Shown piece by piece: positions 1 through 64,000 of a stretch of DNA of 64,000 nt. Origin of the DNA: Moniliella sp. 'wahieum' (taxonomy: Eukaryota). The stretch covers positions 372,001 through 436,000 of the forward strand of contig RSEE01000023.1 of NCBI GenBank assembly GCA_003971905.1. Direction: 5' to 3'. The notes beneath the pieces are model-generated. The model saw only the letters and a list, made by a program, of their open reading frames with translations. It ran no database searches and was not told where the DNA came from. Each line of letters starts with the position of its first letter. The stretch's first letter is position 1. The translations under genes and the position numbers were made by a program.

Positions 1-982
1 GCTCGGGCCTCTGGTCAGTGGGGCAATCTCCGTAACAGGCACCAGTTGGAGGTGGTCATTCTGGGTGGCGACGATGTTCAGTGGGAGTATGGGTGTTATC
101 GCCGTCTTCTGTGTGAGAGAGACGTATGCTCCCATTCTATTAGTTCAGAAGGCGAAACGGTTACGAAAAGAGTCGCAAACAACAGTAAGATATGTAGCAC
201 CAATGGAGCTGGTGCCACTCAAACCCAGGGAATTGTTGAGCAAGACGCTTCTCAAGCCTTTTATCATGTTGGTCCAAGAGCCTATGCTAGTTGGCTGCAC
301 ATTTTGTTGAGCTATGCTTTTGGTCTCCTCTACCTCATCTTTGAGTTTTATTCGTCGTACCGGGAAATTTACGGGCTAAACCCATTACAAGAGGCGCTAT
401 GCTTTCTTCCTTATCTGGTCGGATCCCCCTCTCCTGCGTCGCATTCTACACGATCGTCGCGCGGTACCAACGCGATCTGGATGCCGCCAAGGCCAAGGAC
501 CCAGACGCCAAGCTTCCTCCCGAAAAGCGATTACCCATCGTACTCGTATGTGGGCCATGCATGGCTATAAGTTTCTTTTGGTTCGGCTGGGCCAGTTACA
601 AAAAAGCGTACGGCCCTCTCCCCCCACTCTTTCTCTTCAGAACAAAAGTCTAACCAATGGACTGCTGTACAGGACGTTATGGGCGCCACTATTTAGTGGA
701 CTGCCACTCGGGTTTGGCATTGCAAGTGTCTTTCTGGGCACCATGAACTATCTTGTGGAAACCTACCGTTCCCACAGTGCGATCGCTCTTGCGGCCCAAA
801 CCACGGTTCGGTGTTTGGTAGGCGGCGGGTTCATTCTGTTTGCAAACCAAATGAAGGCGCGCTTGGGAGTTCATTGGGCGTCCTCCCTGTTGGGCTTTTT
901 GGCACTGCTTCTAACCCCCATTCCGTTTGTTTTGTGGTTGTATGGAGCCAAGCTCCGGTCTTGGTCCAGATTTGCCTTCTAA
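1..982 (+). CDS. MFS transporter, DHA1 drug:H+ antiporter family, 3' part (5' end outside the window; introns and indels)
   Basis: Fragments with DHA1 motifs: RETYAPILL..KAKRLRKE, LLKPFIMLVQEPML, PPEKRLP..FFWFGWAS, NYLVETY..SAIALAAQTTVRC, LGVHWASSLLGFLALLLTPIPFVLWLYGAKLRSWSRFA*; intron GTACGG..CTAAC..CAG at ~608-671. Confidence 0.9.
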
Positions 983-1556
983 CCTTGCGACCACTCACGC
1001 CCCTGGCCCGCATATTACCCTGCTTTTGGGATTCTATATACCCTGTCGTATTCACCAAATATATGGCAGGAGCTGCCGCTGTCATATTGAGCGGTTTCTT
1101 TATCTCTAATACTCTATCGGAAGAGACAATATATCAACCCACTGCATTGGAAAACAGGGAACCTACCCCCCAAGGGAAAGATGGGCCAAAACCCTCTGGC
1201 GCGCCTGGGGGAAGAAATTTTCGGGGTGAGGGAGGCGGGGAGTGCGCGTAGCACAGCCTCAGACAGGCTCCCCGACCAGTCTTCGCCTCTGAGAGACCTG
1301 AGATGTGAGAATCGCACCGTCGTTGACTCTTTTATTATTGTGGCCATCTTCATGTTTTCGTGTATCGGTGCCACCACTCTGATGCTCGGGTTTTTGTACT
1401 CTAAGTTCTTCATAAGGGGTTTCTACTCAGTACGTACTTTCATTCTCGCCTGTAAGCTTCTGTGTATCGGAGTGGATCTGAGGTCTGTGCCGATAAACTA
1501 GTACTACACAACTATGAGCTCCTGCTGTAGCCCATATCACATCCGATCAGTATGTC

Positions 1557-2001
1557 CTAGTGGCGTGACGCGTGACGTCTGATGAAGCAAGTTGCATGTG
1601 ATGCACATGATGGAACCCGTCCATGTGCAGGACCATCGATCATCGACCCGTCCTCAGGACTGAGTGTACTCAGGGTACTAGCTGTACTCCAGCTGAGGCC
1701 CTGAGGCCTGAGGCTCAGCCGGAGCAGAGATCTCAGACTGAGAGCTACCAGCTGTTGCTCCGGCGTGGCAACCATGTGATGTTGTGATATACCGATGATA
1801 TGATGGGTGCGGTATATGTGACACTACGCCATGCGTCTTGCACTTGTGTGACAAAAGCGAATGTGGTTAGTGGGGCCTGGGGGGCACAGATAACATACGG
1901 CACACCCGCCGACGAGAGACGAGGCGGAGCACAAGGGGCAACAGGCATAGCATGTAACATGGTAACATGGGGCAAGAGCACTGTTACCATGTAAGGCCTA
2001 A
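1557..2001. repeat. Cluster of TNA-[4-bp palindrome]-TNA heptamer units
   Basis: TGA.CGCG.TGA 1566-1575; TGA.GGCC.TGA 1702-1711; CATG.TAA.CATG ~1951-1961; TAA.GGCC.TAA 1992-2001. Confidence 0.75.
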
Positions 2002-2569
2002 GGACTCTATACTATTGGTCTACTAACACATTCTATAGCAGCAGAGATCCTTCAGAGAAATAAATGAGAAGACATATCCGGGTTGGAGCCCAGAGGTTGG
2101 AAATATTGGACCAAGCTGCACGCGTTGAACATGTTGAATGAACTGAGGATCTGAGCGCCATATATCGATCAACCCGCCAAAAACATTGCCCAAAAACGCT
2201 CTGATCAGCAGCGCTCTCTGAGGATCGATGACCGACCTGAAGCCAATACAACCGGTGTGACTGGTGACTGGCGAACAGAGAGTGTCGTCAGCGCGCCAGG
2301 AGCAGCGGCCCCAGCACTCCCAGTGGTGTCGGATCGCTTACGACTATTAAAGTACGCGGTTTTATATATTAAGAGGGTTAGTGCTTAGTACGCGTTAATA
2401 CCCATCACCTTTCCAAGGCTGTTGCAGCCATAATGCATTGCATGTAACATGTACCAGGCGATTGCGGCGCTCGCATCAGAGCTCGCATCCTCCGCTGAAA
2501 ATCGAAGTGTTCATCGCGTTCAGCAAACCCGCAGCGAGTTCATGAAGATCAACAACACATCTCCATCAT

Positions 2570-4990
2570 CGCGTCTAACGCGTTAAAAAGATGTGTTCAA
2601 ACGTGGTTGGGTACGCGTTTAGAATACCCGACCCACGTTCAAGATTTCAAACGTTCCCTCCGATTTCTGTCCGAGCTCTGAGAACCCCGATTTCAGAGTC
2701 AAGCTTGAACGTTTTAAAAGTTTACTGTTTACGCGTTACGTTTACCGATTAACGTTTAACTTTTCCGTTTAACCCGTGTGGCGCGCGCCATATATGCATC
2801 TGCCGAGCAATATCCCGCAGTGGCGGGTGGCGCATGGGGAAGAGTGGCGGGGGAGATCGGGGAACGAGACAAAGAGTGGAAACACCTATTTGGTTCTGGG
2901 CGCATCAACGCATCACCGTCACAGGCGTCACTCACGTCACTGGCACGCCGAACATCAGCATCAAAAGTGTTTGACAACAAGTTGGCGTATCTGTAGCGCT
3001 GTGCTTGATATTAGGCTCAGTACACTCCATCTGAGATCTGATGGGTCTGATGGTGCTGACGCGCCTGACGCGCGCTGCGTCCCAGCTGACCCAACAGCCG
3101 ACGTCAGCGTCAGAGGCTCTTGTATTAACCTGGTCCTGCTGGCTTGCCCAGTTGCTCTCGCTCGTGCACCCTGGATGGGATGGGATCGGGGCGAGGCAAT
3201 TCAAAGGCTTTGCAATGGCTCCAAGCCGAGCAGGCCGGCGCTATATCCAGTTGCATTGTTATGCATGTTACGTTCACGTTCAATGTTCATGGTAATAATG
3301 ACGGTGACATTGTGACATAGGGCAGGACGTGTCACTTTCACTACATCACTGCACTGGCCACAACAGTGAAGCTAGTGACTAGTGAAGCTTGAAGCTTGAA
3401 GTAAGAATGGCGAACAATAACTTGTTCCTTGCCTGGTGGCGGTCCCAACAGCACGCGGGTTAGCCGGTCAAGGCCGGCCGGTCAAGCTTCAAGCTGGACA
3501 AGCTTCAAGCTTCAAGCTCTTCAAGCTGCAAGGCCCAAGGCACACCACCATACGAAAAGCAGAGGGTAAAACATGCAATACACAGTCTGTGAATATGAGC
3601 TTTTCCAACAAAAGCAGTAATTATCAGTTGCTCAGATTCAGCATTACCTATGACTCAGTTTCTCTCATATACGCTCTCGGTACACCCACACAACCATGCA
3701 GCAACAGTCCTTCGTCAGCAGGCCGGCTGAGCGCGCGCGCGCGCTGAACGACTGAGCCGCTGAGTGCTGGAGGCCTGAAGCAAGTTGGGGCATGAAGATG
3801 GCGGGGCAAGATGACCGGGGGATATGCAAGTGGCATTAAATATTGAACGCTGAAGCTTGCAGCTTGAAGCTCGAGACGTTGTTGAAGAACGACTGTCAAG
3901 CGCAGGCCTTTTATAGACCAGCTTCAGATTCAGTCAGACGTTCAGTTCTTCTCACACGTTACGCGTTACCGCGGCCTTACTGGGTTACACGTTACGCGTT
4001 ACGTACGACACCATAGGCATAATACGATGCCGCTTGCAATTTGGGATGGGATTGAATGGGGCGGGGAGGCAGTGTGCGGGCCCATTCGGAAGGGGCGACA
4101 ACAGGGGGCAAGTGTTGTCCCCCTGAGTATGTGGGCCGGTTAGGCACGGCTGGTGTGGTGGGAGGATGGTGGTCTGTGCGATGGGGGGCCGTGCGTGGGG
4201 GCCCCCATGACTCGGATCGCTGGTGGAGACAGAGGTGAAACTGACGCCGTGCGGCTGTGGGGGGCACATGATCCCGATGTGGCCTGCTGTGGCTTTGGCG
4301 TTGGAACGGAATGGGTGAGGGGTAGGCCGTAGGGCAGCGAAGGGACTGCCATAGGGACTTGCGAAGCTAATGATGATAGGAATAGTGAGTAAGTTGCAGG
4401 TGCCATGCACCATGTGACATGTGACATGTAGCACATGTGGCATGTGGTTGTGAGTACGTGGGTATGAGAGTACGAATACTGGGTACTGCGTCCAGTACTG
4501 AGCTACTCAGACTGACTTCTCAGAGATCTCGGATCTCGATCTCATTACTGAGTCTCAGTACCGTGTGAGTTGTGAGTACAGTTCGGTGTTCAGCGGTTCA
4601 GCGCGTTGAACACGTTGAACGTTTAGTACGTTGTTAATCGATAATCGATAATCGAATAATCGTTGACCGAACCGTTGCGTACGAGTACACTGGGTACGTT
4701 AGGCAGACTGGCTAGAGTGGGGGTGTGACATGTGACAACAGCGCCCAGTGCACTCGGTGGTCGTAGGGCTTGCGTGAGTGTGTGAGTGTGAGCGGCGCAT
4801 GTGCCGGTTGTTGGCATGGCCGCCGTTTCGGAGCTCCTTTACTCGATCACTAGTCACTAGGTCACTAGGAATACTGAGGTCTGAGGCTCAGACCACCGGT
4901 CACCGGTCAGCCGGTCAGGCCTGAGCCTCAGGGCCCAGGCCACAGTGCCTCAGTGCCTCAGTGAACGTTCAGGCGTGCAGGCCTGAGACC
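2570..4990. repeat. Long region with many TNA-palindrome heptamer clusters, upstream of the C2H2 TF
   Basis: TAA.CGCG.TTA 2576; TCA.AGCT.TGA.ACGT 2699-2712; TGA.GATC.TGA 3032; CTAG.TGA.CTAG.TGA.AGCT.TGA.AGCT.TGA 3372-3399; CATG.TGA.CATG.TGA.CATG 4411-4428; (TAA.TCGA)x3 4635-4655; TCA.CTAG.TCA.CTAG 4847-4860; CCGG.TCA.GGCC.TGA 4911-4924. Confidence 0.85.
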
Positions 4991-5181
4991 ATGGTAGCTA
5001 GGAAAGCCTCGTCGAAAACAAAGCCAAGCGAAACAGCGCCGAGTGGCGGTGTCCGCCGGGAAGATGACTAGCGCTGGTCCGTGGCCGCCCGGCAAATGCC
5101 TACGCCCTCCGGCATCGCCCATTCTCCCATCGCATCAACGTTCAACAACACACCTAGCTTGTGACGCTCGAACCCAGCTGC

Positions 5182-6287
5182 ATGTCCTCTGTCGGTGCCC
5201 TGCTCGCCTCCCCGCCGCCACCTGCTGCCATGTTCGAACGCCCCTCATTGGCTCCCCCACGGCCCGGCCTCGGTGCACTGTCCACCCCTTCCGAATCCAG
5301 CCGCACCCCCAGTGCCAGTACCAGCACCAGTAGCAACACCAGCACCGCCGCCACTACACCCTCGACACGCGCCAACGCCAATCCCAGTGCCAACGCCGGG
5401 GCCATCGCTTGCAACAGCCCTTCCGATTTCCCTCCTCCCCATCTCCGAGCACCCTTTCCGGCTCGTAACCCCGACCCAACTCTGCCTCCACCTCCGCTGC
5501 CGCCCCATGACACGCCTACTTCTGGGTCGCGATGGATCCATCCCTTGCAATGCAGGGACACACAGAAGAGATGTTCATTGCATATGCCAGTCTATCCACC
5601 TCCCCACCGACCACGCCTAAGCAACCCGGCCCAATATTCGCTCACTTCACCTCCGCCACGTTGGCACCCGTTACCCCCCCCATCAAAAAGGTTGGCGTGA
5701 CCATTGCGATTCACCTGGGCGCCAATGGGAGTCCTTACCGCGCTTGCCGCCCCTTCGCCATGCCCACCATCTTGCTCTCCCACAGGAGAGGGAAGGCGGA
5801 CGACCGCGGCCTACTGGCTTGCCCATCGGCTTCGACCACCCGCGCCCGGACCCGTCCCCTCCTCTTGCTCATCCTCGTTGTCAACCCTACCCTCCATCAC
5901 CCAGTTCCAGTTATCCCCCACAGCGCGAGGGAAAGCGTCCACGTTTCACCTCCGACTCGGAACCAAGCCCTTGGGACACACAGGATCCCCCGCCCCCTCG
6001 TCACAGGAGCCAGCATTTGCACCTACCACCACCCATTGACCGATGCTTACTGTGGCACCCACTTCAATCGTCTTTACGATCTCTCCCGTCACCGCCAGAT
6101 CCATGCGCGCGAAGAAGGCCGAGCGATCGCGGCCGGTTTGTTGAGGCGCGATCAAGCCTTGGTGTGGGGTAAAGAAGTCGACCCTACTTCCTCTGGTGTG
6201 ACCAAGGAATGGTGCTGTCAAGAATGTCAATCGGTGTTCTCCCGAAAAGATGCACTGCTCCGCCACAAACGGCTTCGGGCCCATTGA
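5182..6287 (+). CDS. C2H2 zinc-finger transcription factor (Pro/Ser-rich N-terminus, two C-terminal fingers; indels)
   Basis: CTY..CGTHFNRLYDLSRHRQIH and CQECQSVFSRKDALLRHKRLRAH* in ORF 5532-6287; probable ATG at 5182 in the overlapping frame. Confidence 0.8.
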
Positions 6288-7300
6288 ATACAAATCCCCC
6301 TTCTCTCTCTCTTCCCCTTCCCTTTTGCCCCCTTCTCCTGCTGCTTTGCCCAGCACGGGGCCCGCTCAGCTGCCCTATATCAGCTGCCCAGCAACTTGCA
6401 TGCATCTGGTATTATGCATCATGTGCGTATAGTATGGTCTTTCGCAGCCCCCCGCGTCAGTTAGTTTTTTGTCTGGCTCATATACCTACGGCCTCAGCCC
6501 GCACTCTTCGTTGCTGTACAGCAAAGCTTTGGAGATTTCGTCTGTGACAGGCTAATCCTCGCTGAAGAATTGAACGAGAGAAAGCGTGTGCTGGAGTTTT
6601 TGTACGGAACAGTATCTTTCTCCCATCAATATCATCAATCTGGCTACCGTTGCGACCATATCAAAGTAGAGTCCATTAGCATGGCAGTGGATCTATACTT
6701 TTCTACACCACTGACCATCGATATGAGAGCTGGTCAGCCTCCTGTGTGCTTGTTGTTTCCTGTTTCCGGGACATGCATGTTCGCCACAGCTCGTTCAAAA
6801 CGACAAGCACGCCGGACATGTGAGCTCCAGCAGGGTACGCAGAATAACGAGGACAAAACCTTTTGATATGTGGTCAAAGATGAAGCTACTAACTGGTACT
6901 ACATGAATGCAGCGTTGAAGGATGCGTGCGGGGTTGATGCGCGCTGATGGCCCTGAATTAGATGCAATGGCTCTGCAACTCAATACCTGGCAACGACACT
7001 ATGGTGATGTAGACGGGGTGAGTTACGACTAGTTCTCCGGCACCGACACGGGGAGGGGAAAAGGCGAGAAAGAAATAAGGTGAATAAACATACTCTGTTG
7101 GTGGCTGGTGTAGCCCCGCTCTGCTATCGACTAGATACCCCTGTTAAAGCTGTGCCCACAACAATGCATCGTACGTCGTCAGTTACGGCCGCCGACCATC
7201 GTGGCAGATTCAGTGGTATAGCATCCATTTGTTATGACAACCAGGGAATCTAGAATCTTGCGCGTAGCGGTGGTAATGTTCTCTGGACTCAAGATACTGC

Positions 7301-8641
7301 TCAAAAGCCCAGGTTGATCGATCCTACCCCAGCCGACAGCTCCGCATCAGCGGGGAGATATCTACCTTCGGGCGAGTTGAGTGGGTGTGAGGTAAAGAAG
7401 ACAGAGCCCGTATAGCTCTCACCTGGCACAACGCGCTGGTGGTCCAACGCCCAGTCGCGCTCGCCCCGATGCCTCCACGAAAGGTTCACCGAGCCCGTCT
7501 TGGCTGCTGCCTTGACCAGCCCGGCGAACGACTCGTTGTACGTCACATTCACTGAGCCCACATCGGATTGGATCTTGGATGTCCAAACCTGTGCCAAGGT
7601 GCCAGTGGGGTCCTGATTTTCGCACCCAAACTTGTCTTTGAACGTAACCTGAACTTGTCCGGTATGCGCAACCGCACCCACCCGCACTGCTGCCCCCTTC
7701 TCGGCCGAGAAGGTCACGGGCGTTACATGGCCAAGTATGACCGAACCCTTGTCCGTCTCGACGAAGAGATCCTGGGCCACGACTTGTCCGTGCACCTCGA
7801 TCGTTCCCAGGTTGGATGTGAGCTTGGCAATGGGCGCATACCGAGGCGAGACGAATGCTGCCTTTGTCGGACGACACCTGAGCCGAGGAAATGGCATGCA
7901 CAGCGTTTCCGTTGATTGACCCCAGTTTGGACTCAATCACCATATCCTGTGCGTAGAGGGCTTGCTTGAACAAGACCGAGCCCGTCTCGGCCACGATACG
8001 CGTATATGCAGCAGTAGGATTGACACCCGTGAAAGTAACGCTACCGATCGTTGCATGAACCTGGACCACGTCTGCAGTAACCCCCAGATCGGCCGAGGAG
8101 ACCGAGCCTTCATCTGAAAGGATATCGAGGGTGCCTAGCGCCCCCTCGGCACGGGGGAGACGCGCCTTGACCGTAACTGCGATCTTGGGCTTGAGCGCAG
8201 GGAAAGGAGTATGCGGGTCCGAGTAAACCCCAATCCTAATCCAACCATCTTGGGTTTGCAGCTGCACCACCCGCAGCTCCTCCTCCAGCGTCGCCTCCTT
8301 ATCCGCCCACGCTTCAACATCTACAAAGGTCTTACCGGACCAGCCAGTTCCGGGTCCCGTTCCGACCAAGTCAATGTTCGTTGTGTGTCGCTTGCCAAGA
8401 GAATGGATCGACAGCCCATTGCTCGTCTTGGCGGAGGGGAGCAGCTCAAACGTGGCCCTCCGCACAAAGGGTCGGCGGGGCCAGAAGCCCTTGCGCTCAA
8501 TAGGGCCCCAGGAGGCTTCGGAAACGAGAATGCCCTCGGACGCAGGTACGTCGGGTCCCTTGTCAGCGGCGCCTTGTTGTCGAAATTGAGCATGATGTGT
8601 GCAGAGTGTGATGGTGGGAGGGATGGTGGTGACGAGCCCAT
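7301..8641 (-). CDS. Beta-strand repeat protein, DUF4097/putative adhesin (toast-rack)-like; frameshifted
   Basis: Repeated x-x-x-G-[ST]-[VI] units across ORFs 7419-8702 and 7301-7936 (SDEGSV, ATIGSV, AETGSV, SKLGSI, SDKGSI, SNLGTI, TDKGSV, SDVGSV, AKTGSV, AGVGSI); start uncertain. Confidence 0.6.
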
Positions 8642-9375
8642 GCCGGTTAAATGTGGATCGTTGCCACCAGGCAGGCACCCAAGCCGAGGACCTCAGAAAC
8701 ACGTCGAAGCGGGAACGTGCGACTCGCAGTCAAATATCAGCCTGCGCGTCACGTGGCGCGTCAATATCAATAGGAGCCAGCCGGCTGGCCTCAGGGGTTC
8801 ACTCTTTCATTATTTCAACGGGGCCATCTGTGCGCTCAGCTGAGCCGCTGAGCGCTATTAAACACAGCTGACTGATGCAATTGGTTGGGAGCTGCGCGAC
8901 TCCCCGATATACCACCCACAGGGACCCCCACGCCGCTGAGCGGCGGCTGAGGCGCTGGCTTGCCTCAAGACGGCTCGTACAAGTCACCCGAGTGGAACGC
9001 GGCGCAGCAGGCGAAGCTGAGGGCGCTGCAGCGGTAGCTGCTTTCTCGGTGAGGGAGAGCATAACGGCGCCATTGACTGGCAGCGTATGTGGGAACACCA
9101 GACTGAAGTATGCTCTCAGACCGAGAAGTACTTGCTTGAAGCTTGACCTACCCTCAGAGAAACTACATAACGTGAGGTGTGAGGTGTGCCGTATGGATGG
9201 CGATGACGCGATGACGCCAAATCGTCGGGCGGCATCCCCGGACTATACCCAAACGTGTTTAATCCTCATGTTCTCGATGAGGGCAACGGATCTGCAGGAG
9301 AATCAAAAGGGCGAGATACGCTCAAAGGTGAAGGTAAAGGTGTACTACATTTGATGAGATTACCCTTAGGTATTC

Positions 9376-9471
9376 GGTCGATTAGCTCAGTTGGTCAGAG
9401 CGTGGTACTAATACGTCCAACTTGGAGTGTTGGTGATGCCAAGGTCATGAGTTCAAGCCTCATATTGACCA
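9376..9471 (+). tRNA. tRNA-Ile(AAT) with 22-nt intron (9414-9435)
   Basis: Acceptor GGTCGAT/ATTGACC+A; D-arm GCTC..GAGC; anticodon stem TGGTA/TGCCA with loop CT-AAT-A[intron]A; T-arm ATGAG-TTCAAGC-CTCAT. Confidence 0.95.
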
Positions 9472-9472
9472 C

Positions 9473-9478
9473 TTTTTT
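9473..9478 (+). terminator. RNA polymerase III terminator (T6)
   Basis: TTTTTT two bases after the tRNA discriminator. Confidence 0.85.
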
Positions 9479-9690
9479 ACATTGGGTACGCTTGATCTGA
9501 AGAAGGCGCCAGCCCTCCGAGTTTCGCTCCCGCTCAGTCATATGGCCATGGTGCATGTGTCTTGCGCATCGCCATATGCATAACCGGTAACCATCGTCTC
9601 ACAAGTGTTCGTCATCGATCATCCGCCATTAGGCCTTAGGCTACAAATAACTGCTCGCGCCTTTGCGTCCACCTGCACCTCAGTCTTTCA

Positions 9691-12600
9691 ATGAGTGTTT
9701 CTGCCAGCATGCTCCCGGTGCCGCTTCTAATGGCGGCTTACATGCGGGATTAGGTAAGCCTAGCCAGGAGGCAGCGGATGGTGTTGCACCGAATGTGATG
9801 TCATCCCAGGCGCCGCAGCGCCGCAGCGCCTCACCAGCCTCACCCCCCCTTGCAGCTGAGCATCTTCCCATTGTGCGGGCGCCAACTTCCCCTCCATCGC
9901 CATGGGTGCATCCGAGCCGTGCTGGACCTGCAGTCGATCCAGTCGCACTCGCCTGAATGGACGCCCGAGCTGCGCTTTGCCGTGTGCCTGGCCACCGCCC
10001 ATGCTGCCCGTGCGTGCTACCACCGCGTAGAGGCCCATGTCGACGCCCTGGAGGACGCACAAGCCTCTGCCCTCCCCGTACCGGGCACAGCGCGGTCCGA
10101 GTACAACCCGCACCATGCCGATGACGAGGCTACACTCGGGATCAAGACGGAACACTTTGAGGAGGAGGGGGAGGATACACGTGATGCTTCCCCTCACCAG
10201 CGCATGATCATGGAACGTGTCCGCCTTCGCCGCCGACACGAGTTTCTTCAAGACTGGGACGAGTTTAGTACCAAGTTCCTCCAAGCTACATGCCAGCACT
10301 TGGGAGTCCCGGTCCATGCCCTTCCTCCCGCTGATGACATGACGGAGGATGAAGTTTTCCGCATTATTCGCGGCGCAGCGCCCGACCCAACCCCGGCATC
10401 TCCGGCGACAACCCTTGTTCCACAGGAGGAGCCCGCTCCTGTAGATGAATCCAACGGCCAGTCTACCGAGTCGAACGACGAGGCAACAGAGGATCCTCCA
10501 TTGGAAAAGATGGAAGACCTGTCATTGGACAATGATGAAGACTCGCTCCAGGAAGCCCCCCGAGCCCATGGACCAGCCCAGCAAGGCATTTAGCGTACCC
10601 CTGGGCCGTCCAGGTCGCCCCCCCCTTCCACCCCCCAAATTCCCATCGAGAACGACACCAAGACCTCTTTTGTACAGGCTGGGCAGGAGGTGGAAATCGT
10701 GCATGAACTCGTGCTTATCGCCCTGGGACTGGGACAGTACCGTGCTTCGGATGGAGCGACAACACTGTTTGAGCAAGATGAACTGTTTCAGGACGAGAAC
10801 AAGGTTGAGGTGCGGGACATGTCCGCATCGCAGACTGCACCCGAGGTGCCACGCCATGCCCGTGGATCCTCTGTGGAGGAAGAAAGCAAGGCCGTGGCGG
10901 AGGTGGCTGCGTTGGAGCCACAGGCCGAGGAGATGCCTTCTTCGGACCTCACTACCCCTGCGGACACTCAAGTCGAAGAGGCCTCGGTCCAGCAGACCGA
11001 ATCGCCCCCTCTTCCCCTGCCCGTCCTTCCGATTTGACTTCGCCCGAATCTGCCCCGACGGAAGAGGGAAACTTCCTCAGTATGCCTCCACTTCCGCCCA
11101 GGACCCCATCTCCCCTGGCCCCCCACACCGATGTGCAAGAAAAGGCGAAGCCCACCCCGCCTCCTCTGCCTCGCGCTTACCTCCTCGGCCATCCGTGCAC
11201 CCGCCTGTGTCTGAGCCCGAGACAGGCGGGAGCTCAGGATGGAAGACGCCCAAGACTCTATTTCTTCGCTCAAATGGGGAAGGGGAGGGAAGAAGGATGC
11301 TACGCCAGAACCAGAAAAGTCCGAGACCCACCCCGCTCCGTCCGAGAAGAGGAGCCGCCATGTCCGAAGCTCAAGGAGCCTGTCAAGCCCAATGAGCTGT
11401 TTCATTACGATGCTCGCTCTCGTGCCATCATCTTCCAGGTGCTGCGGGCTATGGGGTTGGAGAGCGTGTACCTGTACCAGGGGGAAAAAGTGCTGGCTCA
11501 GTCCATCTACTTTTTGGTGCAAGAGTGCCAACGCGCGGAAAACCAGGGTGAGCCCGTGTCGGAGGAGACAAGAGGGGCATGGATGAATGAAGCGAGCACG
11601 AAAGTGCTTGCTCGTGAGCGTAGCAAGGGCAATTGGGGTGGGGAAGTGGGCCGCAGCTGGGGTGGGATTTGCCTGGCGGGTGTGCTAACAGGCGGGCTCG
11701 CAGCCCCGCTCTTGGCCCCGATGATGGTTGGTATGGGTGCCGGTTACCTTGCTACAACAGGTGGCGTGGTTCTCATGGGTACCCTTCTGGGTTTAGGGGG
11801 CGGGGGATTGGCTGGGTACCGTGTGGAACGCCGGCTCAGGGGGTTGGACCGGCTGAAGTTTGACGTGGTTCCGACCCCGGCTGCTGATGCAGGGCTGACG
11901 ATTCCCAGCATGCATGCCACGATCTGTGTGTCGGGACTGCTGACCCAACCGGGGCAACAGACGGACCCATGGAAGCAGGCACTGGCATTCGCCATCCCGA
12001 TCCAAGGGACATTTACGCCGTCGAGTTCGAAACGGACCTGATGGTAGAAGCTGGGACAGGGCTGCAGCGTTACGTGACCAGCCAGCTGATCCGCACCGGT
12101 GGAACGCACGTGGCCACGGAGGTGATCAAGACAACCGCTTTGGCCGGCTTGACAGCCTTGACACTGCCTTTGACCGTTATGAGTGTGGCATCGGCCGCGT
12201 TAGACTCAACATTTGTGCGTGCCAAAACCAAAGCGCATAAGGCCGGCTTGGTTCTAGCTGAGACGCTACGGAACGAGGTGCAGGGGCACCGTCCTGTGGT
12301 CTTGATTGGTGTCTTGGGCGTCACTACGGTCCTATCGGCCCTGGTAGAGCTGGCCAAGAACCCAGGTGCTTCCGCCCAGTTGATCGACTCGGTCTTTCTC
12401 ATCTCGGGGCCTACGGTTCCGAGCACGCGTACGATCAAAAAGGCACGCTCGGTCGTCGCGGCGCTTTGTCAACGCCTACAGCAGCAAGGACATGGTCTGT
12501 GGTGTTGCCGCCTGGCTGGGGTCAGGAAACAACATTGAGGACCTGCGTAACGGCAAGCTGCCGCGCGTCATGGGCTCAGGACCCGTCGACTTGGGCCCCG

Positions 12601-12713
12601 AGGGCGACGTGGAAAATGTGGACGTGTCGGAAGTGGTCTCAAGCCATGAGCAACTGAACCACGAGGGCCATCTAGCGGCGGTGTTGGCGCGGTGCAATGC
12701 GTTTGTAGGGTAG
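9691..12713 (+). CDS. DUF726 (TMCO4-like) alpha/beta-hydrolase-fold membrane protein with long acidic/Pro-rich N-terminal region; intron and indels
   Basis: YDARSR, GVLTGGLAAPLLAP, GGGLAGYRVERRLRG, AKTKAHKAGLVLAETL..QGHRPVVLIG, VENVDVSEVVSSH; probable short intron GTAAGC..CAG at ~9754-9808. Confidence 0.85.
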
Positions 12714-12970
12714 GCCCTTTGTTACCTACAATGATTTTGCGTTCATCCATTGTCCTGAAGGAGGGGGGGGGGGGGCGTCACGCGCGACCTACTCAGTAGC
12801 CATATGCAGATCGACGTTACAAGGGCGACACAACGAGAAAATAAGATAAAAGAAGACTCAGAAAATAGCCAGGGATAGGGTATCCAGGTAATCGAAAGCG
12901 CACACGGCAGAATAAGGAAAGTGCAGCTAGCCACAGGTGTCCTTACGAACGACCAATCTTGGCTGCCGTA

Positions 12971-14612
12971 TTAGTACGGGCGGTACTGATATACTGGCTC
13001 GCCGTAGCCTTGCTGACCGTACCCATGACTGCCATATGGCTGTCCGCCTGGAGGCAAGCCAGGCGCGCCAGGCATTTGTTGTTGGTAAGAGCCAAATTGG
13101 GCGTGGGGGGGGCGTAATTGGCTCGGGGAGGCGGATATTCGGGGGTGAATGTTGGGGCCAATTTGAGGTCGGAGCCTGCGTCTTGCAGGGGGCGTACCTA
13201 GCGCTCCCGCCGAACGACCAGGTGTGGCAAACCCAGCTGCGGTGCCTCCCACAGCTGCGCTGGTTGGCAATGCACCGTGTATCTCCTTCTTCCCCCGCCA
13301 ATAGTACCGGCAACAACACACAATCGCCGTCCATACCACGATCACACTCCCCACCACAATCGCCACAATGATCCCAATCTTGATCTTGGTTGATTTCGAC
13401 ATGGGCTTCTTGGCCTGCTTACCCATCGCCTCGTTCCGGACCGAGTCAGGAAGCTGATCCCCACTCCATCCCAACTATTGGAGTTTTTGACCTGGCGGTT
13501 GGTTGAGTCAGCATAGCCCGGCATGCCGGAGGCGCCGCCGTAGTCCATATTCGCTATGCGGGTCAGGGGAGCGGTGCTGGTACTAAAGCCTGGGTGGATC
13601 GACGAGCGTCGCCCGAGTAATTCTTGCCCGAGTAGACCCAGCTCGTCACAGTATTGTTCGACTGGCGGCGGGTGGGCGAAGAGGCCGCATGGTTGCACTG
13701 CACAGTATAGTTCAGCAACTCATGAGCGTAGTATCCTTGCTTGGTGTACTCAGGGGTGGTCCAATCGATCACACCGCCAGCCCAGGCTTGTACTCCCTCG
13801 GCTCAGTGACGTTGCCTCCTGCCCACAATGAAAATTGGACGCGGGAGGGCGATTGCGGGTACCAGCCCTTGCAATCAGAGGCCTTGAGCGTGCGGACCAC
13901 TTTGCCATCAATCAGCCATTGCAGCTGTTCTGGTTGCCAGTTCAATCCATACACGTGTATGTCGTCCACACTCCAATGGCCAGTCTGATTGAGCGTCTCG
14001 GGTTGGCGATTGGATTGCATGCCAAATGTGTTGGTCTGCGTGTTAGTCGGATCTGCAGTGGTAAATTCCCAATCAATCTCGTCGCCCACGTCGGACATGG
14101 TGATGAAGCTGGCTACCACGCCAGCGCGGGCCTCGTGACGAAGAGCAGCCTCAATTGTGCCGTAAAGAATGTAGTTGGTACTGGAAATCTTGCCTTGGGA
14201 TCCCTGGGTCATTTCCAGCAGCACTCCGTCTTGCCCCTTGCCAAGAAAGCCATTGTCGAGCGTAAAGCAGAGTTGGCGGTGCCATTGTAGGAGAGGATGG
14301 GCATGAAGTAGTCAGTGTTGTTATAGTCGGTCGGCTTGAAGCTGATGCTCATGTCCTTGCACACGGGCATGGGTGCACAGCTGTCGGGTGCATGAGACGA
14401 CAGAGGATTGCATCCGTTCGCACAGTACATGGCGCCCTTGCCGCAGGTGCCGCCCATGCAGCATGGCGTGCTGGAGGGCACTGGTTGCTGGCACTGCAAC
14501 TTGTCTGGGCTGCAGCGGGTGCGGGTGCGGCGACGACGGCGAGCCACGCAAGCGCAGCGAGCACGGCCGTGGAGGCGGCTGGTCGGCGCAGAGGGGAGCG
14601 GAGGACACGCAT
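12971..14612 (-). CDS. GH16 Crh/Utr2-type chitin-glucan transglycosylase with signal peptide, Cys-rich chitin-binding N-domain and C-terminal TM helix
   Basis: Signal AVLAALAWLAVVAAPAPAAA; C..C.SSTPCCMGGTCG.GAMYCANGCNPLSS; catalytic GDEIDWE; PQSPSRVQFSLWAGG; TM IGIIVAIVVGSVIVVWTAIV. Confidence 0.9.
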
Positions 14613-15755
14613 CGGATGCCCCGGCGAAGGAAGGATTGGAGAAGGTGGTGTGGAGGAGAGAGGCTGGGGCTGCCGTGTGGTGCTGCGTCGCTGCTCCACT
14701 CTGCTCCGCCTGGCCTGCCGCCGTGCTTCGCTGGCAGCAGCTACTAGGACTGCTGCCGCTGCCCTGCCTCCGCACCGCGCCTGGCCGCTGCTGGGCGCGC
14801 ACGGCATGCGAGGCTTGGCGCCAGTCTGCTGCATCCCCCCTCACTGCCGCCCCGTGCCCCCGCCCGGCACAGCAGGGGGGCACACTCCCAGGCCATGCCA
14901 TGCAGCTTCCCTCGCCCCGCGAGGCACGCTGACGTAACTTCTGGTTTTGTGTCTCTGCCCATCGTTTTTGTAGCTACGGCCGGCTCCGTGACTACCGTTG
15001 TGGCCAGCCAGTACTACAGTGGCATATCGGCATCGAAAAGAAGAAATTGATCTCCTCTGGATCTGATTCTTAGAAATTGATGCCTGTGCCCCTCCCGCCG
15101 GATTCTACCAAGGCAGCCCTGGCCCGGTTGTGTCTGCTGTGTGGGCAACCGAACACAGAGACTCTGCTGTCGCAATCGCGCTGATCACAAAAAAGTCTCG
15201 TCTCTCTGGCGGAGGGCAGGATGAAGCACTGCTCAGCCTTATCCGGGCGAACAACTTCACGCCAGGATGGTGCAAGCAAAAACATGCTCACAAGTTCGTC
15301 ATGTGAGCAGTTTTTCTCTTATTTTTGGCATACCAAAGATATCGACACATAGATCAGCTCGGGGGGAGGACTCAGTAGTGGTGGAACGTCTGTTGTCGTC
15401 GTCAGTATCAAAACGTTTCCATCGATCGGCGATAGTATACCTTCCTCTGCCTCGGCCCCAAGCGCTGCCCTCTGTCTCCCAATCGTCTTGATCACTGCTG
15501 TCTGCCGCCTACCTTTTTTATTGTTATACCTCTCAAAGAAGAAAGAATCGAGACTAACGAACGAGACACACCCACACACCCTATATTCCCTCCCCCATTT
15601 TGAGCATATCTGCGCATTACACGCTTGTCCGCAAGAACAACGGTCGTGATTAATACACAAGTCGCGGCTGTTCTCTTCATCATGTGGAAAAGCAATTTAA
15701 TCCCTCAAATTGGCAGGCATATAATACACATCTCACCTGCATCATACCTCATTGT

Positions 15756-16457
15756 GCCAAGGCCTCTGTAAAAAGGGAAATGGCGAGATAATCGTATTGC
15801 CGATAATCGATAACCGGCCGGTAACCACCGATCATTGATAACAAGCATCGTCGATACTCAGTAACTCAGTACTCAATAGCTATATCTAGCCTCTTATAGC
15901 ATAGCATAGCAAAGCCAGTATATTTGACTGTGACATGTGTCGCACGAAATAAGAGAAAGAATGCCAAGACGATGTCATGCAAATGAGGCAGAGGGGCGGT
16001 GTGTACATAACCGGTGCCAATCACTTTGGGCTGGGCAAGTATAGTTCCTGGCAGGCGCAGGACCAGTCTCGAACACTGATTCGGGGAATTAATCGCACAC
16101 CGCCCCCGTGGCTGCGCGGCCTTAATGCATTGCGAGCCCGCTGGGCGCGAGCATCTCAGCACACTGGCCAGATGCAGTGGCAGGGGTTCACACTGTCACG
16201 CATGTCACATGTCACAGCATTCAGCCAAGACGTGTGGTTCATGTTGTTCCCGCAAGTGCGGGGTTGAGAATAGTGCGACAAGAATAGGCTCTTGGCGTGT
16301 CTGGGACCAGCATATGTCAACACCCTTGATAGGATATCCCGCTTCGGTGATCCGCGGAGAAGTGTTAACGCCAAGCCTGTGTCTCCCGGAATTCGGCACT
16401 CGTCGAGGATGTGGACCATCGCGTCGCCTCGACCGTGAGCATACGACAGGATATAAA
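15756..16457 (+). promoter_or_regulatory. ENA ATPase promoter: cluster of PacC/Rim101 GCCARG sites plus TATA box
   Basis: GCCAAG at 15756, 15963, 16224, 16370; reverse-strand sites at 16291 (CTTGGC) and 16047 (CCTGGC); TATAAA 16452-16457. Confidence 0.7.
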
Positions 16458-16541
16458 GGCCCTTGCTTCTCTCTGCAATTCTCACCTGCAATCCCCATCT
16501 CGCATGCAGCAACTTGTGCTCGTTAGCTCATTTTGCCCAGT

Positions 16542-19500
16542 ATGTCCGACGAAAGCAAGATCCAACTCGCGGTTGAACCCACTCTGTCGCCCACCAACTT
16601 GGACGAGCCGGTCACGCTTGAGTATGCCCAACAATTTTCCTACACACGCCCAGCGATCACCATCCTGCGTGCGCTCAATGTTGACCCTGACTCGGGACTC
16701 CACGAGGACGAGGTGGTCAAACGCCAGGAAACGTATGGCCCCAACGAACTGGCGGATGAGTCGGGTGTCTCTTACCTCCAAATTTCTTGCGTCAAGTACT
16801 TAACGCTATGACTCTGGTGTTCACGCCCACCCCCCAAAAGCATCCCTTTGGAGATTCTAACTGTTTTTTTTCTTTTGTTCTCTTCCCACAGGTCCTCCTT
16901 ATTGCCTTCATTGTCTCGATGTCCATCAAGAGCTGGATTGAAGGTGGCGTAATTGGCATCGTTCTAGGACTCAACATTGCGATTGGCTTCTTCCAAGAAA
17001 GTGCCGCGGAGAAGACGATGGCATCTCTACGAGCCCTCGCCTCTCCCACTGCCCATGTGATTCGTGCTGGCGAGCTAGTGACCATTCCCAGCTCCGAACT
17101 CGTTCCGGGAGATTTGGTGGAGCTGTCAACGGGAGACCAAGTTCCTGCGGACCTACGTCTGATCGAAGCCAGCAACTTGGAGACGGACGAGGCCTTGTTA
17201 ACGGGAGAAGCCATGCCAGTAACCAAAATTCCGCAACAAGTGCTGTACGACCCCGACACGGCGGCAGGTGACCGGATCAACTTGGCGTACATGTCGAGTA
17301 CGGTAACCAAAGGCCGAGGACAGGTGTTGTGGTGACGACGGGCATGAACACGGAAATCGGACTGTTGGCCGGCGCTGCAAGGTCCGTCCAAGCGTCAAAA
17401 CTGCGGAGATCAAGGAGGCTACGTACGGGAAAAAGGTACAAACTGCAGCCCGTGTAGGTGCTGGTGCAATGTGGGACAAGACGGCTGCCTTTCTTGGCTT
17501 GACGGTTGGTACCCCCCTCCAGCGCAAACTTCTGTCCTGGCATTGCTTCTCTTTTTGATAGCGGTCGTCTTTGCTATCATCTGCTTTGCTGCCAACAACT
17601 GGACGGACAACGAAGTGATTCTCTATGCCGTCGCTACAGGGGTGGCAATGATTCCTCCTCTTCCCGCTGTGTTGGCCATCACCATGGCCAAGGGTGCTCA
17701 GGCCATGACATCGCGAGGCGTGATTGTGCGCAAGGCGTCCGCCATCGAGGCGTTGGGCGCAGTCACCGACATTTGCTCTGACAAGACTGGAACGTTGACT
17801 CAAGGCAGGATGATTGTCAAGCAGGTCTGGCTCCCAGGCGAGGGAGTTATCAGTGTGACGGGATCGGAAGATGTGTTTAACCCAAACAGTGGGCACGTTT
17901 CCAAGCACTGCGACGTCCAACCGAAAGACATGTCCCCCAATGACCGCCAACGGCACGAACCCATGCTCCTTGGTCCTGAGTTTCGTACGGCCAACCAGAC
18001 CAAGAAACTCTGACCGATTTTCTCAATGTGTGCGTCTCCTTTCTTCCGTACATTATGCTTGTTGCTCTCTGTTTTCAAAAAATACTGACACTATCCCCCC
18101 TTATACTCGCCTCTGACAGCGTATCTCTTTGCAACAATGCCAAAGTTCTCAAGGAAAAGAAGCAAACAAGTGGGTGGCACACGGCGACTTTACCGAGTGT
18201 GCGCTCCAAACATTTGCCCACCGCTTTGGCTGGGGCCGACCCTCTGACCCAGGCCGCCAACCAAACAGTCGGACGCCGAAAGTTACCTCAAGGACCAAGC
18301 CGAATGGGAACTGGTTCATGAGAACGGCTTTTCTTCGGATGTGAAACGCATGTCGGTCGTGTTCCACCACACACCTTCGGGTCGTGGATGGGTAATGATG
18401 AAGGGGGCCGTGGAACGGGTGGTGGAGGGGTGCACCACATCTCTGGTCCTAACGGTATGGTGGCGCTGGACGAGACGATCCGTGCCGATATTATGGCTAA
18501 TGTCGAGGTGTTAGCGTCCCAAGGCTTGCGTGTGTTGGCGCACGCCAGCCGATCCGTCTCGGAAGAAGAGCCATGACGGGGTCGAATTCAGAGGGGGCCG
18601 AAGCGTGGCAGCGCCTTGATCGGGCCGAGGTGGAGAGAAACATGACGTTTGTTGGATTGGCAGGCATCTACGACCCTCCTCGACCCTCGTCGGCGCCGGC
18701 GATTGCCACGTGCCACGGAGCCGGGATTGAGGTGCACATGCTTACGGGCGATCATCTTGGTACGGCACGGGCCATTGCGCAAGAAATTGGCATCCTGCCC
18801 TCCAAGGAAGTGATGGCAACCTGGGCGGAGGATCGGCGGCGCGCGATGGTCCTTACCGGTCCTCAAGTGGACAAGATGACGGAAAGGAACTGGATCGCTT
18901 GCCCGCACTGCCACTTGTTGTCGCCCGTTGCTCCCCCCAGACCAAGGTGCGCATGATCGAGGCTCTTCACCGCCGCCGCGAGCGGTGTGTGGTCATGACG
19001 GGCGACGGCGTGAACGATGCACCCAGTCTCAAAATCGCCGACATTGGGATCGGTATGGGATCGGGGTCGGACGTGGCGATTGGAGTGGCCGACTTGGTCT
19101 TGTCTGATGATAACTTTGCCTCGATCGTTGCCGGCATTGAAGAAGGCCGTCGTACGTTTGACAACATCAAGAAGTTTGTCCTTCACTTGCTCGCTCAAAA
19201 CGTGGCCCAAGCTATGACGCTTCTCATTGCGCTCGCCTTCAAGGACAGGACAACATTTCCGTCTTCCCCTCGCGCCCGTTGAGATTCTGTGGGTGATTAT
19301 GGTCGCCTCAGGATTGCCCGCCATGGCACTTGGGTTTGAACCGGCTGCCGAGGATGTCATGCAGCGCCCCCACACAGTATCAAGACGGGCGTGTTCACCC
19401 TGGAGGTGGTGCTGGACCTACTGGTGTACGGGGTGTGGGTGGGAGTGTTGCCTGTCGACATTTTCGATTAGTGTTGGGGCTTTGGTCCTGGCACGCTGGG

Positions 19501-20027
19501 CGAGAGCTGGAGCTGCAACAAACCTGCGGCCCACCGCAATCGTAACGAATGCCGTCCCATCTTTCGTGCACGGGGTGCGACGTGGGCGGTGATGGTGATT
19601 TGTTCCCTGTTGTTGGCCTGGGAGATGGTGCATCCGCGCGCTCCTTTTTCCGGATGCGGCGGGAACACCCATCTGGACCCAGTGGTGGCACGACACGTGG
19701 GGACGCAACAAGCTCCTCTTTGCCTCCGTGGTGGGCGGCGCAGTGGCCATTCCGCCTATTCTCTACATCCCCGTCATCTCGGCCGATGTCTTCCTTCACT
19801 CGGGCATCTCATGGGAATGGGCTGTCGTCGCCGTCGTTTCTCTCTTGTTCATGGTAGGGGTAGAGCTGTGGAAAGCAGCCAAGCGTGTCTTCCTCAGGAG
19901 GAAGGCTCGTCGCACCCCTGCCTCTGAAATTTTGTTCCGGGAAAGTCCATGGCTTGATCTTGGACGTGTGGATACCTCTTTTCCTATTAATACACACCAC
20001 ACTGCTGGTCACCTTCTCATCCTATAA
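16542..20027 (+). CDS. ENA1: P-type ATPase, type IID (ENA Na+/K+ efflux pump); introns and many indels
   Basis: [23 protein letters not shown] (phosphorylation site), [47 protein letters not shown]; introns ~16811-16890 and ~18027-18119. Confidence 0.92.
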
Positions 20028-20138
20028 TACTCTCGCCTGTCCAAATGCAATCCCCATCGGTTCCTATCTCGATTCCACTGTACTGGACGACGGAGGTGTC
20101 CTGTTCGCAGTGTGTAGTACATAGCAAATGTAATGGTT

Positions 20139-20854
20139 CTAGTCCGTGAGCATCCCAAGCTGGTAATATATAGTGGTGTGGTCGTGTAGGCGGTACCAGA
20201 TTAGTGTACACAGCGTTGCCAAACGAGAGGCCAAACCTCGTGCTGGTGTAGACCGCGACGCCACTGCTGGCGCAGAACAGCGATGCTGCTCTGGCGCGCG
20301 ATGGGAGGGGCAAAAACTAGCTTGACATCGGGTGCAGACGATGGGGACCAGCATAATCTTGGTGCAGCGACGAAAGTGACACTCTTTTTCCCGTTTGGCT
20401 CGTCCTACTGCCTTGTTCTCCGCAGGTAAATGGGCTTTGCATCCCGCCCGGCTGGCGGGTGGGGCAGCAAGGTGCGCACGAATACACGCTTCTGGATCTT
20501 GGCCGCGCACCCATGCCGCTGGCGGTTCGTGGCAGTCGGGACAGATGGGACAAATGTGCCGCTTGGCTCAGAGGGGGTGCTAGCGCACCGGTGTCCTTCC
20601 GTCGGACGAAAATGGTCTTGGCAAAAGCTAAGAAAAAAGAGGTGAAGGAACGTAATTCCGTCAGCATCACAGTGCGTACAAGGGTGAAGAGGGAAGATAG
20701 GCAGCACATACGAAAGATGGCAGTCAGCGCATTGGAATGGCAGGTAGTCTTCCCGGTGGCAATCGGGGCGCTGGCAGCGCTTTCCAATGAGCAGCATGGG
20801 TCCCGTCGTGCGGGCGGTGTCTGCGTGGCGCAAGTTAGCGGTGGGATCGCGCAT
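20139..20854 (-). CDS. AN1-type zinc-finger protein (ZFAND1/2, Cuz1-like), two AN1 fingers, one intron
   Basis: IGKRCQRPDCHREDYLPFQCADCHL|FCQDHF..HRC and CHFRRC..IVCTRCQASFCPSHRAPEQHRC; TATA-like TTATATAA ~20918-20925. Confidence 0.8.
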
Positions 20855-21555
20855 GATGGAGGTGGTGGTGATGCATATGCTGTGGGGGAGAGGATGCGGG
20901 GTCAAAGAGCAGGGCTCTTATATAACACGGCGGTGGGATGCAGTTGTGGCGGGGGACGCCGACCCGCATACGCGGCCTCGCTGAAAGAATCGCACCGACG
21001 CCGACCGATACTTTGCGCCACTGAAATGTTCACTTTCGGCATTTCATTTTGTGCTCTCCAAATTGCATTTTCCTGGGGCGAATGTGTGCCGCCTATGCGC
21101 CCCGGTCATATTATGCTACCCGGGAGAGGGAGTGTGCGTGTCATCCGTCATCCGTCATCATCAATCGTTTCCCCTTTGCATCATCTCAACAAAAAGCAGG
21201 TGTGGTGGGGAGAAGTGAAGAGAGAGGGGAAAAGGAGGAGCCAATTGTTGAATTAGACTCCTTACCATGCCCCTTTAGGAACGTCTCAACATGGACGAGG
21301 GCAGGGGGTACAAGTGAAGGTGTCGAATCCACGCTATGTTTCCCAAGTGAAAACAAGATATAGTTACGGACAAACACATCAGCGCCCCCTTTGGTTCGCG
21401 TAGGTACACCAGGGCTAGTCCGGATAGGCAAGTAGAGGTGATATGGCAGAGCAACAAAGCAAGCAAAAGAGAGCGTGGCTAGAGGGGGGTATAGCTAGCG
21501 GGGGAATCAAGAGCAAGGCGGCACAGTGAGAAGGAGAGGAGGGCAGGTCACTTGG

Positions 21556-23043
21556 TCAGTGACCGTACGCATGCTCATCCCGCCTCCCTCCCACGTCGGG
21601 GGTAGAAGGACGTGGGATTGAGATGGGGCGATTGGAACGAGTAATCGTATTCGTACGACTGTTGTTGCGGGCCATCGTCGTACCGATCAAATGGGTTGGG
21701 CATTGGCGCGTCCCATTCGATTGCTGGTCGGACGTCTTGGATCCATTCGAGCCGCTCCGGTCAAGCTCGGGCGTACCGTCAGGGTGGATCGTAGTGGAAG
21801 GTGGGCACAGGAGAGGAATGCACCCTGCCCCAAGAGGAGCGGCGGGGGGTGTTGTACGGGTCCTGCGCGGCGTAGGCGTTGCCGTACTCGGGCTCCCCAT
21901 AGCCCTCGTGAGCATTGACAATCGAGTCCAGACCACGGGCACGGTCGAGGTGTGCATACGGATCGACGGTGTTCAGATCAGAAGGGTTGATACTTTGGTC
22001 ATGTCCGTCCGTACGCCGACGCAGGGTATTGAGGGTAGCTGCCGTACTCGGGTTGCGAGGGGAAACCCCTGTGCCCACAGGGCGGCCCGTACTGGTCCAC
22101 TGGTCTGGCGCTCGGGTCCTGCAGATCCCGCTGTAGCAGTCTTCCGGCGCATTGGAATCGTCCAAGAACGCATCGGCAAGCGGGCGCTCTGGCGACGGAG
22201 AAGATCCTTGTCAAATGGGTTTCAAACGGTCGTTGGCATCGCGTTGGTGCTTGGCTCGGCGTAAAAGGTAGGCCAAGAGGGCCGCGAACGATTAGGCCCA
22301 CTGCGCCGCCGACGGCAATCCCAACAATCGGGCCCGTTCCAGGGAGGTTGGTTCGTACTCGAGGGTAAGGGCATCATTCCACTTCCCGAAGAAGAATCGG
22401 CACTCCCTGTGGTGACGGTGTGGTGGGAGCCGAGAAAGAGCCAGATGGGAGGCGGAGGAGGGGGGCATGCTCGTCAAGCTGCTACTGGCCAAACTCTGCT
22501 GGCCGGCAAAGGAAGCAGCGAAGACGCCGGCGGATAAACTAGTGGCAAGGATAAACTAGTCGGCAAAGAGAGAAGAGGGGTCGACAGCGCGTTGGTTTTG
22601 GATACGGCCGCGGTTGAAGTGGGTGCAGCGGATGAGAGGAAGAACTGAGCCCGGGGATGAAGTTGGAGAGACTGGCGGGATCTGAGCTACTGGATGCGTC
22701 GACGCTGGAAGAGGGGGACAGAGTGGGAAGATGGTGATTCTTCCGAGCTGGAGGCTTTGGAGCGCCACCATATGAGAAGGTTAGTCGATGGCAGGCGACA
22801 CCGTAGGTGCTATGGGGAAACTAATAAAACGTACATGGTGATTGGCTAGTTGGCGTCGCACTGGTCTCATGGGTGGAAGAAGCAGCGGAGGCAGTGGTAG
22901 AGGAGGCAGCCTCATGAGTTGATGTGGCAGCAGACGCAGAGCTGGGGGAGGGTGCGCTGCTTTCCGCACGTTGAGCAAGCCGGCCTCTGTTGCCCCAACG
23001 GCGCTGGTGAGCTCGGCGGGGGTTGGGCGGACGGGACTGCAAT
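21556..23043 (-). CDS. Hypothetical protein with Ser/Thr-rich N-terminal region; intron and indels
   Basis: Chained minus-strand ORFs with coding-like composition and a clear intron (GTACGT..GACTAAC..CAG, ~22834-22748); no family recognised. Confidence 0.4.
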
Positions 23044-23399
23044 GGCGTTGGTGGGGGCCAAGAAGAAACGGGCGGAGGGGCGAGGGCAAGAAGGCAGCCC
23101 GCCAGAAGAGGGGGCGGGTGGAGTGGTGAGGCTGAGAAGGTGGTGCCAGATGTAAGAGGTGAGGGTCAGTGAGAGGGCGCTTTTAGCCAGTGCTCCCGGC
23201 CAGCCAGGCCAGTGCCCGCCACTGCCGGCCCCCCTGCGCGAGCGAGCCGCGACAGTGCTGCCGCGCTGCTGCCACCCTGCAGCGGGCAGCAGGCCAGTCG
23301 CGCAAGGGGAGCGCAGCCAGCGCCAGCAGGCCAGTGTGTGTGCAGTCGCCGGCGCCCAGGTGCGATGCGCCTCCTGGCGCCGCCCGTGGTTGCGCGCAT

Positions 23400-24500
23400 C
23401 ATGCATGGTGCATGATGCATGCAAGGAGACAGGTGACATGCATGACATGTGGCATGGACAGGCGGCAGATGTGGCAGATCCCCGACGGATGCATGTCAGC
23501 CCTACACTGGCGCCATGCGGGCTACGCGCTGTCGCCCAGCCACAACGCCCTCAGCCTTGGCCAACCTCCAAGTCACGGGTGGCCAAGCCCCCGCCCAACC
23601 AACGGCGACTCCTGCGACCCCTGCTACCCCACGCCTACTATCCCCCGTTTGGCCAGGGCGGCGCATGGCGCAGTGCACGCCACATTTGGCCACTTGCCTT
23701 GTGCCCGCAGCGATGGCTGCGTAGCAGGCCACCCCATCCATCCATCCATCGCTCGCTGCTACCCGATCCAACGTGGAACGTGCAACCAGTGGAACCAGTC
23801 CGCCTGATCTGCGTCTCCGTTGGGGACCATTGCGGAGCCCATTCGGCCACTTGACTAGCTTGACTTGCAGATTGGCGTGGTCGTTCACGGAGTGTTCACC
23901 TTGAACAGTCACTAGTCAGCACTGGTCAGCAATAAATCTGGCATGCCACATGGAGTGTTGGTGGACCCTTTGTCCATCCACGAAGCGTAAACGAGAGGCT
24001 TCCGAAGGAGGACCAAACCATGCTGGTGATGAGGCCGGTGAGGTCGATGAAACGATGGAATATGGATGCATGGCCGATGGCCAAAACAAGGCCTATCAAG
24101 AAGGGTCTCCGGTCTGCCCAGGAGTCGACTCCCAATCGCGCACTGGGTCCGACGCCCAATCGGCCCACCTACAGCGGGCTTGGCAGATCCAGCGGTCCCC
24201 GCTACAGTTCCGTGATCCTGTGATCTGCCCCACGTTCCACGCGCCGCGTGGGGTCGATGCATGATGCATGGTGCATGCATGATGCACTTTGCATCAGTAA
24301 CTAGTAACTCAGTATACAGCTCTGCCCCTACTGTGCCTGCAACTGCATGGGCCAGTCTCTTCAACAGCTTCAAGAGCCTCAAGTCAACAACGTGGCTGCT
24401 TCAAGCTCAAGCTTCAAGCTTCAAGACGTTCAACCTCCTGGCAGTACATCGCACAGGAACGTCGCCCACATCAGGGCCTCAGGCCTCACCCCCACTAGCT
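23400..24500. repeat. TNA-palindrome heptamer clusters
   Basis: TGCA.TGA.TGCA at ~23409 and 24258-24268; TAA.CTAG.TAA ~24298-24307; TCA.AGCT.TCA.AGCT.TCA ~24407-24423; TCA.GGCC.TCA ~24479-24488. Confidence 0.75.
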
Positions 24501-24922
24501 CCACTGCTTACATGCTAACGCATTACTCCCATTGCTCGCCACGTGTCCGCAACGACCAACAATATATCTACACAATCACAAAGATGGGGGGGGGCAACCA
24601 GAAGTGCGGCACAGACGAAGGGTACAAGTACACGGTACAACGGAAAAGACGACCAAGTCGGCAAAAGCTAGCGAAGTGGGGACCAGAAAAGCGGTGACGC
24701 GGTGACGCTCGAAGCAGGAGGCATGAGGCCTGACGAGGGGGGCGGGGGGAGGGCAACAGAAACAAGGTGCAGGCAACCTAAGGCAAAGGGGCAAACCCCG
24801 AAGCCAAGGGATGCGAAAGCATCGACGCAGACTTAGTGGGCAGCTGTACATACCAAAGCAAAACACAAACACACACAAAAAGGCCACGGGCCGGGGGAAA
24901 AGCATCGAGAAGCCACCTAGGA

Positions 24923-25966
24923 TCAGCGTTCGGGAAAAGGACAAAACAAGCGCAGAGGTAGGAGGTAAACTTGCCCAGGTATCTTTGTACGTGTCAACAG
25001 GACACTCCCAGCAAGTGGGAGGGGTGCAACGGACGCAGCACCGGGCTGGGGCTTGAAATCACGGGTCGGGGGCGAGAGAGAAAGGGTCGGCGAGGCCAAG
25101 CATCTGAGAGAGCTGCTCAGTTCCCCTTCTTGATTTTGACGTCCACCGTACAAGTGGAAGGGGGCGTCCGAGCACGTCCTAGAGTCCGCCGGAGTGTAGA
25201 ACGGCAGAGCAGCCGACGCGGGTGGTGTAGGCACCGAGGTTGTCGAGCGCTGCGACATGGCACCCGGACTCAGGGGCTTGTTCGCCTAGCACACCCATGC
25301 CCAGCTCGCGAGAAGTGACCGACGGCATCGAGGCCAAATCAATCTCGGCAAATGCCCCAGAGGTGCCAGTGGGAGGGCGTGGGAAAGTGACGGGGCATGC
25401 TTGCAAGACATCTTGCCCCAACGCAAGGCTGGGCTGAGGATGAGCTTGAACCTGGCGGGAGTCCGAGGGCATCATACCATGGAGTGGGGAGCGGGGTTGG
25501 GTTGAGACTGAGAAAGCTCCTGGGGCTGAGACTGAGACTGAGGCTGAGGCTGAAGTTGAGAGGAGGCCGCCCCCTGAGGTTGTCCTGCGCTTGCAGGGTG
25601 CAATAAGAGACCGTCAGCAGAGGCAAAAGCGAATTGAGCAGCCTCGAGCGGCCAGTCGCCCTGGTGGGCGAGAAGGCAGCGTTCGACAAGCGAGCGCAGG
25701 TGAGCGTTTTCACGCCGGACAAGGTAGTTGTCCACCTCGATCTGGGTCAGGTGGGCAGGAGAAGAGTCCGGAGAGCGTTCCCGGGCTCGCTGAAGGTCAA
25801 GCTGCAGCTGCTCGATTTGGCATTTGAGCTCGCCATTCTCGGCGGTGAGCTGCTCCAGTTGGATCTTCCTCCGGTCGCGGAAGCGTGCGACGGCCTGGGC
25901 GTTCTTGGACCGTTGGCGGGGCGGGACGGGTTCCTGCGAGGTGCGTTTGGGCGAAGAAGCAGGCAT
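24923..25966 (-). CDS. bZIP transcription factor with Gln/Pro/Ser-rich C-terminal part (3' end uncertain because of indels)
   Basis: Basic region RQRSKNAQAVARFRDRRK followed by zipper LEQLTAENGELKCQIEQLQLDL; (CTGAGR)n repeat at 25505-25560 encodes QPQPQSQS. Confidence 0.8.
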
Positions 25967-26554
25967 GGTGCAGGCAGGAGAGAGGCCAAGGAGGAGGCGA
26001 AGAGGGAGGTGGTAGCAAGGCAGCAAACAGGGGAGGGCGCAGGGAGCGGAGCGTGCTACGCGGGGATCTTATACCGCTGCCGCAGCAGCTGCAGCGCCCT
26101 CGATCGAGCTGGGGCGAGAGGGTGACACTGGGTTTGTGCCTGGCCTCGTTGGTCCGGGTGGGCCCTGGCGCACATGCCTCCTGCCTCTCTCCCAGTGGCC
26201 GAGCCAGCTCCGGGCAGCACAGCGGCACTGTAGGCGCGGCGGGGCGGAGCTGCAGGGGAAGCGCAGGGCTGCGCAGGCAGCAGGGCACTAGCACCAGCAG
26301 CCACCGCGGGTGTGCTCAGCCCTACTGCGGTGTGGTGCCCTTGAGCAGGTATTCCGAGTGGAGCACAGGGGAAGTTTGGGGGGCCACAGGCGCCGTGCGG
26401 GGGACAATCGCGCTGGACTATGGTTTGGGCTGGGCTGGACTGGGCTGGCCGGCATGCCGTGCGGTGCGGGGGCAGCGCCAACCTACCGGCGCCATGCCCC
26501 GGGCCTTCCCCGGCTCACGCGCCCCGTCTGTCGTCGGCGACTGAAGGCCACCGG

Positions 26555-28050
26555 CAGTACTCAGACTCGCTGCCGATGCAGGCACCAGTACTCCACCAGT
26601 ACTCCAAATACTCCACCACTACTCCCGTACTCAGTACTCAGTATGCACTAGCCACTAGTCACTAGCCACTCCTCCTCTGCACGCGCTAGTCACTAGCTCG
26701 CGCTCACTTGTCCATGCCACTAGTGACTCGCTGCGCTGAGGCTAATCTCGATCGCCGCCGTGCCAAAGCAGTCAATTCTAAAGCACACCATTCCCCAGAC
26801 CAGCTGTGACAAATGTGATGCCAGTGATAAGGTTGTGGTTCAAAGACAGCGGAGCACACGGTACCCGGGGGTCGGCGTCCTGAGTATGAGTACCGACGGT
26901 GCAGCGCAAACGTGCAACCGCACATCAGGCGGAGCGCCAGTGACTTTGTGATACGCGGAACGCAAAACGCGGAACGACGCGGAACCGACCGCACTAGCTC
27001 TTGTTGAACGTTGAAGCTTGAACATTGAACGTTGAACATGAATTGAACGTTGAACGTTGAACATTGAACATTGAATGTCAACGTGTTCAACGTTCGCGCG
27101 TCACGCGTCACGCGTCACGCGTCACGTTTTTCAAGTTGAAAGCTAAGCCTTGGCGCTAAACCTAACACGAAACGCAAACGTTAAATTGGTACACGTTAAA
27201 CGTACGTTAAACGTTAAACGTTAAAGACATCTTAAGATCTTAACCGGGTACGATTCAATCCCACTCTCGGTGGAGCCGGTGGAGTCGGTGGAGTATGGAA
27301 GCAGCTGTGTCACGCGGCGTGTCGTGTGGCGTGTAGCGACAGGCCGCCCTGGAGTATCCTTGTCTTCCGATCCCCGATTTCACCGAGTTGTCGATAATCG
27401 CGGAGGGCTGAACGATCGATGATTCGATCGATGAGCGCCATGTCAGTACTACTCAGTAAAGTCCCTCCCTCCCTCCCTCCCGCAGTGGCCAGAACTACAG
27501 TTCCACCCAGCCCAGCTTCCAGGCCAGTTCTCGGGGCCTCGGATCCAACGCACCATGGCCGCTGGTGATGCGCTGATGTACGCGTCCAAGCCGAATCTGG
27601 AGGGCCCAGCCCATATACCACTCCCTCCCTACCGAAATGCCCCACGCTTGCTCCCGTCTGCAAACCTATGGAGTTACGGAATGACAGGGATGGCGGCTCG
27701 CCCAATTGATATTGAGCCTTGAAGCTAGCTTGAAGCTTCAAGCTTCAAGCTTCAAGGCAATGTATGATTGGGCATACATAGTCTTGGGCAGTGCGGCCCA
27801 CGCGGACCGCGGAGAAACTGCATCACGAACAACACAGCGTTCACCGAGTGTGACATGTGACATGTGATGCTGATGCAATGGGCAACATGTGATTCATCCA
27901 TCGGCGTCTCTCGGTGCTACCTTCGGCCTTTCTTTGAGCATCCAATATCCAATGCCCAAGGCATCCGGCTCCTATACCCTACCTGAGGCTGGAGGCTGGA
28001 GGCCGGAGGCCTGACGAGTGACGAGTGGCGCGTGACGCGTGACGCAGACA
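26555..28050. repeat. Densest TNA-palindrome heptamer region, upstream of the bZIP gene
   Basis: GTAC.TCA.GTAC.TCA 26627-26640; ~10 TTGAAC(G/A)-type units 27004-27076; (CGCG.TCA)x4 27097-27124; (ACGT.TAA)x3 27204-27224; TAA.GATC.TTA 27233; AGCT.TGA.(AGCT.TCA)x3 27727-27754; (TGA.CATG)x2 ~27851. Confidence 0.9.
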
Positions 28051-29538
28051 AATGTGAGATTGTGAAATATGTGATGGTGTGTGATTAATGGTTCTCGATT
28101 CTGGGCTGCGAATGTGATTTGAGTGATGTAGCGCAGGGCAACAACGCTCTGCTTTCGGCTGCTTTCGCCCATCATAGTGATAGCATAGCAGCGCATAGCC
28201 CCCCCCCACGTGCTTAGGCGGGCGTGTGGCAAAAAACACCCACAGACCAAATTAAACTTTAGGGGCCGACGGAACCTTATCCGTCGGTTGCCTTTTCGGA
28301 AGCGAGCATCAGGAAAAAGTCGTAAAAGTGCCACAATAGAGTGCAATGCATACACCCACACCAGCACGTCCCACACCAGCTATCCCTTCCGTATCCCTAC
28401 GTGTTCTTGTCCCCCATGTACCCAGTCCCGTGGTGCATGGTTCGGACGTCGGCGTTGTAAATATTGAATGCCCCCACGATCCGTCGGGACGCTATTTCCA
28501 GGACAGCGCCCCCCCCCCCTTGTTGATTGTTTGTTTTGGCACTGTGCAACCCCACATCAGGCAACCGCTCGCAGCACAAACAACAATCAGCTATATCCAG
28601 AAGGTACCAGGTGGTACCTCTTCTCTGGAGCTGGTGCTGATGTGCAACTAATGTCGGAGGGTAAGTAACAACTTACCGGCAGTTACCGACGGTTACCAGT
28701 TATGACGGTTATCTCTAGATCCGCGTCCATTTCATGGACAAGCTGAAGGCTGGGACAGGGGAAACGCTACGTCTAAACCGAACCGTTCATCTTGCGGGGG
28801 TTACTTGGAAGCGCCACTAAGGTCAAGGAACCAGGGGGTCTTGCCAGGATATCAGGACCCTCCGGTTCTCGCCATCCGTCCCGTCTTGCCTTTCTACCGG
28901 ATGCCTCTCTCGTACGAAATGTGGCCACAAATGGCTTCAGAGACCCTCCTTTAGCCGAAAGAATGAGGGCGAGGGCAAAGTAATACACTGGGCGATCATC
29001 AATGGGTGCGAGCACGATAAAGTGGTCACACCAACGGGAGCCCAGAACCGCGGTTGTCCGTTATAACTGAGAGAAGTAGGGCCACCGTACGCTAATAGTA
29101 CCAAGCTAAGGACGATTGCACTGTGCAAGGGAAGATAGGAAACAGTCAGAGATAGCTTCTTGTAAGCTCATGACACTAGTCCGACCTTGTGTGCAATAAC
29201 AGGGAGAAAAGAAAGAGAGGGGAAGGAGACGCGCAAGGGATAACCAGTTCGAGCTCTCGAGGAGCGAAACAATGAGAAGACTTCCGCATACCAGTGGATG
29301 TTGGTTGCAAAAGCCAATGACATGTGAGTGCATGAAGAGGCCATACTCTAACATTAGCTCCATATTAGTACACAACACTGGTAACGGCTATTGACTGAAT
29401 ACTGAATGAACTATGTTGGAAGATGTCACAGAGTGTACATATATGAGTGCAGTAGTTGTATTCAATTGTCGAGAAACGGGCATATGGAAGAGGGCAAAGG
29501 GGTAGGCAATGCAAGTGGGAGAAAGAACGGGGGGGGAT

Positions 29539-31249
29539 TCATGCACATGGTTGGCGTAAGGGCAGATTTTTTTTGCTAAACTGGTTTTCCGAGTTGTACG
29601 AGCCCATGGCCGCCGTCGACGACACGCCGCCCGTGACGGTTTTGAGGAGCGAGTCGACGTAGCTGGCGCCGGACCATTTTTGGTGGGTAAGCGTGTCGGT
29701 GCCCAGCTCGCGCTCCTTGCGCTGGACAATCTCGACGTACGCCTTCATCCCCTCGGTGGCAAAGTTCTTGGCAAAGAGGTCGGAAATGTACGCGTCCGTG
29801 TGCAGGCCAGCAAGTGTGATGAACTGGAAAATGAACCGAGCTTGCCCAGGTCCCAGACGTAGTCTTTCATCTGCGACGTGTTGAGGCCGCGGCGTCCCAG
29901 TTGAACGAAGGCGAAAGGTTGTAGGCGAGCCACTGATGGGGAACGGCAGCATGCACTCCGTCGGCAAACTTGGCTTGGGCATAGATGGGCGACTTGGTCT
30001 CCATCCAGATCAGGTCGGCGTAAGGGCTAAAGGCGATGGCACGGTTGATCGCACATGCGTGCCGCCCTGGTAGCGGTAGTAGCCTTCCCGTGTCCGCGGG
30101 GCGTCCCAGTCCCAGAAAAAGTCCGTCACGCCATACTTGGCCGCCAGAGCGCGGGCAGCATGGTTCGACAGCCCCTTGGCCTCAGCCTGGAACTTGGCGG
30201 CATCCCCTCCCTTGGCCTTGATTGCATCCGCCACGGCGTCCCCAAACAGTTTGAGCCCAGCAGCAGCCACCCAGTCGTCCTCGACTTTTGCAGAGCATCC
30301 CCCGACGCGCCAGCGGCCTCAGCACGGTTCATGACCGTAACCAGCGGCTCGAGGGCGGCGTTGGTGGAACCAATGATGAACGCATGGTCGCGTTCGTCAA
30401 TGTTGGATGTGATGAGCGTGGCTGCCTCCGAGTCGGTCCGAGCGACGGCAATGTTGTCGACGCCCATAATGTCGTACTGGAAACGGATGGCGATCAGACG
30501 GTTGATGTGCTCCTGGATCGGCACCAGCACTTGCCCGCCATGTGCCCACACTTTTTCGTACCGGGCGCCTGGTCCTCAATGTGGATCCCGGCCGCACCTT
30601 TCTCAACAAAGAGCTTGGTCAGCTTCATCACTGCCGTCAATCCACCGTGGCCCGTGTCGGCGTCGGCGACAATGGGGCGGAGGTAGTCGTGTGTAGGGCG
30701 TGTTGGCACGCTGCTCAGGCGTCAAGCCAGAGCGCGCTTCGCGCTGCTTGCGGTCATGGAAGAGCTGGGCCATAAAGAGATGCTCAACCTTGTTGGGAAC
30801 CGTGTTGTACGGGTAGTCAGCCAGGTCGGGACCGGGCTCGTTCGTCGAGCTGGCGGTCGAAGACGATTGCCATCCCGACACATACACCGCCTCGAGGTAC
30901 TTGGCCATCTGGGTGATCTGGACGGGTCCAGCGCGCCATAGGTGTGCGACGGGCGTCGCTTGTTGGCCCAGTGCTGTTCGAGCAGGCCCCACAACTTTTT
31001 GGCCTGGACGTTGGAAGGGTATTCGATCGGGATGGTACCGCGCTTGGAAACACCTGGCGGCTGTGTAGGGCCGCTTGGTATGCGCAAAGCGGGACGACTA
31101 TAGGTGAGAGGGCACAAAGAGGTCAGTGGAACTCCCCAACGGCAGGAGGCGGGATAGGAAAGCGCGGCCGCCAACATACCTGCCACCACTGCTCGACAGC
31201 GTTCACTTCAGCGTCAAAGATGCGTGCTCAGCGTCGGAGGAAATGCCAT
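29539..31249 (-). CDS. ICL1: Isocitrate lyase (glyoxylate cycle); one early intron, indels
   Basis: [87 protein letters not shown]. Confidence 0.97.
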
Positions 31250-32570
31250 GGTGGAAGCGGAGATGGTTGGAGGGTGGGGTGGGAGGTGGAGGGAGAACAG
31301 TACGAAACGATGGGGCTGGCGAGGGGGGATTTAATACGATTGATTGCCCAGCGGTGGGAAGCAACGGACGGAGATGCTGATGACAGAGCTCTCAGGCTGA
31401 GATCTGAGACGGTGGTGCGGGGGGGTGTTTGCACCGAGTGGCGGGGTGCTGGCTTGGTCGGCGCAAGCGGATTTGGGCGCTGGGATGGGCAGGGTGCCCG
31501 GCCGGGAGACAGTCAGCGTGTCTGGTGTCTGGGGTACTATGGCCTCGAGGGTATGGGAGAGTATGGGAGGGTACAGGGTGGTGCGTGGTGGTGTCCGGTG
31601 CTGCGGCCCGCTTGGCCCGGCCGGGATGGAGTGTTGATATTGAGGCAGAGCGTAGTGGCAGCGTCGGCCAGGCGCTCAGCGCTCGACTGAGCCGCTGAAC
31701 GTTCACACGTTGACCGTTACCGCGCGTCGACGTCGTCAACGTTCAACGTGGCCACAGCCGCCGCTTTCACTTGCGGGCGTCTTGCAAGCCCCGCATTCCC
31801 CGCACTGGCTCATTTGGTGCTGCGGAGGATGCCGGCTGGTGCGGACGCGCGGGGAGAGGATGGCAGTTGCCTGCCGCTGCACTAACCGACGCCCCCGGCG
31901 CAGCGCCCATAATATACGTAGCAGCATCATTGGGGTTTCTTCCCCCGCTAAAACCGCCAGCGTCCGGCGCAGACGAAGCTGCTGCGGAGTTGACGGAAAT
32001 GCCCATTCGGTGCACGCCCTGCCTAGCTGCCCGCTCTCCTAAGTGATGGGATCGACCCAAGGCAGCCGGGACGGCAGTCTGAACGCATCGATCCAAGGCG
32101 TATATAAAAGCCTCTGGACGGTAACCGATCGGCCCCCAGCAGATGCCGGCGAGTGACGTAATAGGCCGCCCACACCCGCAACCGGAAGGTGCCGAAGGGC
32201 CGAGGCTGGTTGCTGGTGAAATTGTGAAACGTTGGCTGAGGCGCACCAGATAGATCTTCGATTGGATATTGATATTGAGATCTGGGATGCTGGCATCCTG
32301 CTTGGCGCCTGCTCGTCCCGGCCGGGTGGCCCCGGAAACACAACGCGGGTGGGGCCGGCGGGGCACTGGAGGGCGCTGGGCCGACTGACGCTGCCCAGGG
32401 TGGATGCATTATGCCAGTGCTTGATATTCGCTCAATCGAGCGCATCTCCCCCGGCGCATCCCCCCATCTGTATAGTGACCACATGTGCATGCTCTCTAGA
32501 TCGCATCTGCTGCCCCTCGTACTCCCCTCGTCTCTAGCACCATTGCGCTTCCCCTCCTCTGTCCGTGTTC

Positions 32571-33916
32571 ATGGGTGCCGAGCTGCTGGCCGCTGTACCT
32601 CTCTTGGTCCTCGTCCAGCTCCTTATTGTGAGCACCGTGGCTGCTGTACTTGATGCCGTTCGCACCGTGCTGGACGGCCCGGCTGAGGGCAAACCAGACC
32701 AATTCGAAGAGTGGACCCGCTTGCTTAAGCGCTCGCCTCTCTGCACGGTCCTCCCACATCCCTCGCGCCTCCGTTCCTTGCTGGTCGGCCGCTATGGAAC
32801 CGACCACGCATCTTCCCTCAGCAACGTGCTGTCCCCCTGTTGGGCTCCGTCTGCCGGGGCCCCCCGCGGCGCCGGCCGAGTCGTCCCCGACCTGTCCCAT
32901 CTGCCCGTCGAGATCCAGCTGGAGATCTTGGGGTACGTGGCTAGCCCCCTTGTGGCCGCCAGGCCAGCAAGGTCCTCTGTCTCTCGCGCGGACACAAGCA
33001 ACTGTTGCAGCGGCGCGTGTACCGCTACGTGCGTCGAGTCGTGCGCGCGTGGAGCGCTTGAGGCTCACCCTCTGCTACTACAACCCCCTCTGGGCTCGTT
33101 GATCGAGTCGATCCACCTCGCCCCGTCGGTTCGTAGTCTGTCTGCGGTCCGTTGCCACCACGGCCTCCTCCCTGGCGCCAGCACGGCCGGGGATTCGGTG
33201 CGAGTCGCGCCAGGCCATGTTGGCCATGCTGTGGCGGACTGTGTGCGGGGTGGTAGCGGGTGCGAGGGACAGGGGCGATGGATGGACGAGCGGGCAGGGG
33301 TCGGCCGAGGCGGAACCTCCCTCGCTCCTCGCCCTGGCCCGGTCTTTGGAACAGATCTTACACCGCACCCCGCGGGTGCTGGCCGTGTGCATGCCTGGCG
33401 CCGAGGCGCGCGCCTTGCACTTGATTGGAGCCTGGGCCCGCCTCGCCCACTCCCGCACGTGTCTGCCGCGCGTGATGCGCACCGAATGGCCCTCGGCGCA
33501 TTCCTCCGCGGCAGGACGCATGCCACGTTGACCCAGCGCATGTTCGCCCAGCCCATCTTTCGCCACCTCCACCACCTTGATCTGGTCGTACCAGACGTGT
33601 GTGCTAGCGGCCTGCATCAGCTCCGTGCGGCTCTGCCGCATGCCAAGACGATCACGCTTCATTGGGTCGTAGAACAACAAACCGAGAGGAGATCGCGTTG
33701 GAGCACATGCGTACCGCGCTGGACCAGCTGCGGGGCCCGATGAAGCAGGCAGGCGAGGAGAAGGAGGGCACTACGTGGACCGAGTTGGATCGGATCACAG
33801 TGTTGGCGCCACCACGCCTCGCACCGGCCGTTGGCCCAGGTGCTCTCCCATGCCCGATGGGGCATTGGGTTCGAGTCTTCGCGGGTGCATGCTGCACCCT
33901 CTGTTCCTTTGGATAA
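32571..33916 (+). CDS. F-box-like domain protein with hydrophobic N-terminus; indels
   Basis: PDLSHLPVEIQLEILGYVA resembles an F-box start; LRR-like FRHLHHLDL downstream. Confidence 0.5.
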
Positions 33917-34841
33917 GAGCAAGGGGGGATGGTGCCCGTTTATGAGGGCATGAGGTTGGAGGAGCACCGGACCCACTAACCCAGTGGTGGGGGGAGCGGA
34001 TGGCCCCGGTATGGGCTTAGGGGGACACCGCCATCGATCTGTTCGTGTCATGTTTGTACTGATGAACCACTGTAACTCTATTCATACCCACCAACCCATG
34101 ACCACTCACTAGTCACTGTCGTCTCGTTGCATAGAATCGGCGGATGAGGTGGGTATAGGATGTGCTCTAACCCCCTACAAAGCCAGAGAAGCTCGGGACG
34201 AGCGACTGCCTGTCGACCCTCGGGCTGGCCTAGCCGCCTGGACCGTCTCCGGCTCATGCAGAGGTGAGGATGGGGGTTGTTCAGCAGCCTACTATCCATC
34301 CGCTTGGCTCGGACGAAGAAAGGAGAGAAATTTCCCAGCACAGCTCTCCAATTGGCTGCAACAAGGCCCAAAGCGCCTGACACATGGGGCGCTGGGATGG
34401 GCATATATACTTGCACTATGATCCGCTAGGGGATGTGCATCCACCGACAACCATCCCCGCGGGGGAGGAACGGAGCCGGACCCATCTGTGCATCAGTAAC
34501 AACTCATCGAGTCGAGACCCGTTGAGCAGCTCCATCCGACCGGCCGCGTGGCGATGGAACCCCCCATCCACCCCCCGGACTGCCTCGCAGCCGAGCCGAG
34601 CCGAAACCGAGCCCGAAGCGGGGCTGGACACTGTGTACCACAGCCTGCACCTACTTCCCTCCCCGTCCCGAAGGGATCGGAAAACCCCGAGAGGATCGCC
34701 GATGCAGCGCGAGAGACAAGCGAACGTCTCCACGCCCTTGGCTGGGAGCAGCGTCGGACTGCATGGGTGGTACGACCAAGTACTCGTCCCTGGCTGCAGC
34801 ATCCTTGTACCTCCTGCTCGGTCTGGCTACCCAACTCGAAG

Positions 34842-34908
34842 GAAACGAAACAGAACGAAATGAAACGAAACAGAACAGAACAGAACAGAACGGAACGGAA
34901 CGAAACGA
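34842..34908. repeat. Degenerate GAAAC/GAACA/GAAC microsatellite downstream of the kinase
   Basis: gaaacgaaacagaacgaaatgaaacgaaacagaacagaacagaacagaacggaacggaacgaaacga. Confidence 0.9.
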
Positions 34909-35179
34909 TGCATAGTAGCTCTGGTGCACGATACGAGCGTCGCAGGCCAAGAGAGACAAGGGACCTACCCGCAAGCGCTGCGGCGAGCGCGCCGACCCAG
35001 AGAAGAAAGGAGGGTAGAACAATGCATGTCACCTGTCAATAATGGCAAGGGGGAGGGGGTGAAGGAGAGAAGAGGCCGAGGGCGAGTGGGTGGGGGTGGG
35101 TGAGAGGATAGAGGGATAGAGGGGAGGGGTAGAGGAGTAGTAGAGAGGTGGAAGGAGATGGGGGGAGGGGAATAGGGGA

Positions 35180-37119
35180 TCAAGTGATGGTCAGGACAAT
35201 CGAGTGGGTATGGTTCCTGGCCAGCGTCGTGCCACAGGCATCGATGCTGGCAAACCACTTGTCACGAAGAATGTCGTCGACAGAGCAGCGCTGCTGTGGG
35301 TCGGGGCACAGCATCCGCTTCAGTAGCGGACGGCATTCCCGCGGGCTCAGATGGCTCAGCGGGCCAGGGGAAGAGGAGGCATGGTAGGTGTGAACAAATT
35401 CCTTAAAGGTGGGGTCCGACATCTTGGCCACGCGCCACGGCAGTTCTTGGAACTGCATGCAGTACAGCACAATTGCCGCCGCCCACATATCCACCAGACG
35501 GGCATCGTACTCTTTGTGCTCAAACTGTTCCGGCGCAATGTACGGCTCGGAGCCACAGAGACCCTTGGAGTAGTGCGTCGACGTTTCCCAGCACATGCGG
35601 AACACGTCCGACACACCAAAGTCGGTGATCTTGACCCGGCCCTGCGCGTCGAGAAGGAGGTTTTCGGGCTTAATGTCACGGTGGGCGACACCCATCGAGT
35701 GGAGATAGACAATGCCATGGATCGTCTGTTTAAAGTAGCACTCCACTTCCAAGGGGGACATGCCCCCGCGCTTGATGGCTGCGTACAGGTCACCTCCGGC
35801 GCAAAACTCCATCACCTCGCACCAATGCTTGTTTTCGTCCTGCACCAGGTCCACCGTCTCGACCACATTGATGTGGTGCAGGGTGGAGGAGATGCAAAAC
35901 TCCGAGGTGAGTTTCTTGACATAGTCCTTCTCCGTCTCGTTTTTGCGCCGCTTTCGGAACTCCTTGACCGCATACAACTTCTCCGTCGAGCGGTCCCATT
36001 TGTGCGCCAGACGAACCACCGCCGTCGCACCCTTGCCAATCGCCGCCTTCTCGCACACCCCATACTTTTTCAAAAGCGACACTGCGTCCCCAGGCGCCGA
36101 AGCACCGCCTTTCTTCGAACCACCCGAAGCCGACGAGCCACGACGCGAAAGCTTGGGACGATCAACTTGTCCCGCAGCGTAGACGAGGCCGACGACTTGT
36201 TATCGGTCTCCTTGTCCTTATCTTTGCCCGACTTGCCCGTCGCGATGGACAAGGGCGCACGGACACCAGCACTGCGCGCCTTGTCGCGTTCGCGCGCGGC
36301 GGCGGCCGCGGCGGCGGGCGCCTCGAGGTGAGCCAAGGCGAGGCAGTGAGCTTGTCGGCGCCCGCGCTGGCGGGGGGCGCAGGGCGGCGACCACTGTTGG
36401 AGCGCGAGGGGGCGGCACTGTGGGTTTGTTGCTGCGAGGCAAGCGACATGGCTTGGACCGAGCGCGTGATTTCCTCATGCGCTTGGGACGACTTGTCCAC
36501 CGACGCTCTCCCGCCGCCCATCATCCGCTTCAGCATCCCGGGCTTGCGCTCCGACGAGGCCGACTTGCCTGACGGGGTGCGCGCGACCGAGGCCGAGGAC
36601 GCGTTGGTGGAAACGGGAGAAGGAGGGGGAGGTTGCTTGGCGCGAGGAGGCGGGGCCGACGCAGGCGCGGGGCCGAGCCGGGCGGGGGGCTGGGGAAGAA
36701 GGCGCTGGTAGAGCTGGGCGGGGTGGAGGAGAGCGACGTGGGGCGGCTGCGTCGTCGGCATGCGCGTGCTGGCTTGCCTGCCGCGCAGATGGGCAGGGTT
36801 GACGGAGCGGAGGGGCGTCGGGCGCAGGGCGGCGAGCTGGGCAGCGGTCAGGTGGGCCGGCATGGGGCCGTGCGGGCTGGCCTCGCGACGGAGCGCGAGG
36901 GGATCGGCGCCGGCGGGGGCGGCGTGGGTGGGCACGGGGCAGGGTCGGAGCTTTGCATGCCGGCGAGGCGGTGGCGGGGGAGGGAGCCGAGGCCGTGGCC
37001 GGGGGTGGGGCTGGGGGGGCGCGAGGAGAGGGAGCCTTCGGTCTCGCTGTCGCTCAGCAGGGCGGCGGCCTTCGAGTCGCGCTCCCAGCCGGGGGGGCGG
37101 GCAGGCGGGAGGGGGGCAT
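35180..37119 (-). CDS. Ser/Thr protein kinase, fungal HAL/NPR family (Sat4/Hrk1-like) with low-complexity N-terminus
   Basis: [63 protein letters not shown]; probable ATG 37119. Confidence 0.92.
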
Positions 37120-37686
37120 GGCGGGCGGGCGGGGGGGGGGCAGAGAGGCGGAGAGGGGAGGGAAGAGCGGAGGGAAGGGACGAGCGGGGAGAGACAGCAA
37201 GGACACAGGCAGCAGCCGCACGAAGAGCAGCAGGGCGCTAGAGGATGCGCACAGCGCCCATCGCCTTCCGACGGCGGCGAGAAAGGCAGTGGGGGTGAGG
37301 TGGGTGGGTGGGTGGTGGCTGCGGGGGGAGGCGGCTGGGCTGCCGTGCGTCTGGGGCCCACCAGCGGCACCACCGCTGAGCCACCGCAGCCACCGGTGAT
37401 CCAACCAGCACCCGCGCCGCAGCCAGCCGCCCACACTGGCCCCCTGCCGCGCTCCGCTGGCTTCGGCCTCCCACCGACGGCTGCCTCATCCTCACCCATG
37501 GGTGCATCACGCGCCGTCTTGAAACTTGCATCTGGCGTCGGCGCATCGGCTGAGTACTGGCATCCATCCATCCATCGACCAGCTGCCGCCTGCCGCTTAC
37601 AGGCGCGTGACAAACGACACACCCACCCACACTCGCCGCCTGCCGCCTGCCCCTGCCCCCAGCACCACCCAGGGTCACGTGCTCTC

Positions 37687-37722
37687 ATCCATCCCATCCC
37701 ATCCCATCCCATCCCATCCCAT
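37687..37722. repeat. (ATCCC)n microsatellite
   Basis: atccatcccatcccatcccatcccatcccatcccat. Confidence 0.9.
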
Positions 37723-37862
37723 CTCGTGTCCCAACCACAGGCTACCCAATTCGCATCCTCAGCAGCACCCTGCCCCCCATTCTGTCTCGCAATGCATGCA
37801 TCTCGCCTGGACGGCTGCGTCTTCGTCGGCCCAGCCAGCCAGCCGTTGCATCCTCTCCCGGC

Positions 37863-38621
37863 TTAGTCGCCCTTCTTGAGCGTGCCGCGGATCAGACCCG
37901 TGCGGCGGGCAGCGATCAGACCAGCCTTCTGACCAGCCGGGGCCCAGCGGGAGATGGTCGACGCGTGACCAATGTGCTGGTGGTTACCACCACCGCGGGT
38001 GGTCGACGGGGTTCATGGCCACACCACGAGTACGCGGCCACGAGTTGCGCTTGACGCGGTACTTGTGGAACGCACGGCCGGCCTTGAGCAGCGGCTTGTC
38101 AATGCGGCCACCGCCGGCCACAATGCCCACCGTCGCGCGCGACGCCGACGACACAATCTTCTTGGCGCCCGAGGGCAGACGGATACGCGACGTCTTGCCG
38201 TCGGCGTCGTGGCCAATCAGGGTGGCGTAGTTGCCCGAAGCACGGGCAAGCGTGCCGCGGTCACCAGCCTTCTCCTCCACATTGCACACAATCGTACCCT
38301 CGGGAAGAGCCGACAGGGGCAGCACATTGCCCACGGGAGCGCGGCGCGCTTGCCGCAGTAGACAAACTGACCGGTGGACATGCCCTCGGTGGCGATAAAG
38401 TGCTCGGTGCGCAGCTTGTAGCGGTACGGGTCGCGGAAGGTGACCTTGGCCAACGAGCGCGCCGCGGCCGGCATCGTGCACAATCTCGCGCACACACACC
38501 GCGAATGTACCCGTTGCGCTCGGCAAAGTCGACCGTGCGCAGCTTGGCTGGCGCAGTGCGGTGCGACGAGTGCGACTTGAAGATGCCCCGACTTGCGCTG
38601 CGAACGAATGACACGACCCAT
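37863..38621 (-). CDS. RPL2: 60S ribosomal protein L2/L8 (uL2), CDS intronless, indels
   Basis: [61 protein letters not shown]; 759 nt span matches the full protein. Confidence 0.97.
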
Positions 38622-40886
38622 GGTTGCTGCGGCAGAGAGACCTCGGAGGTGGTGACAGAAGCCGGCCGCAACGCACGCTGGACCACATTGGCAAGCGGGC
38701 CCGGCCGGGCGCGGGGGAGGACAACCCAGCGACAGACTGGCCCCGTGCCCCAATTCACCCATCACCCTGACTTGCCTTGGGCACCAGCCCAGTCAGCCGG
38801 GGCGCAATGCCCACTTGGATCCTAGGGTTGGAGGCAAGGCGCGGCAGAAGGACAGTGAGGGGAGCAGGCGCAATTATTGGCTGGTGCATCTGTTGTTCAG
38901 TGCAGCCGACCGAGCCTAGTAGGGTTGGTCCTCGCCTCGTCTCGGCTGGCTGGGTTCGACTGGGGCTTGAACAAAGGCGAAAGCACCCCCCCCCCAGCCC
39001 AGCCCCCAGCTGGCGCCCGCTCGTCACCATCACCCAAGCCAGGCTGGCACGTCAATTCCGCGTCACGCGTCACGTCGGGTATGCCTTGTGCCAAATCTGT
39101 CTTCTGTCCCATAGTGCGTGCCGGGTCGCTGTGAGTAAGACCACGGACGCTGAGTCCTGTGTGAGTCCTACAGAGTACGCAATTGAGCTCAGCCAGTGAG
39201 CCTCAGTACTGTGCATTGAGCACCGAGCGTACCATGCGCGGTGGTGGTCTCATGGTTGCGCGCGCCAAGGCGGGGCGGTGATGCCGTTGATGCGTTGAGG
39301 GAAGAAGGGGAGGGTGAGGAAGAACACAAGAACCCGAGGTAGCCCCCGCGATGCCAGTGATGGTGGTGCTGATGACGGCAAGCGGTACGCGTTGAGCGGA
39401 CGGCCGCAGTGGCCCTCGTGCTAGACCTACGGAGAGCGGGGTGCTGTTCAAAGCGGTCGAGGCGCTTGGTTGACAAGCCGCTGGCTCCTCGCGCTTCTTG
39501 CAGCTTGATGGCGTACAGCAATGTACTTAAAGTACTCGTGCAATGCAACGGGTCAAGGGCCAGCGGCACAACCCACTGGGACGTGGAGCTTGAAGCTGGA
39601 ACGGTTGATGGCCGTGGACCGGGCCGTAGACCGCTGGTGTTTGTACGATGAAAAGTTAATGAAGCTTGAAGCTGCACTTGAAGTACGCGTGAAGCTCAAA
39701 CAGACAACACAAGGACAGTTCCCGGCGACCGCACCGCACCATTGCACCATGCCCGGCGCTGGGTGCACCCTGCCTGCCGCACAGCAGACTGCAGCCGGTA
39801 CTGGTGGTGCCAAGACGGTCGGCCGTCCGCCTTCTCATCTGGACGAAAGATACAGAGCGAATTGCCCCAAGCGGAGGCGCTGCATGTTGCACGCCCGATG
39901 CTGCGTCATGTCGGTAGCCAAACCGAGGCGCTCGGGTCTGTATGGAAACAAACGAGCACCACGAGCACCAAGACGAAGAGGTTGCGCATGGGGAGCGCGT
40001 CACCGATCACTCGCTGACCGCCCATCTGACTATCTCACGTCGTGGCACATCTCTCATCCCAGGCAGGCCGCGGCGCGTTCCGCGTCCCGAGCGACGGATC
40101 CCAGGCGACCCCACGCCCATGTGTGCGCACCCGAAACGTACATGACGATGCGCAGCAAGCTCGTGACTTCGGGACCGCCGCCCCCCTGCCACACCCGTTC
40201 ACCTTGACCGCCCCAAACAGCACCGCGCACGTACGATGGACGGCGGGTGAACGTGGAACGTGGAACTCAACGTGCCTCAACGTTAAGATTCGAGGTCTCC
40301 AAACCCCTTGCCTCCGTCCCGCCCCCGCCCAGCCCCATGGAACGCGCGTCACCCGCCGTTCCTACGCGGCGTCCGCGCTGGTGAATGCGACATGGGCCGC
40401 GCTCCGCGCTCCGAGGCAAGGTGCAGCTGTTCCAGCCCAGACGCTGGCACGATGAAAAATAGGGCCCGGTACGTGGAGCAAGGTGCATGATGCGGGGACG
40501 CGGGGACGCGGGATGGGCTACAAAGCTGGTTGTTGGAGACAGACGTGGGTGTGTACATAGTCCTGTTCTGCCAAGGACGTCTGCAATACAAGTAAAGTAC
40601 AGACTGGTATGTGGAGGAAGGAGGGGACAGGGGGGGGGGGGAGGGGGGCAGCAACGAGAGGGGCACAAGCGGGAACAAAAGGGGCAAACATGAACAAAGG
40701 CGACAGAAAGGGGGAGGGGGCCCAGCAGGGGATTACGAACGCAAAGCAACAGTGCACAGTGGAGCGGGGCAAAAGAAGGCAAGGCAGGCGGGCGGTCGTG
40801 CACGCGCGCAAGAACGCGAGAGGGGGAGGCGGAATCAAAGCAAACCGAGAGCAAACGTGGTATCAAAGCAAGTGGCCGCCAGACGA

Positions 40887-42973
40887 CTAGCTTCGGGAGG
40901 AGAACAGAGCGTCAAAGCCATACCCCAGCGGCAAAAAGTCGTCTGGGGAAGAAGCCGATTTGTCGTTTGGCCTGAGCTGGTCCGAGGGAGGCGAAAGCGG
41001 CTGGTTGGGGATCGATCCGCTGCTCGGTCCGCTACTCGCGCCCGTTTTGCCGCCGAGGGCATGTCGAGCGAGGGGAAGGAGGCGGCCCAACCCTCGTCGT
41101 TCGAAGGAGGGAACACATCGTTCACACCCAGCGAACGCAACAGCGCATCCGCCTGGCTCTCACTCGGCATCTCCGATGGCGTCGACGCCGCTGCCGAAGT
41201 AAGGGATAAAGGATCCGACGGCGCCGACGCAGACACGGACGAGTCCCGCGCCGAAGGAGCGGACGAAGCTGGACTGTCGCCTGTCGCAGCAGGAGGCGAG
41301 ACGTGCGTTTGCGTTTGGGTCCAAGACGGCTCGGATACCGCGGGCGGTAACAAGGCTCCCAACGACAACTCGTCCAACCCCAACCCCAACCCTTGGCTCG
41401 GGGTCATACTGCCCGAGCCGGGGTACGGGGAGGAAATGCCATCGGCATGCATCTGGGCCAGAGCAAGGGGGTTGAACCGCATGTCTGCTAGGTGGGGCGG
41501 AAGCGGGTACGACCCCACTCCGGCCGGGGTAGAAAGACCACTGGCGTTCTGCGAGCCTGGCATAGGTCGGGGCGCAACGGGTTGTTCGGGCTGGAGCGCC
41601 GTCATTCTCATTGGTCCCAATGAGGCGGGGAGCGGCGGGCGAGGGTGGGCGATCCGGTTCGGCTCGAGGGGCGAGAAGGATGGGTGGAGCGGTCGCCTCC
41701 GACTTGGTGGCCAGAAGGGTTGTGAGCTCGGCTGCCTTCTTTGCGATGGCCGAGCGCACTGGACGAACGCGATGGATGCGCCGAGTGATGGGCGTGGCCA
41801 ACGTGCAGCGAGGGCTGCAACACACCTTGTTGTTTGTGAGCAGTGGACAGTCGGCCAGAACGATAGAGCTCTTGTGCTTCTTCGCTCAAGGTCCACCACG
41901 AGCCTTTGCCCGCGGCGGAAGCTGGCCTGGGGACCTTGACAAACAAGTTGCTCTTGATCGACAAGGTGGACTTGATGCGGTTCTTGACGCGGGCCTAGAA
42001 AGCAGACGGAAGAAGGGGCAGGGTTGCAGGTTAGTACATGGTCACACGAATATTCAAGAAAACGGCACACAAGACGTGAAGCGCGTGCTGAACCTACCTC
42101 CCAGTCCTTGCCATTGGCCCACTCGTGGATCTCGGGGAACTTTTGGCACATGCCATGGAACAGATCCTGGATTACCAGGCGGTGTTGTGGCGATTCAGCA
42201 ATGGTGGCGCAGATCATGTCGGACCAGATCAATCGTTTGCCGTTGACGTAGAAGGGGGAATTCCGGGGGCCGTGGCCATGGGCGGCATGGGACCCGGCTG
42301 CGCCCTGGGCTGGATTGGGACCATGGCCGTTTGCCTGAGCCGCGCCGGGTGGCAGGGCGGAGGGATTTATGGGTGAAAAGGCAAAGGAGGGATCAAACGA
42401 GCCCAGGCCGATGCCGGGGGTGGAGTAGCCCGTGTGGGCCAGATTGCGCGCGCCGGGGCCACCTGGGCTGCTGGCCCCGGAGCCTGGGGCAGAGATGCCA
42501 CTGGGGGTGGCACTGGACGAGGGCGGGAACTGGCGGGCAGCAAAGGGCATGCCGCCGGCGGCAGCAAAGCGGGCGAGCTGGTCGTTGAGGTAGGCCAGGG
42601 ACGCATTGGTGGTGGCGGTGGCCGCGAGGTTGGGTGCGGGGTGGAGGAGGTGGGCGGGGGGTGCCTGGGGCGGGGCGGGGGCGCCCGGCGGGAGGCGGGC
42701 TGGTTGGGGCCAGGCATGGGGACAAAGAAGTTGGGGTGGCCGGGGAAGGGCGGGAGGCCGGGGGCGGCGGCGGGGCGGGGGCCGAGGTGGAGGCGGCGGA
42801 GGCGGTGGGCGGCGGCGCAAAGGGGAGGAAGGCGTTGGGCGGCGGCGGCATGGCGGGCATGGCCGACGCGGCGGGCGGGGGCGCGGGGGCGGGCGCGGGG
42901 GCGGCGCGGGGGCGGGTGCAGCGGCGGTGAGCCAGGGCGGGGGCATGGGCGCTAGCGGCTGCGGGGGGTTCAT
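40887..42973 (-). CDS. Forkhead/winged-helix transcription factor (divergent domain), intron 41995-42097
   Basis: LIWSDMICATIAESPQHRLVIQDLFHGMCQKFPE..DWE|ARVKNRIKSTLSIKSNLFVKVPRPASAAGKGSWWTL; intron GTAGGT..TACTAAC..TAG. Confidence 0.85.
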
Positions 42974-43689
42974 AGCGGGGCAGATCGACAGGCGGGCGGA
43001 ACGGGCGGAAGACGGCGGCGGCGGTGTGGTGGGAGAGACGAGGTGTGGATGGCTGCTGCTTGGCCGACCAGCGGGGCGGAGGGAGAGATGAGGTCGCTGG
43101 GGACCGATGACGCGCTGAGCGCTGATGGATGGCTGATGCACGGCACAGCACATCGCCCATCGCTGATCGCTGCCGATGACGCCGCAGCCCGCCTTCCAAG
43201 TGTGCTGACCTCAGCGCAGCGCTCTGGTGGGCGCACGCGTCACGCGCAGCACAGCACTGTGCGCGGGCCAGCACCGAACCACCTAAATCCCGCCACTTGG
43301 CTGCAGCTGCACCCCGCCTGCTGCGGGCCCTGGCCGCCTCCCGCAGCCGCGTGCAGCCGCATGCCAGCCAGGGGGTCAGCAGCAGACAGCCGCAGACAGC
43401 TCAGCCGCTGGGGCGCTTGGACGTATGTGGGCGTTGCCCACGGCTGGTTCCGCCTCCCGTACTTCGGAACGCAGACTGAGTACGCTCCGACGTTTAGGCC
43501 TGACCCTCAGGCGAACGTCCAGTGCCCGTCCAGCCATCGCTCAGCCACTTGTCCCAGCGCCTCGTCTCCTCTGCTTTTGCCGCCCACGCACCTTCGACCA
43601 GCGCATTCGTTCGCTAGGTATTCAGACGCTTGGCGCTTACCAGCCAAGCGCCTCCCGTGAGGCCTGAGGATTACCCGGAATGAGATCAT

Positions 43690-44080
43690 TCGAGATGCGT
43701 CAGATGCGTCAGACATCAGTGCATCACATCCAAGGCTCTCAGATCTCTCGGATCTCTCAGATCTCAGGCGGAGGAGGGGCAGCAAGGGGCAGCTGCCTGG
43801 ACGATGGCGTACCGGTTATTAGCGGTTACCGTTACCTGTAGTGCAGTCAGGTCAATGATCGATGATCGTCGATCGATGTTGGATGCTGTTCGATGAACGT
43901 CTGAATGTGAGCTCTCCGAGATCTGAGCCGCTCTGTTCCAGCCTGCCCGCTTTGCCAGTAACTAGTTACTAGTTACTAGTTACGCTTACGAGTTACTTGT
44001 TACTAGTTACCAGCTGCGCCAGTCACTCTAGTCACTCTAGTCACTAGCAGCAGCCACTAGGGGGACTAATCTTACTAGGG
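43690..44080. repeat. TNA-palindrome heptamer and 9-mer cluster in the forkhead/SET divergent intergenic region
   Basis: TAA.CTAG.TTA.CTAG.TTA.CTAG.TTA 43959-43982; TGA.TCGA.TGA ~43856; TCA.GATC.TCA ~43757; (AGTCACTCT)x2 44021-44038. Confidence 0.85.
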
Positions 44081-44301
44081 TAGTGTAGCAGTGGAGTATT
44101 CGCATTTGTACATTTCATATTTTGCCTTTGAAATGTGAAGGTCGAAGCTTGATACATGATGCATGATAGCCTGAGGGATAGCCGCCCGTTCATTCCGCGC
44201 ATCTGCCCCGCAGCCTTCCGTCCAGCTTTTGCAAAATCCCGCCCATAAATGGAGGACTAGGGCCTGCTCGGCGTGGGGGGTTCACCACCGAAGTGCCCAT
44301 C

Positions 44302-45704
44302 ATGGCCAGGCAGAACGAGCTTGCACACCACACGGCCTTTCGCACCTGGCTTGCCCAGTCCGGCGTCGAGCTGCACCCCACCTTGATCTTTCAGGACGAT
44401 CCCATTACTGGATGGGGGCTCTTTGTTGCCCAAGACGCAGATGAGGGCGCAAGTGCGGGCGTGCCCGCCCACACCAAGGTCCTCCGCATGCCCGCAGCGC
44501 TCGGCATCACGCCCCTTGTCGCCCACACCGCCTTGATGTCCCTCATTGCTTCTCTCTCTTCCCATCCCGATGGGAGCGAGACACGCGCAGCCCTCACGAC
44601 CCTCCATGCGTTTGACCAGCGCAGCACCCTCGTCCTCTACCTCGTTCTTGCTCGCTGTCTCCTCGAAGCTGGCCCCGCTACCGACACCAGTGCTGCCCCC
44701 ACCCTGTCTGCCCACCTTCCCTACATCCGCCTTCTTTCCGATCTGACCCGTCCTCCCCAACCTCGTACACTTCCGCCGAGCTCGCCCTCCTGAGTCACAC
44801 TTCCCTCGGCGCCTCGGTACCGGAAAAGCAGGAGAGAAACTAGCCAGAGCGGCCCAGCTTGCTCAGCGATTTGTCCACTCGCTGTTCCAGCTGGCCAAGG
44901 TCACCTCTCACCCAGCTGCTGCCTGGCTCGCTCCGTCATCTGACAAGCCCTTTCTCTTTTGTGGGAGTGGGGGACTTGTGTCTATGCCTCACGCGCCTTC
45001 CCTGCCACCATGGTCTACCCCGGCACCCAAGATGGGGTACCCATCCCCCCTGGGGCGAAGACTTGGCGCCCATCCTCCTCCCTGGACTGGACAGTTTCAA
45101 CCACCAGCGTCGCGCTCAGGTCGTGTGGCATGTTGGTCGGGCTGCCCAGCCATACCCGGCGCTGGATGCGCTGTTTGCGCGCGAGACCACGCACCTCGAA
45201 GGAGGCCATACCGCCTATCTCGCCTCCAATGGTTCGGCCATTGCGTTCGAAGTGCTCGGACCCGTTGCAAGCGGCGAACAAGTGTTCAACAACTACGGTC
45301 CCAAGGGGAACGAAGAACTGCTGTTTTCTATGGCTTTACCTCCGGATGGACCGGACGATTACGTTCGTCTCACCCTGCCTGTTTCGCCTCCTGTGCTGGT
45401 CGAGCTGAGTCGGTCAAATACGTCGCAGCTCGCCTCGGCAGCCAAGGCGGTAGCCGACTGGAATGGGGGGACAAGGAGACCGGTGGGAGACAAAGGCGTA
45501 CCTCCAGTTGGCCCAGATGCTGCAAGATAAGTTGACGCTCGAAACCGACAGCTTGGCCCGGGCCGCTCCACTCCCGTCGGTCCCGAAACGCGCAAAACCA
45601 ACTTGCTCAACATCATCACCTACCTGACTTGCCAGTGCGACATTCTCTCTAACCGCCCACAAGCCGCAATCGAGCTGGCTAAGGCGGCCGGCACATCCGA
45701 ATGA
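44302..45704 (+). CDS. SET-domain protein lysine methyltransferase (Rkm/Efm1/SETD3-like); indels
   Basis: FRTWLAQSGVELHP..GWGLF; YASRAFP; PILLPGLDSFNH; GEQVFNNYGPKGNEELL. Confidence 0.85.
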
Positions 45705-45984
45705 ATCGAGCGCGAGTAGAAGGGTAAACCAGAAACACGAGTGCCGTAAAACGTGTCATTCATAATCAGCTGACCGCGAACCTACGTTCATGCGCGCAAC
45801 CCCCAAAACGTAGTTTAGTGTCCGCCGTGTTACCTAAGCGGGCATTGTATGCTATCGGGCCTAAGGCTACGGCTAGCCTGTATCCAGGGTTTTACAGGGC
45901 GGGATAGCGGGCTCGTATCAGCGGCGTGTGTTGGGCTCGCTCTCTGGCACCTTTACTCTGGCCCCTTCCCACCCTCGCCTGACC

Positions 45985-46862
45985 ATGTCCAGAAACTAGT
46001 TCTGAGCGTTGGGGTCGGGGGTGCCACGAGCTCGGGCAAGACAACGCTGAGCAAACACTTGGTTCGACCTGCTCAGTCCGGGGATGAGTCGGGCCGGACC
46101 CCCGCAAGGTTGCTGGTGCAAGACGACTTTGTTCCCGAAGAGAAGGAATTGGTGGAACGAAGCGTGCATGCGACGACTGGGATACGCCCTACGGTCAGTC
46201 GACTACCTTCGTTGGCCAAGGCGATTGCGCATGCCAAAGCGCGCGGGGCGCTGCCGGAGGATAGAGAGTCGATTGATCATCTGAACCAACTCCCACCCGT
46301 ACGGTCAGCGAAACCTTTCGTGCGCATTGGCAGAGTCGCTTTGCGTCCTTGTTGCAAGACCATCCCATCAGGATTGTGATCTCGGAAGGGTTCCTGCTCT
46401 ACTTTTCCCCGCTCGTCCGCCAGCAACTCGATCTCCGCCTCTTCCTCCGTACCCCGCGGGACCAAGTGCTCCAACGTCGGGAGCGTCGGGGAGGGTACAA
46501 TACAGCCGAAGGCACTCACTGGGTGGTGCGTACTGCGTTCACCCTGTCCGTTTGGATTGCGAAGACGATGACTGACATGCGTGACGCCACCTATCGACAC
46601 GTAGGATCCGCCCGGGTACTTTGACAAGTGCGTCTGGCCTGCGTACCAACTCGCTCACCGCAATATGTTTGTCGATGGGGACGTGGAGCACGGGGCGGCG
46701 ATTGACGACAAGGATGGGGAGGGCGATGGTGGGCCGGTTGCCGATCTGGTGTTGATTGAGGACAAGTCGACCGGCACAGAGGACACGGAGGAGATTGAGC
46801 GGCAGGTGAACTTAGCATGCGAGGCAGTGGAGAGGGCAGTGCGCACGCTCTTGGACAAGTAA
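45985..46862 (+). CDS. NRK1: Nicotinamide riboside kinase-like P-loop kinase; one intron, indels
   Basis: VGVGGATSSGKTTLSKHL, QDDF, IVISEGFLLY, RRERRGGYNTAEGTHW|DPPGYFDKCVWPAY..H..MFVDGDVE. Confidence 0.85.
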
Positions 46863-47387
46863 GTGGATGGAGATGGTTTGCTCGCCATATGTCGAACGTC
46901 AGGGGTATCGATAGCGCCCCGCTGTATCCGCGGCTGTTTTGCCGCAGACGATGGACTGTTTGGCGACGGGTCCAAAGGGACCACCGGTGTTAAATTATTG
47001 CTCCAAGCCTTTGTGTACCACGGCAACCTTGGCGTAATTGCCTTTCCCTCCTTGGTTGTTGCTTGCACGCCGCCATCCTTGATGGGTTGGCAGACATAGC
47101 CGGACAGAGCAGTAGCACCTATACCATTCATCGCCTGCACGCACTATGCGTCCTCTTCTGCTTGCGGTTGCGGTTCCATTCAATATTGCCTGTGCAACAC
47201 GCGTACCACAGCCAACGCCCCCCTGAAGGTGTGGAACTGGCAGGCGGAATATTCTGGTTCCGCTGCGTGGATCATGTTGATTTGACTCTACCGCCTGGAG
47301 CAGGTGTTGGTGTTGAGCGTGATAAATGGGGCGAACAACGCTCTGGCACCCGCGTCATCACGCGTCCTCTCCCGTCTTCGACTTGCC

Positions 47388-48779
47388 ATGCCCAGTGCTG
47401 CCCTACCAAGGCGCCGTTCCATCCTGTCCAGCAACAAGCCCCTCAACTAGTCCAGCCACCTGACGGCCATTTCAGCAAGGCCATGTACGCCAAACCAGCC
47501 TATGGCATGCCCCGTGCTCCAGGCCAACAAGCTACCCGTCTACCAAAACCCCCGGCTGCCGCTGCCGCTGCTGCTCCGCCAGGGCAACGCCAGGTGGGCA
47601 CCTACGATGGTGGACTGGAGCGCGACGAGCTTCGTGGTCGCCGGACCGCTTCGGCCAGCGTCAATGCCGCGCTGGCATTGGACAGCAGTGCACCTGGGTA
47701 CGCCTTGTTTCCTTCGTTTCTGCCTTGGTTGGGAGCACGTTGCTGACGCGATGCCATTTGTTGCCGGTGGCAGGGAGGTGATGCACAAGTTGACCAAGCA
47801 ATGGCGTCTGAAAGATTTTGAGCTGGGCCGCGGGCTGGGCAAGGGCAAGTTTGGGCGTGTGTTTATTGCGCGAACGCGGCAGCCGCCGCAGTACGTGTTG
47901 GCGCTCAAGTGCATGTACAAGAACGAGATTGTCAAGGACGGCCTCGAGGAGCAGATTCGTCGTGAGATTGAGATTCAGATGAACTTGCGCCATCCCAACG
48001 TGCTCAAGCTCCATGGTTATTTCCACGACGAGGGCCGGATCTTTCTCATGGTCGAGTTTGCCGCCCGCGGCGAATTCTACAAGTACATGAACTCCCTTCC
48101 CTACCGTCGCTTCCCCGAGCCAACAGCAGCCAAGGTATGTCGCCCCTGTCTGTCTGCTCGTCTCTTCTTATTCTTGTTCTTACCACTCACGCACCCTCCC
48201 CTCTCCCGATCCAGTACATTGCCCAGATGGCCGATGCACTCCAGTATTTGCATTCCAAAAACGTCATTCATCGTGACATTAAGCCAGAGAACCTGTTGAT
48301 GGGCATCCACGGCGAACTCAAGATCTCTGATTTTGGGTGGAGCGTGCATGCGCCGGGCAACCGGAGGCAAACCATGTGTGGAACACTTGACTACCTGCCA
48401 CCCGAGATGGTCGAGCACCGTGCGCATGGCAAAGGTGTGGATCTCTGGGCGCTCGGCGTACTCACGTACGAATTTTGCCAGGGAGATCCTCCCTTTGAGG
48501 AGGATCGGCCTACCTCAACGTACGATCGCATCGCCAATGTTGATCTTCGACTGCCCTCTCGCCTTTCTCCCGAAGTGCAGGACTTGATCCGGAGGGTACG
48601 TCCTTCTGTCCCCGCCGTTGCTTCTCGCTGCCATGCCTGACCTTTCCTTTTTTCCCCTGCCCATCCAGCTGCTTCGCAAGGAGCCTCATAAACGTCTGCC
48701 GCTTACTGACGTTCTTACCCACCCTTGGATCGTCAAATATGATCCCCAAGCTGCGGCCCGCGCCAGCTCGCGGTACTAA
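47388..48779 (+). CDS. IPL1: Aurora kinase (Ipl1/Ark1 ortholog), three introns
   Basis: [82 protein letters not shown]. Confidence 0.96.
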
Positions 48780-49343
48780 CCATCCCCCCCTTCCAAGCAC
48801 GTCTTGGCTGCTTGTTTGGTCGTGTGCATCATGCATCTCGCCTCACTGTTTTCGTTTTTCACTCCCCTCTTCGTGTTCCCTGTCGCGGCTACTGGCCATA
48901 TTTCTCAATGATGCTTTACTCTGTGTCCCTGGCTTGGATTGAATGTAGAAGCCCAGGTCACGGCGTGGGTGCGGGTACGGGTCAGAGGAGTAAGACCGTT
49001 TTGAACGGGGTGGGTCATGTTGCGTTGACGCATGGATCGGAGGGTGGCATATGGCAGTGGGGCGGCATGGTAAGTGTGCCCAACAAGCAATCATCGTTAT
49101 ACGTTACGTTAATCATCGATCGCCTGGGATCCCATACGTAGCAGTCCTAAGTATAAGCGCACCCATTCATTCCGCGGGGCGGAAGTAGCGCGTCCGCATG
49201 TGGCGCTGCCGATCGGCGTTTGGCGTTTGGCGCCTGGGTTGGCTTCTGCCTCTGACACGTCTCCCCACGCCTCCTGCCCAACCAACCCACACGACACTCC
49301 CCTTCCCAACAGCTGCCCCCCCACATTCCCCCTCCAACCTCCA

Positions 49344-50092
49344 ATGTGGTGCGCTCCTCTCCACTCACCTGCACACAAGGATGCATGCTGACCTTCCCGC
49401 TCTTTCCCGCGCAGCAAGCATGTTCTCAATGCCCAAGTGGCCATCCGCGCCCCGTGCTGCCGGAAATGGTTTGACGTACGTGCCTTTCCCTCCCCCTTCC
49501 CTGTCGTACTGGCTACCCTAACCCCTTCCCTACCCAGTGCCCCGAGTGCCATGCCGAAACACAAGACCACCCACTCAAGAAAACAACCGAGATGGTGATG
49601 GTGTGCAAAAAGTGCCGGCGTGCGTTCCGGAAGGATTTGGGCACGTTTGATGAGACCGACGAGTACTGCCCCCATTGCGACAACCATTACGTCGTCGAGG
49701 CCAAGACGGCCAAACCAATGTACGGCGTAGAAGGCCAAGACTCTCGGATGGACAACCAGTACGTTTTTCTTCATTTTTTTCTCTCTCTTGTCCCCCTCCC
49801 CCCCCCGCCCCTCGCCTTCCGCCTTTCCTCTGGCGACCGTGTGATGACAAGGATGCTGACGAATGTTAGCATGTACGCCGATGCTCGGGCGCAATTCGAT
49901 CCTCGTCTCGACTTTTTCCGCACCGAGGTCGAGGCCCAGGCTTCGGAGCGGCTGGATCAGGGCGGTGTGGTGGGAGCCTTGCGCGCGCAAAAGGAGGGCG
50001 AGACGGCGGCTGTGGCACCAGCATCCGAAACGCTGCTCAAGCAGCGGGCAGCTGAGTTGGACATTAATGATGACGACCTCGATTGGAGTTGA
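49344..50092 (+). CDS. CHY zinc-finger protein, 3 introns, 5-nt first coding exon
   Basis: Spliced MC|KHVLNAQVAIRAPCCRKWFD|CPECHAETQDHPLKKTTEMVMVCKKCRRAFRKD..EYCPHCDNHYVVEAKT; intron 49349-49414 GTGCGC..GCTGAC..CAG. Confidence 0.9.
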
Positions 50093-50509
50093 GCGGGGAA
50101 CCGGGAACGCGGTTCGGTTCCGCTCATGGAACGCAGCGAAGAATGGATCTTTGCAGCATGCAGGTTTCGGCTTGTCGGTTTGTCGGTTAGGTTCCACGCA
50201 GCGGGATGAGCTGCTCGAAACGCGGGCATTGCCACAGATGGATCTGTTCTCTGTTCTCTGTGTTCTGTTCCCGGGTTTGTCCGGCCTGACGTGTTGGTGA
50301 CGAACAGGCTATACCCCCCTCCCCACTCTGGCGCCCACTTGCCCTCGACATCTCGGCACTGCTGGATTAAGACCAAGGCCGGAGGGGGACGGTGCAGGCT
50401 GCAGCAGGTTCGGTCGCGGGACTACCGTTGCATTGCTGTTCTTTTGTTGTCATGTACCTTGTTCCATCTGCGGGGACATTGAACGTCTATCGTCGAAAGT
50501 TGAACGTCG

Positions 50510-51319
50510 AACGCTAATCACCGCAATCCTGCTTCTCTCGCCTGGGACGTACTTGATCTTCTTGTAGGCTGCTGTTATGATCAGTTGGCCTCTTTACTCT
50601 CTGGTAGTTACGGAACACTCACAGAGATATTGTGTTGACCACCACGAGTCCACAGCCCATCATCTTCGCTTTCAGTCGCGCCTGACGCGATGCAGAGCGT
50701 CGGGCCAGGCGTGCGGGACGTCACGGAGTTCCGGCTTCGGAACTTGTCCCAGCTCATAGGTCTAGCTCTCCATCCCCTTTCGCCAACCCCGCTAGCTAGC
50801 CCGGTGACAAAATGGAATAGAGTACCCATCAGTTTTCGAAGTTTTTTTTACAAGAGACCGCTTGACGATATCCGTCTCCACTGTACTCACGCACCATCTG
50901 GAGTTTATGAGTGAAGGAGATGGAAGCCAGAGGGTCCTGACATAGTGGCGACTGCACTGGCCTCTTCACTGTAGTAACAGGAACAAGCAGGGCACGCCGG
51001 TTCATTGAGTGGACTCGTTTATCCTGCGAATGGTATGAATTCAGAGTGAATATAGATGTGCGCTATATAGATTCCAACAGAGGAGTGGCGTCACGCGTCG
51101 AAGCTTCGTCTGGTCCAAGAATTCGGTTGAGCTGCGCCGAAAGAGCGCATCAATATATGCACGCACTCTCCTAGGGCCGCAGCGCATCTTCTCTCCCGCT
51201 TGCAGCTTCAAGCTGCGGAAGCGCAAGTGCTGCTCTGCAAACGCCACCCCCGCCCTAGCCGAAGCGATCGACACTACATTAGCCGATGAAAAGCGGAGAT
51301 CGACGAGGGAGAAATCCAT
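50510..51319 (-). CDS. Possible small spliced hypothetical gene
   Basis: ATG ORF 51319-51041 followed on the minus strand by two GTGAGT..CTGAT..YAG intron-like segments (~50890-50795, ~50622-50572); no family recognised. Confidence 0.25.
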
Positions 51320-51345
51320 CGAAGAGAAGGAGGGATTGCCGGTTG

Positions 51346-51389
51346 GGCCTAACCGCGGCCTAACCGCGGCCTAACCGCGGCCTAACCGC
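51346..51389. repeat. Perfect 11-bp minisatellite (GGCCTAACCGC)x4
   Basis: Four exact copies read directly. Confidence 0.95.
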
Positions 51390-52661
51390 GCGGTGGCAAG
51401 ACCGTATAACGCACTGCAGAGGGTATATGTATACCTGGTCTAGCACAACCGTCGTCGTGCGACCGGTTTTGTATATAGGACAGCTGATACACAACGCTGC
51501 TGAGAAACGAGACGTGAAAAAGAGACTATGAAGGGGAGGGGTGCTATATATCACAGAGACAGTATACCCCAGTACCCTCATAGGTGTGATGCATGTGAGC
51601 GAGCATTGTTGCGAGCAGGGGATGATCGATGATCTCCAGCCACAGCGCGCAATAACGTCGGCAAAAGTGGGGGCACTGACGGGATTGAATATCGACAGAC
51701 TACGCCAACGTTATAACATTTGAGGAAGGGTCTCCGGGCCATGCTGCCCCGGGCAAAAAAGGGAGGGTAGAGAATTGCAACTGCACTGTTGACTCGGGGG
51801 GCTAGCGCTTAGCGCTTACCGTTACCGGCGGATACCAGTTTCGGCTATTAGGCGTTATGGATATTAGGTGCATCGGGCCTGGCGGGACAGAGGTGTGGCT
51901 GAGAGCTGCGATTGAGAGCCGAGAGCTGGAGAGCTGAAATCGCTCCCACAGGCCACAAGGGCAGAAGGATGGGCTGAGACGTGCGCGTCGTAGCTCGCGA
52001 ATTAGAACCACAACTCTATATCGCAACCACTTTTGCTGGCGGGGATGAAAGCGGGGGAGCGGGCATATTAAGGTACATCGAATGTTGGCTGGAAACATAG
52101 GTACGTACGTGCGCAGTGGAGCATGGTGCCTGGGGCGTGGTGCGGGGAGAGGGAGATCGGCGGGGCAAGGGGCGCAGTGGGCGGAGCTGCTGGGCGCGGG
52201 AGGAAGGGGCAGTGTGTGGTATGGAGGGAGGGGCCGCGACTGTGTGGCAGTGGTAGGGGCAGTGGCAGTGGCAGTGGCGGTGGCGGTGGCGGTGAAGGCG
52301 ACCCAGCGGGAGGGGTGCGAATAGAGAGGGTGTGTTACTAGGGGGTCCTGTCATGCGGCTGCGTCGGCCTTGGGCGGCGCCGTGCCAGGGAGTGGAGTGA
52401 TGCGAGGCCTGGCCGGTGATCTGCCCTGGGATGATCTCGATGATCGATGATCGCTGCTCGATGTCGATTAGGCTCAGACGTGCGCCGACGGCCCGCAGGC
52501 GCCCCCTCGTGCCCAGGCACTGCAGGGCGCCACCCAGACAGCAACGTGGTGCAGCAGCATGCAGCAGCCCAACCCCCCTCCGCCTCCCCCACCCCCCCTC
52601 CGTCTGCCTCTCCTCCCCCGCCTGCTCCCTCCCCACCACCACCACCACCACCACCCTCGCC

Positions 52662-55495
52662 ATGAGGAGCAGCCGCCCTCGCACGCGCTCTCCCCCCCCC
52701 GCACGCCCATCAGCCCCCGCCCCCGCTACCCCACCGCACGCCCTCCCCCGTCCCACCACCCCAGCCTCAATCCCAATCTCAAACCCAACCCCAACCCCCA
52801 TCCCAACCCCAACCGCCCTGGTCCGCCGCCGCCGCCGTCATGCGCTTCGGCCGCACTCTTGCCCGCCGCCCTCGCCCCGTACCGAGCCCGACCCATCAGC
52901 TCATCCTGCCCCCGCTCGTCGCCCCACCTTGTCTGACCTCCCCTCCCCCCCGCATCCACCGTATTTGGTGTGCCCCTCAACCAGTCGCTCGCCCTTGCCA
53001 GTGTCCTCATCAACTCGCCCTCCCTCCCACCACCACAATGCTCCTGTCCAGATGCCGCGTGTCTGAGGCCCCCTACAGCTGCTGCAGTCCACTCTGCTTC
53101 GACCCCTGCTTCAACTTCATCACCCTCTTGGAACGCATGGGGTCGTGTGCCTCTGGTTGTGGCCAAGCTTGGCAACCTGCTCAAAACCGAGGCGGTTGAG
53201 ACCGAAGGCATTTTCCGCAAGGTGGGGTCACAGCGACGTATGAAGCTACTACAGCAAGCCTTTGAGTGTCCCCCCGACTATGGTCGTCGGCTCCAATGGG
53301 CTAGCGAGTCATTTACCGTCCATGACGCCGCCTGCGTTTTACGCCGTTATATCACTTCCCTCCCTGAGCCCCTGGTGCCCATCTCGCTCTGGGAGTATTT
53401 CCGTGACGTTGTGGTGGATGATAACGTGGCGCCCCTAGATCCCTCTGGTCCTACCCTCAGCACGACAGGCGTGCATCGGGGTTAGTTGGCTCGGCCAACA
53501 GGTGGGCGGCTGCTTCGGCAGCAGCAGGGGGGCATGCGATGACCGCTTCACAGTCCAACTTGTCTACTGCCCCACCCCGTTCGGCTCCAGCATCCGTCCC
53601 AGCGTCCCAATCTCAAACCCGTCCCCACTCGACCGCATCGGGGGCCACCATTGCGACGAATCCGCGCGAGGCAATTGCTCGATTCGACCAATTGATCCAG
53701 CAGTGTCCCAGCGCAAACCGGGATTTACTCCTGTATCTGCTTGACATGCTCGCTGTCTTTGCAGGTAAAGCCGATGCAAACCGCATGACGGCCAAGAACT
53801 TGGCCGTCATTTTCCAGCCGGGTTTCTTTTACCACCCCTCACTCCTCACCAAGCCCGAAGAACATCAGTTGGCCGTCTTGGCCCTCGAGTTTCTCATTAA
53901 CCAGCAATCATTCTTCACCTGCGGTTACCAACCTGCTGGACAACCTGGAGCCACTAAGGTAGGCGAATCTGCCAACCTGTCCTCGTCCAATGAGCGGGCG
54001 GTGGGGGTGGGAGTGGGGGTAGGGCTGGCCGAAGTAGTTCAGCCGGCCCACCGTCCTCTGTTCCCTCTGGCGGAGGAAACAGTGCCCCTTACCGATCTAA
54101 TCCATCTTCCCGCCCAACCTCGGTCCATCAGGCTCTTCTCAGCATTCTACCCAACGCACACCTCATCTGGGTCTCCCCAACGCGTCATCGACGAAGGGCT
54201 TGCCCCCGCCCGTTGCATATGCACCCAAACTTCTCCGTGTCTCTTCCAAACAAGCGTCGTTTTTGTCCGAGACTTCTTCCAAGACAGAATGTTCTGGTGC
54301 ACATGCCCACCCCCGGGGACGAGCTGACACCGACAATATCCACCGAGGTATCTGAGATGTCGCGAGTGACCACCAGCGAGAATGTTTCTGACCTCACCGG
54401 TCTCACCGGCTCCAAACAAACCGCTATCCCCCTCGCACCGGTACGAGCGGCGTCCCCATCCTCGTTCGTTCGTCCTCTCTCACCAACTCTGGTCCTCGCT
54501 CTGGAAAAGAAGAGGGTATGGCGTTCTCAATCGGCGCGTGTGCCAACCACTTCGCATCGGCTCAGCACCGGAGCCAGTCCGCGACGCTCCGACCCCCCAT
54601 CCGGGAAAGAACCTTCTCCTGTATCCGGTGGCGTACACTTGCTAAGAGGCACCATTCAGCTCCCTCGCGGGTCGAGTCGGGCCGTAGGCCCGTTCCCTTT
54701 CCCGATGCTCCTCCACTGACCAAGGTGAATCAGTCGCGTTCTCCTCGTCCAGTTAAACCACCTCATTCCACACCTGCACCTGCACCCACACTTGCTCCCA
54801 CTCCAGCCCCACCTCCAACATCCAATCCACCCGCCGTTTTAAAGTCCACATCCGTCGACTCGTCAAACATCCCAAAGACTGGCAATTGCTCCTTGCCCCT
54901 TTCGGGCCCGGTGTTGGACGAGAAAAAAGAGGGGACAGCTCGCTCTGCCAAGAAGAATTGGCGCAGTACGCTGTCCAGCCTCTTTGCCGTGGCTCAACCG
55001 GCTGGGAAACAAGAGGTAGGACCACCCAATCCTGGACCCGCAGGAACAAAGCCGACGGTTCCTTCCCTCAGATTGGACCACCGTTACTTCCTGCGGCTTC
55101 GCCTCGCCTGCCTCGCCTACCTCCTCTCAAATTGGATGAACCTGTCCGTGCGCGTACTCCACTTGGCTCGGCAGCCCGAGCACAAACCCTACGTCCACAC
55201 TTTCCTCCTAAAGCAGAGGAACCGGAACAGGGGGGTATCACACCTCGGCCCCCTGCACGAGCCCAAACACTTTCCCCCTTCCTGGGCCTCAGAAGACCCA
55301 ACAGTCCACAGCTCCACTACCTACCTCGGGCGACGCTTTGCATTCTCACTCTCGACTGGATCGAGAGGATCGGATGAAGCGGGCAGAAGAATGGGGATGC
55401 AATGGTCATCTCCGTTCCCATTCTCCTTCTTCATCCTCTCGTCCCACGCATGTCCGTCGGTCCAGGATGAGTGTGGTGGTGAAGGTGTAAGGTAA
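52662..55495 (+). CDS. Rho GTPase-activating protein (Sac7/Bag7/Rga5-like) with long Pro/Ser-rich tail; indels, ends uncertain
   Basis: GRVPLVVAKLGNLLK..ETEGIFRKVGSQRRMKLLQ..F..PPDYG, HDAACVLRRYITSLPEPLVP, NRDLLLYLLDML, NRMTAKNLAVIFQPG. Confidence 0.9.
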
Positions 55496-56472
55496 GAGGC
55501 CCGACGAAACGGCGGGACCGATTCGTCTTGCTTTCAATTGCTTGCACCTTGCTCTTTGCACTTTGCTCTTCGAACCTTACACCTTGCGCCTTGCTCTTTC
55601 TTTCATTTTCCAACTCTCCCCTCTTCTTACACTTTCTCGCCCCGCCCACGACGGTCGATCCACTCTGGTGCTTTGCTACAGACGAGATGTTTCTCTCAAC
55701 CAACGTTTTACGGGTTTTTTTTTACCCTCACTCGCATCTCCTGCGTCACGGATCCCGGTTTTTTTTTTTATATCTAAGCCCATCTCTTCGTGTGTTGCCA
55801 CTACCGAGTAGACTGCTTCTCTCTTTACGTTTCCCCCCAACGTTCCTTTCCTCTGGGCATGCCATTGCAGAAGGAACTTGCTGTATGCGATGCCCGCATG
55901 TCTGTCTCTCCCCCTCTCTCGATCGGGGTCCAGCGTACGGTAGGCACAGGGAGGACACACGGTCATCTCATACGTCGTTTTGTTGTAGTGCATAAACAGG
56001 ATAGATCCGGGATCCATCTGCGCACGACAGCGCATGAGATCCCAGAGGGTAGTGGTGTTATTGACCGCGTCTTGGTGTGCGCGTCCAGAAGCATTGCAGT
56101 GCAACCTTGATCTCACAATAAGGGCCGGTGGCCCGCCCTTAAAGAGTACTCGCCCTCTCGTCTTCCCGGTAACCAATAACTGCCGGACTTGTAGGACGTC
56201 CACCGTTCCATTTTGCTGGTGAACGCGGGGGGTAAAGCGTTTATTTCTCTCCGCAACAAAAGGTGGAAGCAGGGCATCAACATCACACATCACACACTGT
56301 GTGTCACGTGCCGGCCCACCACATGTCACACGTCACAAGTCACAACCGCTCTGTCACGTGTCACGTGACAGAACGGTGCACTACCCTTACGTAACCGTGC
56401 GCGTCGTGTTGATCCCCATTGGGGGGACGCGTCAAGGCAACGAAGCGGTGGACGACCACAACAGTTGCCTCC

Positions 56473-57423
56473 ATGTCGGACCTGCGCAAGTCGATGGCAT
56501 CCTCGCGGCCCTCGGTGTTCCTCCCGGCGCCTGCCGGTCGCCCGAGCGTCTTCCTTGGCAACAACGCCTCGTCTGCTCGCCCATCAGTGTTTCTTGGCAA
56601 TGCTGGCGCCCCTGCTGCCCCTGGCGCCGCCGGCAGCAGCAGTACCGGCAGCTTTGGCTTTGGTTCGTCCTCCGCCGCGGAAAAGCGATGGGCATCGAAG
56701 CAGGCGGAGCTACAGGGATTGCTCATGCTGGAGAACCAAGCAGCTAAGCTGGTGAGCGAAATCAAGACCTTGGACGAACGGGTGGGTGAGATTGTCGATG
56801 GCGCCGAGACGTTTGCCTCGGTCATGGCTTCTTGGCAGGGTGTTTTTCGTGCCATCCAAATCTCTCGAGGTACGTCTCCTTCCCGTTTGGTACTGCGATA
56901 CTGTTGTACTAACCAGTGGCTCGATCTAGCTGATTTGGCCATGCTCTCCACCGAGACGGCCGGTATCATGATGAACACGGCTGCTGCTAGCGAAGCCGAG
57001 GCCCAAGCCGCTGCCCAGGAGAAAAAGGCCGGCGCGCCTGGGGCTGGCACTGAGGCGCCCGAGGAGGAAGATCCTTTGGCGACACTCGATGAAGACCAAG
57101 TCCAGGTCAACACACTGGTCCGTATTCCCGTTGATGATGAGGGGATTTGTGTCGTTGCCCCGGCGAAGCGAGGCATCAGCGGGCGCAATGCAAGAGTAGA
57201 TTCGCTCTGCCTCTCTGTTGAGGGGAGCATGACCACCCGAGTTGCTGTGGTCCCATTCGACTTCTTCCACGCTCTGCTCTTGCCCCCTGATGGCAGGTTA
57301 GGCGTTCCGTGTGTTCGTTTTGCTTCTCGCGCTGCTGTAGCTGTCATTGATACCCTGCTCCACTATGTTCCATTGGGCTTCGTCTATAGTTACAAAGGTT
57401 GTGACATTGGCAACATCATATGA
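56473..57423 (+). CDS. DAD2: DASH/Dam1 kinetochore complex subunit Dad2, intron 56870-56929 (true stop probably near 57150)
   Basis: KQAELQGLLMLENQAAKL..IVDGAETFASVMASWQGVFRAI and C-terminal TLVRIP motif typical of Dad2. Confidence 0.8.
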   Translation: MSDLRKSMASSRPSVFLPAPAGRPSVFLGNNASSARPSVFLGNAGAPAAPGAAGSSSTGSFGFGSSSAAEKRWASKQAELQGLLMLENQAAKLVSEIKTLDERVGEIVDGAETFASVMASWQGVFRAIQISRGTSPSRLVLRYCCTNQWLDLADLAMLSTETAGIMMNTAAASEAEAQAAAQEKKAGAPGAGTEAPEEEDPLATLDEDQVQVNTLVRIPVDDEGICVVAPAKRGISGRNARVDSLCLSVEGSMTTRVAVVPFDFFHALLLPPDGRLGVPCVRFASRAAVAVIDTLLHYVPLGFVYSYKGCDIGNII

Positions 57424-57520
57424 TCTGATGGAGAGTGGGTCGGTGCCAACGATGAAGGTTAAACGTTGGAGAGACATCCACTTGGCAGAAATTGCACTTG
57501 ACAATCCACCAGGGGGGTAA

Positions 57521-60500
57521 TCAGGTGAAACAAAATGCGACGTATACAGGCGACAGATATCGGGTGAATATGGGAGCAAAGGCGGGAGTCGAACGAGCAG
57601 GGTGAAGGGACAAGTCTTTAGTCGCCAGTTCGCAGCGCTTGGCCACGTTGACGGACTTCTTCAATGCCCAATCGGAGCAAATCCAGCGCTTCGATCGTGT
57701 CCGTGCGGCCAGCGATCGCGGTCCGAGGTGGCGTCTCCCCGCCAAGTCAAGCGAGGTAAAGTTGAAAAGCCCATGACTGGCAAGGGGTTTCATCTGGCGA
57801 AGTTGGGCCTTTGACCGAGCTTTCACAGGCTGCAGGGGATGCGTCTCAGGAGGGGTAGCCATAGTGGTGGAAATGCGAGGGGTCCCGGTTACGTCTGATC
57901 CGGTCTCATTCTCCCCCCCTGTTCCGATTCCCATATTGGAAAGGCCCACATTAGGCGATTCCAACTCGGCAAGTGACTGAGGGAGAGCCGACTTGTGGGT
58001 GGGAGGTGATGAGGAGGAAACGGATGGAGATGGGAATATGGCTGCTGGTGCTGATGCTGGTGTTGATGCTGATGCTGGCGGCGGGGATAAAAGCTGCTAT
58101 CTCCCGGATGAAAGGAAAGAGGAAGGGCGGCCTTGACCCCTCGTACGACATCCTTATCTGCTTTGGCGAGATTAAGAGCAGCTTGGGCTTGGAGTCGAAT
58201 CTCGTTGCGTACAGCCGCAATCCGCTTGGGCTCGCGCTTAAATCGATGGTCCCAAACGCGATGTACCTCTTCGAACAACGCGGCCGGGCCAGGCTGGATG
58301 ACCCCCACGTGATCACGTGGGACAGTGAGGGCGGTCATGAGGTGTTCCGGCTCCATCGGACGCACAATCCCATGTACCGACACCCTTTCACGAATCATGT
58401 TGTTGTGAAGCTGTGGACGCTCAATCGGTTCTTGCTTCGAATAAGTAAACTTGTGCCGTCCAGGGCCATTGTCGGGATCACCCGTCCCGTCAGGGGGGTC
58501 CTCGGGAACCCAATCTTCCGTTCCATCCGTCCGAGCGAGTCGTTTCACTGGTGCGCCTGTGACCGCCTTGCAGAATGAAGCGATGGCATGGTACATCAAA
58601 TGGCCAGGATAGGTAAACGCAAATGTTGGCATCACATGCACGCCATCATCCCATACTTGTAAGTGAACCTGGGTTGGTTGACCATCGAACCGTTTCTGAG
58701 CCTCAACCATAGGGCCACCCGCTTGACCAAGTGAGGTGGGAGCGGATACTTGCTAGGGTTCGCAGCACGATGGGCCGTCCATATAATTTCGTCTCGTAGC
58801 GCTTCGTTGTTGCCCGCCAAAATGTAGAGGGGAGGCAGGCCGCCCAAACTTCCGGCAAAGGCGGGGGAGACGAGCGCATGGGTGAGCTGGCCATTGGTCG
58901 CATACAATTGAATCTGGTCTTGGATCTTGAGCACCCGCGCCTCTGTCCCTCCCCGCCCTGAGCTCATGGTAACCGTCACGATCGGGTCATGCAAATGAGA
59001 CCGTGGCCCAAACGCGTCAGAAAGAGCTTGTTTGACTGCAGCAGGGCTAGGAACTGGGCAAGTTTGGGGGAGCCCACTCTCGTGCTTTGAATTGCACCCC
59101 ATTTCCTCCAAGTTACACGGATTCGGCGAAAGGTCGGTATCTTCCTTGACCGCGCCGGAGGCTGGGACGGAAGCCTCTCTGCCCTGGCCGAAAGAAGGGG
59201 AAGAAAGTACTGCGTCTAGCCTGGGCATCTTCTTTGTCCAAAACAGACGCCATAACGGAGTGTCCCAGTGGATGGTGTTCCTCTTGCGGTACCTGTTCCT
59301 TCACCTTCGTTGGACGCTTGAAAAAACGCGAAGCGGAAGGACGTATCGAGGGGATGGGGGCTGGAACATCTTCTGTATCTTTTGGTGGGGGCCAGAGCGT
59401 CGATGGCTTGTGGATGAATCCATGGTCGGGGATATAGTCCTTTTTGAGGTTGGGTACGATGGAAGGGAACGAATGAGTCAAATCGCACCATGGAGAGACA
59501 AGGCCGCGCCGGCAGGAAGGGGGTGACCCGTGTCGCGCAAAACTTGTAGCAAAGCAAGTATCATGCCCCCACCAGCAGAGTCGCCAGACAAGATAATTTT
59601 GCTAGGGTCCACACCCAATCCCCATTTAGACCCACGTGAATTGGAAGGATTGGAGGGAGACCCTTCCCTAGCCGCCATGCTCGTGTCCGAATCGGGAGCA
59701 GGGGAAATGAGTAAAGTAGGCAGCCAGCATGTCGTGCAAGCCACAGGGAAAGGGGTACTGCGGTGCAAGACGGTATGTGACAGACAGAGCTGCTCCGTCC
59801 ATGTCTCGCGCATAGCGAGCGAACATCATGCGGTGAGTATCGTTAGAGCCAAAGCTAAGGTCGGAACGAATGTCAGACTCCATGTAGCAAACGAAACAAA
59901 ATACGCACTAATAGGCCCCACCATGACAGTAAAGCATGATGCGGTTCAACGTCCGGGGATCAATGTCGAACAGTTCAAGGTCGGTCCTGGCTTCACCAGC
60001 CGCCGCCTCATCTCCCGAGTCGGATTCGTTCGAATCAACATCTGAGGCATCTCCAAACTGGCCCGCTCTTCCACCAGGTTGTTGGGGTTGTGAGGGGCGA
60101 ATGTCCAGACAAAACACGCAGTAACTGGTGGACATCGTGTGTGGCATTTTGCCCATCATCTGATACGGACTCATCTTCCTCCTCATCGGAAGCAACAGCT
60201 GGTTCGGCGGTTAGTACATCGTCCCCCAAGATGGGAGGCAATGCTCTTTCTGCTGTAGAGGGTGATCCAGGATGGGAAGCGAAAGAGCGGTCAGTATGGT
60301 CCGCATCAGAGCCACGGGCACTGAAGTAACTGGACTCCTTGGATGCCTTTCGGAAGGTCGACATGCCCTTCCGGGCTCCACGGACGATTTGGCCAAGTTT
60401 GATATCGGGTGTGTCGTTCTGTTGCTTGGAGGAGGAGCCGCGGGGACGTTCAGGCATAGAAAGATATGGCCCCGTCTTCGTTTTTGCTGTACTCGCTTCA

Positions 60501-61311
60501 GCAATTGGTTTTGCTTCGGCAGAATCAGGGCGAGACGCGGAAGCTTCAAATGGAGGTCGAAGCCTCTGTTTTCCCATTTCTTGAGCCGCTGGCAAAGATC
60601 CCGAAGGCAACGACGTAGCCAAAGAGGTGCGACTGGTATCGAGAGCGGAAGCGGGTCTAAACATAGCACGGAAGCGGTCGCGCTTGCGCGTGCCCATCTC
60701 AGCTGCACGGCGACGGATCGTTTCGGCTGGGACGATCCACTCGGCTTGCAGCGGGCAAGGTCGAACCTGCCACCAGCGGGGTCCGCCCAGCAGAGGGTCC
60801 AAGCCATGGGATCCCCCGGAATGCCCACAGTAAAATGGTCGGTGATCACGGCTGCGGCCTTGCGGATGGCTTGGGAAGGAACCTGGGTGGTCTGCGCACG
60901 TACATGGGCCGGCACGGGAAGGGGCATGCTGGCAAAGCGCTGGATAGACTCGACCGTGTCAAGGCACATGGCCCTAACGAATATGCGGGCGACAGAGAGG
61001 GAGAGGTCGTATAAGACCTCCTCATTGGCCAAGTCCGATCCTCCATGGGCATGAGAACGGGATTTGCGAGGGCGGGTATTGCGTCGAGAGAGGGGCGAGT
61101 GGAAAAGACGCTTGGTGGGACCGAGAGAGCGTGAGGCCGAAGAGGAGCTACTAGGGCGAGACGGATCAGAGGAGCGGGCAACAGGGTGTGAGTCGGGGGC
61201 GCTGCGACGTCTTCGGGAGTGGTGTGCGAGGCGACGGGCATAATGGGAGAGAAGGGAGCGGACGACGGCTGGGTAGATGCGTGCGCTGAGCGCAACAGCA
61301 TTGAGAGCCAT
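57521..61311 (-). CDS. Large alpha/beta hydrolase, GDXG/HSL lipase-esterase family; indels
   Basis: DPLLGGPRWWQVR, LYCHGGAY, YRLAPQYPFPCGLHDMLAAY, ILSGDSAGGG, LGGLPPLYILAG..EALRDE, LQVWDDGVHV. Confidence 0.9.
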
Positions 61312-61499
61312 CTCCAAGCGGACGTCGTGTGGATGGTGGTATGGATGCTACGGGCACAAGTGTGGCTAACGACCGAGGCAAGGAGGGGCTGTGCGATAAT
61401 GGATCATCGACAATGCCGACGCCCACTGCTGGGGGGTCTTCGCAACACAAAAATGACGTTCCTGGTCGGCGCCAACTTCTTGAGATGGCCATCACGGGC

Positions 61500-61770
61500 A
61501 TGTTGAACGTTGAAGTTGAACGTTCAGTTGAACGTTCCGAACCGGCGCGCGCATTGGGGCAACGCGCACTGGGGCAAGCCCTGGCAAGCCAGGAAAGCCA
61601 CCAGGCCAAGCCGCTGCCCAGGGTTCGACATTCGGCGACACCATCCCCGTATCTGGTGTCTTTGATCCATAGGTCTGTGCGTACGAGGTTCATATTTCAA
61701 CGTTCAACGTTGCACGTTGCAGTACGTTGCAGATTATATGTTGAAAGTTGAACGTTCAACGTCGATGTCG
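61500..61770. repeat. TNA-ACGT heptamer clusters upstream of the hydrolase
   Basis: TGA.ACGT.TGA ~61504; TGA.ACGT.TCA ~61517; TCA.ACGT.TCA.ACGT ~61697; TGA.ACGT.TCA.ACGT ~61749. Confidence 0.8.
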
Positions 61771-62314
61771 ATTGTCCGCTCTGCTGCTCGCCTGTAGCAA
61801 ACAACTCCACATCACATTAGCTGCCTCGGCTGCGATCAATGCGATCAACACGCACCAACTAATCCATCCAACGTTTTGGCAACGTTTAATGGCAACAGCA
61901 GGTTATGCCCATACGCGACTCCTTCTCATTCAGGGCAACAGGTTTTCCACTGACCTCATCTGTCCACCTCCTCGGTCCATTCACGACCAGGAGACGTCGC
62001 TGTTACGAATGGAGATGCTACAAAGGTACAGTGACCACTGGGTGGTATGAGAATACCAATTGAGAGGAGCATAGCATAGAGCCTACGTTTTTGGGGGGAA
62101 GGAAGCAGTGTCCGTGAAGACAGGACCCTGAACGTGGTACAACTTCCTCTTGCCGGGTCTGGGCTAAGGAGTACGGGAGAGGAGAGGGCATGGATCATGA
62201 GCCAGACATGAGCAAGAACCGGAATCCAAGTTCAAGGAACTCACTCTCTGGTCAGTCAAAGCCATATGTGGATGTGAAATGTTGCGCTTGGGCACAACCT
62301 CAACCAACACCAAC

Positions 62315-63048
62315 TTAGGCCGTCTGGGCCTTGGCCGCAGCGACGGCGACACGGTGGGCGTGGTGAGCCGCAGCCTTCTCCGCGCTGCGCGAAGCAAGGA
62401 GCTTCTCGTAGTCTGCCTTCTGGGCGGCCTGCTCACGCTGCTTGCGCACCTTGAGCGCAAAGAGGTGGCGCTTGTGTTGGAGGCGCACGGGGGTGATGAG
62501 ACGCTGGATCTTGGGCGCCTTGGTGTAGGGCTTCTTGCCCTCGGCCTTGGGCACAACCTCGCGACGGATCACGTACTGGCGCACATCATCTTCCTTGGTC
62601 AAGTTGAAGAACTTGCGGATGTGGTTGGCACGCTTGGGGCCGAGGCGCTTGGGCACAATGCTGGCCTCGTCCGTAAGACCGGGGATCTCCTGCTCACCCT
62701 GCTTGACAATAACAAGGTGAAGAGCAGCAATGTCGGCAGCGACGATGCAGCCGCGGACCGACTTGCGCCGGCGCTCACCAGTGCGACGCTGGCGGTAGCA
62801 CGAGTGGCCCTCGCTGAGCAGCAGACGGACACGGTGGGGCACAAGCACACCCTGCTTCATAGGGAAGCCCTGCTTGTCGTTACCACCGCCAATGCGACGA
62901 CGACGTAGCCCTTGAACTCGTCTCCAAGAGCGTCAATCTCGACGTCCTGGCCCATCCGCTTCTCCCAGAAAATGCGGGTCTTGCGGTCATCGTCAATCTC
63001 GAAGCTCTTCTGAGCCCCGGTCGCAGGGTTAGCAAAGTTGAGCTTCAT
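62315..63048 (-). CDS. RPS6: 40S ribosomal protein S6 (eS6); predicted 5'-UTR intron 63066-63155
   Basis: [72 protein letters not shown]. Confidence 0.97.
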
Positions 63049-63155
63049 GTTGGGCCAAAAGAGAACTGGAGCAACAGAGTCAGCACATCGGCATCCACGG
63101 AATAAGAGCGGGAGGGTTGGGAGGGAAGGGGCGTTCATCTCCCCCGGCAACGCAC

Positions 63156-63424
63156 CTGAGCGCCTGAGCTTGGTGTCGGTGGAGAACAATTCTGTAGCTG
63201 GGACGACGTGCCATCAGCGTCCGGCGGCCACGGCCTGCGGCACAGCACCCGAGTGCCGGAAAAAAACCCTACCACCCAATGTCCGCACCAGCCCAGTGTG
63301 AACGCCTGTAACCCTACACTGGCATGGCGTATTCATGCCGCAGCAATAACGACGTGCATCCATCGCTGCCCTTCATGTTCACCGCTCCCCCTGTCACCAG
63401 ACACACGCAAGCCGTTCAACTTTA
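63156..63424. promoter_or_regulatory. Bidirectional RPS6/RPS13 promoter with two AACCCTA boxes
   Basis: Head-to-head genes; AAAAAAACCCTAC ~63260-63272 and TAACCCTAC ~63309-63317. Confidence 0.6.
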
Positions 63425-63520
63425 GTGAGTTGACGCCCACGTTACTATCTTGGCACGTTGTGCAGCAGGATCTTTTGACTAACCCGCGTCGCCTTGCTCT
63501 CTGCTCTCAACTAGTTCAAC

Positions 63521-63973
63521 ATGGGTCGTATGTACGGTAAGGGTAAGGGCATTTCGTCCTCGGCGCTGCCCTACAGGCGCTCGCCTCCCTCCTGGCTCAA
63601 GGCCACCCTGAGGAGGTCGCCAACCAGATCTTCAAGCTGGCGCGCAAGGGTCTTACCCCCTCGCAGATTGGTGTTCAGCTCCGTGACTCGCAGGGCATTG
63701 CTCAGGTGCGCTTTGTGACGGGTAACAAGATCCTCCGTATCCTCAAGTCGGAGGGCCTTGCGCCCCAGATCCCTGAGGACCTGTACCACCTCATCAAGAA
63801 GGCTGTGTCTGTGCGCAAGCACCTCGAGCGCAACCGCAAGGACATGGACTCGAAATTCCGCCTGATTCTCATCGAGTCGCGCATCCACCGCCTGACGCGT
63901 TACTACAAGGCCAAGGGCCGTGCCCCCTACCTTCAAGTACGAGTCGGCGACCGCCTCCACTCTGGTTGCCTAA
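63521..63973 (+). CDS. RPS13: 40S ribosomal protein S13 (uS15); predicted 5'-UTR intron 63425-63514
   Basis: [80 protein letters not shown]. Confidence 0.97.
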
Positions 63974-64000
63974 GCCCGTCCAGCACCCCTTTTCGTGTCG

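Follow-up and report, generated by a model that had tools for sequence, protein, structure and literature searches.

The 64,000-nt stretch of DNA analysed here (the window) carries, mainly between its genes, numerous short tandem arrays, mostly with a period of 7 bp (Table 1). Their unit consists of A-x-y-y'-x'-T plus one free base, with six of the seven positions being self-complementary, or, seen alternatively, of a 7-bp odd palindrome with T-N-A at its centre; it possesses the two dyads that a preliminary description of this DNA had assigned to it, with one axis through the middle of the core and the other through the odd base. Every one of the 14 cores listed in that description was found at, or a few bases off, the positions it had given. 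Altogether, 14 of the 16 possible 4-bp palindromes serve as cores; AATT and TTAA never occurred as T-N-A-flanked cores in the window. All four bases occur at the linker N. Most runs span 12-14 bp and the arrays mostly comprise 1.7-4 copies, with both orientations (flipped units) mixed inside a single region, and in a few arrays (27731, 43959) a flipped first unit generates a perfect 14-bp palindrome. Besides 34 period-7 arrays, the word T-N-A plus palindrome is contained in 6 of the 17 arrays that repeat every 8 bp, in 3 of the 9 that repeat every 9 bp, and in 2 of 4 and 1 of 2 arrays with periods of 11 and 12 bp, respectively.

Table 1. Tandem arrays built on T-N-A plus a 4-bp palindrome, with positions in the window.
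Position	Unit	Period (bp)	Copies	Remarks
1563..1577	TGA+CGCG	7	2.1	perfect
1700..1714	TGA+GGCC	7	2.1	
3372..3385	TGA+CTAG	7	2.0	last TGA common to next array (3383..3401)
3383..3401	TGA+AGCT	7	2.7	
3482..3532	TCA+AGCT	7	6.7	imperfect, 77% matches; perfect 3482-3495, 3499-3518
3957..4003	TTA+CGCG	7	6.0	imperfect, 68%; perfect 3990-4003
4411..4446	TGA+CATG	7	4.9	83%; perfect 4411-4429
4635..4655	TAA+TCGA	7	3.0	
4724..4737	TGA+CATG	7	2.0	ends are core centres
4847..4860	TCA+CTAG	7	2.0	8-bp variant carries on at 4853-4869
4894..4918	TCA+CCGG	7	2.3	followed by 8-bp variant CCGG+TCA+G
16201..16216	TCA+CATG	7	2.3	
24256..24270	TGA+TGCA	7	2.1	
24296..24309	TAA+CTAG	7	2.0	
24407..24425	TCA+AGCT	7	2.7	
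24475..24488	TCA+GGCC	7	2.0	
26627..26643	TCA+GTAC	7	2.4	
27003..27075	TGA+ACGT	7	10.9	82%, longest array overall; perfect 27043-27062; ACAT/ATGT units (CpG decay) and one AGCT unit inside
27097..27126	TCA+CGCG	7	4.3	longest of the perfect arrays
27176..27225	TAA+ACGT	7	7.4	70%; perfect 27204-27225
27733..27756	TCA+AGCT	7	3.4	one flipped TGA unit before
27849..27867	TGA+CATG	7	2.7	
28012..28045	TGA+CGCG	7	4.9	88%; perfect 28029-28045
31736..31749	TCA+ACGT	7	2.0	
39059..39074	TCA+CGCG	7	2.3	
39660..39673	TGA+AGCT	7	2.0	
43112..43125	TGA+GCGC	7	2.0	
43855..43868	TGA+TCGA	7	2.0	
43957..44010	TTA+CTAG	7	7.9	79%; perfect 43961-43983; flipped first unit (TAA)
51621..51634	TGA+TCGA	7	2.0	
51803..51818	TTA+GCGC	7	2.3	
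52437..52453	TGA+TCGA	7	2.4	
61696..61711	TCA+ACGT	7	2.3	
1693..1708	TGA+GGCC+C	8	2	
1954..1970	TAA+CATG+G	8	2.1	
9200..9217	TGA+CGCG+A	8	2.2	
24691..24708	TGA+CGCG+G	8	2.2	
3056..3073	TGA+CGCG+CC	9	2	
44021..44045	with CTAG+TCA	9	2.8	
51346..51390	with GGCC+TAA	11	4.1	perfect
61514..61537	with TGA+ACGT+TCA	12	2	

The repeat rule lies far above chance expectation and is a genuine feature of the window. Compared with 100 dinucleotide-preserving shuffles, the window holds 63 perfect period-7 tandem arrays of at least 2.0 copies instead of 3.60 ± 1.83 (maximum 11), and in 34 of them T-N-A plus a 4-bp palindrome is a rotation of the unit (shuffle mean 0.04, maximum 1). The preliminary description had set palindromic against non-palindromic cores, and the counts agree with it: the 10-mer T-N-A/palindrome/T-N-A occurs 86 times versus 6.39 ± 2.71 in the shuffles, whereas the same frame around a non-palindromic core is not in excess (99 versus 105.9 ± 11.2). 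Its expectation that T-N-A triplets would be commoner than others between palindromes likewise held: where identical triplets flank a 4-bp palindrome left and right, they are TGA in 28 cases, TCA in 23, TTA in 10 and TAA in 8, with all others at 6 or fewer each. Within non-coding DNA, same-N T-N-A flanks around a palindromic core reached 66 versus 1.0, as compared to 36 versus 14.4 for T-N-A flanks without a palindromic core, 54 versus 17.8 (about 3-fold) for palindromic cores with other flanks, and 833 versus 276, again about 3-fold, for non-palindromic cores. Flanks or core singly thus show merely a generic 2.5-3-fold excess, and the rule requires T-N-A and palindrome together. Consistently, A....T hexamer palindromes (293 versus 167) and odd palindromes centred on T-N-A (arm 3, 292 versus 178; arm 4, 117 versus 47) are raised, and no enrichment was seen in the window for T....A, C....G and G....C palindromes or for A-N-T, C-N-G and G-N-C centres; G-N-C and C-N-G gave only 2 and 0 period-7 arrays, and their words are not in excess.

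As head-to-tail copies of a short unit, with TRF arrays reaching 10.9 copies, these sequences are short tandem repeats. However, the units of micro- and minisatellites follow no structural rule, and we concur with the preliminary description that these are no ordinary microsatellites, as the unit is a full odd palindrome in 36 of the 63 period-7 arrays against 10% expected, being T-N-A-centred in 34. The remaining 27 arrays have two versus one complementary pair in a ratio of 17:10, matching the null; the period-7 arrays are therefore two populations, full odd palindromes and a null-like remainder. Small head-to-tail duplications of all periods are in fact unusually common in the non-coding DNA of this fungus: direct 5-mer repeats in 22.9 kb of it are 2-6-fold up at lags 1-24 except 7, where the excess is 15-fold (411 versus 27). 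Furthermore, lone T-N-A plus palindrome words are not depleted (100 versus 96) and clusters of them are in excess (169 versus 112), which indicates that the arrays are not simply outgrowths of chance words.

How the arrays grow can be read from the linkers. Among 86 pairs of neighbouring linker bases, 69 are identical, 10 complementary, about the expectation for independent linkers, and 7 otherwise; the same base in neighbours implies growth of the arrays head to tail. Palindromy hence belongs to the unit, and extension of the arrays proceeds by direct copies. The preliminary description had instead proposed hairpin-primed synthesis folding back in turn about the two axes, for which dyads 3.5 bp apart, implying a 7-bp period, and the 14-bp palindromes formed by flipped first units would speak. 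Such a process needs N to face N' in alternation (N, N', N), which the predominance of identical linkers contradicts, and dyad symmetry is absent past the array ends, as of 9 symmetric runs 6 had no and 3 had one complementary flanking pair; we thus regard fold-back as very improbable.

The array ends are sharp, and past them the periodicity stays off (match about 0.31). Out of 118 ends, 35 lie at a core centre, 33 directly after T-N-A and 17 after a complete core. Runs of 10-13 bp, under two full units, account for 26 of 59; a stop at T-N-A on both ends was seen in only 3 of 59 runs, and 54 of 59 continue for at least 2 further periodic bases on one side of the outer T-N-A. In the predicted single-strand folds, a T-N-A triloop closes a stem of 5 bp; for short arrays these folds are weak (-2.5 to -3.9 kcal/mol; z +0.4 to -1.7). 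Cruciform arms would be 5 bp between N:N mismatches, with predicted single-strand folds of -2.5 to -11.4 kcal/mol.

With regard to their placement, DNA free of ORFs of 150 aa or more makes up 28% of the window but contains 70 of the 86 sites. The earlier statement that most long intergenic regions hold arrays applies to all 5 ORF-free segments that reach 1 kb, but is loose for those of 300 bp or more, of which only 11 of 20 contain one or more sites. Around 15 ORF-defined genes we counted 36 sites in 9.9 kb upstream versus 12 in 8.8 kb downstream (3.6 versus 1.4 per kb). The highest site density precedes regulator genes (zinc finger, 9; bZIP, 12; forkhead, 4) and also isocitrate lyase (3); several housekeeping promoters in the window have zero sites. 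Dispersed repeats in the 64-kb window do not exceed 46 bp, which argues that the arrays are not carried by a mobile element. The pattern is missing from 71 metagenome loci of other basidiomycetes (385 kb; T-N-A words 2134 versus 2100 for A-N-T), and in the 24 loci measuring 4 kb or more the rule fitted 1 of 27 period-7 arrays; the loci sampled represent distant basidiomycetes (kinase 49-83% identical, synteny absent). For the fungus itself, the closest relatives among the matches listed are Ustilaginomycotina, exobasidiomycete-like. Nor did the literature searched contain an account of such a rule-based palindromic repeat pattern, and a search for the intergenic heptamer repeats of Ustilago mentioned in the preliminary description yielded nothing relevant. 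A sequencing or assembly artefact is scarcely credible: the restriction to non-coding DNA speaks against it, the arrays contain ordinary point-mutation variants, and we know of no platform error that yields such a rule.

We favour, with a probability of about 0.38, the reading that the arrays were left behind by a local mutational process restricted to this lineage and are not protein-binding sites; in this process, small tandem duplications would be made or kept preferentially where the unit self-pairs around its T-N-A centre. Palindromy with a freely chosen core would be readable only via base pairing, and therefore the extra copy present in an intermediate (slipped strand, flap or gap) probably self-pairs and escapes removal. 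In yeast, palindromic loops reportedly escape mismatch repair. Here, two units would fold into a 5-bp stem whose 3-nt loop is T-N-A, no unit shorter than seven could accommodate such a loop together with a 2+2 stem, and variants with 1-5 extra spacer bases become rarer with spacer length. The strictness of T-N-A would require an added sequence-specific step, whether nicking, loop recognition by an enzyme or ready opening of the centre, and accumulation would be expected where insertions are tolerated and DNA is accessible, namely in intergenic DNA on the promoter side. In support of this mutational origin, CpG-transition variants make up 5 of 11 units in the array 27003-27075, a sign of decay without purifying selection, and the breadth of cores and mixed orientations speak against sequence-specific binding. 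On the other hand, pairing energy leaves the exclusivity of T-N-A unexplained, as G-N-C and C-N-G stems would be equal or better; the runs of 10-13 bp are impossible from simple 7-bp duplication; slippage predicts none of the preferred end phases; a lone 7-nt loop with a stem of 2 bp would probably not block repair; and the upstream bias of sites also fits a function.

That function could be a selected promoter element, the arrays being retained for cis action, for instance as symmetric, strand-independent structural or architectural sites in nucleosome-free promoter DNA, with copy number as a tuner. The concentration of sites outside long ORFs, upstream of genes and before regulators and isocitrate lyase would suit it, the constancy of T and A and the sharp ends at specific phases resemble recognition, and the clusters constitute additional loci, not expansions of chance words. 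Yet we consider it unlikely, because "any palindrome" is unreadable by a protein in B-DNA, a homodimer would require the complementary linkers seen in 10 of 86 pairs, both orientations occur within one region, many arrays, at 12-14 bp, are probably shorter than cruciform extrusion needs, CpG-decayed units are tolerated, several housekeeping promoters lack sites, and the pattern is missing from the 385 kb sampled from other, distant basidiomycetes. Homodimeric transcription-factor sites proper, with a perfect dyad and a small motif vocabulary, were rejected given 14 of 16 cores and linkers that are direct, not inverted; the preliminary description had rightly considered a single transcription-factor site unsuitable for so many different cores. 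Enzyme-initiated cut-and-repair, in which T-N-A would be the centre of staggered cuts by a nuclease or transposase-derived enzyme peculiar to the lineage and each repair would add 7 nt, would explain the identical linker base on both sides (69 of 86, like a target-site duplication), the strict T-N-A, the three discrete end phases and the lineage restriction. In its ordinary version, the arrays would be the excision footprints that a cut-and-paste transposon leaves when it duplicates a 3-bp T-N-A target; T-N-A/TWA is the target duplicated by IS5 and PIF/Harbinger elements, and a footprint of the Tc1 type comprises the duplication, terminal bases, their complement and the duplication. But a footprint should end at the outer T-N-A, where only 33 of 118 ends lie and beyond which nearly all runs go on; fillers derived from element termini would, with 14 cores, require many element families, and the 64-kb window holds no transposon-like dispersed repeat. 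P-nucleotide (hairpin) chemistry expects complementary linkers or linker-derived cores, and neither was found. Overall, cut-and-repair appears quite unlikely.

Local "writing" of DNA, as put forward in the preliminary description, is still the most economical frame, and the arrays probably record an unusual mode of DNA copying or repair. It is conceivable, if doubtful, that they reflect an undescribed DNA-writing activity, combining a step specific to T-N-A (nicking, or a nuclease, polymerase or transposase-derived enzyme recognising the loop) with self-pairing of the new strand and adding self-complementary 7-nt units to accessible promoter DNA, or else a promoter code read via DNA self-pairing instead of base-specific contacts. 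Tandem repeats are usually described by their sequence; here, dozens of differing arrays follow a single structural rule; the effect is about 60-fold, the internal controls are clean, and among the lineages sampled only one shows it. If mutational, this genome would be a natural experiment on the birth of short repeats and may reveal a repair or replication step reading DNA self-pairing, whose loss or gain should be identifiable in the genome; if functional, it would offer a promoter element recognised via shape or pairing and not sequence.

Several known systems share features with these arrays. Heptamer repeats are known as STRR in cyanobacteria. Beggiatoaceae carry intergenic direct repeats of the heptamer TAACTGA (PMC4679880). 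Like the arrays described here, both form short intergenic heptamer runs at many loci per genome; each bacterial family has one fixed non-palindromic unit, whereas in this fungus a structural rule is shared, the linker taking 4 bases and the core 14 forms. Excision footprints of Tc1/mariner, IS5 and PIF/Harbinger elements resemble them in placing a short palindromic filler between duplications with the same triplet base, but differ in that here periodicity passes the outer triplets, fillers number 14 and the window contains no element copies. Template-switch (quasi-palindrome) mutations copy the complementary strand into short perfect inverted repeats, as opposed to direct copies with an uncomplemented odd base. 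The variable tandem repeats of yeast promoters and the microhomology-mediated tandem duplications of fission yeast, both short and unstable, are likewise concentrated in promoter or intergenic DNA, but are not known to carry a palindrome rule or to prefer period 7. In the instability of hairpin-forming repeats, such as triplet slip-outs and yeast palindromic loops, a looped-out strand of tandem copies also self-pairs and expansion is set by self-pairing and not by a particular sequence; the arrays of this fungus differ from these in their 7-bp unit, where T-N-A is obligatory and the 4-bp palindromic core free, in being very short, with stems of 2-5 bp, and in ending at fixed phases.

Tandem Repeats Finder reported many period-7 arrays in the window, and at a threshold of at least 2.0 copies we counted 63 perfect ones versus 3.60 ± 1.83 in 100 dinucleotide-preserving shuffles, every count referring to the 64-kb window. 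The preliminary description had proposed that such arrays are built from a word composed of T-N-A (the linker) and a 4-bp palindrome (the core), and this pattern was borne out, as some rotation of the unit conformed to it in 34 of the 63 arrays (0.04 in shuffles). Counted as a 6-bp palindrome plus one base, the fitting arrays numbered 36, comprising 34 of the A....T type and two with CACGTG. Furthermore, the 10-mer in which a palindrome is flanked by T-N-A on both sides, hereafter a site, occurred 86 times versus 6.4 in shuffles, whereas the same flanks around non-palindromic cores gave 99 versus 106. The two accompanying claims, that many different cores obey one rule and that T-N-A is the commonest flank, held as well: 14 of the 16 possible 4-bp palindromes were present, and among triplets repeated on both sides of a palindrome TGA (28), TCA (23), TTA (10) and TAA (8) exceeded all others (at most 6 each).

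The array rule depends on the T-N-A flank and the palindromic core together. We marked out 22.9 kb of non-coding DNA manually with the help of the ORF and Pfam map; there the word was found 428 times versus 136 in shuffles (z 24.5), while palindromes within the 15 other flank classes reached z 4.2 at most. The rest of the window showed no excess (164 versus 190). We rejected a broader rule in which any 3-mer, followed by a palindrome, recurs on its far side, as palindromes are not preferred outside T-N-A, and the only enriched palindrome classes were A....T hexamers and odd palindromes centred on T-N-A. Two populations make up the 63 period-7 arrays: 36 form complete odd palindromes (null 10%), and 27 resemble random heptamers.

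Ten-mers with an identical triplet on both sides of the core
Flanks	Core	Observed	Shuffles
T-N-A, same N	palindromic	66	1.0
T-N-A, same N	non-palindromic	36	14.4
Other triplets	palindromic	54	17.8
Other triplets	non-palindromic	833	276
A-N-T, C-N-G, G-N-C	palindromic	8	5.3

The window belongs to a fungal nuclear genome, has a G+C content of 58-59% and carries intron-interrupted genes with Pfam matches to a HAL4-type kinase, isocitrate lyase, a P-type ATPase, ribosomal proteins L2 and S6e, the DASH subunit Dad2, RhoGAP, GH16, and bZIP and zinc-finger proteins. A Ceraceosorus guamensis protein shares 82% identity with the kinase, and Tilletia and Malassezia are the next named matches, which places the organism close to Exobasidiomycetes. 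Seventy of the 86 sites lie within the 28% of the window that is free of ORFs of 150 aa or more. For 15 genes defined by ORFs, with approximate ends, flanks of up to 700 bp were scored: the upstream ones (9.9 kb in all) held 36 sites and the downstream ones (8.8 kb) 12, two of the downstream intervals probably lying upstream of unannotated neighbours. Site density was uneven, being high ahead of the zinc-finger, bZIP and forkhead genes and of isocitrate lyase; the 700 bp ahead of six of the 15 genes, including those for the Aurora-like and HAL4-type kinases, Dad2 and S6e, contained no sites.

For comparison with other basidiomycetes, a single metagenome scan provided 71 loci (385 kb); the kinases they encode are 49-83% identical, and no locus showed synteny beyond the kinase, so that these are distant comparators. 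The 24 loci that were 4 kb or longer (289 kb together) contained 27 period-7 arrays, one of which obeyed the rule, and T-N-A words pooled over all 71 loci hardly differed from A-N-T words (2134 versus 2100; 595 versus 270 in the window). The pattern is therefore lineage-restricted at the depth of these distant comparators only.

The arrays are superimposed on a generic repeat background, as direct 5-mers in non-coding DNA were shared 2-6 times more often than in shuffles at lags 1-24 except 7, where the excess was 15-fold (411 versus 27). Secondary direct-repeat peaks occurred at lags 8, 9, 11 and 14. The word also turned up in period-8 (6 of 17), period-9 (3 of 9), period-11 (2 of 4) and period-12 (1 of 2) arrays, which identifies it as the favoured element and seven as its bare length. 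Isolated words were at expectation (100 versus 96) and multi-word clusters in excess (169 versus 112). Runs measured 10 (n=3), 12 (n=12), 13 (n=11), 14 (n=12) and at most 30 bp; 44 of 59 runs had G or C as the linker base, and a complete 7-bp odd palindrome was centred on one linker in 72 of the 86 sites.

Array ends were phase-specific: past the last T-N-A, 0, 1, 2, 3, 4, 5 and 6 periodic bases were found in 33, 16, 35, 10, 17, 4 and 3 cases, with 88, 22, 5.5, 1.4 and onward expected by chance for 0, 1, 2, 3 and more. Hence, arrays halt once the linker is complete, midway through the core, or once the core is complete. Bases past the initial mismatch agreed with the unit at a rate of about 0.31 (0.26 for the next base where an array ends at a core centre), which shows that arrays truly end there and are not point-mutated remnants of longer ones. 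Neither polarity relative to the linker base or purine nor dyad symmetry past the array ends was detected. Long arrays displayed CpG-transition decay, and the altered units of the array at 27003-27075 hint at a high CpG transition rate. Adjacent units with different palindromic cores were too few (2 versus about 0.5 expected) to serve as evidence for a generative rule.

Individual features of the window
Position (strand)	Feature	Observation
1249-5157; 26542-29541	'Cryptic simplicity'	Examples of the generic excess of direct 5-mer repeats, which extends past the palindromic class
1693-1720; 4497-4560; 4870-4965	CTGAG/CTCAG clusters, both orientations	C-T-N-A-G, 5-bp odd palindromes; partly 8-bp repeats, GCCTCAGT x5; resemble the same theme with core G..C
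9137; 9581-9638	Heptad sites	In the divergent intergenic region holding the tRNA gene
9376-9472 (+)	Sole tRNA gene	Rfam 52.6 bits; anticodon not nameable by ARAGORN; about 96 nt, hence probably with an intron
26583-26625	11-bp repeat CACCAGTACTC	About 4 copies; embeds A....T palindrome AGTACT; (TCA+GTAC) and CACTAG(C/T) arrays follow directly
27003-27075	Long ACGT array	ACAT or ATGT, both CpG-transition products, replaces ACGT in 5 of 11 units; one AGCT unit, a double change that preserves the palindrome
34838-34908	Pentamer array (GAAAC)	Non-palindromic, imperfect, about 13 copies
37086-37187; 42748-42944 (+)	G-rich low-complexity tracts	Within long minus-strand ORFs; encode proline-rich N-terminal regions of the kinase and forkhead-like proteins; coding, outside the intergenic pattern
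37689-37723	Pentamer array (CCATC)	Non-palindromic, perfect, x7
40835-43210 (-)	791-aa ORF	Forkhead-like stretch by eye; no Pfam match at E <= 0.001, so gene label provisional

What, then, generates these arrays? The alternate fold-back synthesis put forward in the preliminary description requires complementary linkers and failed, as neighbouring linker bases were the same in 69 of 86 sites, complementary in 10 and otherwise in 7; the same rarity disposes of homodimer binding sites. Hairpin-opening (P-nucleotide) schemes predicted either complementary linkers or linker-derived fillers, neither of which was observed. If the arrays were footprints of target duplication, filler and duplication, the outer triplets should mark their limits; only 3 of 59 runs stopped there at both ends, and a transposon-type footprint is unlikely given 14 fillers and an element absent from the window. 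Self-BLAST of the window returned six matches, the longest of 46 bp, so the arrays are carried by no mobile element. A supply of stop codons (TGA/TAA in all frames) was ruled out by mixed orientation upstream of one gene. Topoisomerase II was dismissed as the cutter, as yeast Top2 with etoposide favours C, not A, beside the cut according to PMC6813358, which also reports, as context only, that topoisomerase II and Spo11 breaks of budding yeast cluster in promoter-bearing intergenic DNA. Ordinary slippage accounts for the generic repeats, not for the rule.

Because the core may be any palindrome, recognition is possible by base pairing only. Within 12-30-bp tracts, such pairing is far more plausible while the DNA is single-stranded during replication or repair than as a cruciform; folds predicted for array strands contain a 5-bp stem and a T-N-A triloop (-2.5 to -11.4 kcal/mol, z +0.4 to -2.7). 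From this argument we tentatively favour, at a probability of somewhat below 40%, a self-pairing-dependent bias in the creation or retention of small head-to-tail duplications, which would operate in accessible promoter DNA. Its weak points are that pairing leaves the exclusive use of T-N-A unexplained, that many runs fall short of two units, that ends occur at fixed phases, and that clusters are extra loci. Taken together, these four features suggest that a sequence-specific enzymatic step is involved as well, and they leave some weight to two other explanations: a selected promoter element, which we consider unlikely, and a novel "writer" that would act through an enzyme-initiated, sequence-specific step at T-N-A, which appears less likely again.

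Literature searches yielded no account of fungal arrays built from palindromic heptamers. A pause-melting model has been put forward for mitochondrial repeats. The nearest published items are the TAACTGA heptamer repeats of bacteria and the "palindromic microsatellites" of Fusarium mitochondria, the latter being (A)n(T)n palindromes unlike the arrays of the window.

Follow-up and report, generated by a model that had tools for sequence, protein, structure and literature searches.

The intergenic DNA at this locus contains short arrays in which four-nucleotide palindromes alternate with TNA trinucleotides in a 7-bp register, and the palindrome can change from one unit to the next while the register is kept. 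How do different palindromic cores come to stand side by side? The window analyzed here is the whole stretch of 64,000 nucleotides at C23:372001-436000, within an assembly of 69.5 Mb and 223 contigs. An earlier note had quoted seven strings with exchanged cores, and all seven were recovered, position by position, in a check of the window sequence. The in-register arrays are real; however, a complete triplet of the form TNA-palindrome-TNA-palindrome-TNA is present in only one of the seven strings (3376-3399), and one core in each of the other six lacks an in-register closing TNA.

In the window, 86 of 185 TNA-N4-TNA cores were palindromic against a background of 6.2%, and the control frame CNG-N4-CNG gave 24 of 404. 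A sample of 464 kb showed the same pattern, with 632 palindromic cores among 1405 compared with 59 in block shuffles; 538 of them had the same centre base in both TNA trinucleotides, and 42 had it flipped. The enrichment was restricted to TNA and to a spacer of four. Mixed-core triplets numbered 27 in the 464 kb, compared with zero or one in five shuffles. Half of this sample had been picked partly near matches to AGCT arrays; the half with fixed coordinates contained 184 units in 200 kb (~0.9 per kb) and nine mixed triplets, and the whole assembly would hold roughly 60,000 units if this density is typical. Mixed neighbors did not exceed the expectation from local palindrome density, the control named in the earlier note, but fell below it: 41 were observed versus 105.5 ± 7.8 when cores were permuted within 2-kb blocks, whereas identical neighbors numbered 162 versus 31 in the same permutation.

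The results showed that insertions of 7 nt with a stereotyped form occur at TNA sites in non-coding DNA, by which ab-TNA-cd becomes either ab-TNA-cdd'c'-TNA-cd or ab-TNA-b'a'ab-TNA-cd. The right flank thus templates the core cdd'c', and the left flank templates the core b'a'ab, so that one insertion of each kind at one site yields two different cores. The outer flanks should then repeat half of each core, and the blocks should stand in a fixed order. Among the 41 mixed triplets in 664 kb, the rule was obeyed on the left in 35, on the right in 25, and on at least one side in 39, compared with 1/41 and 2/41 in a swapped control. Runs of three palindromic cores were of the types AAA (46), AAB (12), and ABB (6), with no ABA and no ABC, and isolated same-centre units matched one flank only in 154 of 244 cases, both flanks in 52, and neither in 38. 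Repeated insertions therefore yield no more than two blocks, the first derived from the left flank and the second from the right, and what had been described as a core swap is the border between the two. The pattern is real and genome-wide, and we are nearly certain that mixed cores mark the places where independent insertions, each templated by a flank, adjoin. The proposal that one palindromic core is converted into another by two to four compensating changes did not hold, as distinct cores form whole, in one step, from two flanks. Ten cores appeared to be half-way between two palindromes; four of them equal cd+ab, which is a plain 7-bp duplication, and three more differ from it by one mismatch.

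The complete triplet belongs to a mixed array (3365..3401) on the target AG-TGA-AG, in which both outer flanks follow the rule. It comprises one 9-nt unit (the 7-bp duplication plus CT), one left-templated CTAG unit, and two right-templated AGCT units; the order in which these would have arisen is a reconstruction from the sequence. An array on the target GG-TCA-AG (3466..3532) has left-templated CCGG and right-templated AGCT units, partly decayed, with a period of 7 reported by TRF at 3482-3532 of the window and no in-register TNA before the quoted CCGG. On the target GA-TCA-CT (4843..4869), left-templated TCGA and right-templated CTAG are followed by 8-nt units, as seen in the sequence and by TRF. 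The array on GG-TCA-GG (4896..4924) consists of left-templated CCGG units, one of them 8 nt long (G+CCGG), and right-templated GGCC, and that on GA-TAA-CC (15802..15826) of left-templated TCGA and a doubled right-templated CCGG. Two strings fit poorly. In the TCA-AGCT-TGA string (2699..2712), the centre base is flipped and the second core has no closing TNA. The weakest quoted example is a decayed AGCT array with a TGA-AG half-site (3837..3871), whose TAA-ATAT and ACGC units fit poorly and whose quoted string includes the non-palindromic core ACGC and the non-TNA joint TGC. The intergenic stretch at 1000..5150, upstream of a C2H2 zinc-finger gene (5532-6287), contains 273 TNA sites, which carry 21 palindromic units of the same-centre type.

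Single events were examined in 103 kb of aligned haplotype-like DNA. Clean indels of 7 nt (49) were more frequent than those of 6 nt (24) or 8 nt (14). The rule at TNA was followed by 18 of the 49, of which 14 were not plain duplications, and the remaining 31 did not fit it; the same rule at ANT, CNG, and GNC fitted 0, 0, and 1 of the 7-nt indels, respectively. The earlier note had suggested that alignment of orthologous intergenic regions between strains would catch single steps; in haplotype-like contigs, three mixed arrays equal their partner plus one 7-nt unit: TTA-TGCA-TTA-TCGA-TCA versus TTA-TCGA-TCA, TGA-CTAG-TGA-ATAT-TGA-AT versus TGA-CTAG-TGA-AT, and TGA-CATG-TGA-TGCA-TGA-TG versus TGA-CATG-TGA-TG. 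The polarity of the events was obtained from 30 of the 40 listed copies of one LTR. Of seven private insertions of at least 4 nt, five follow the rule, four being 7 nt long and one 14 nt; a script recognized three of these, and inspection by eye the other two. The same copies carry 316 private substitutions and one private 7-nt deletion, which is of a different kind. The private insertions show that the events are insertions. In a second LTR, one copy alone has an ACGT + CCGG array, and the other aligned copies lack a TNA there (by eye). The rate in LTRs corresponds to about half a substitution per TNA site (six events in ~1,020 site-copies versus the 316 private substitutions), which is a rough estimate because private substitutions may include errors. 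In the LTR copies L104, L107, and L011, insertions lie at TNA sites that were themselves created by private substitution (by eye), indicating that a target is hit within a short time of its formation.

Two explanations that need no such insertion mechanism can be weighed against these data. If the palindromes formed a 7-bp lattice under selection, for example protein-binding sites, with cores that interconvert by compensating substitutions, units would be expected only in non-coding DNA, as found (none on 450 TNA in gene blocks versus 51 on 666 intergenic TNA); arrays are also present upstream of a distant homeologous gene. However, 7-nt insertions are frameshifts, which explains their absence from genes, and the fate of aligned motifs speaks against selection. 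Of 173 aligned motifs, 98 near gaps were excluded and 75 were scored; 57 were unchanged, 17 had changed to a non-palindrome, and only one had changed to another palindrome (CGCG/TGCA), by two CpG-type transitions. Substituted positions made up 20 of 300 in cores and 326 of 6210 in flanks (Fisher p = 0.29), and the aligned cores thus decay neutrally. In addition, outer flanks predict the cores, new units arise inside LTRs, and mixed neighbors lie below local expectation, so that the selected lattice is very improbable and already largely refuted. The view that a rule, and not a sequence, is maintained stands in part: the rule does operate, but it governs the formation of cores and not their upkeep, since substitutions accumulate in cores as fast as in flanks. 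In an assembly this rich in indels (720 of 1 nt in the 103 kb), ordinary slippage, chance, or assembly error could be suspected, and plain duplication could account for 388 of 706 palindromic units; the other 318 are not plain duplications, and the enrichment is specific to TNA and to spacer 4. Simulated slippage gave almost no mixed triplets, with a mixed-to-identical ratio of at most 0.02, and one scar followed by slippage gave 0.015-0.04, whereas repeated scarring gave 0.18-0.31 and the observed ratio was 41/162 = 0.25. The earlier statement that slippage of a single unit is insufficient for mixed arrays was therefore confirmed, and we give this explanation next to no chance.

The flank-templated insertions have a defined joint geometry. 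The two main joints were counted 428 and 426 times compared with ~1.5 in shuffles and had no counterpart at ANT, CNG, or GNC. In 8-nt units, the extra base equals that of the opposite overhang in 14/23 and 14/17 cases for the two joints (chance 1/4), and in 9-nt units the extra bases match the opposite overhang in 17/43 and 19/46 (chance 1/16). The 7-, 8-, and 9-nt shapes are those expected if both ends carry the full 7-mer and flush hairpins are opened two bases from the tip. Both duplicated targets and flank-templated P bases are present at the joint, a feature of hairpin-type footprints of the RAG/Transib/MULE type.

A mobile element with the corresponding target was found on the same contig. 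A 4968-bp element (C23:154552-159519) has long TIRs and a perfect GATCATG duplication; its TIR has 13 genome matches, and 15 ends were obtained by BLAST. Of these ends, 14 adjoin nnTNAnn, compared with a TNA frequency of 3.8%, and five of six two-ended copies have a perfect 7-bp duplication, the ends of the C11 copy not matching. A 378-bp copy lies inside an LTR at the C20 site, and two element-free copies of that LTR have the 7-mer once, with the caveat that 10 nt are missing to the left of the 7-mer in C20; another copy of this LTR has a scar at the neighboring TGA. Across five 4.9-kb copies, 26 substitution and 89 indel columns compared with 3772 invariant ones point to recent movement. Pieces of a CMC transposase are collinear in all five (profile positions 477-800, best iE 6e-8), with CxxC, MH, H(3)H, and the last E in order. 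These results showed that the genome contains a young TIR family that bears EnSpm/CMC-like transposase pieces and whose insertion duplicates exactly 7 bp around a central TNA. No intact transposase was found: each of the five copies has interrupted reading frames, and none showed the first catalytic D. Introns, shared decay, and assembly errors are indistinguishable as causes of these interruptions. The first Atlas match for a transposase piece was a DUF4218 cluster (0.95, recognition below threshold), a 215-aa piece had no Pfam match, and no longer homologue of either piece was found. The TIR pattern had no match in metagenome contigs and occurred at chance level in the window. All 15 ends start with CTCACTG, in which CACTG is offset by two bases. 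Subterminal tandem repeats are typical of EnSpm/CACTA elements, and 10-11-nt repeats lie inside both TIRs. To judge from sequence, the family would work like a CMC element yet departs from EnSpm/CACTA elements in its termini and its duplication length. As side observations, three copies share one 7-mer target, and the duplication equals the usual 3 bp plus two bases per side, which hints that the cuts have moved outward by 2 nt.

The most likely reading of the scars, and one that we regard as probable, is that they were left by the excision of elements of a CMC-like lineage whose target is 7 bp long. An element of the CT-CACTG TIR family or its relatives would land at a TNA-centred 7-bp target and later be cut out, and each flank would then be sealed into a flush hairpin. 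Host opening of the hairpin two bases 3' of the tip would leave the overhangs cdd'c' and b'a'ab, each of 4 nt, of which end joining would usually retain one and lose the other. The scar would carry two fresh TNA targets, so that insertion could be repeated, and slippage may then extend identical blocks. Artemis is described as opening hairpins mainly at +2 (PMC2175297), and MULE, hAT, Transib, and RAG are reported to form hairpins on the flanks (PMC5499845); by analogy, we infer that hairpins in the fungus are opened at the position used by Artemis and that hairpin chemistry may extend to CMC transposases. No excision event was caught, and no empty element site with a scar was seen. A solo TIR at C23:153503 comes after a TGA-TCGA-TGA scar, and in its C8 homologue (C8:478694) the TIR is separated from the target by two additional bases. 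The flank of the C23 element (C23:154538-154551) resembles an older 9-nt scar of the same target with one mismatch. A far-reaching version, which we hold to be rather doubtful, is that a CMC-clade transposase shifted its cuts two bases outward, giving CT-CACTG ends and a 3+2+2 = 7-bp target; that it or a domesticated offshoot is the genome-wide writer; that the TNA scars are self-renewing at near the point-mutation rate, mostly with no elements left; and that they are the main source of intergenic tandem repeats.

The same one-step insertions could also be made without a resident element, by a TNA-specific nuclease (a domesticated or abortive transposase) or by a template switch of fixed geometry that duplicates the site and adds two fold-back bases. 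In favor of such a source, scars exceed element ends by thousands to one, no intact transposase was found, and the rough LTR rate points the same way. The flank preference also differs: half-sites of the family are weak-strong in 15 of 18 (by eye), whereas scars are weak-strong in 83 of 209 copied arms and 51 of 209 other arms against a background of 29%. This weaker preference indicates that the CT-CACTG TIR family alone is not the maker of the scars; some must stem from different or older families or from an enzyme that acts without an element. On the other hand, the genome does contain a recently mobile family whose duplication is exactly as predicted, 7 bp long and centred on TNA, the 8- and 9-nt variants need two ends each carrying the 7-mer, and switching driven by microhomology should not spare ANT, CNG, and GNC. 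We therefore consider an element-free origin of the scars unlikely and keep to excision by a CMC-like lineage.

Other candidate sources were also considered. Scans for TIRs plus duplications in 0.8-0.9 Mb and the haplotype insertion junctions revealed no other element with a 7-bp duplication. PF18759, PF05699, PF18758, and PF10551 had no genome match, with controls silent for three of them, including PF05699 and PF18758. An origin from hAT or hAT7 was rejected because the element pieces are CMC-like and the palindromes are even (cd|d'c'), not centred on the border base, and one from Kyakuja (KDZ) because the elements have long TIRs. A Tnp2 fossil (PF02992) at C17:556098-558800 (L052) and on C62 lies in the same place in both haplotypes, shows the even codon-position substitutions of neutral decay, and has no convincing TIRs. 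A PF02992 element at C34:511854-516747 (L057/L058) has CAC..GTG ends and a 3-bp duplication; neither it nor the Tnp2 fossil was accepted as the source. This CACTA-like element is single, has long open frames, and lies 6.5 kb from an element with the 7-bp duplication.

Several known systems resemble the scars in part. P nucleotides of V(D)J recombination, formed by RAG and Artemis:DNA-PKcs, share the even palindrome, the two added bases, and the +2 opening to a 4-nt 3' overhang, as described in PMC2175297; here, in contrast, a transposon target is duplicated, one product dominates, the spread is non-coding, arrays come from repeat events, and the enzyme is putative. Ac/Ds (hAT) footprints likewise combine target duplication with a palindromic insertion after flank hairpins and end joining, with short P arms in a fungus, but Ac palindromes are described as odd and centred on the complement of the border base (PMC5873905), whereas those here are even and the candidate transposase resembles CMC enzymes and not those of hAT elements. 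EnSpm/CACTA and fungal CMC elements (CNIRT6, CNEST, and rust EnSpm; PMC12730594, PMC12810828) have CACTG TIRs, subterminal repeats, C(2)C, H(3-4)H, and a final E in common with our family; they are reported with CAC..GTG ends and 2-3 bp duplications (PMC12730594, PMC12810828, PMC4455052), unlike the CT-CACTG ends and TNA-centred 7 bp found here. Among basidiomycetes, 7-bp duplications are described for hAT7 (rusts) and Kyakuja, which have other transposases; Kyakuja has CA..TG ends without TIRs, and the passages concerned mention no TNA-centred target (PMC12730594). The numerous small intergenic "10-bp repeats" of the smut U. maydis have been suggested to be transposable-element footprints, and TNA-N4-TNA also spans 10 bp; this comparison is by description, as the passage in PMC4081816 gives no sequence, and PMC4824034 has no passage on these repeats. 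Apart from them, the pattern was not described in the literature searched, which lay outside supplements and the primary U. maydis papers.

The best match of a kinase fragment was to Tilletiaria anomala (64% identity), indicating that the host is a smut-related basidiomycete. Haplotype-like pairs with 87-94% identity (C82:168-259 kb with C105:80-180 kb, C17 with C62, and C8 with C23) and a distant homeolog of the window (C2:366-398 kb, 75-80% in genes and unalignable between them) suggest a hybrid or polyploid history of the genome; no close haplotype of window positions 1-19400 was found in the assembly. Within the window, a DUF4097-like gene (7226-8851) has 90% copies on C82 and C105 in a different neighborhood and is without a match in the homeologous part of C2, the pattern that a recent move or copying event would leave. 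A tRNA-like sequence of ~103 nt (9376-9478) has more than 30 similar copies in the genome. The DUF726 gene (9950-12700) and other genes contain many frameshifts, consistent with an unpolished long-read assembly.

These results show that tandem repeats can arise without slippage, and they reveal one genome marked by tens of thousands of stereotyped mutational events. Rule-like palindromic lattices upstream of genes are accordingly not necessarily binding sites. If the CMC link is true, the scars would be a natural record of excision in the CACTA clade, by flush flank hairpins as in RAG, and would document a lineage that targets 7 bp centred on TNA.
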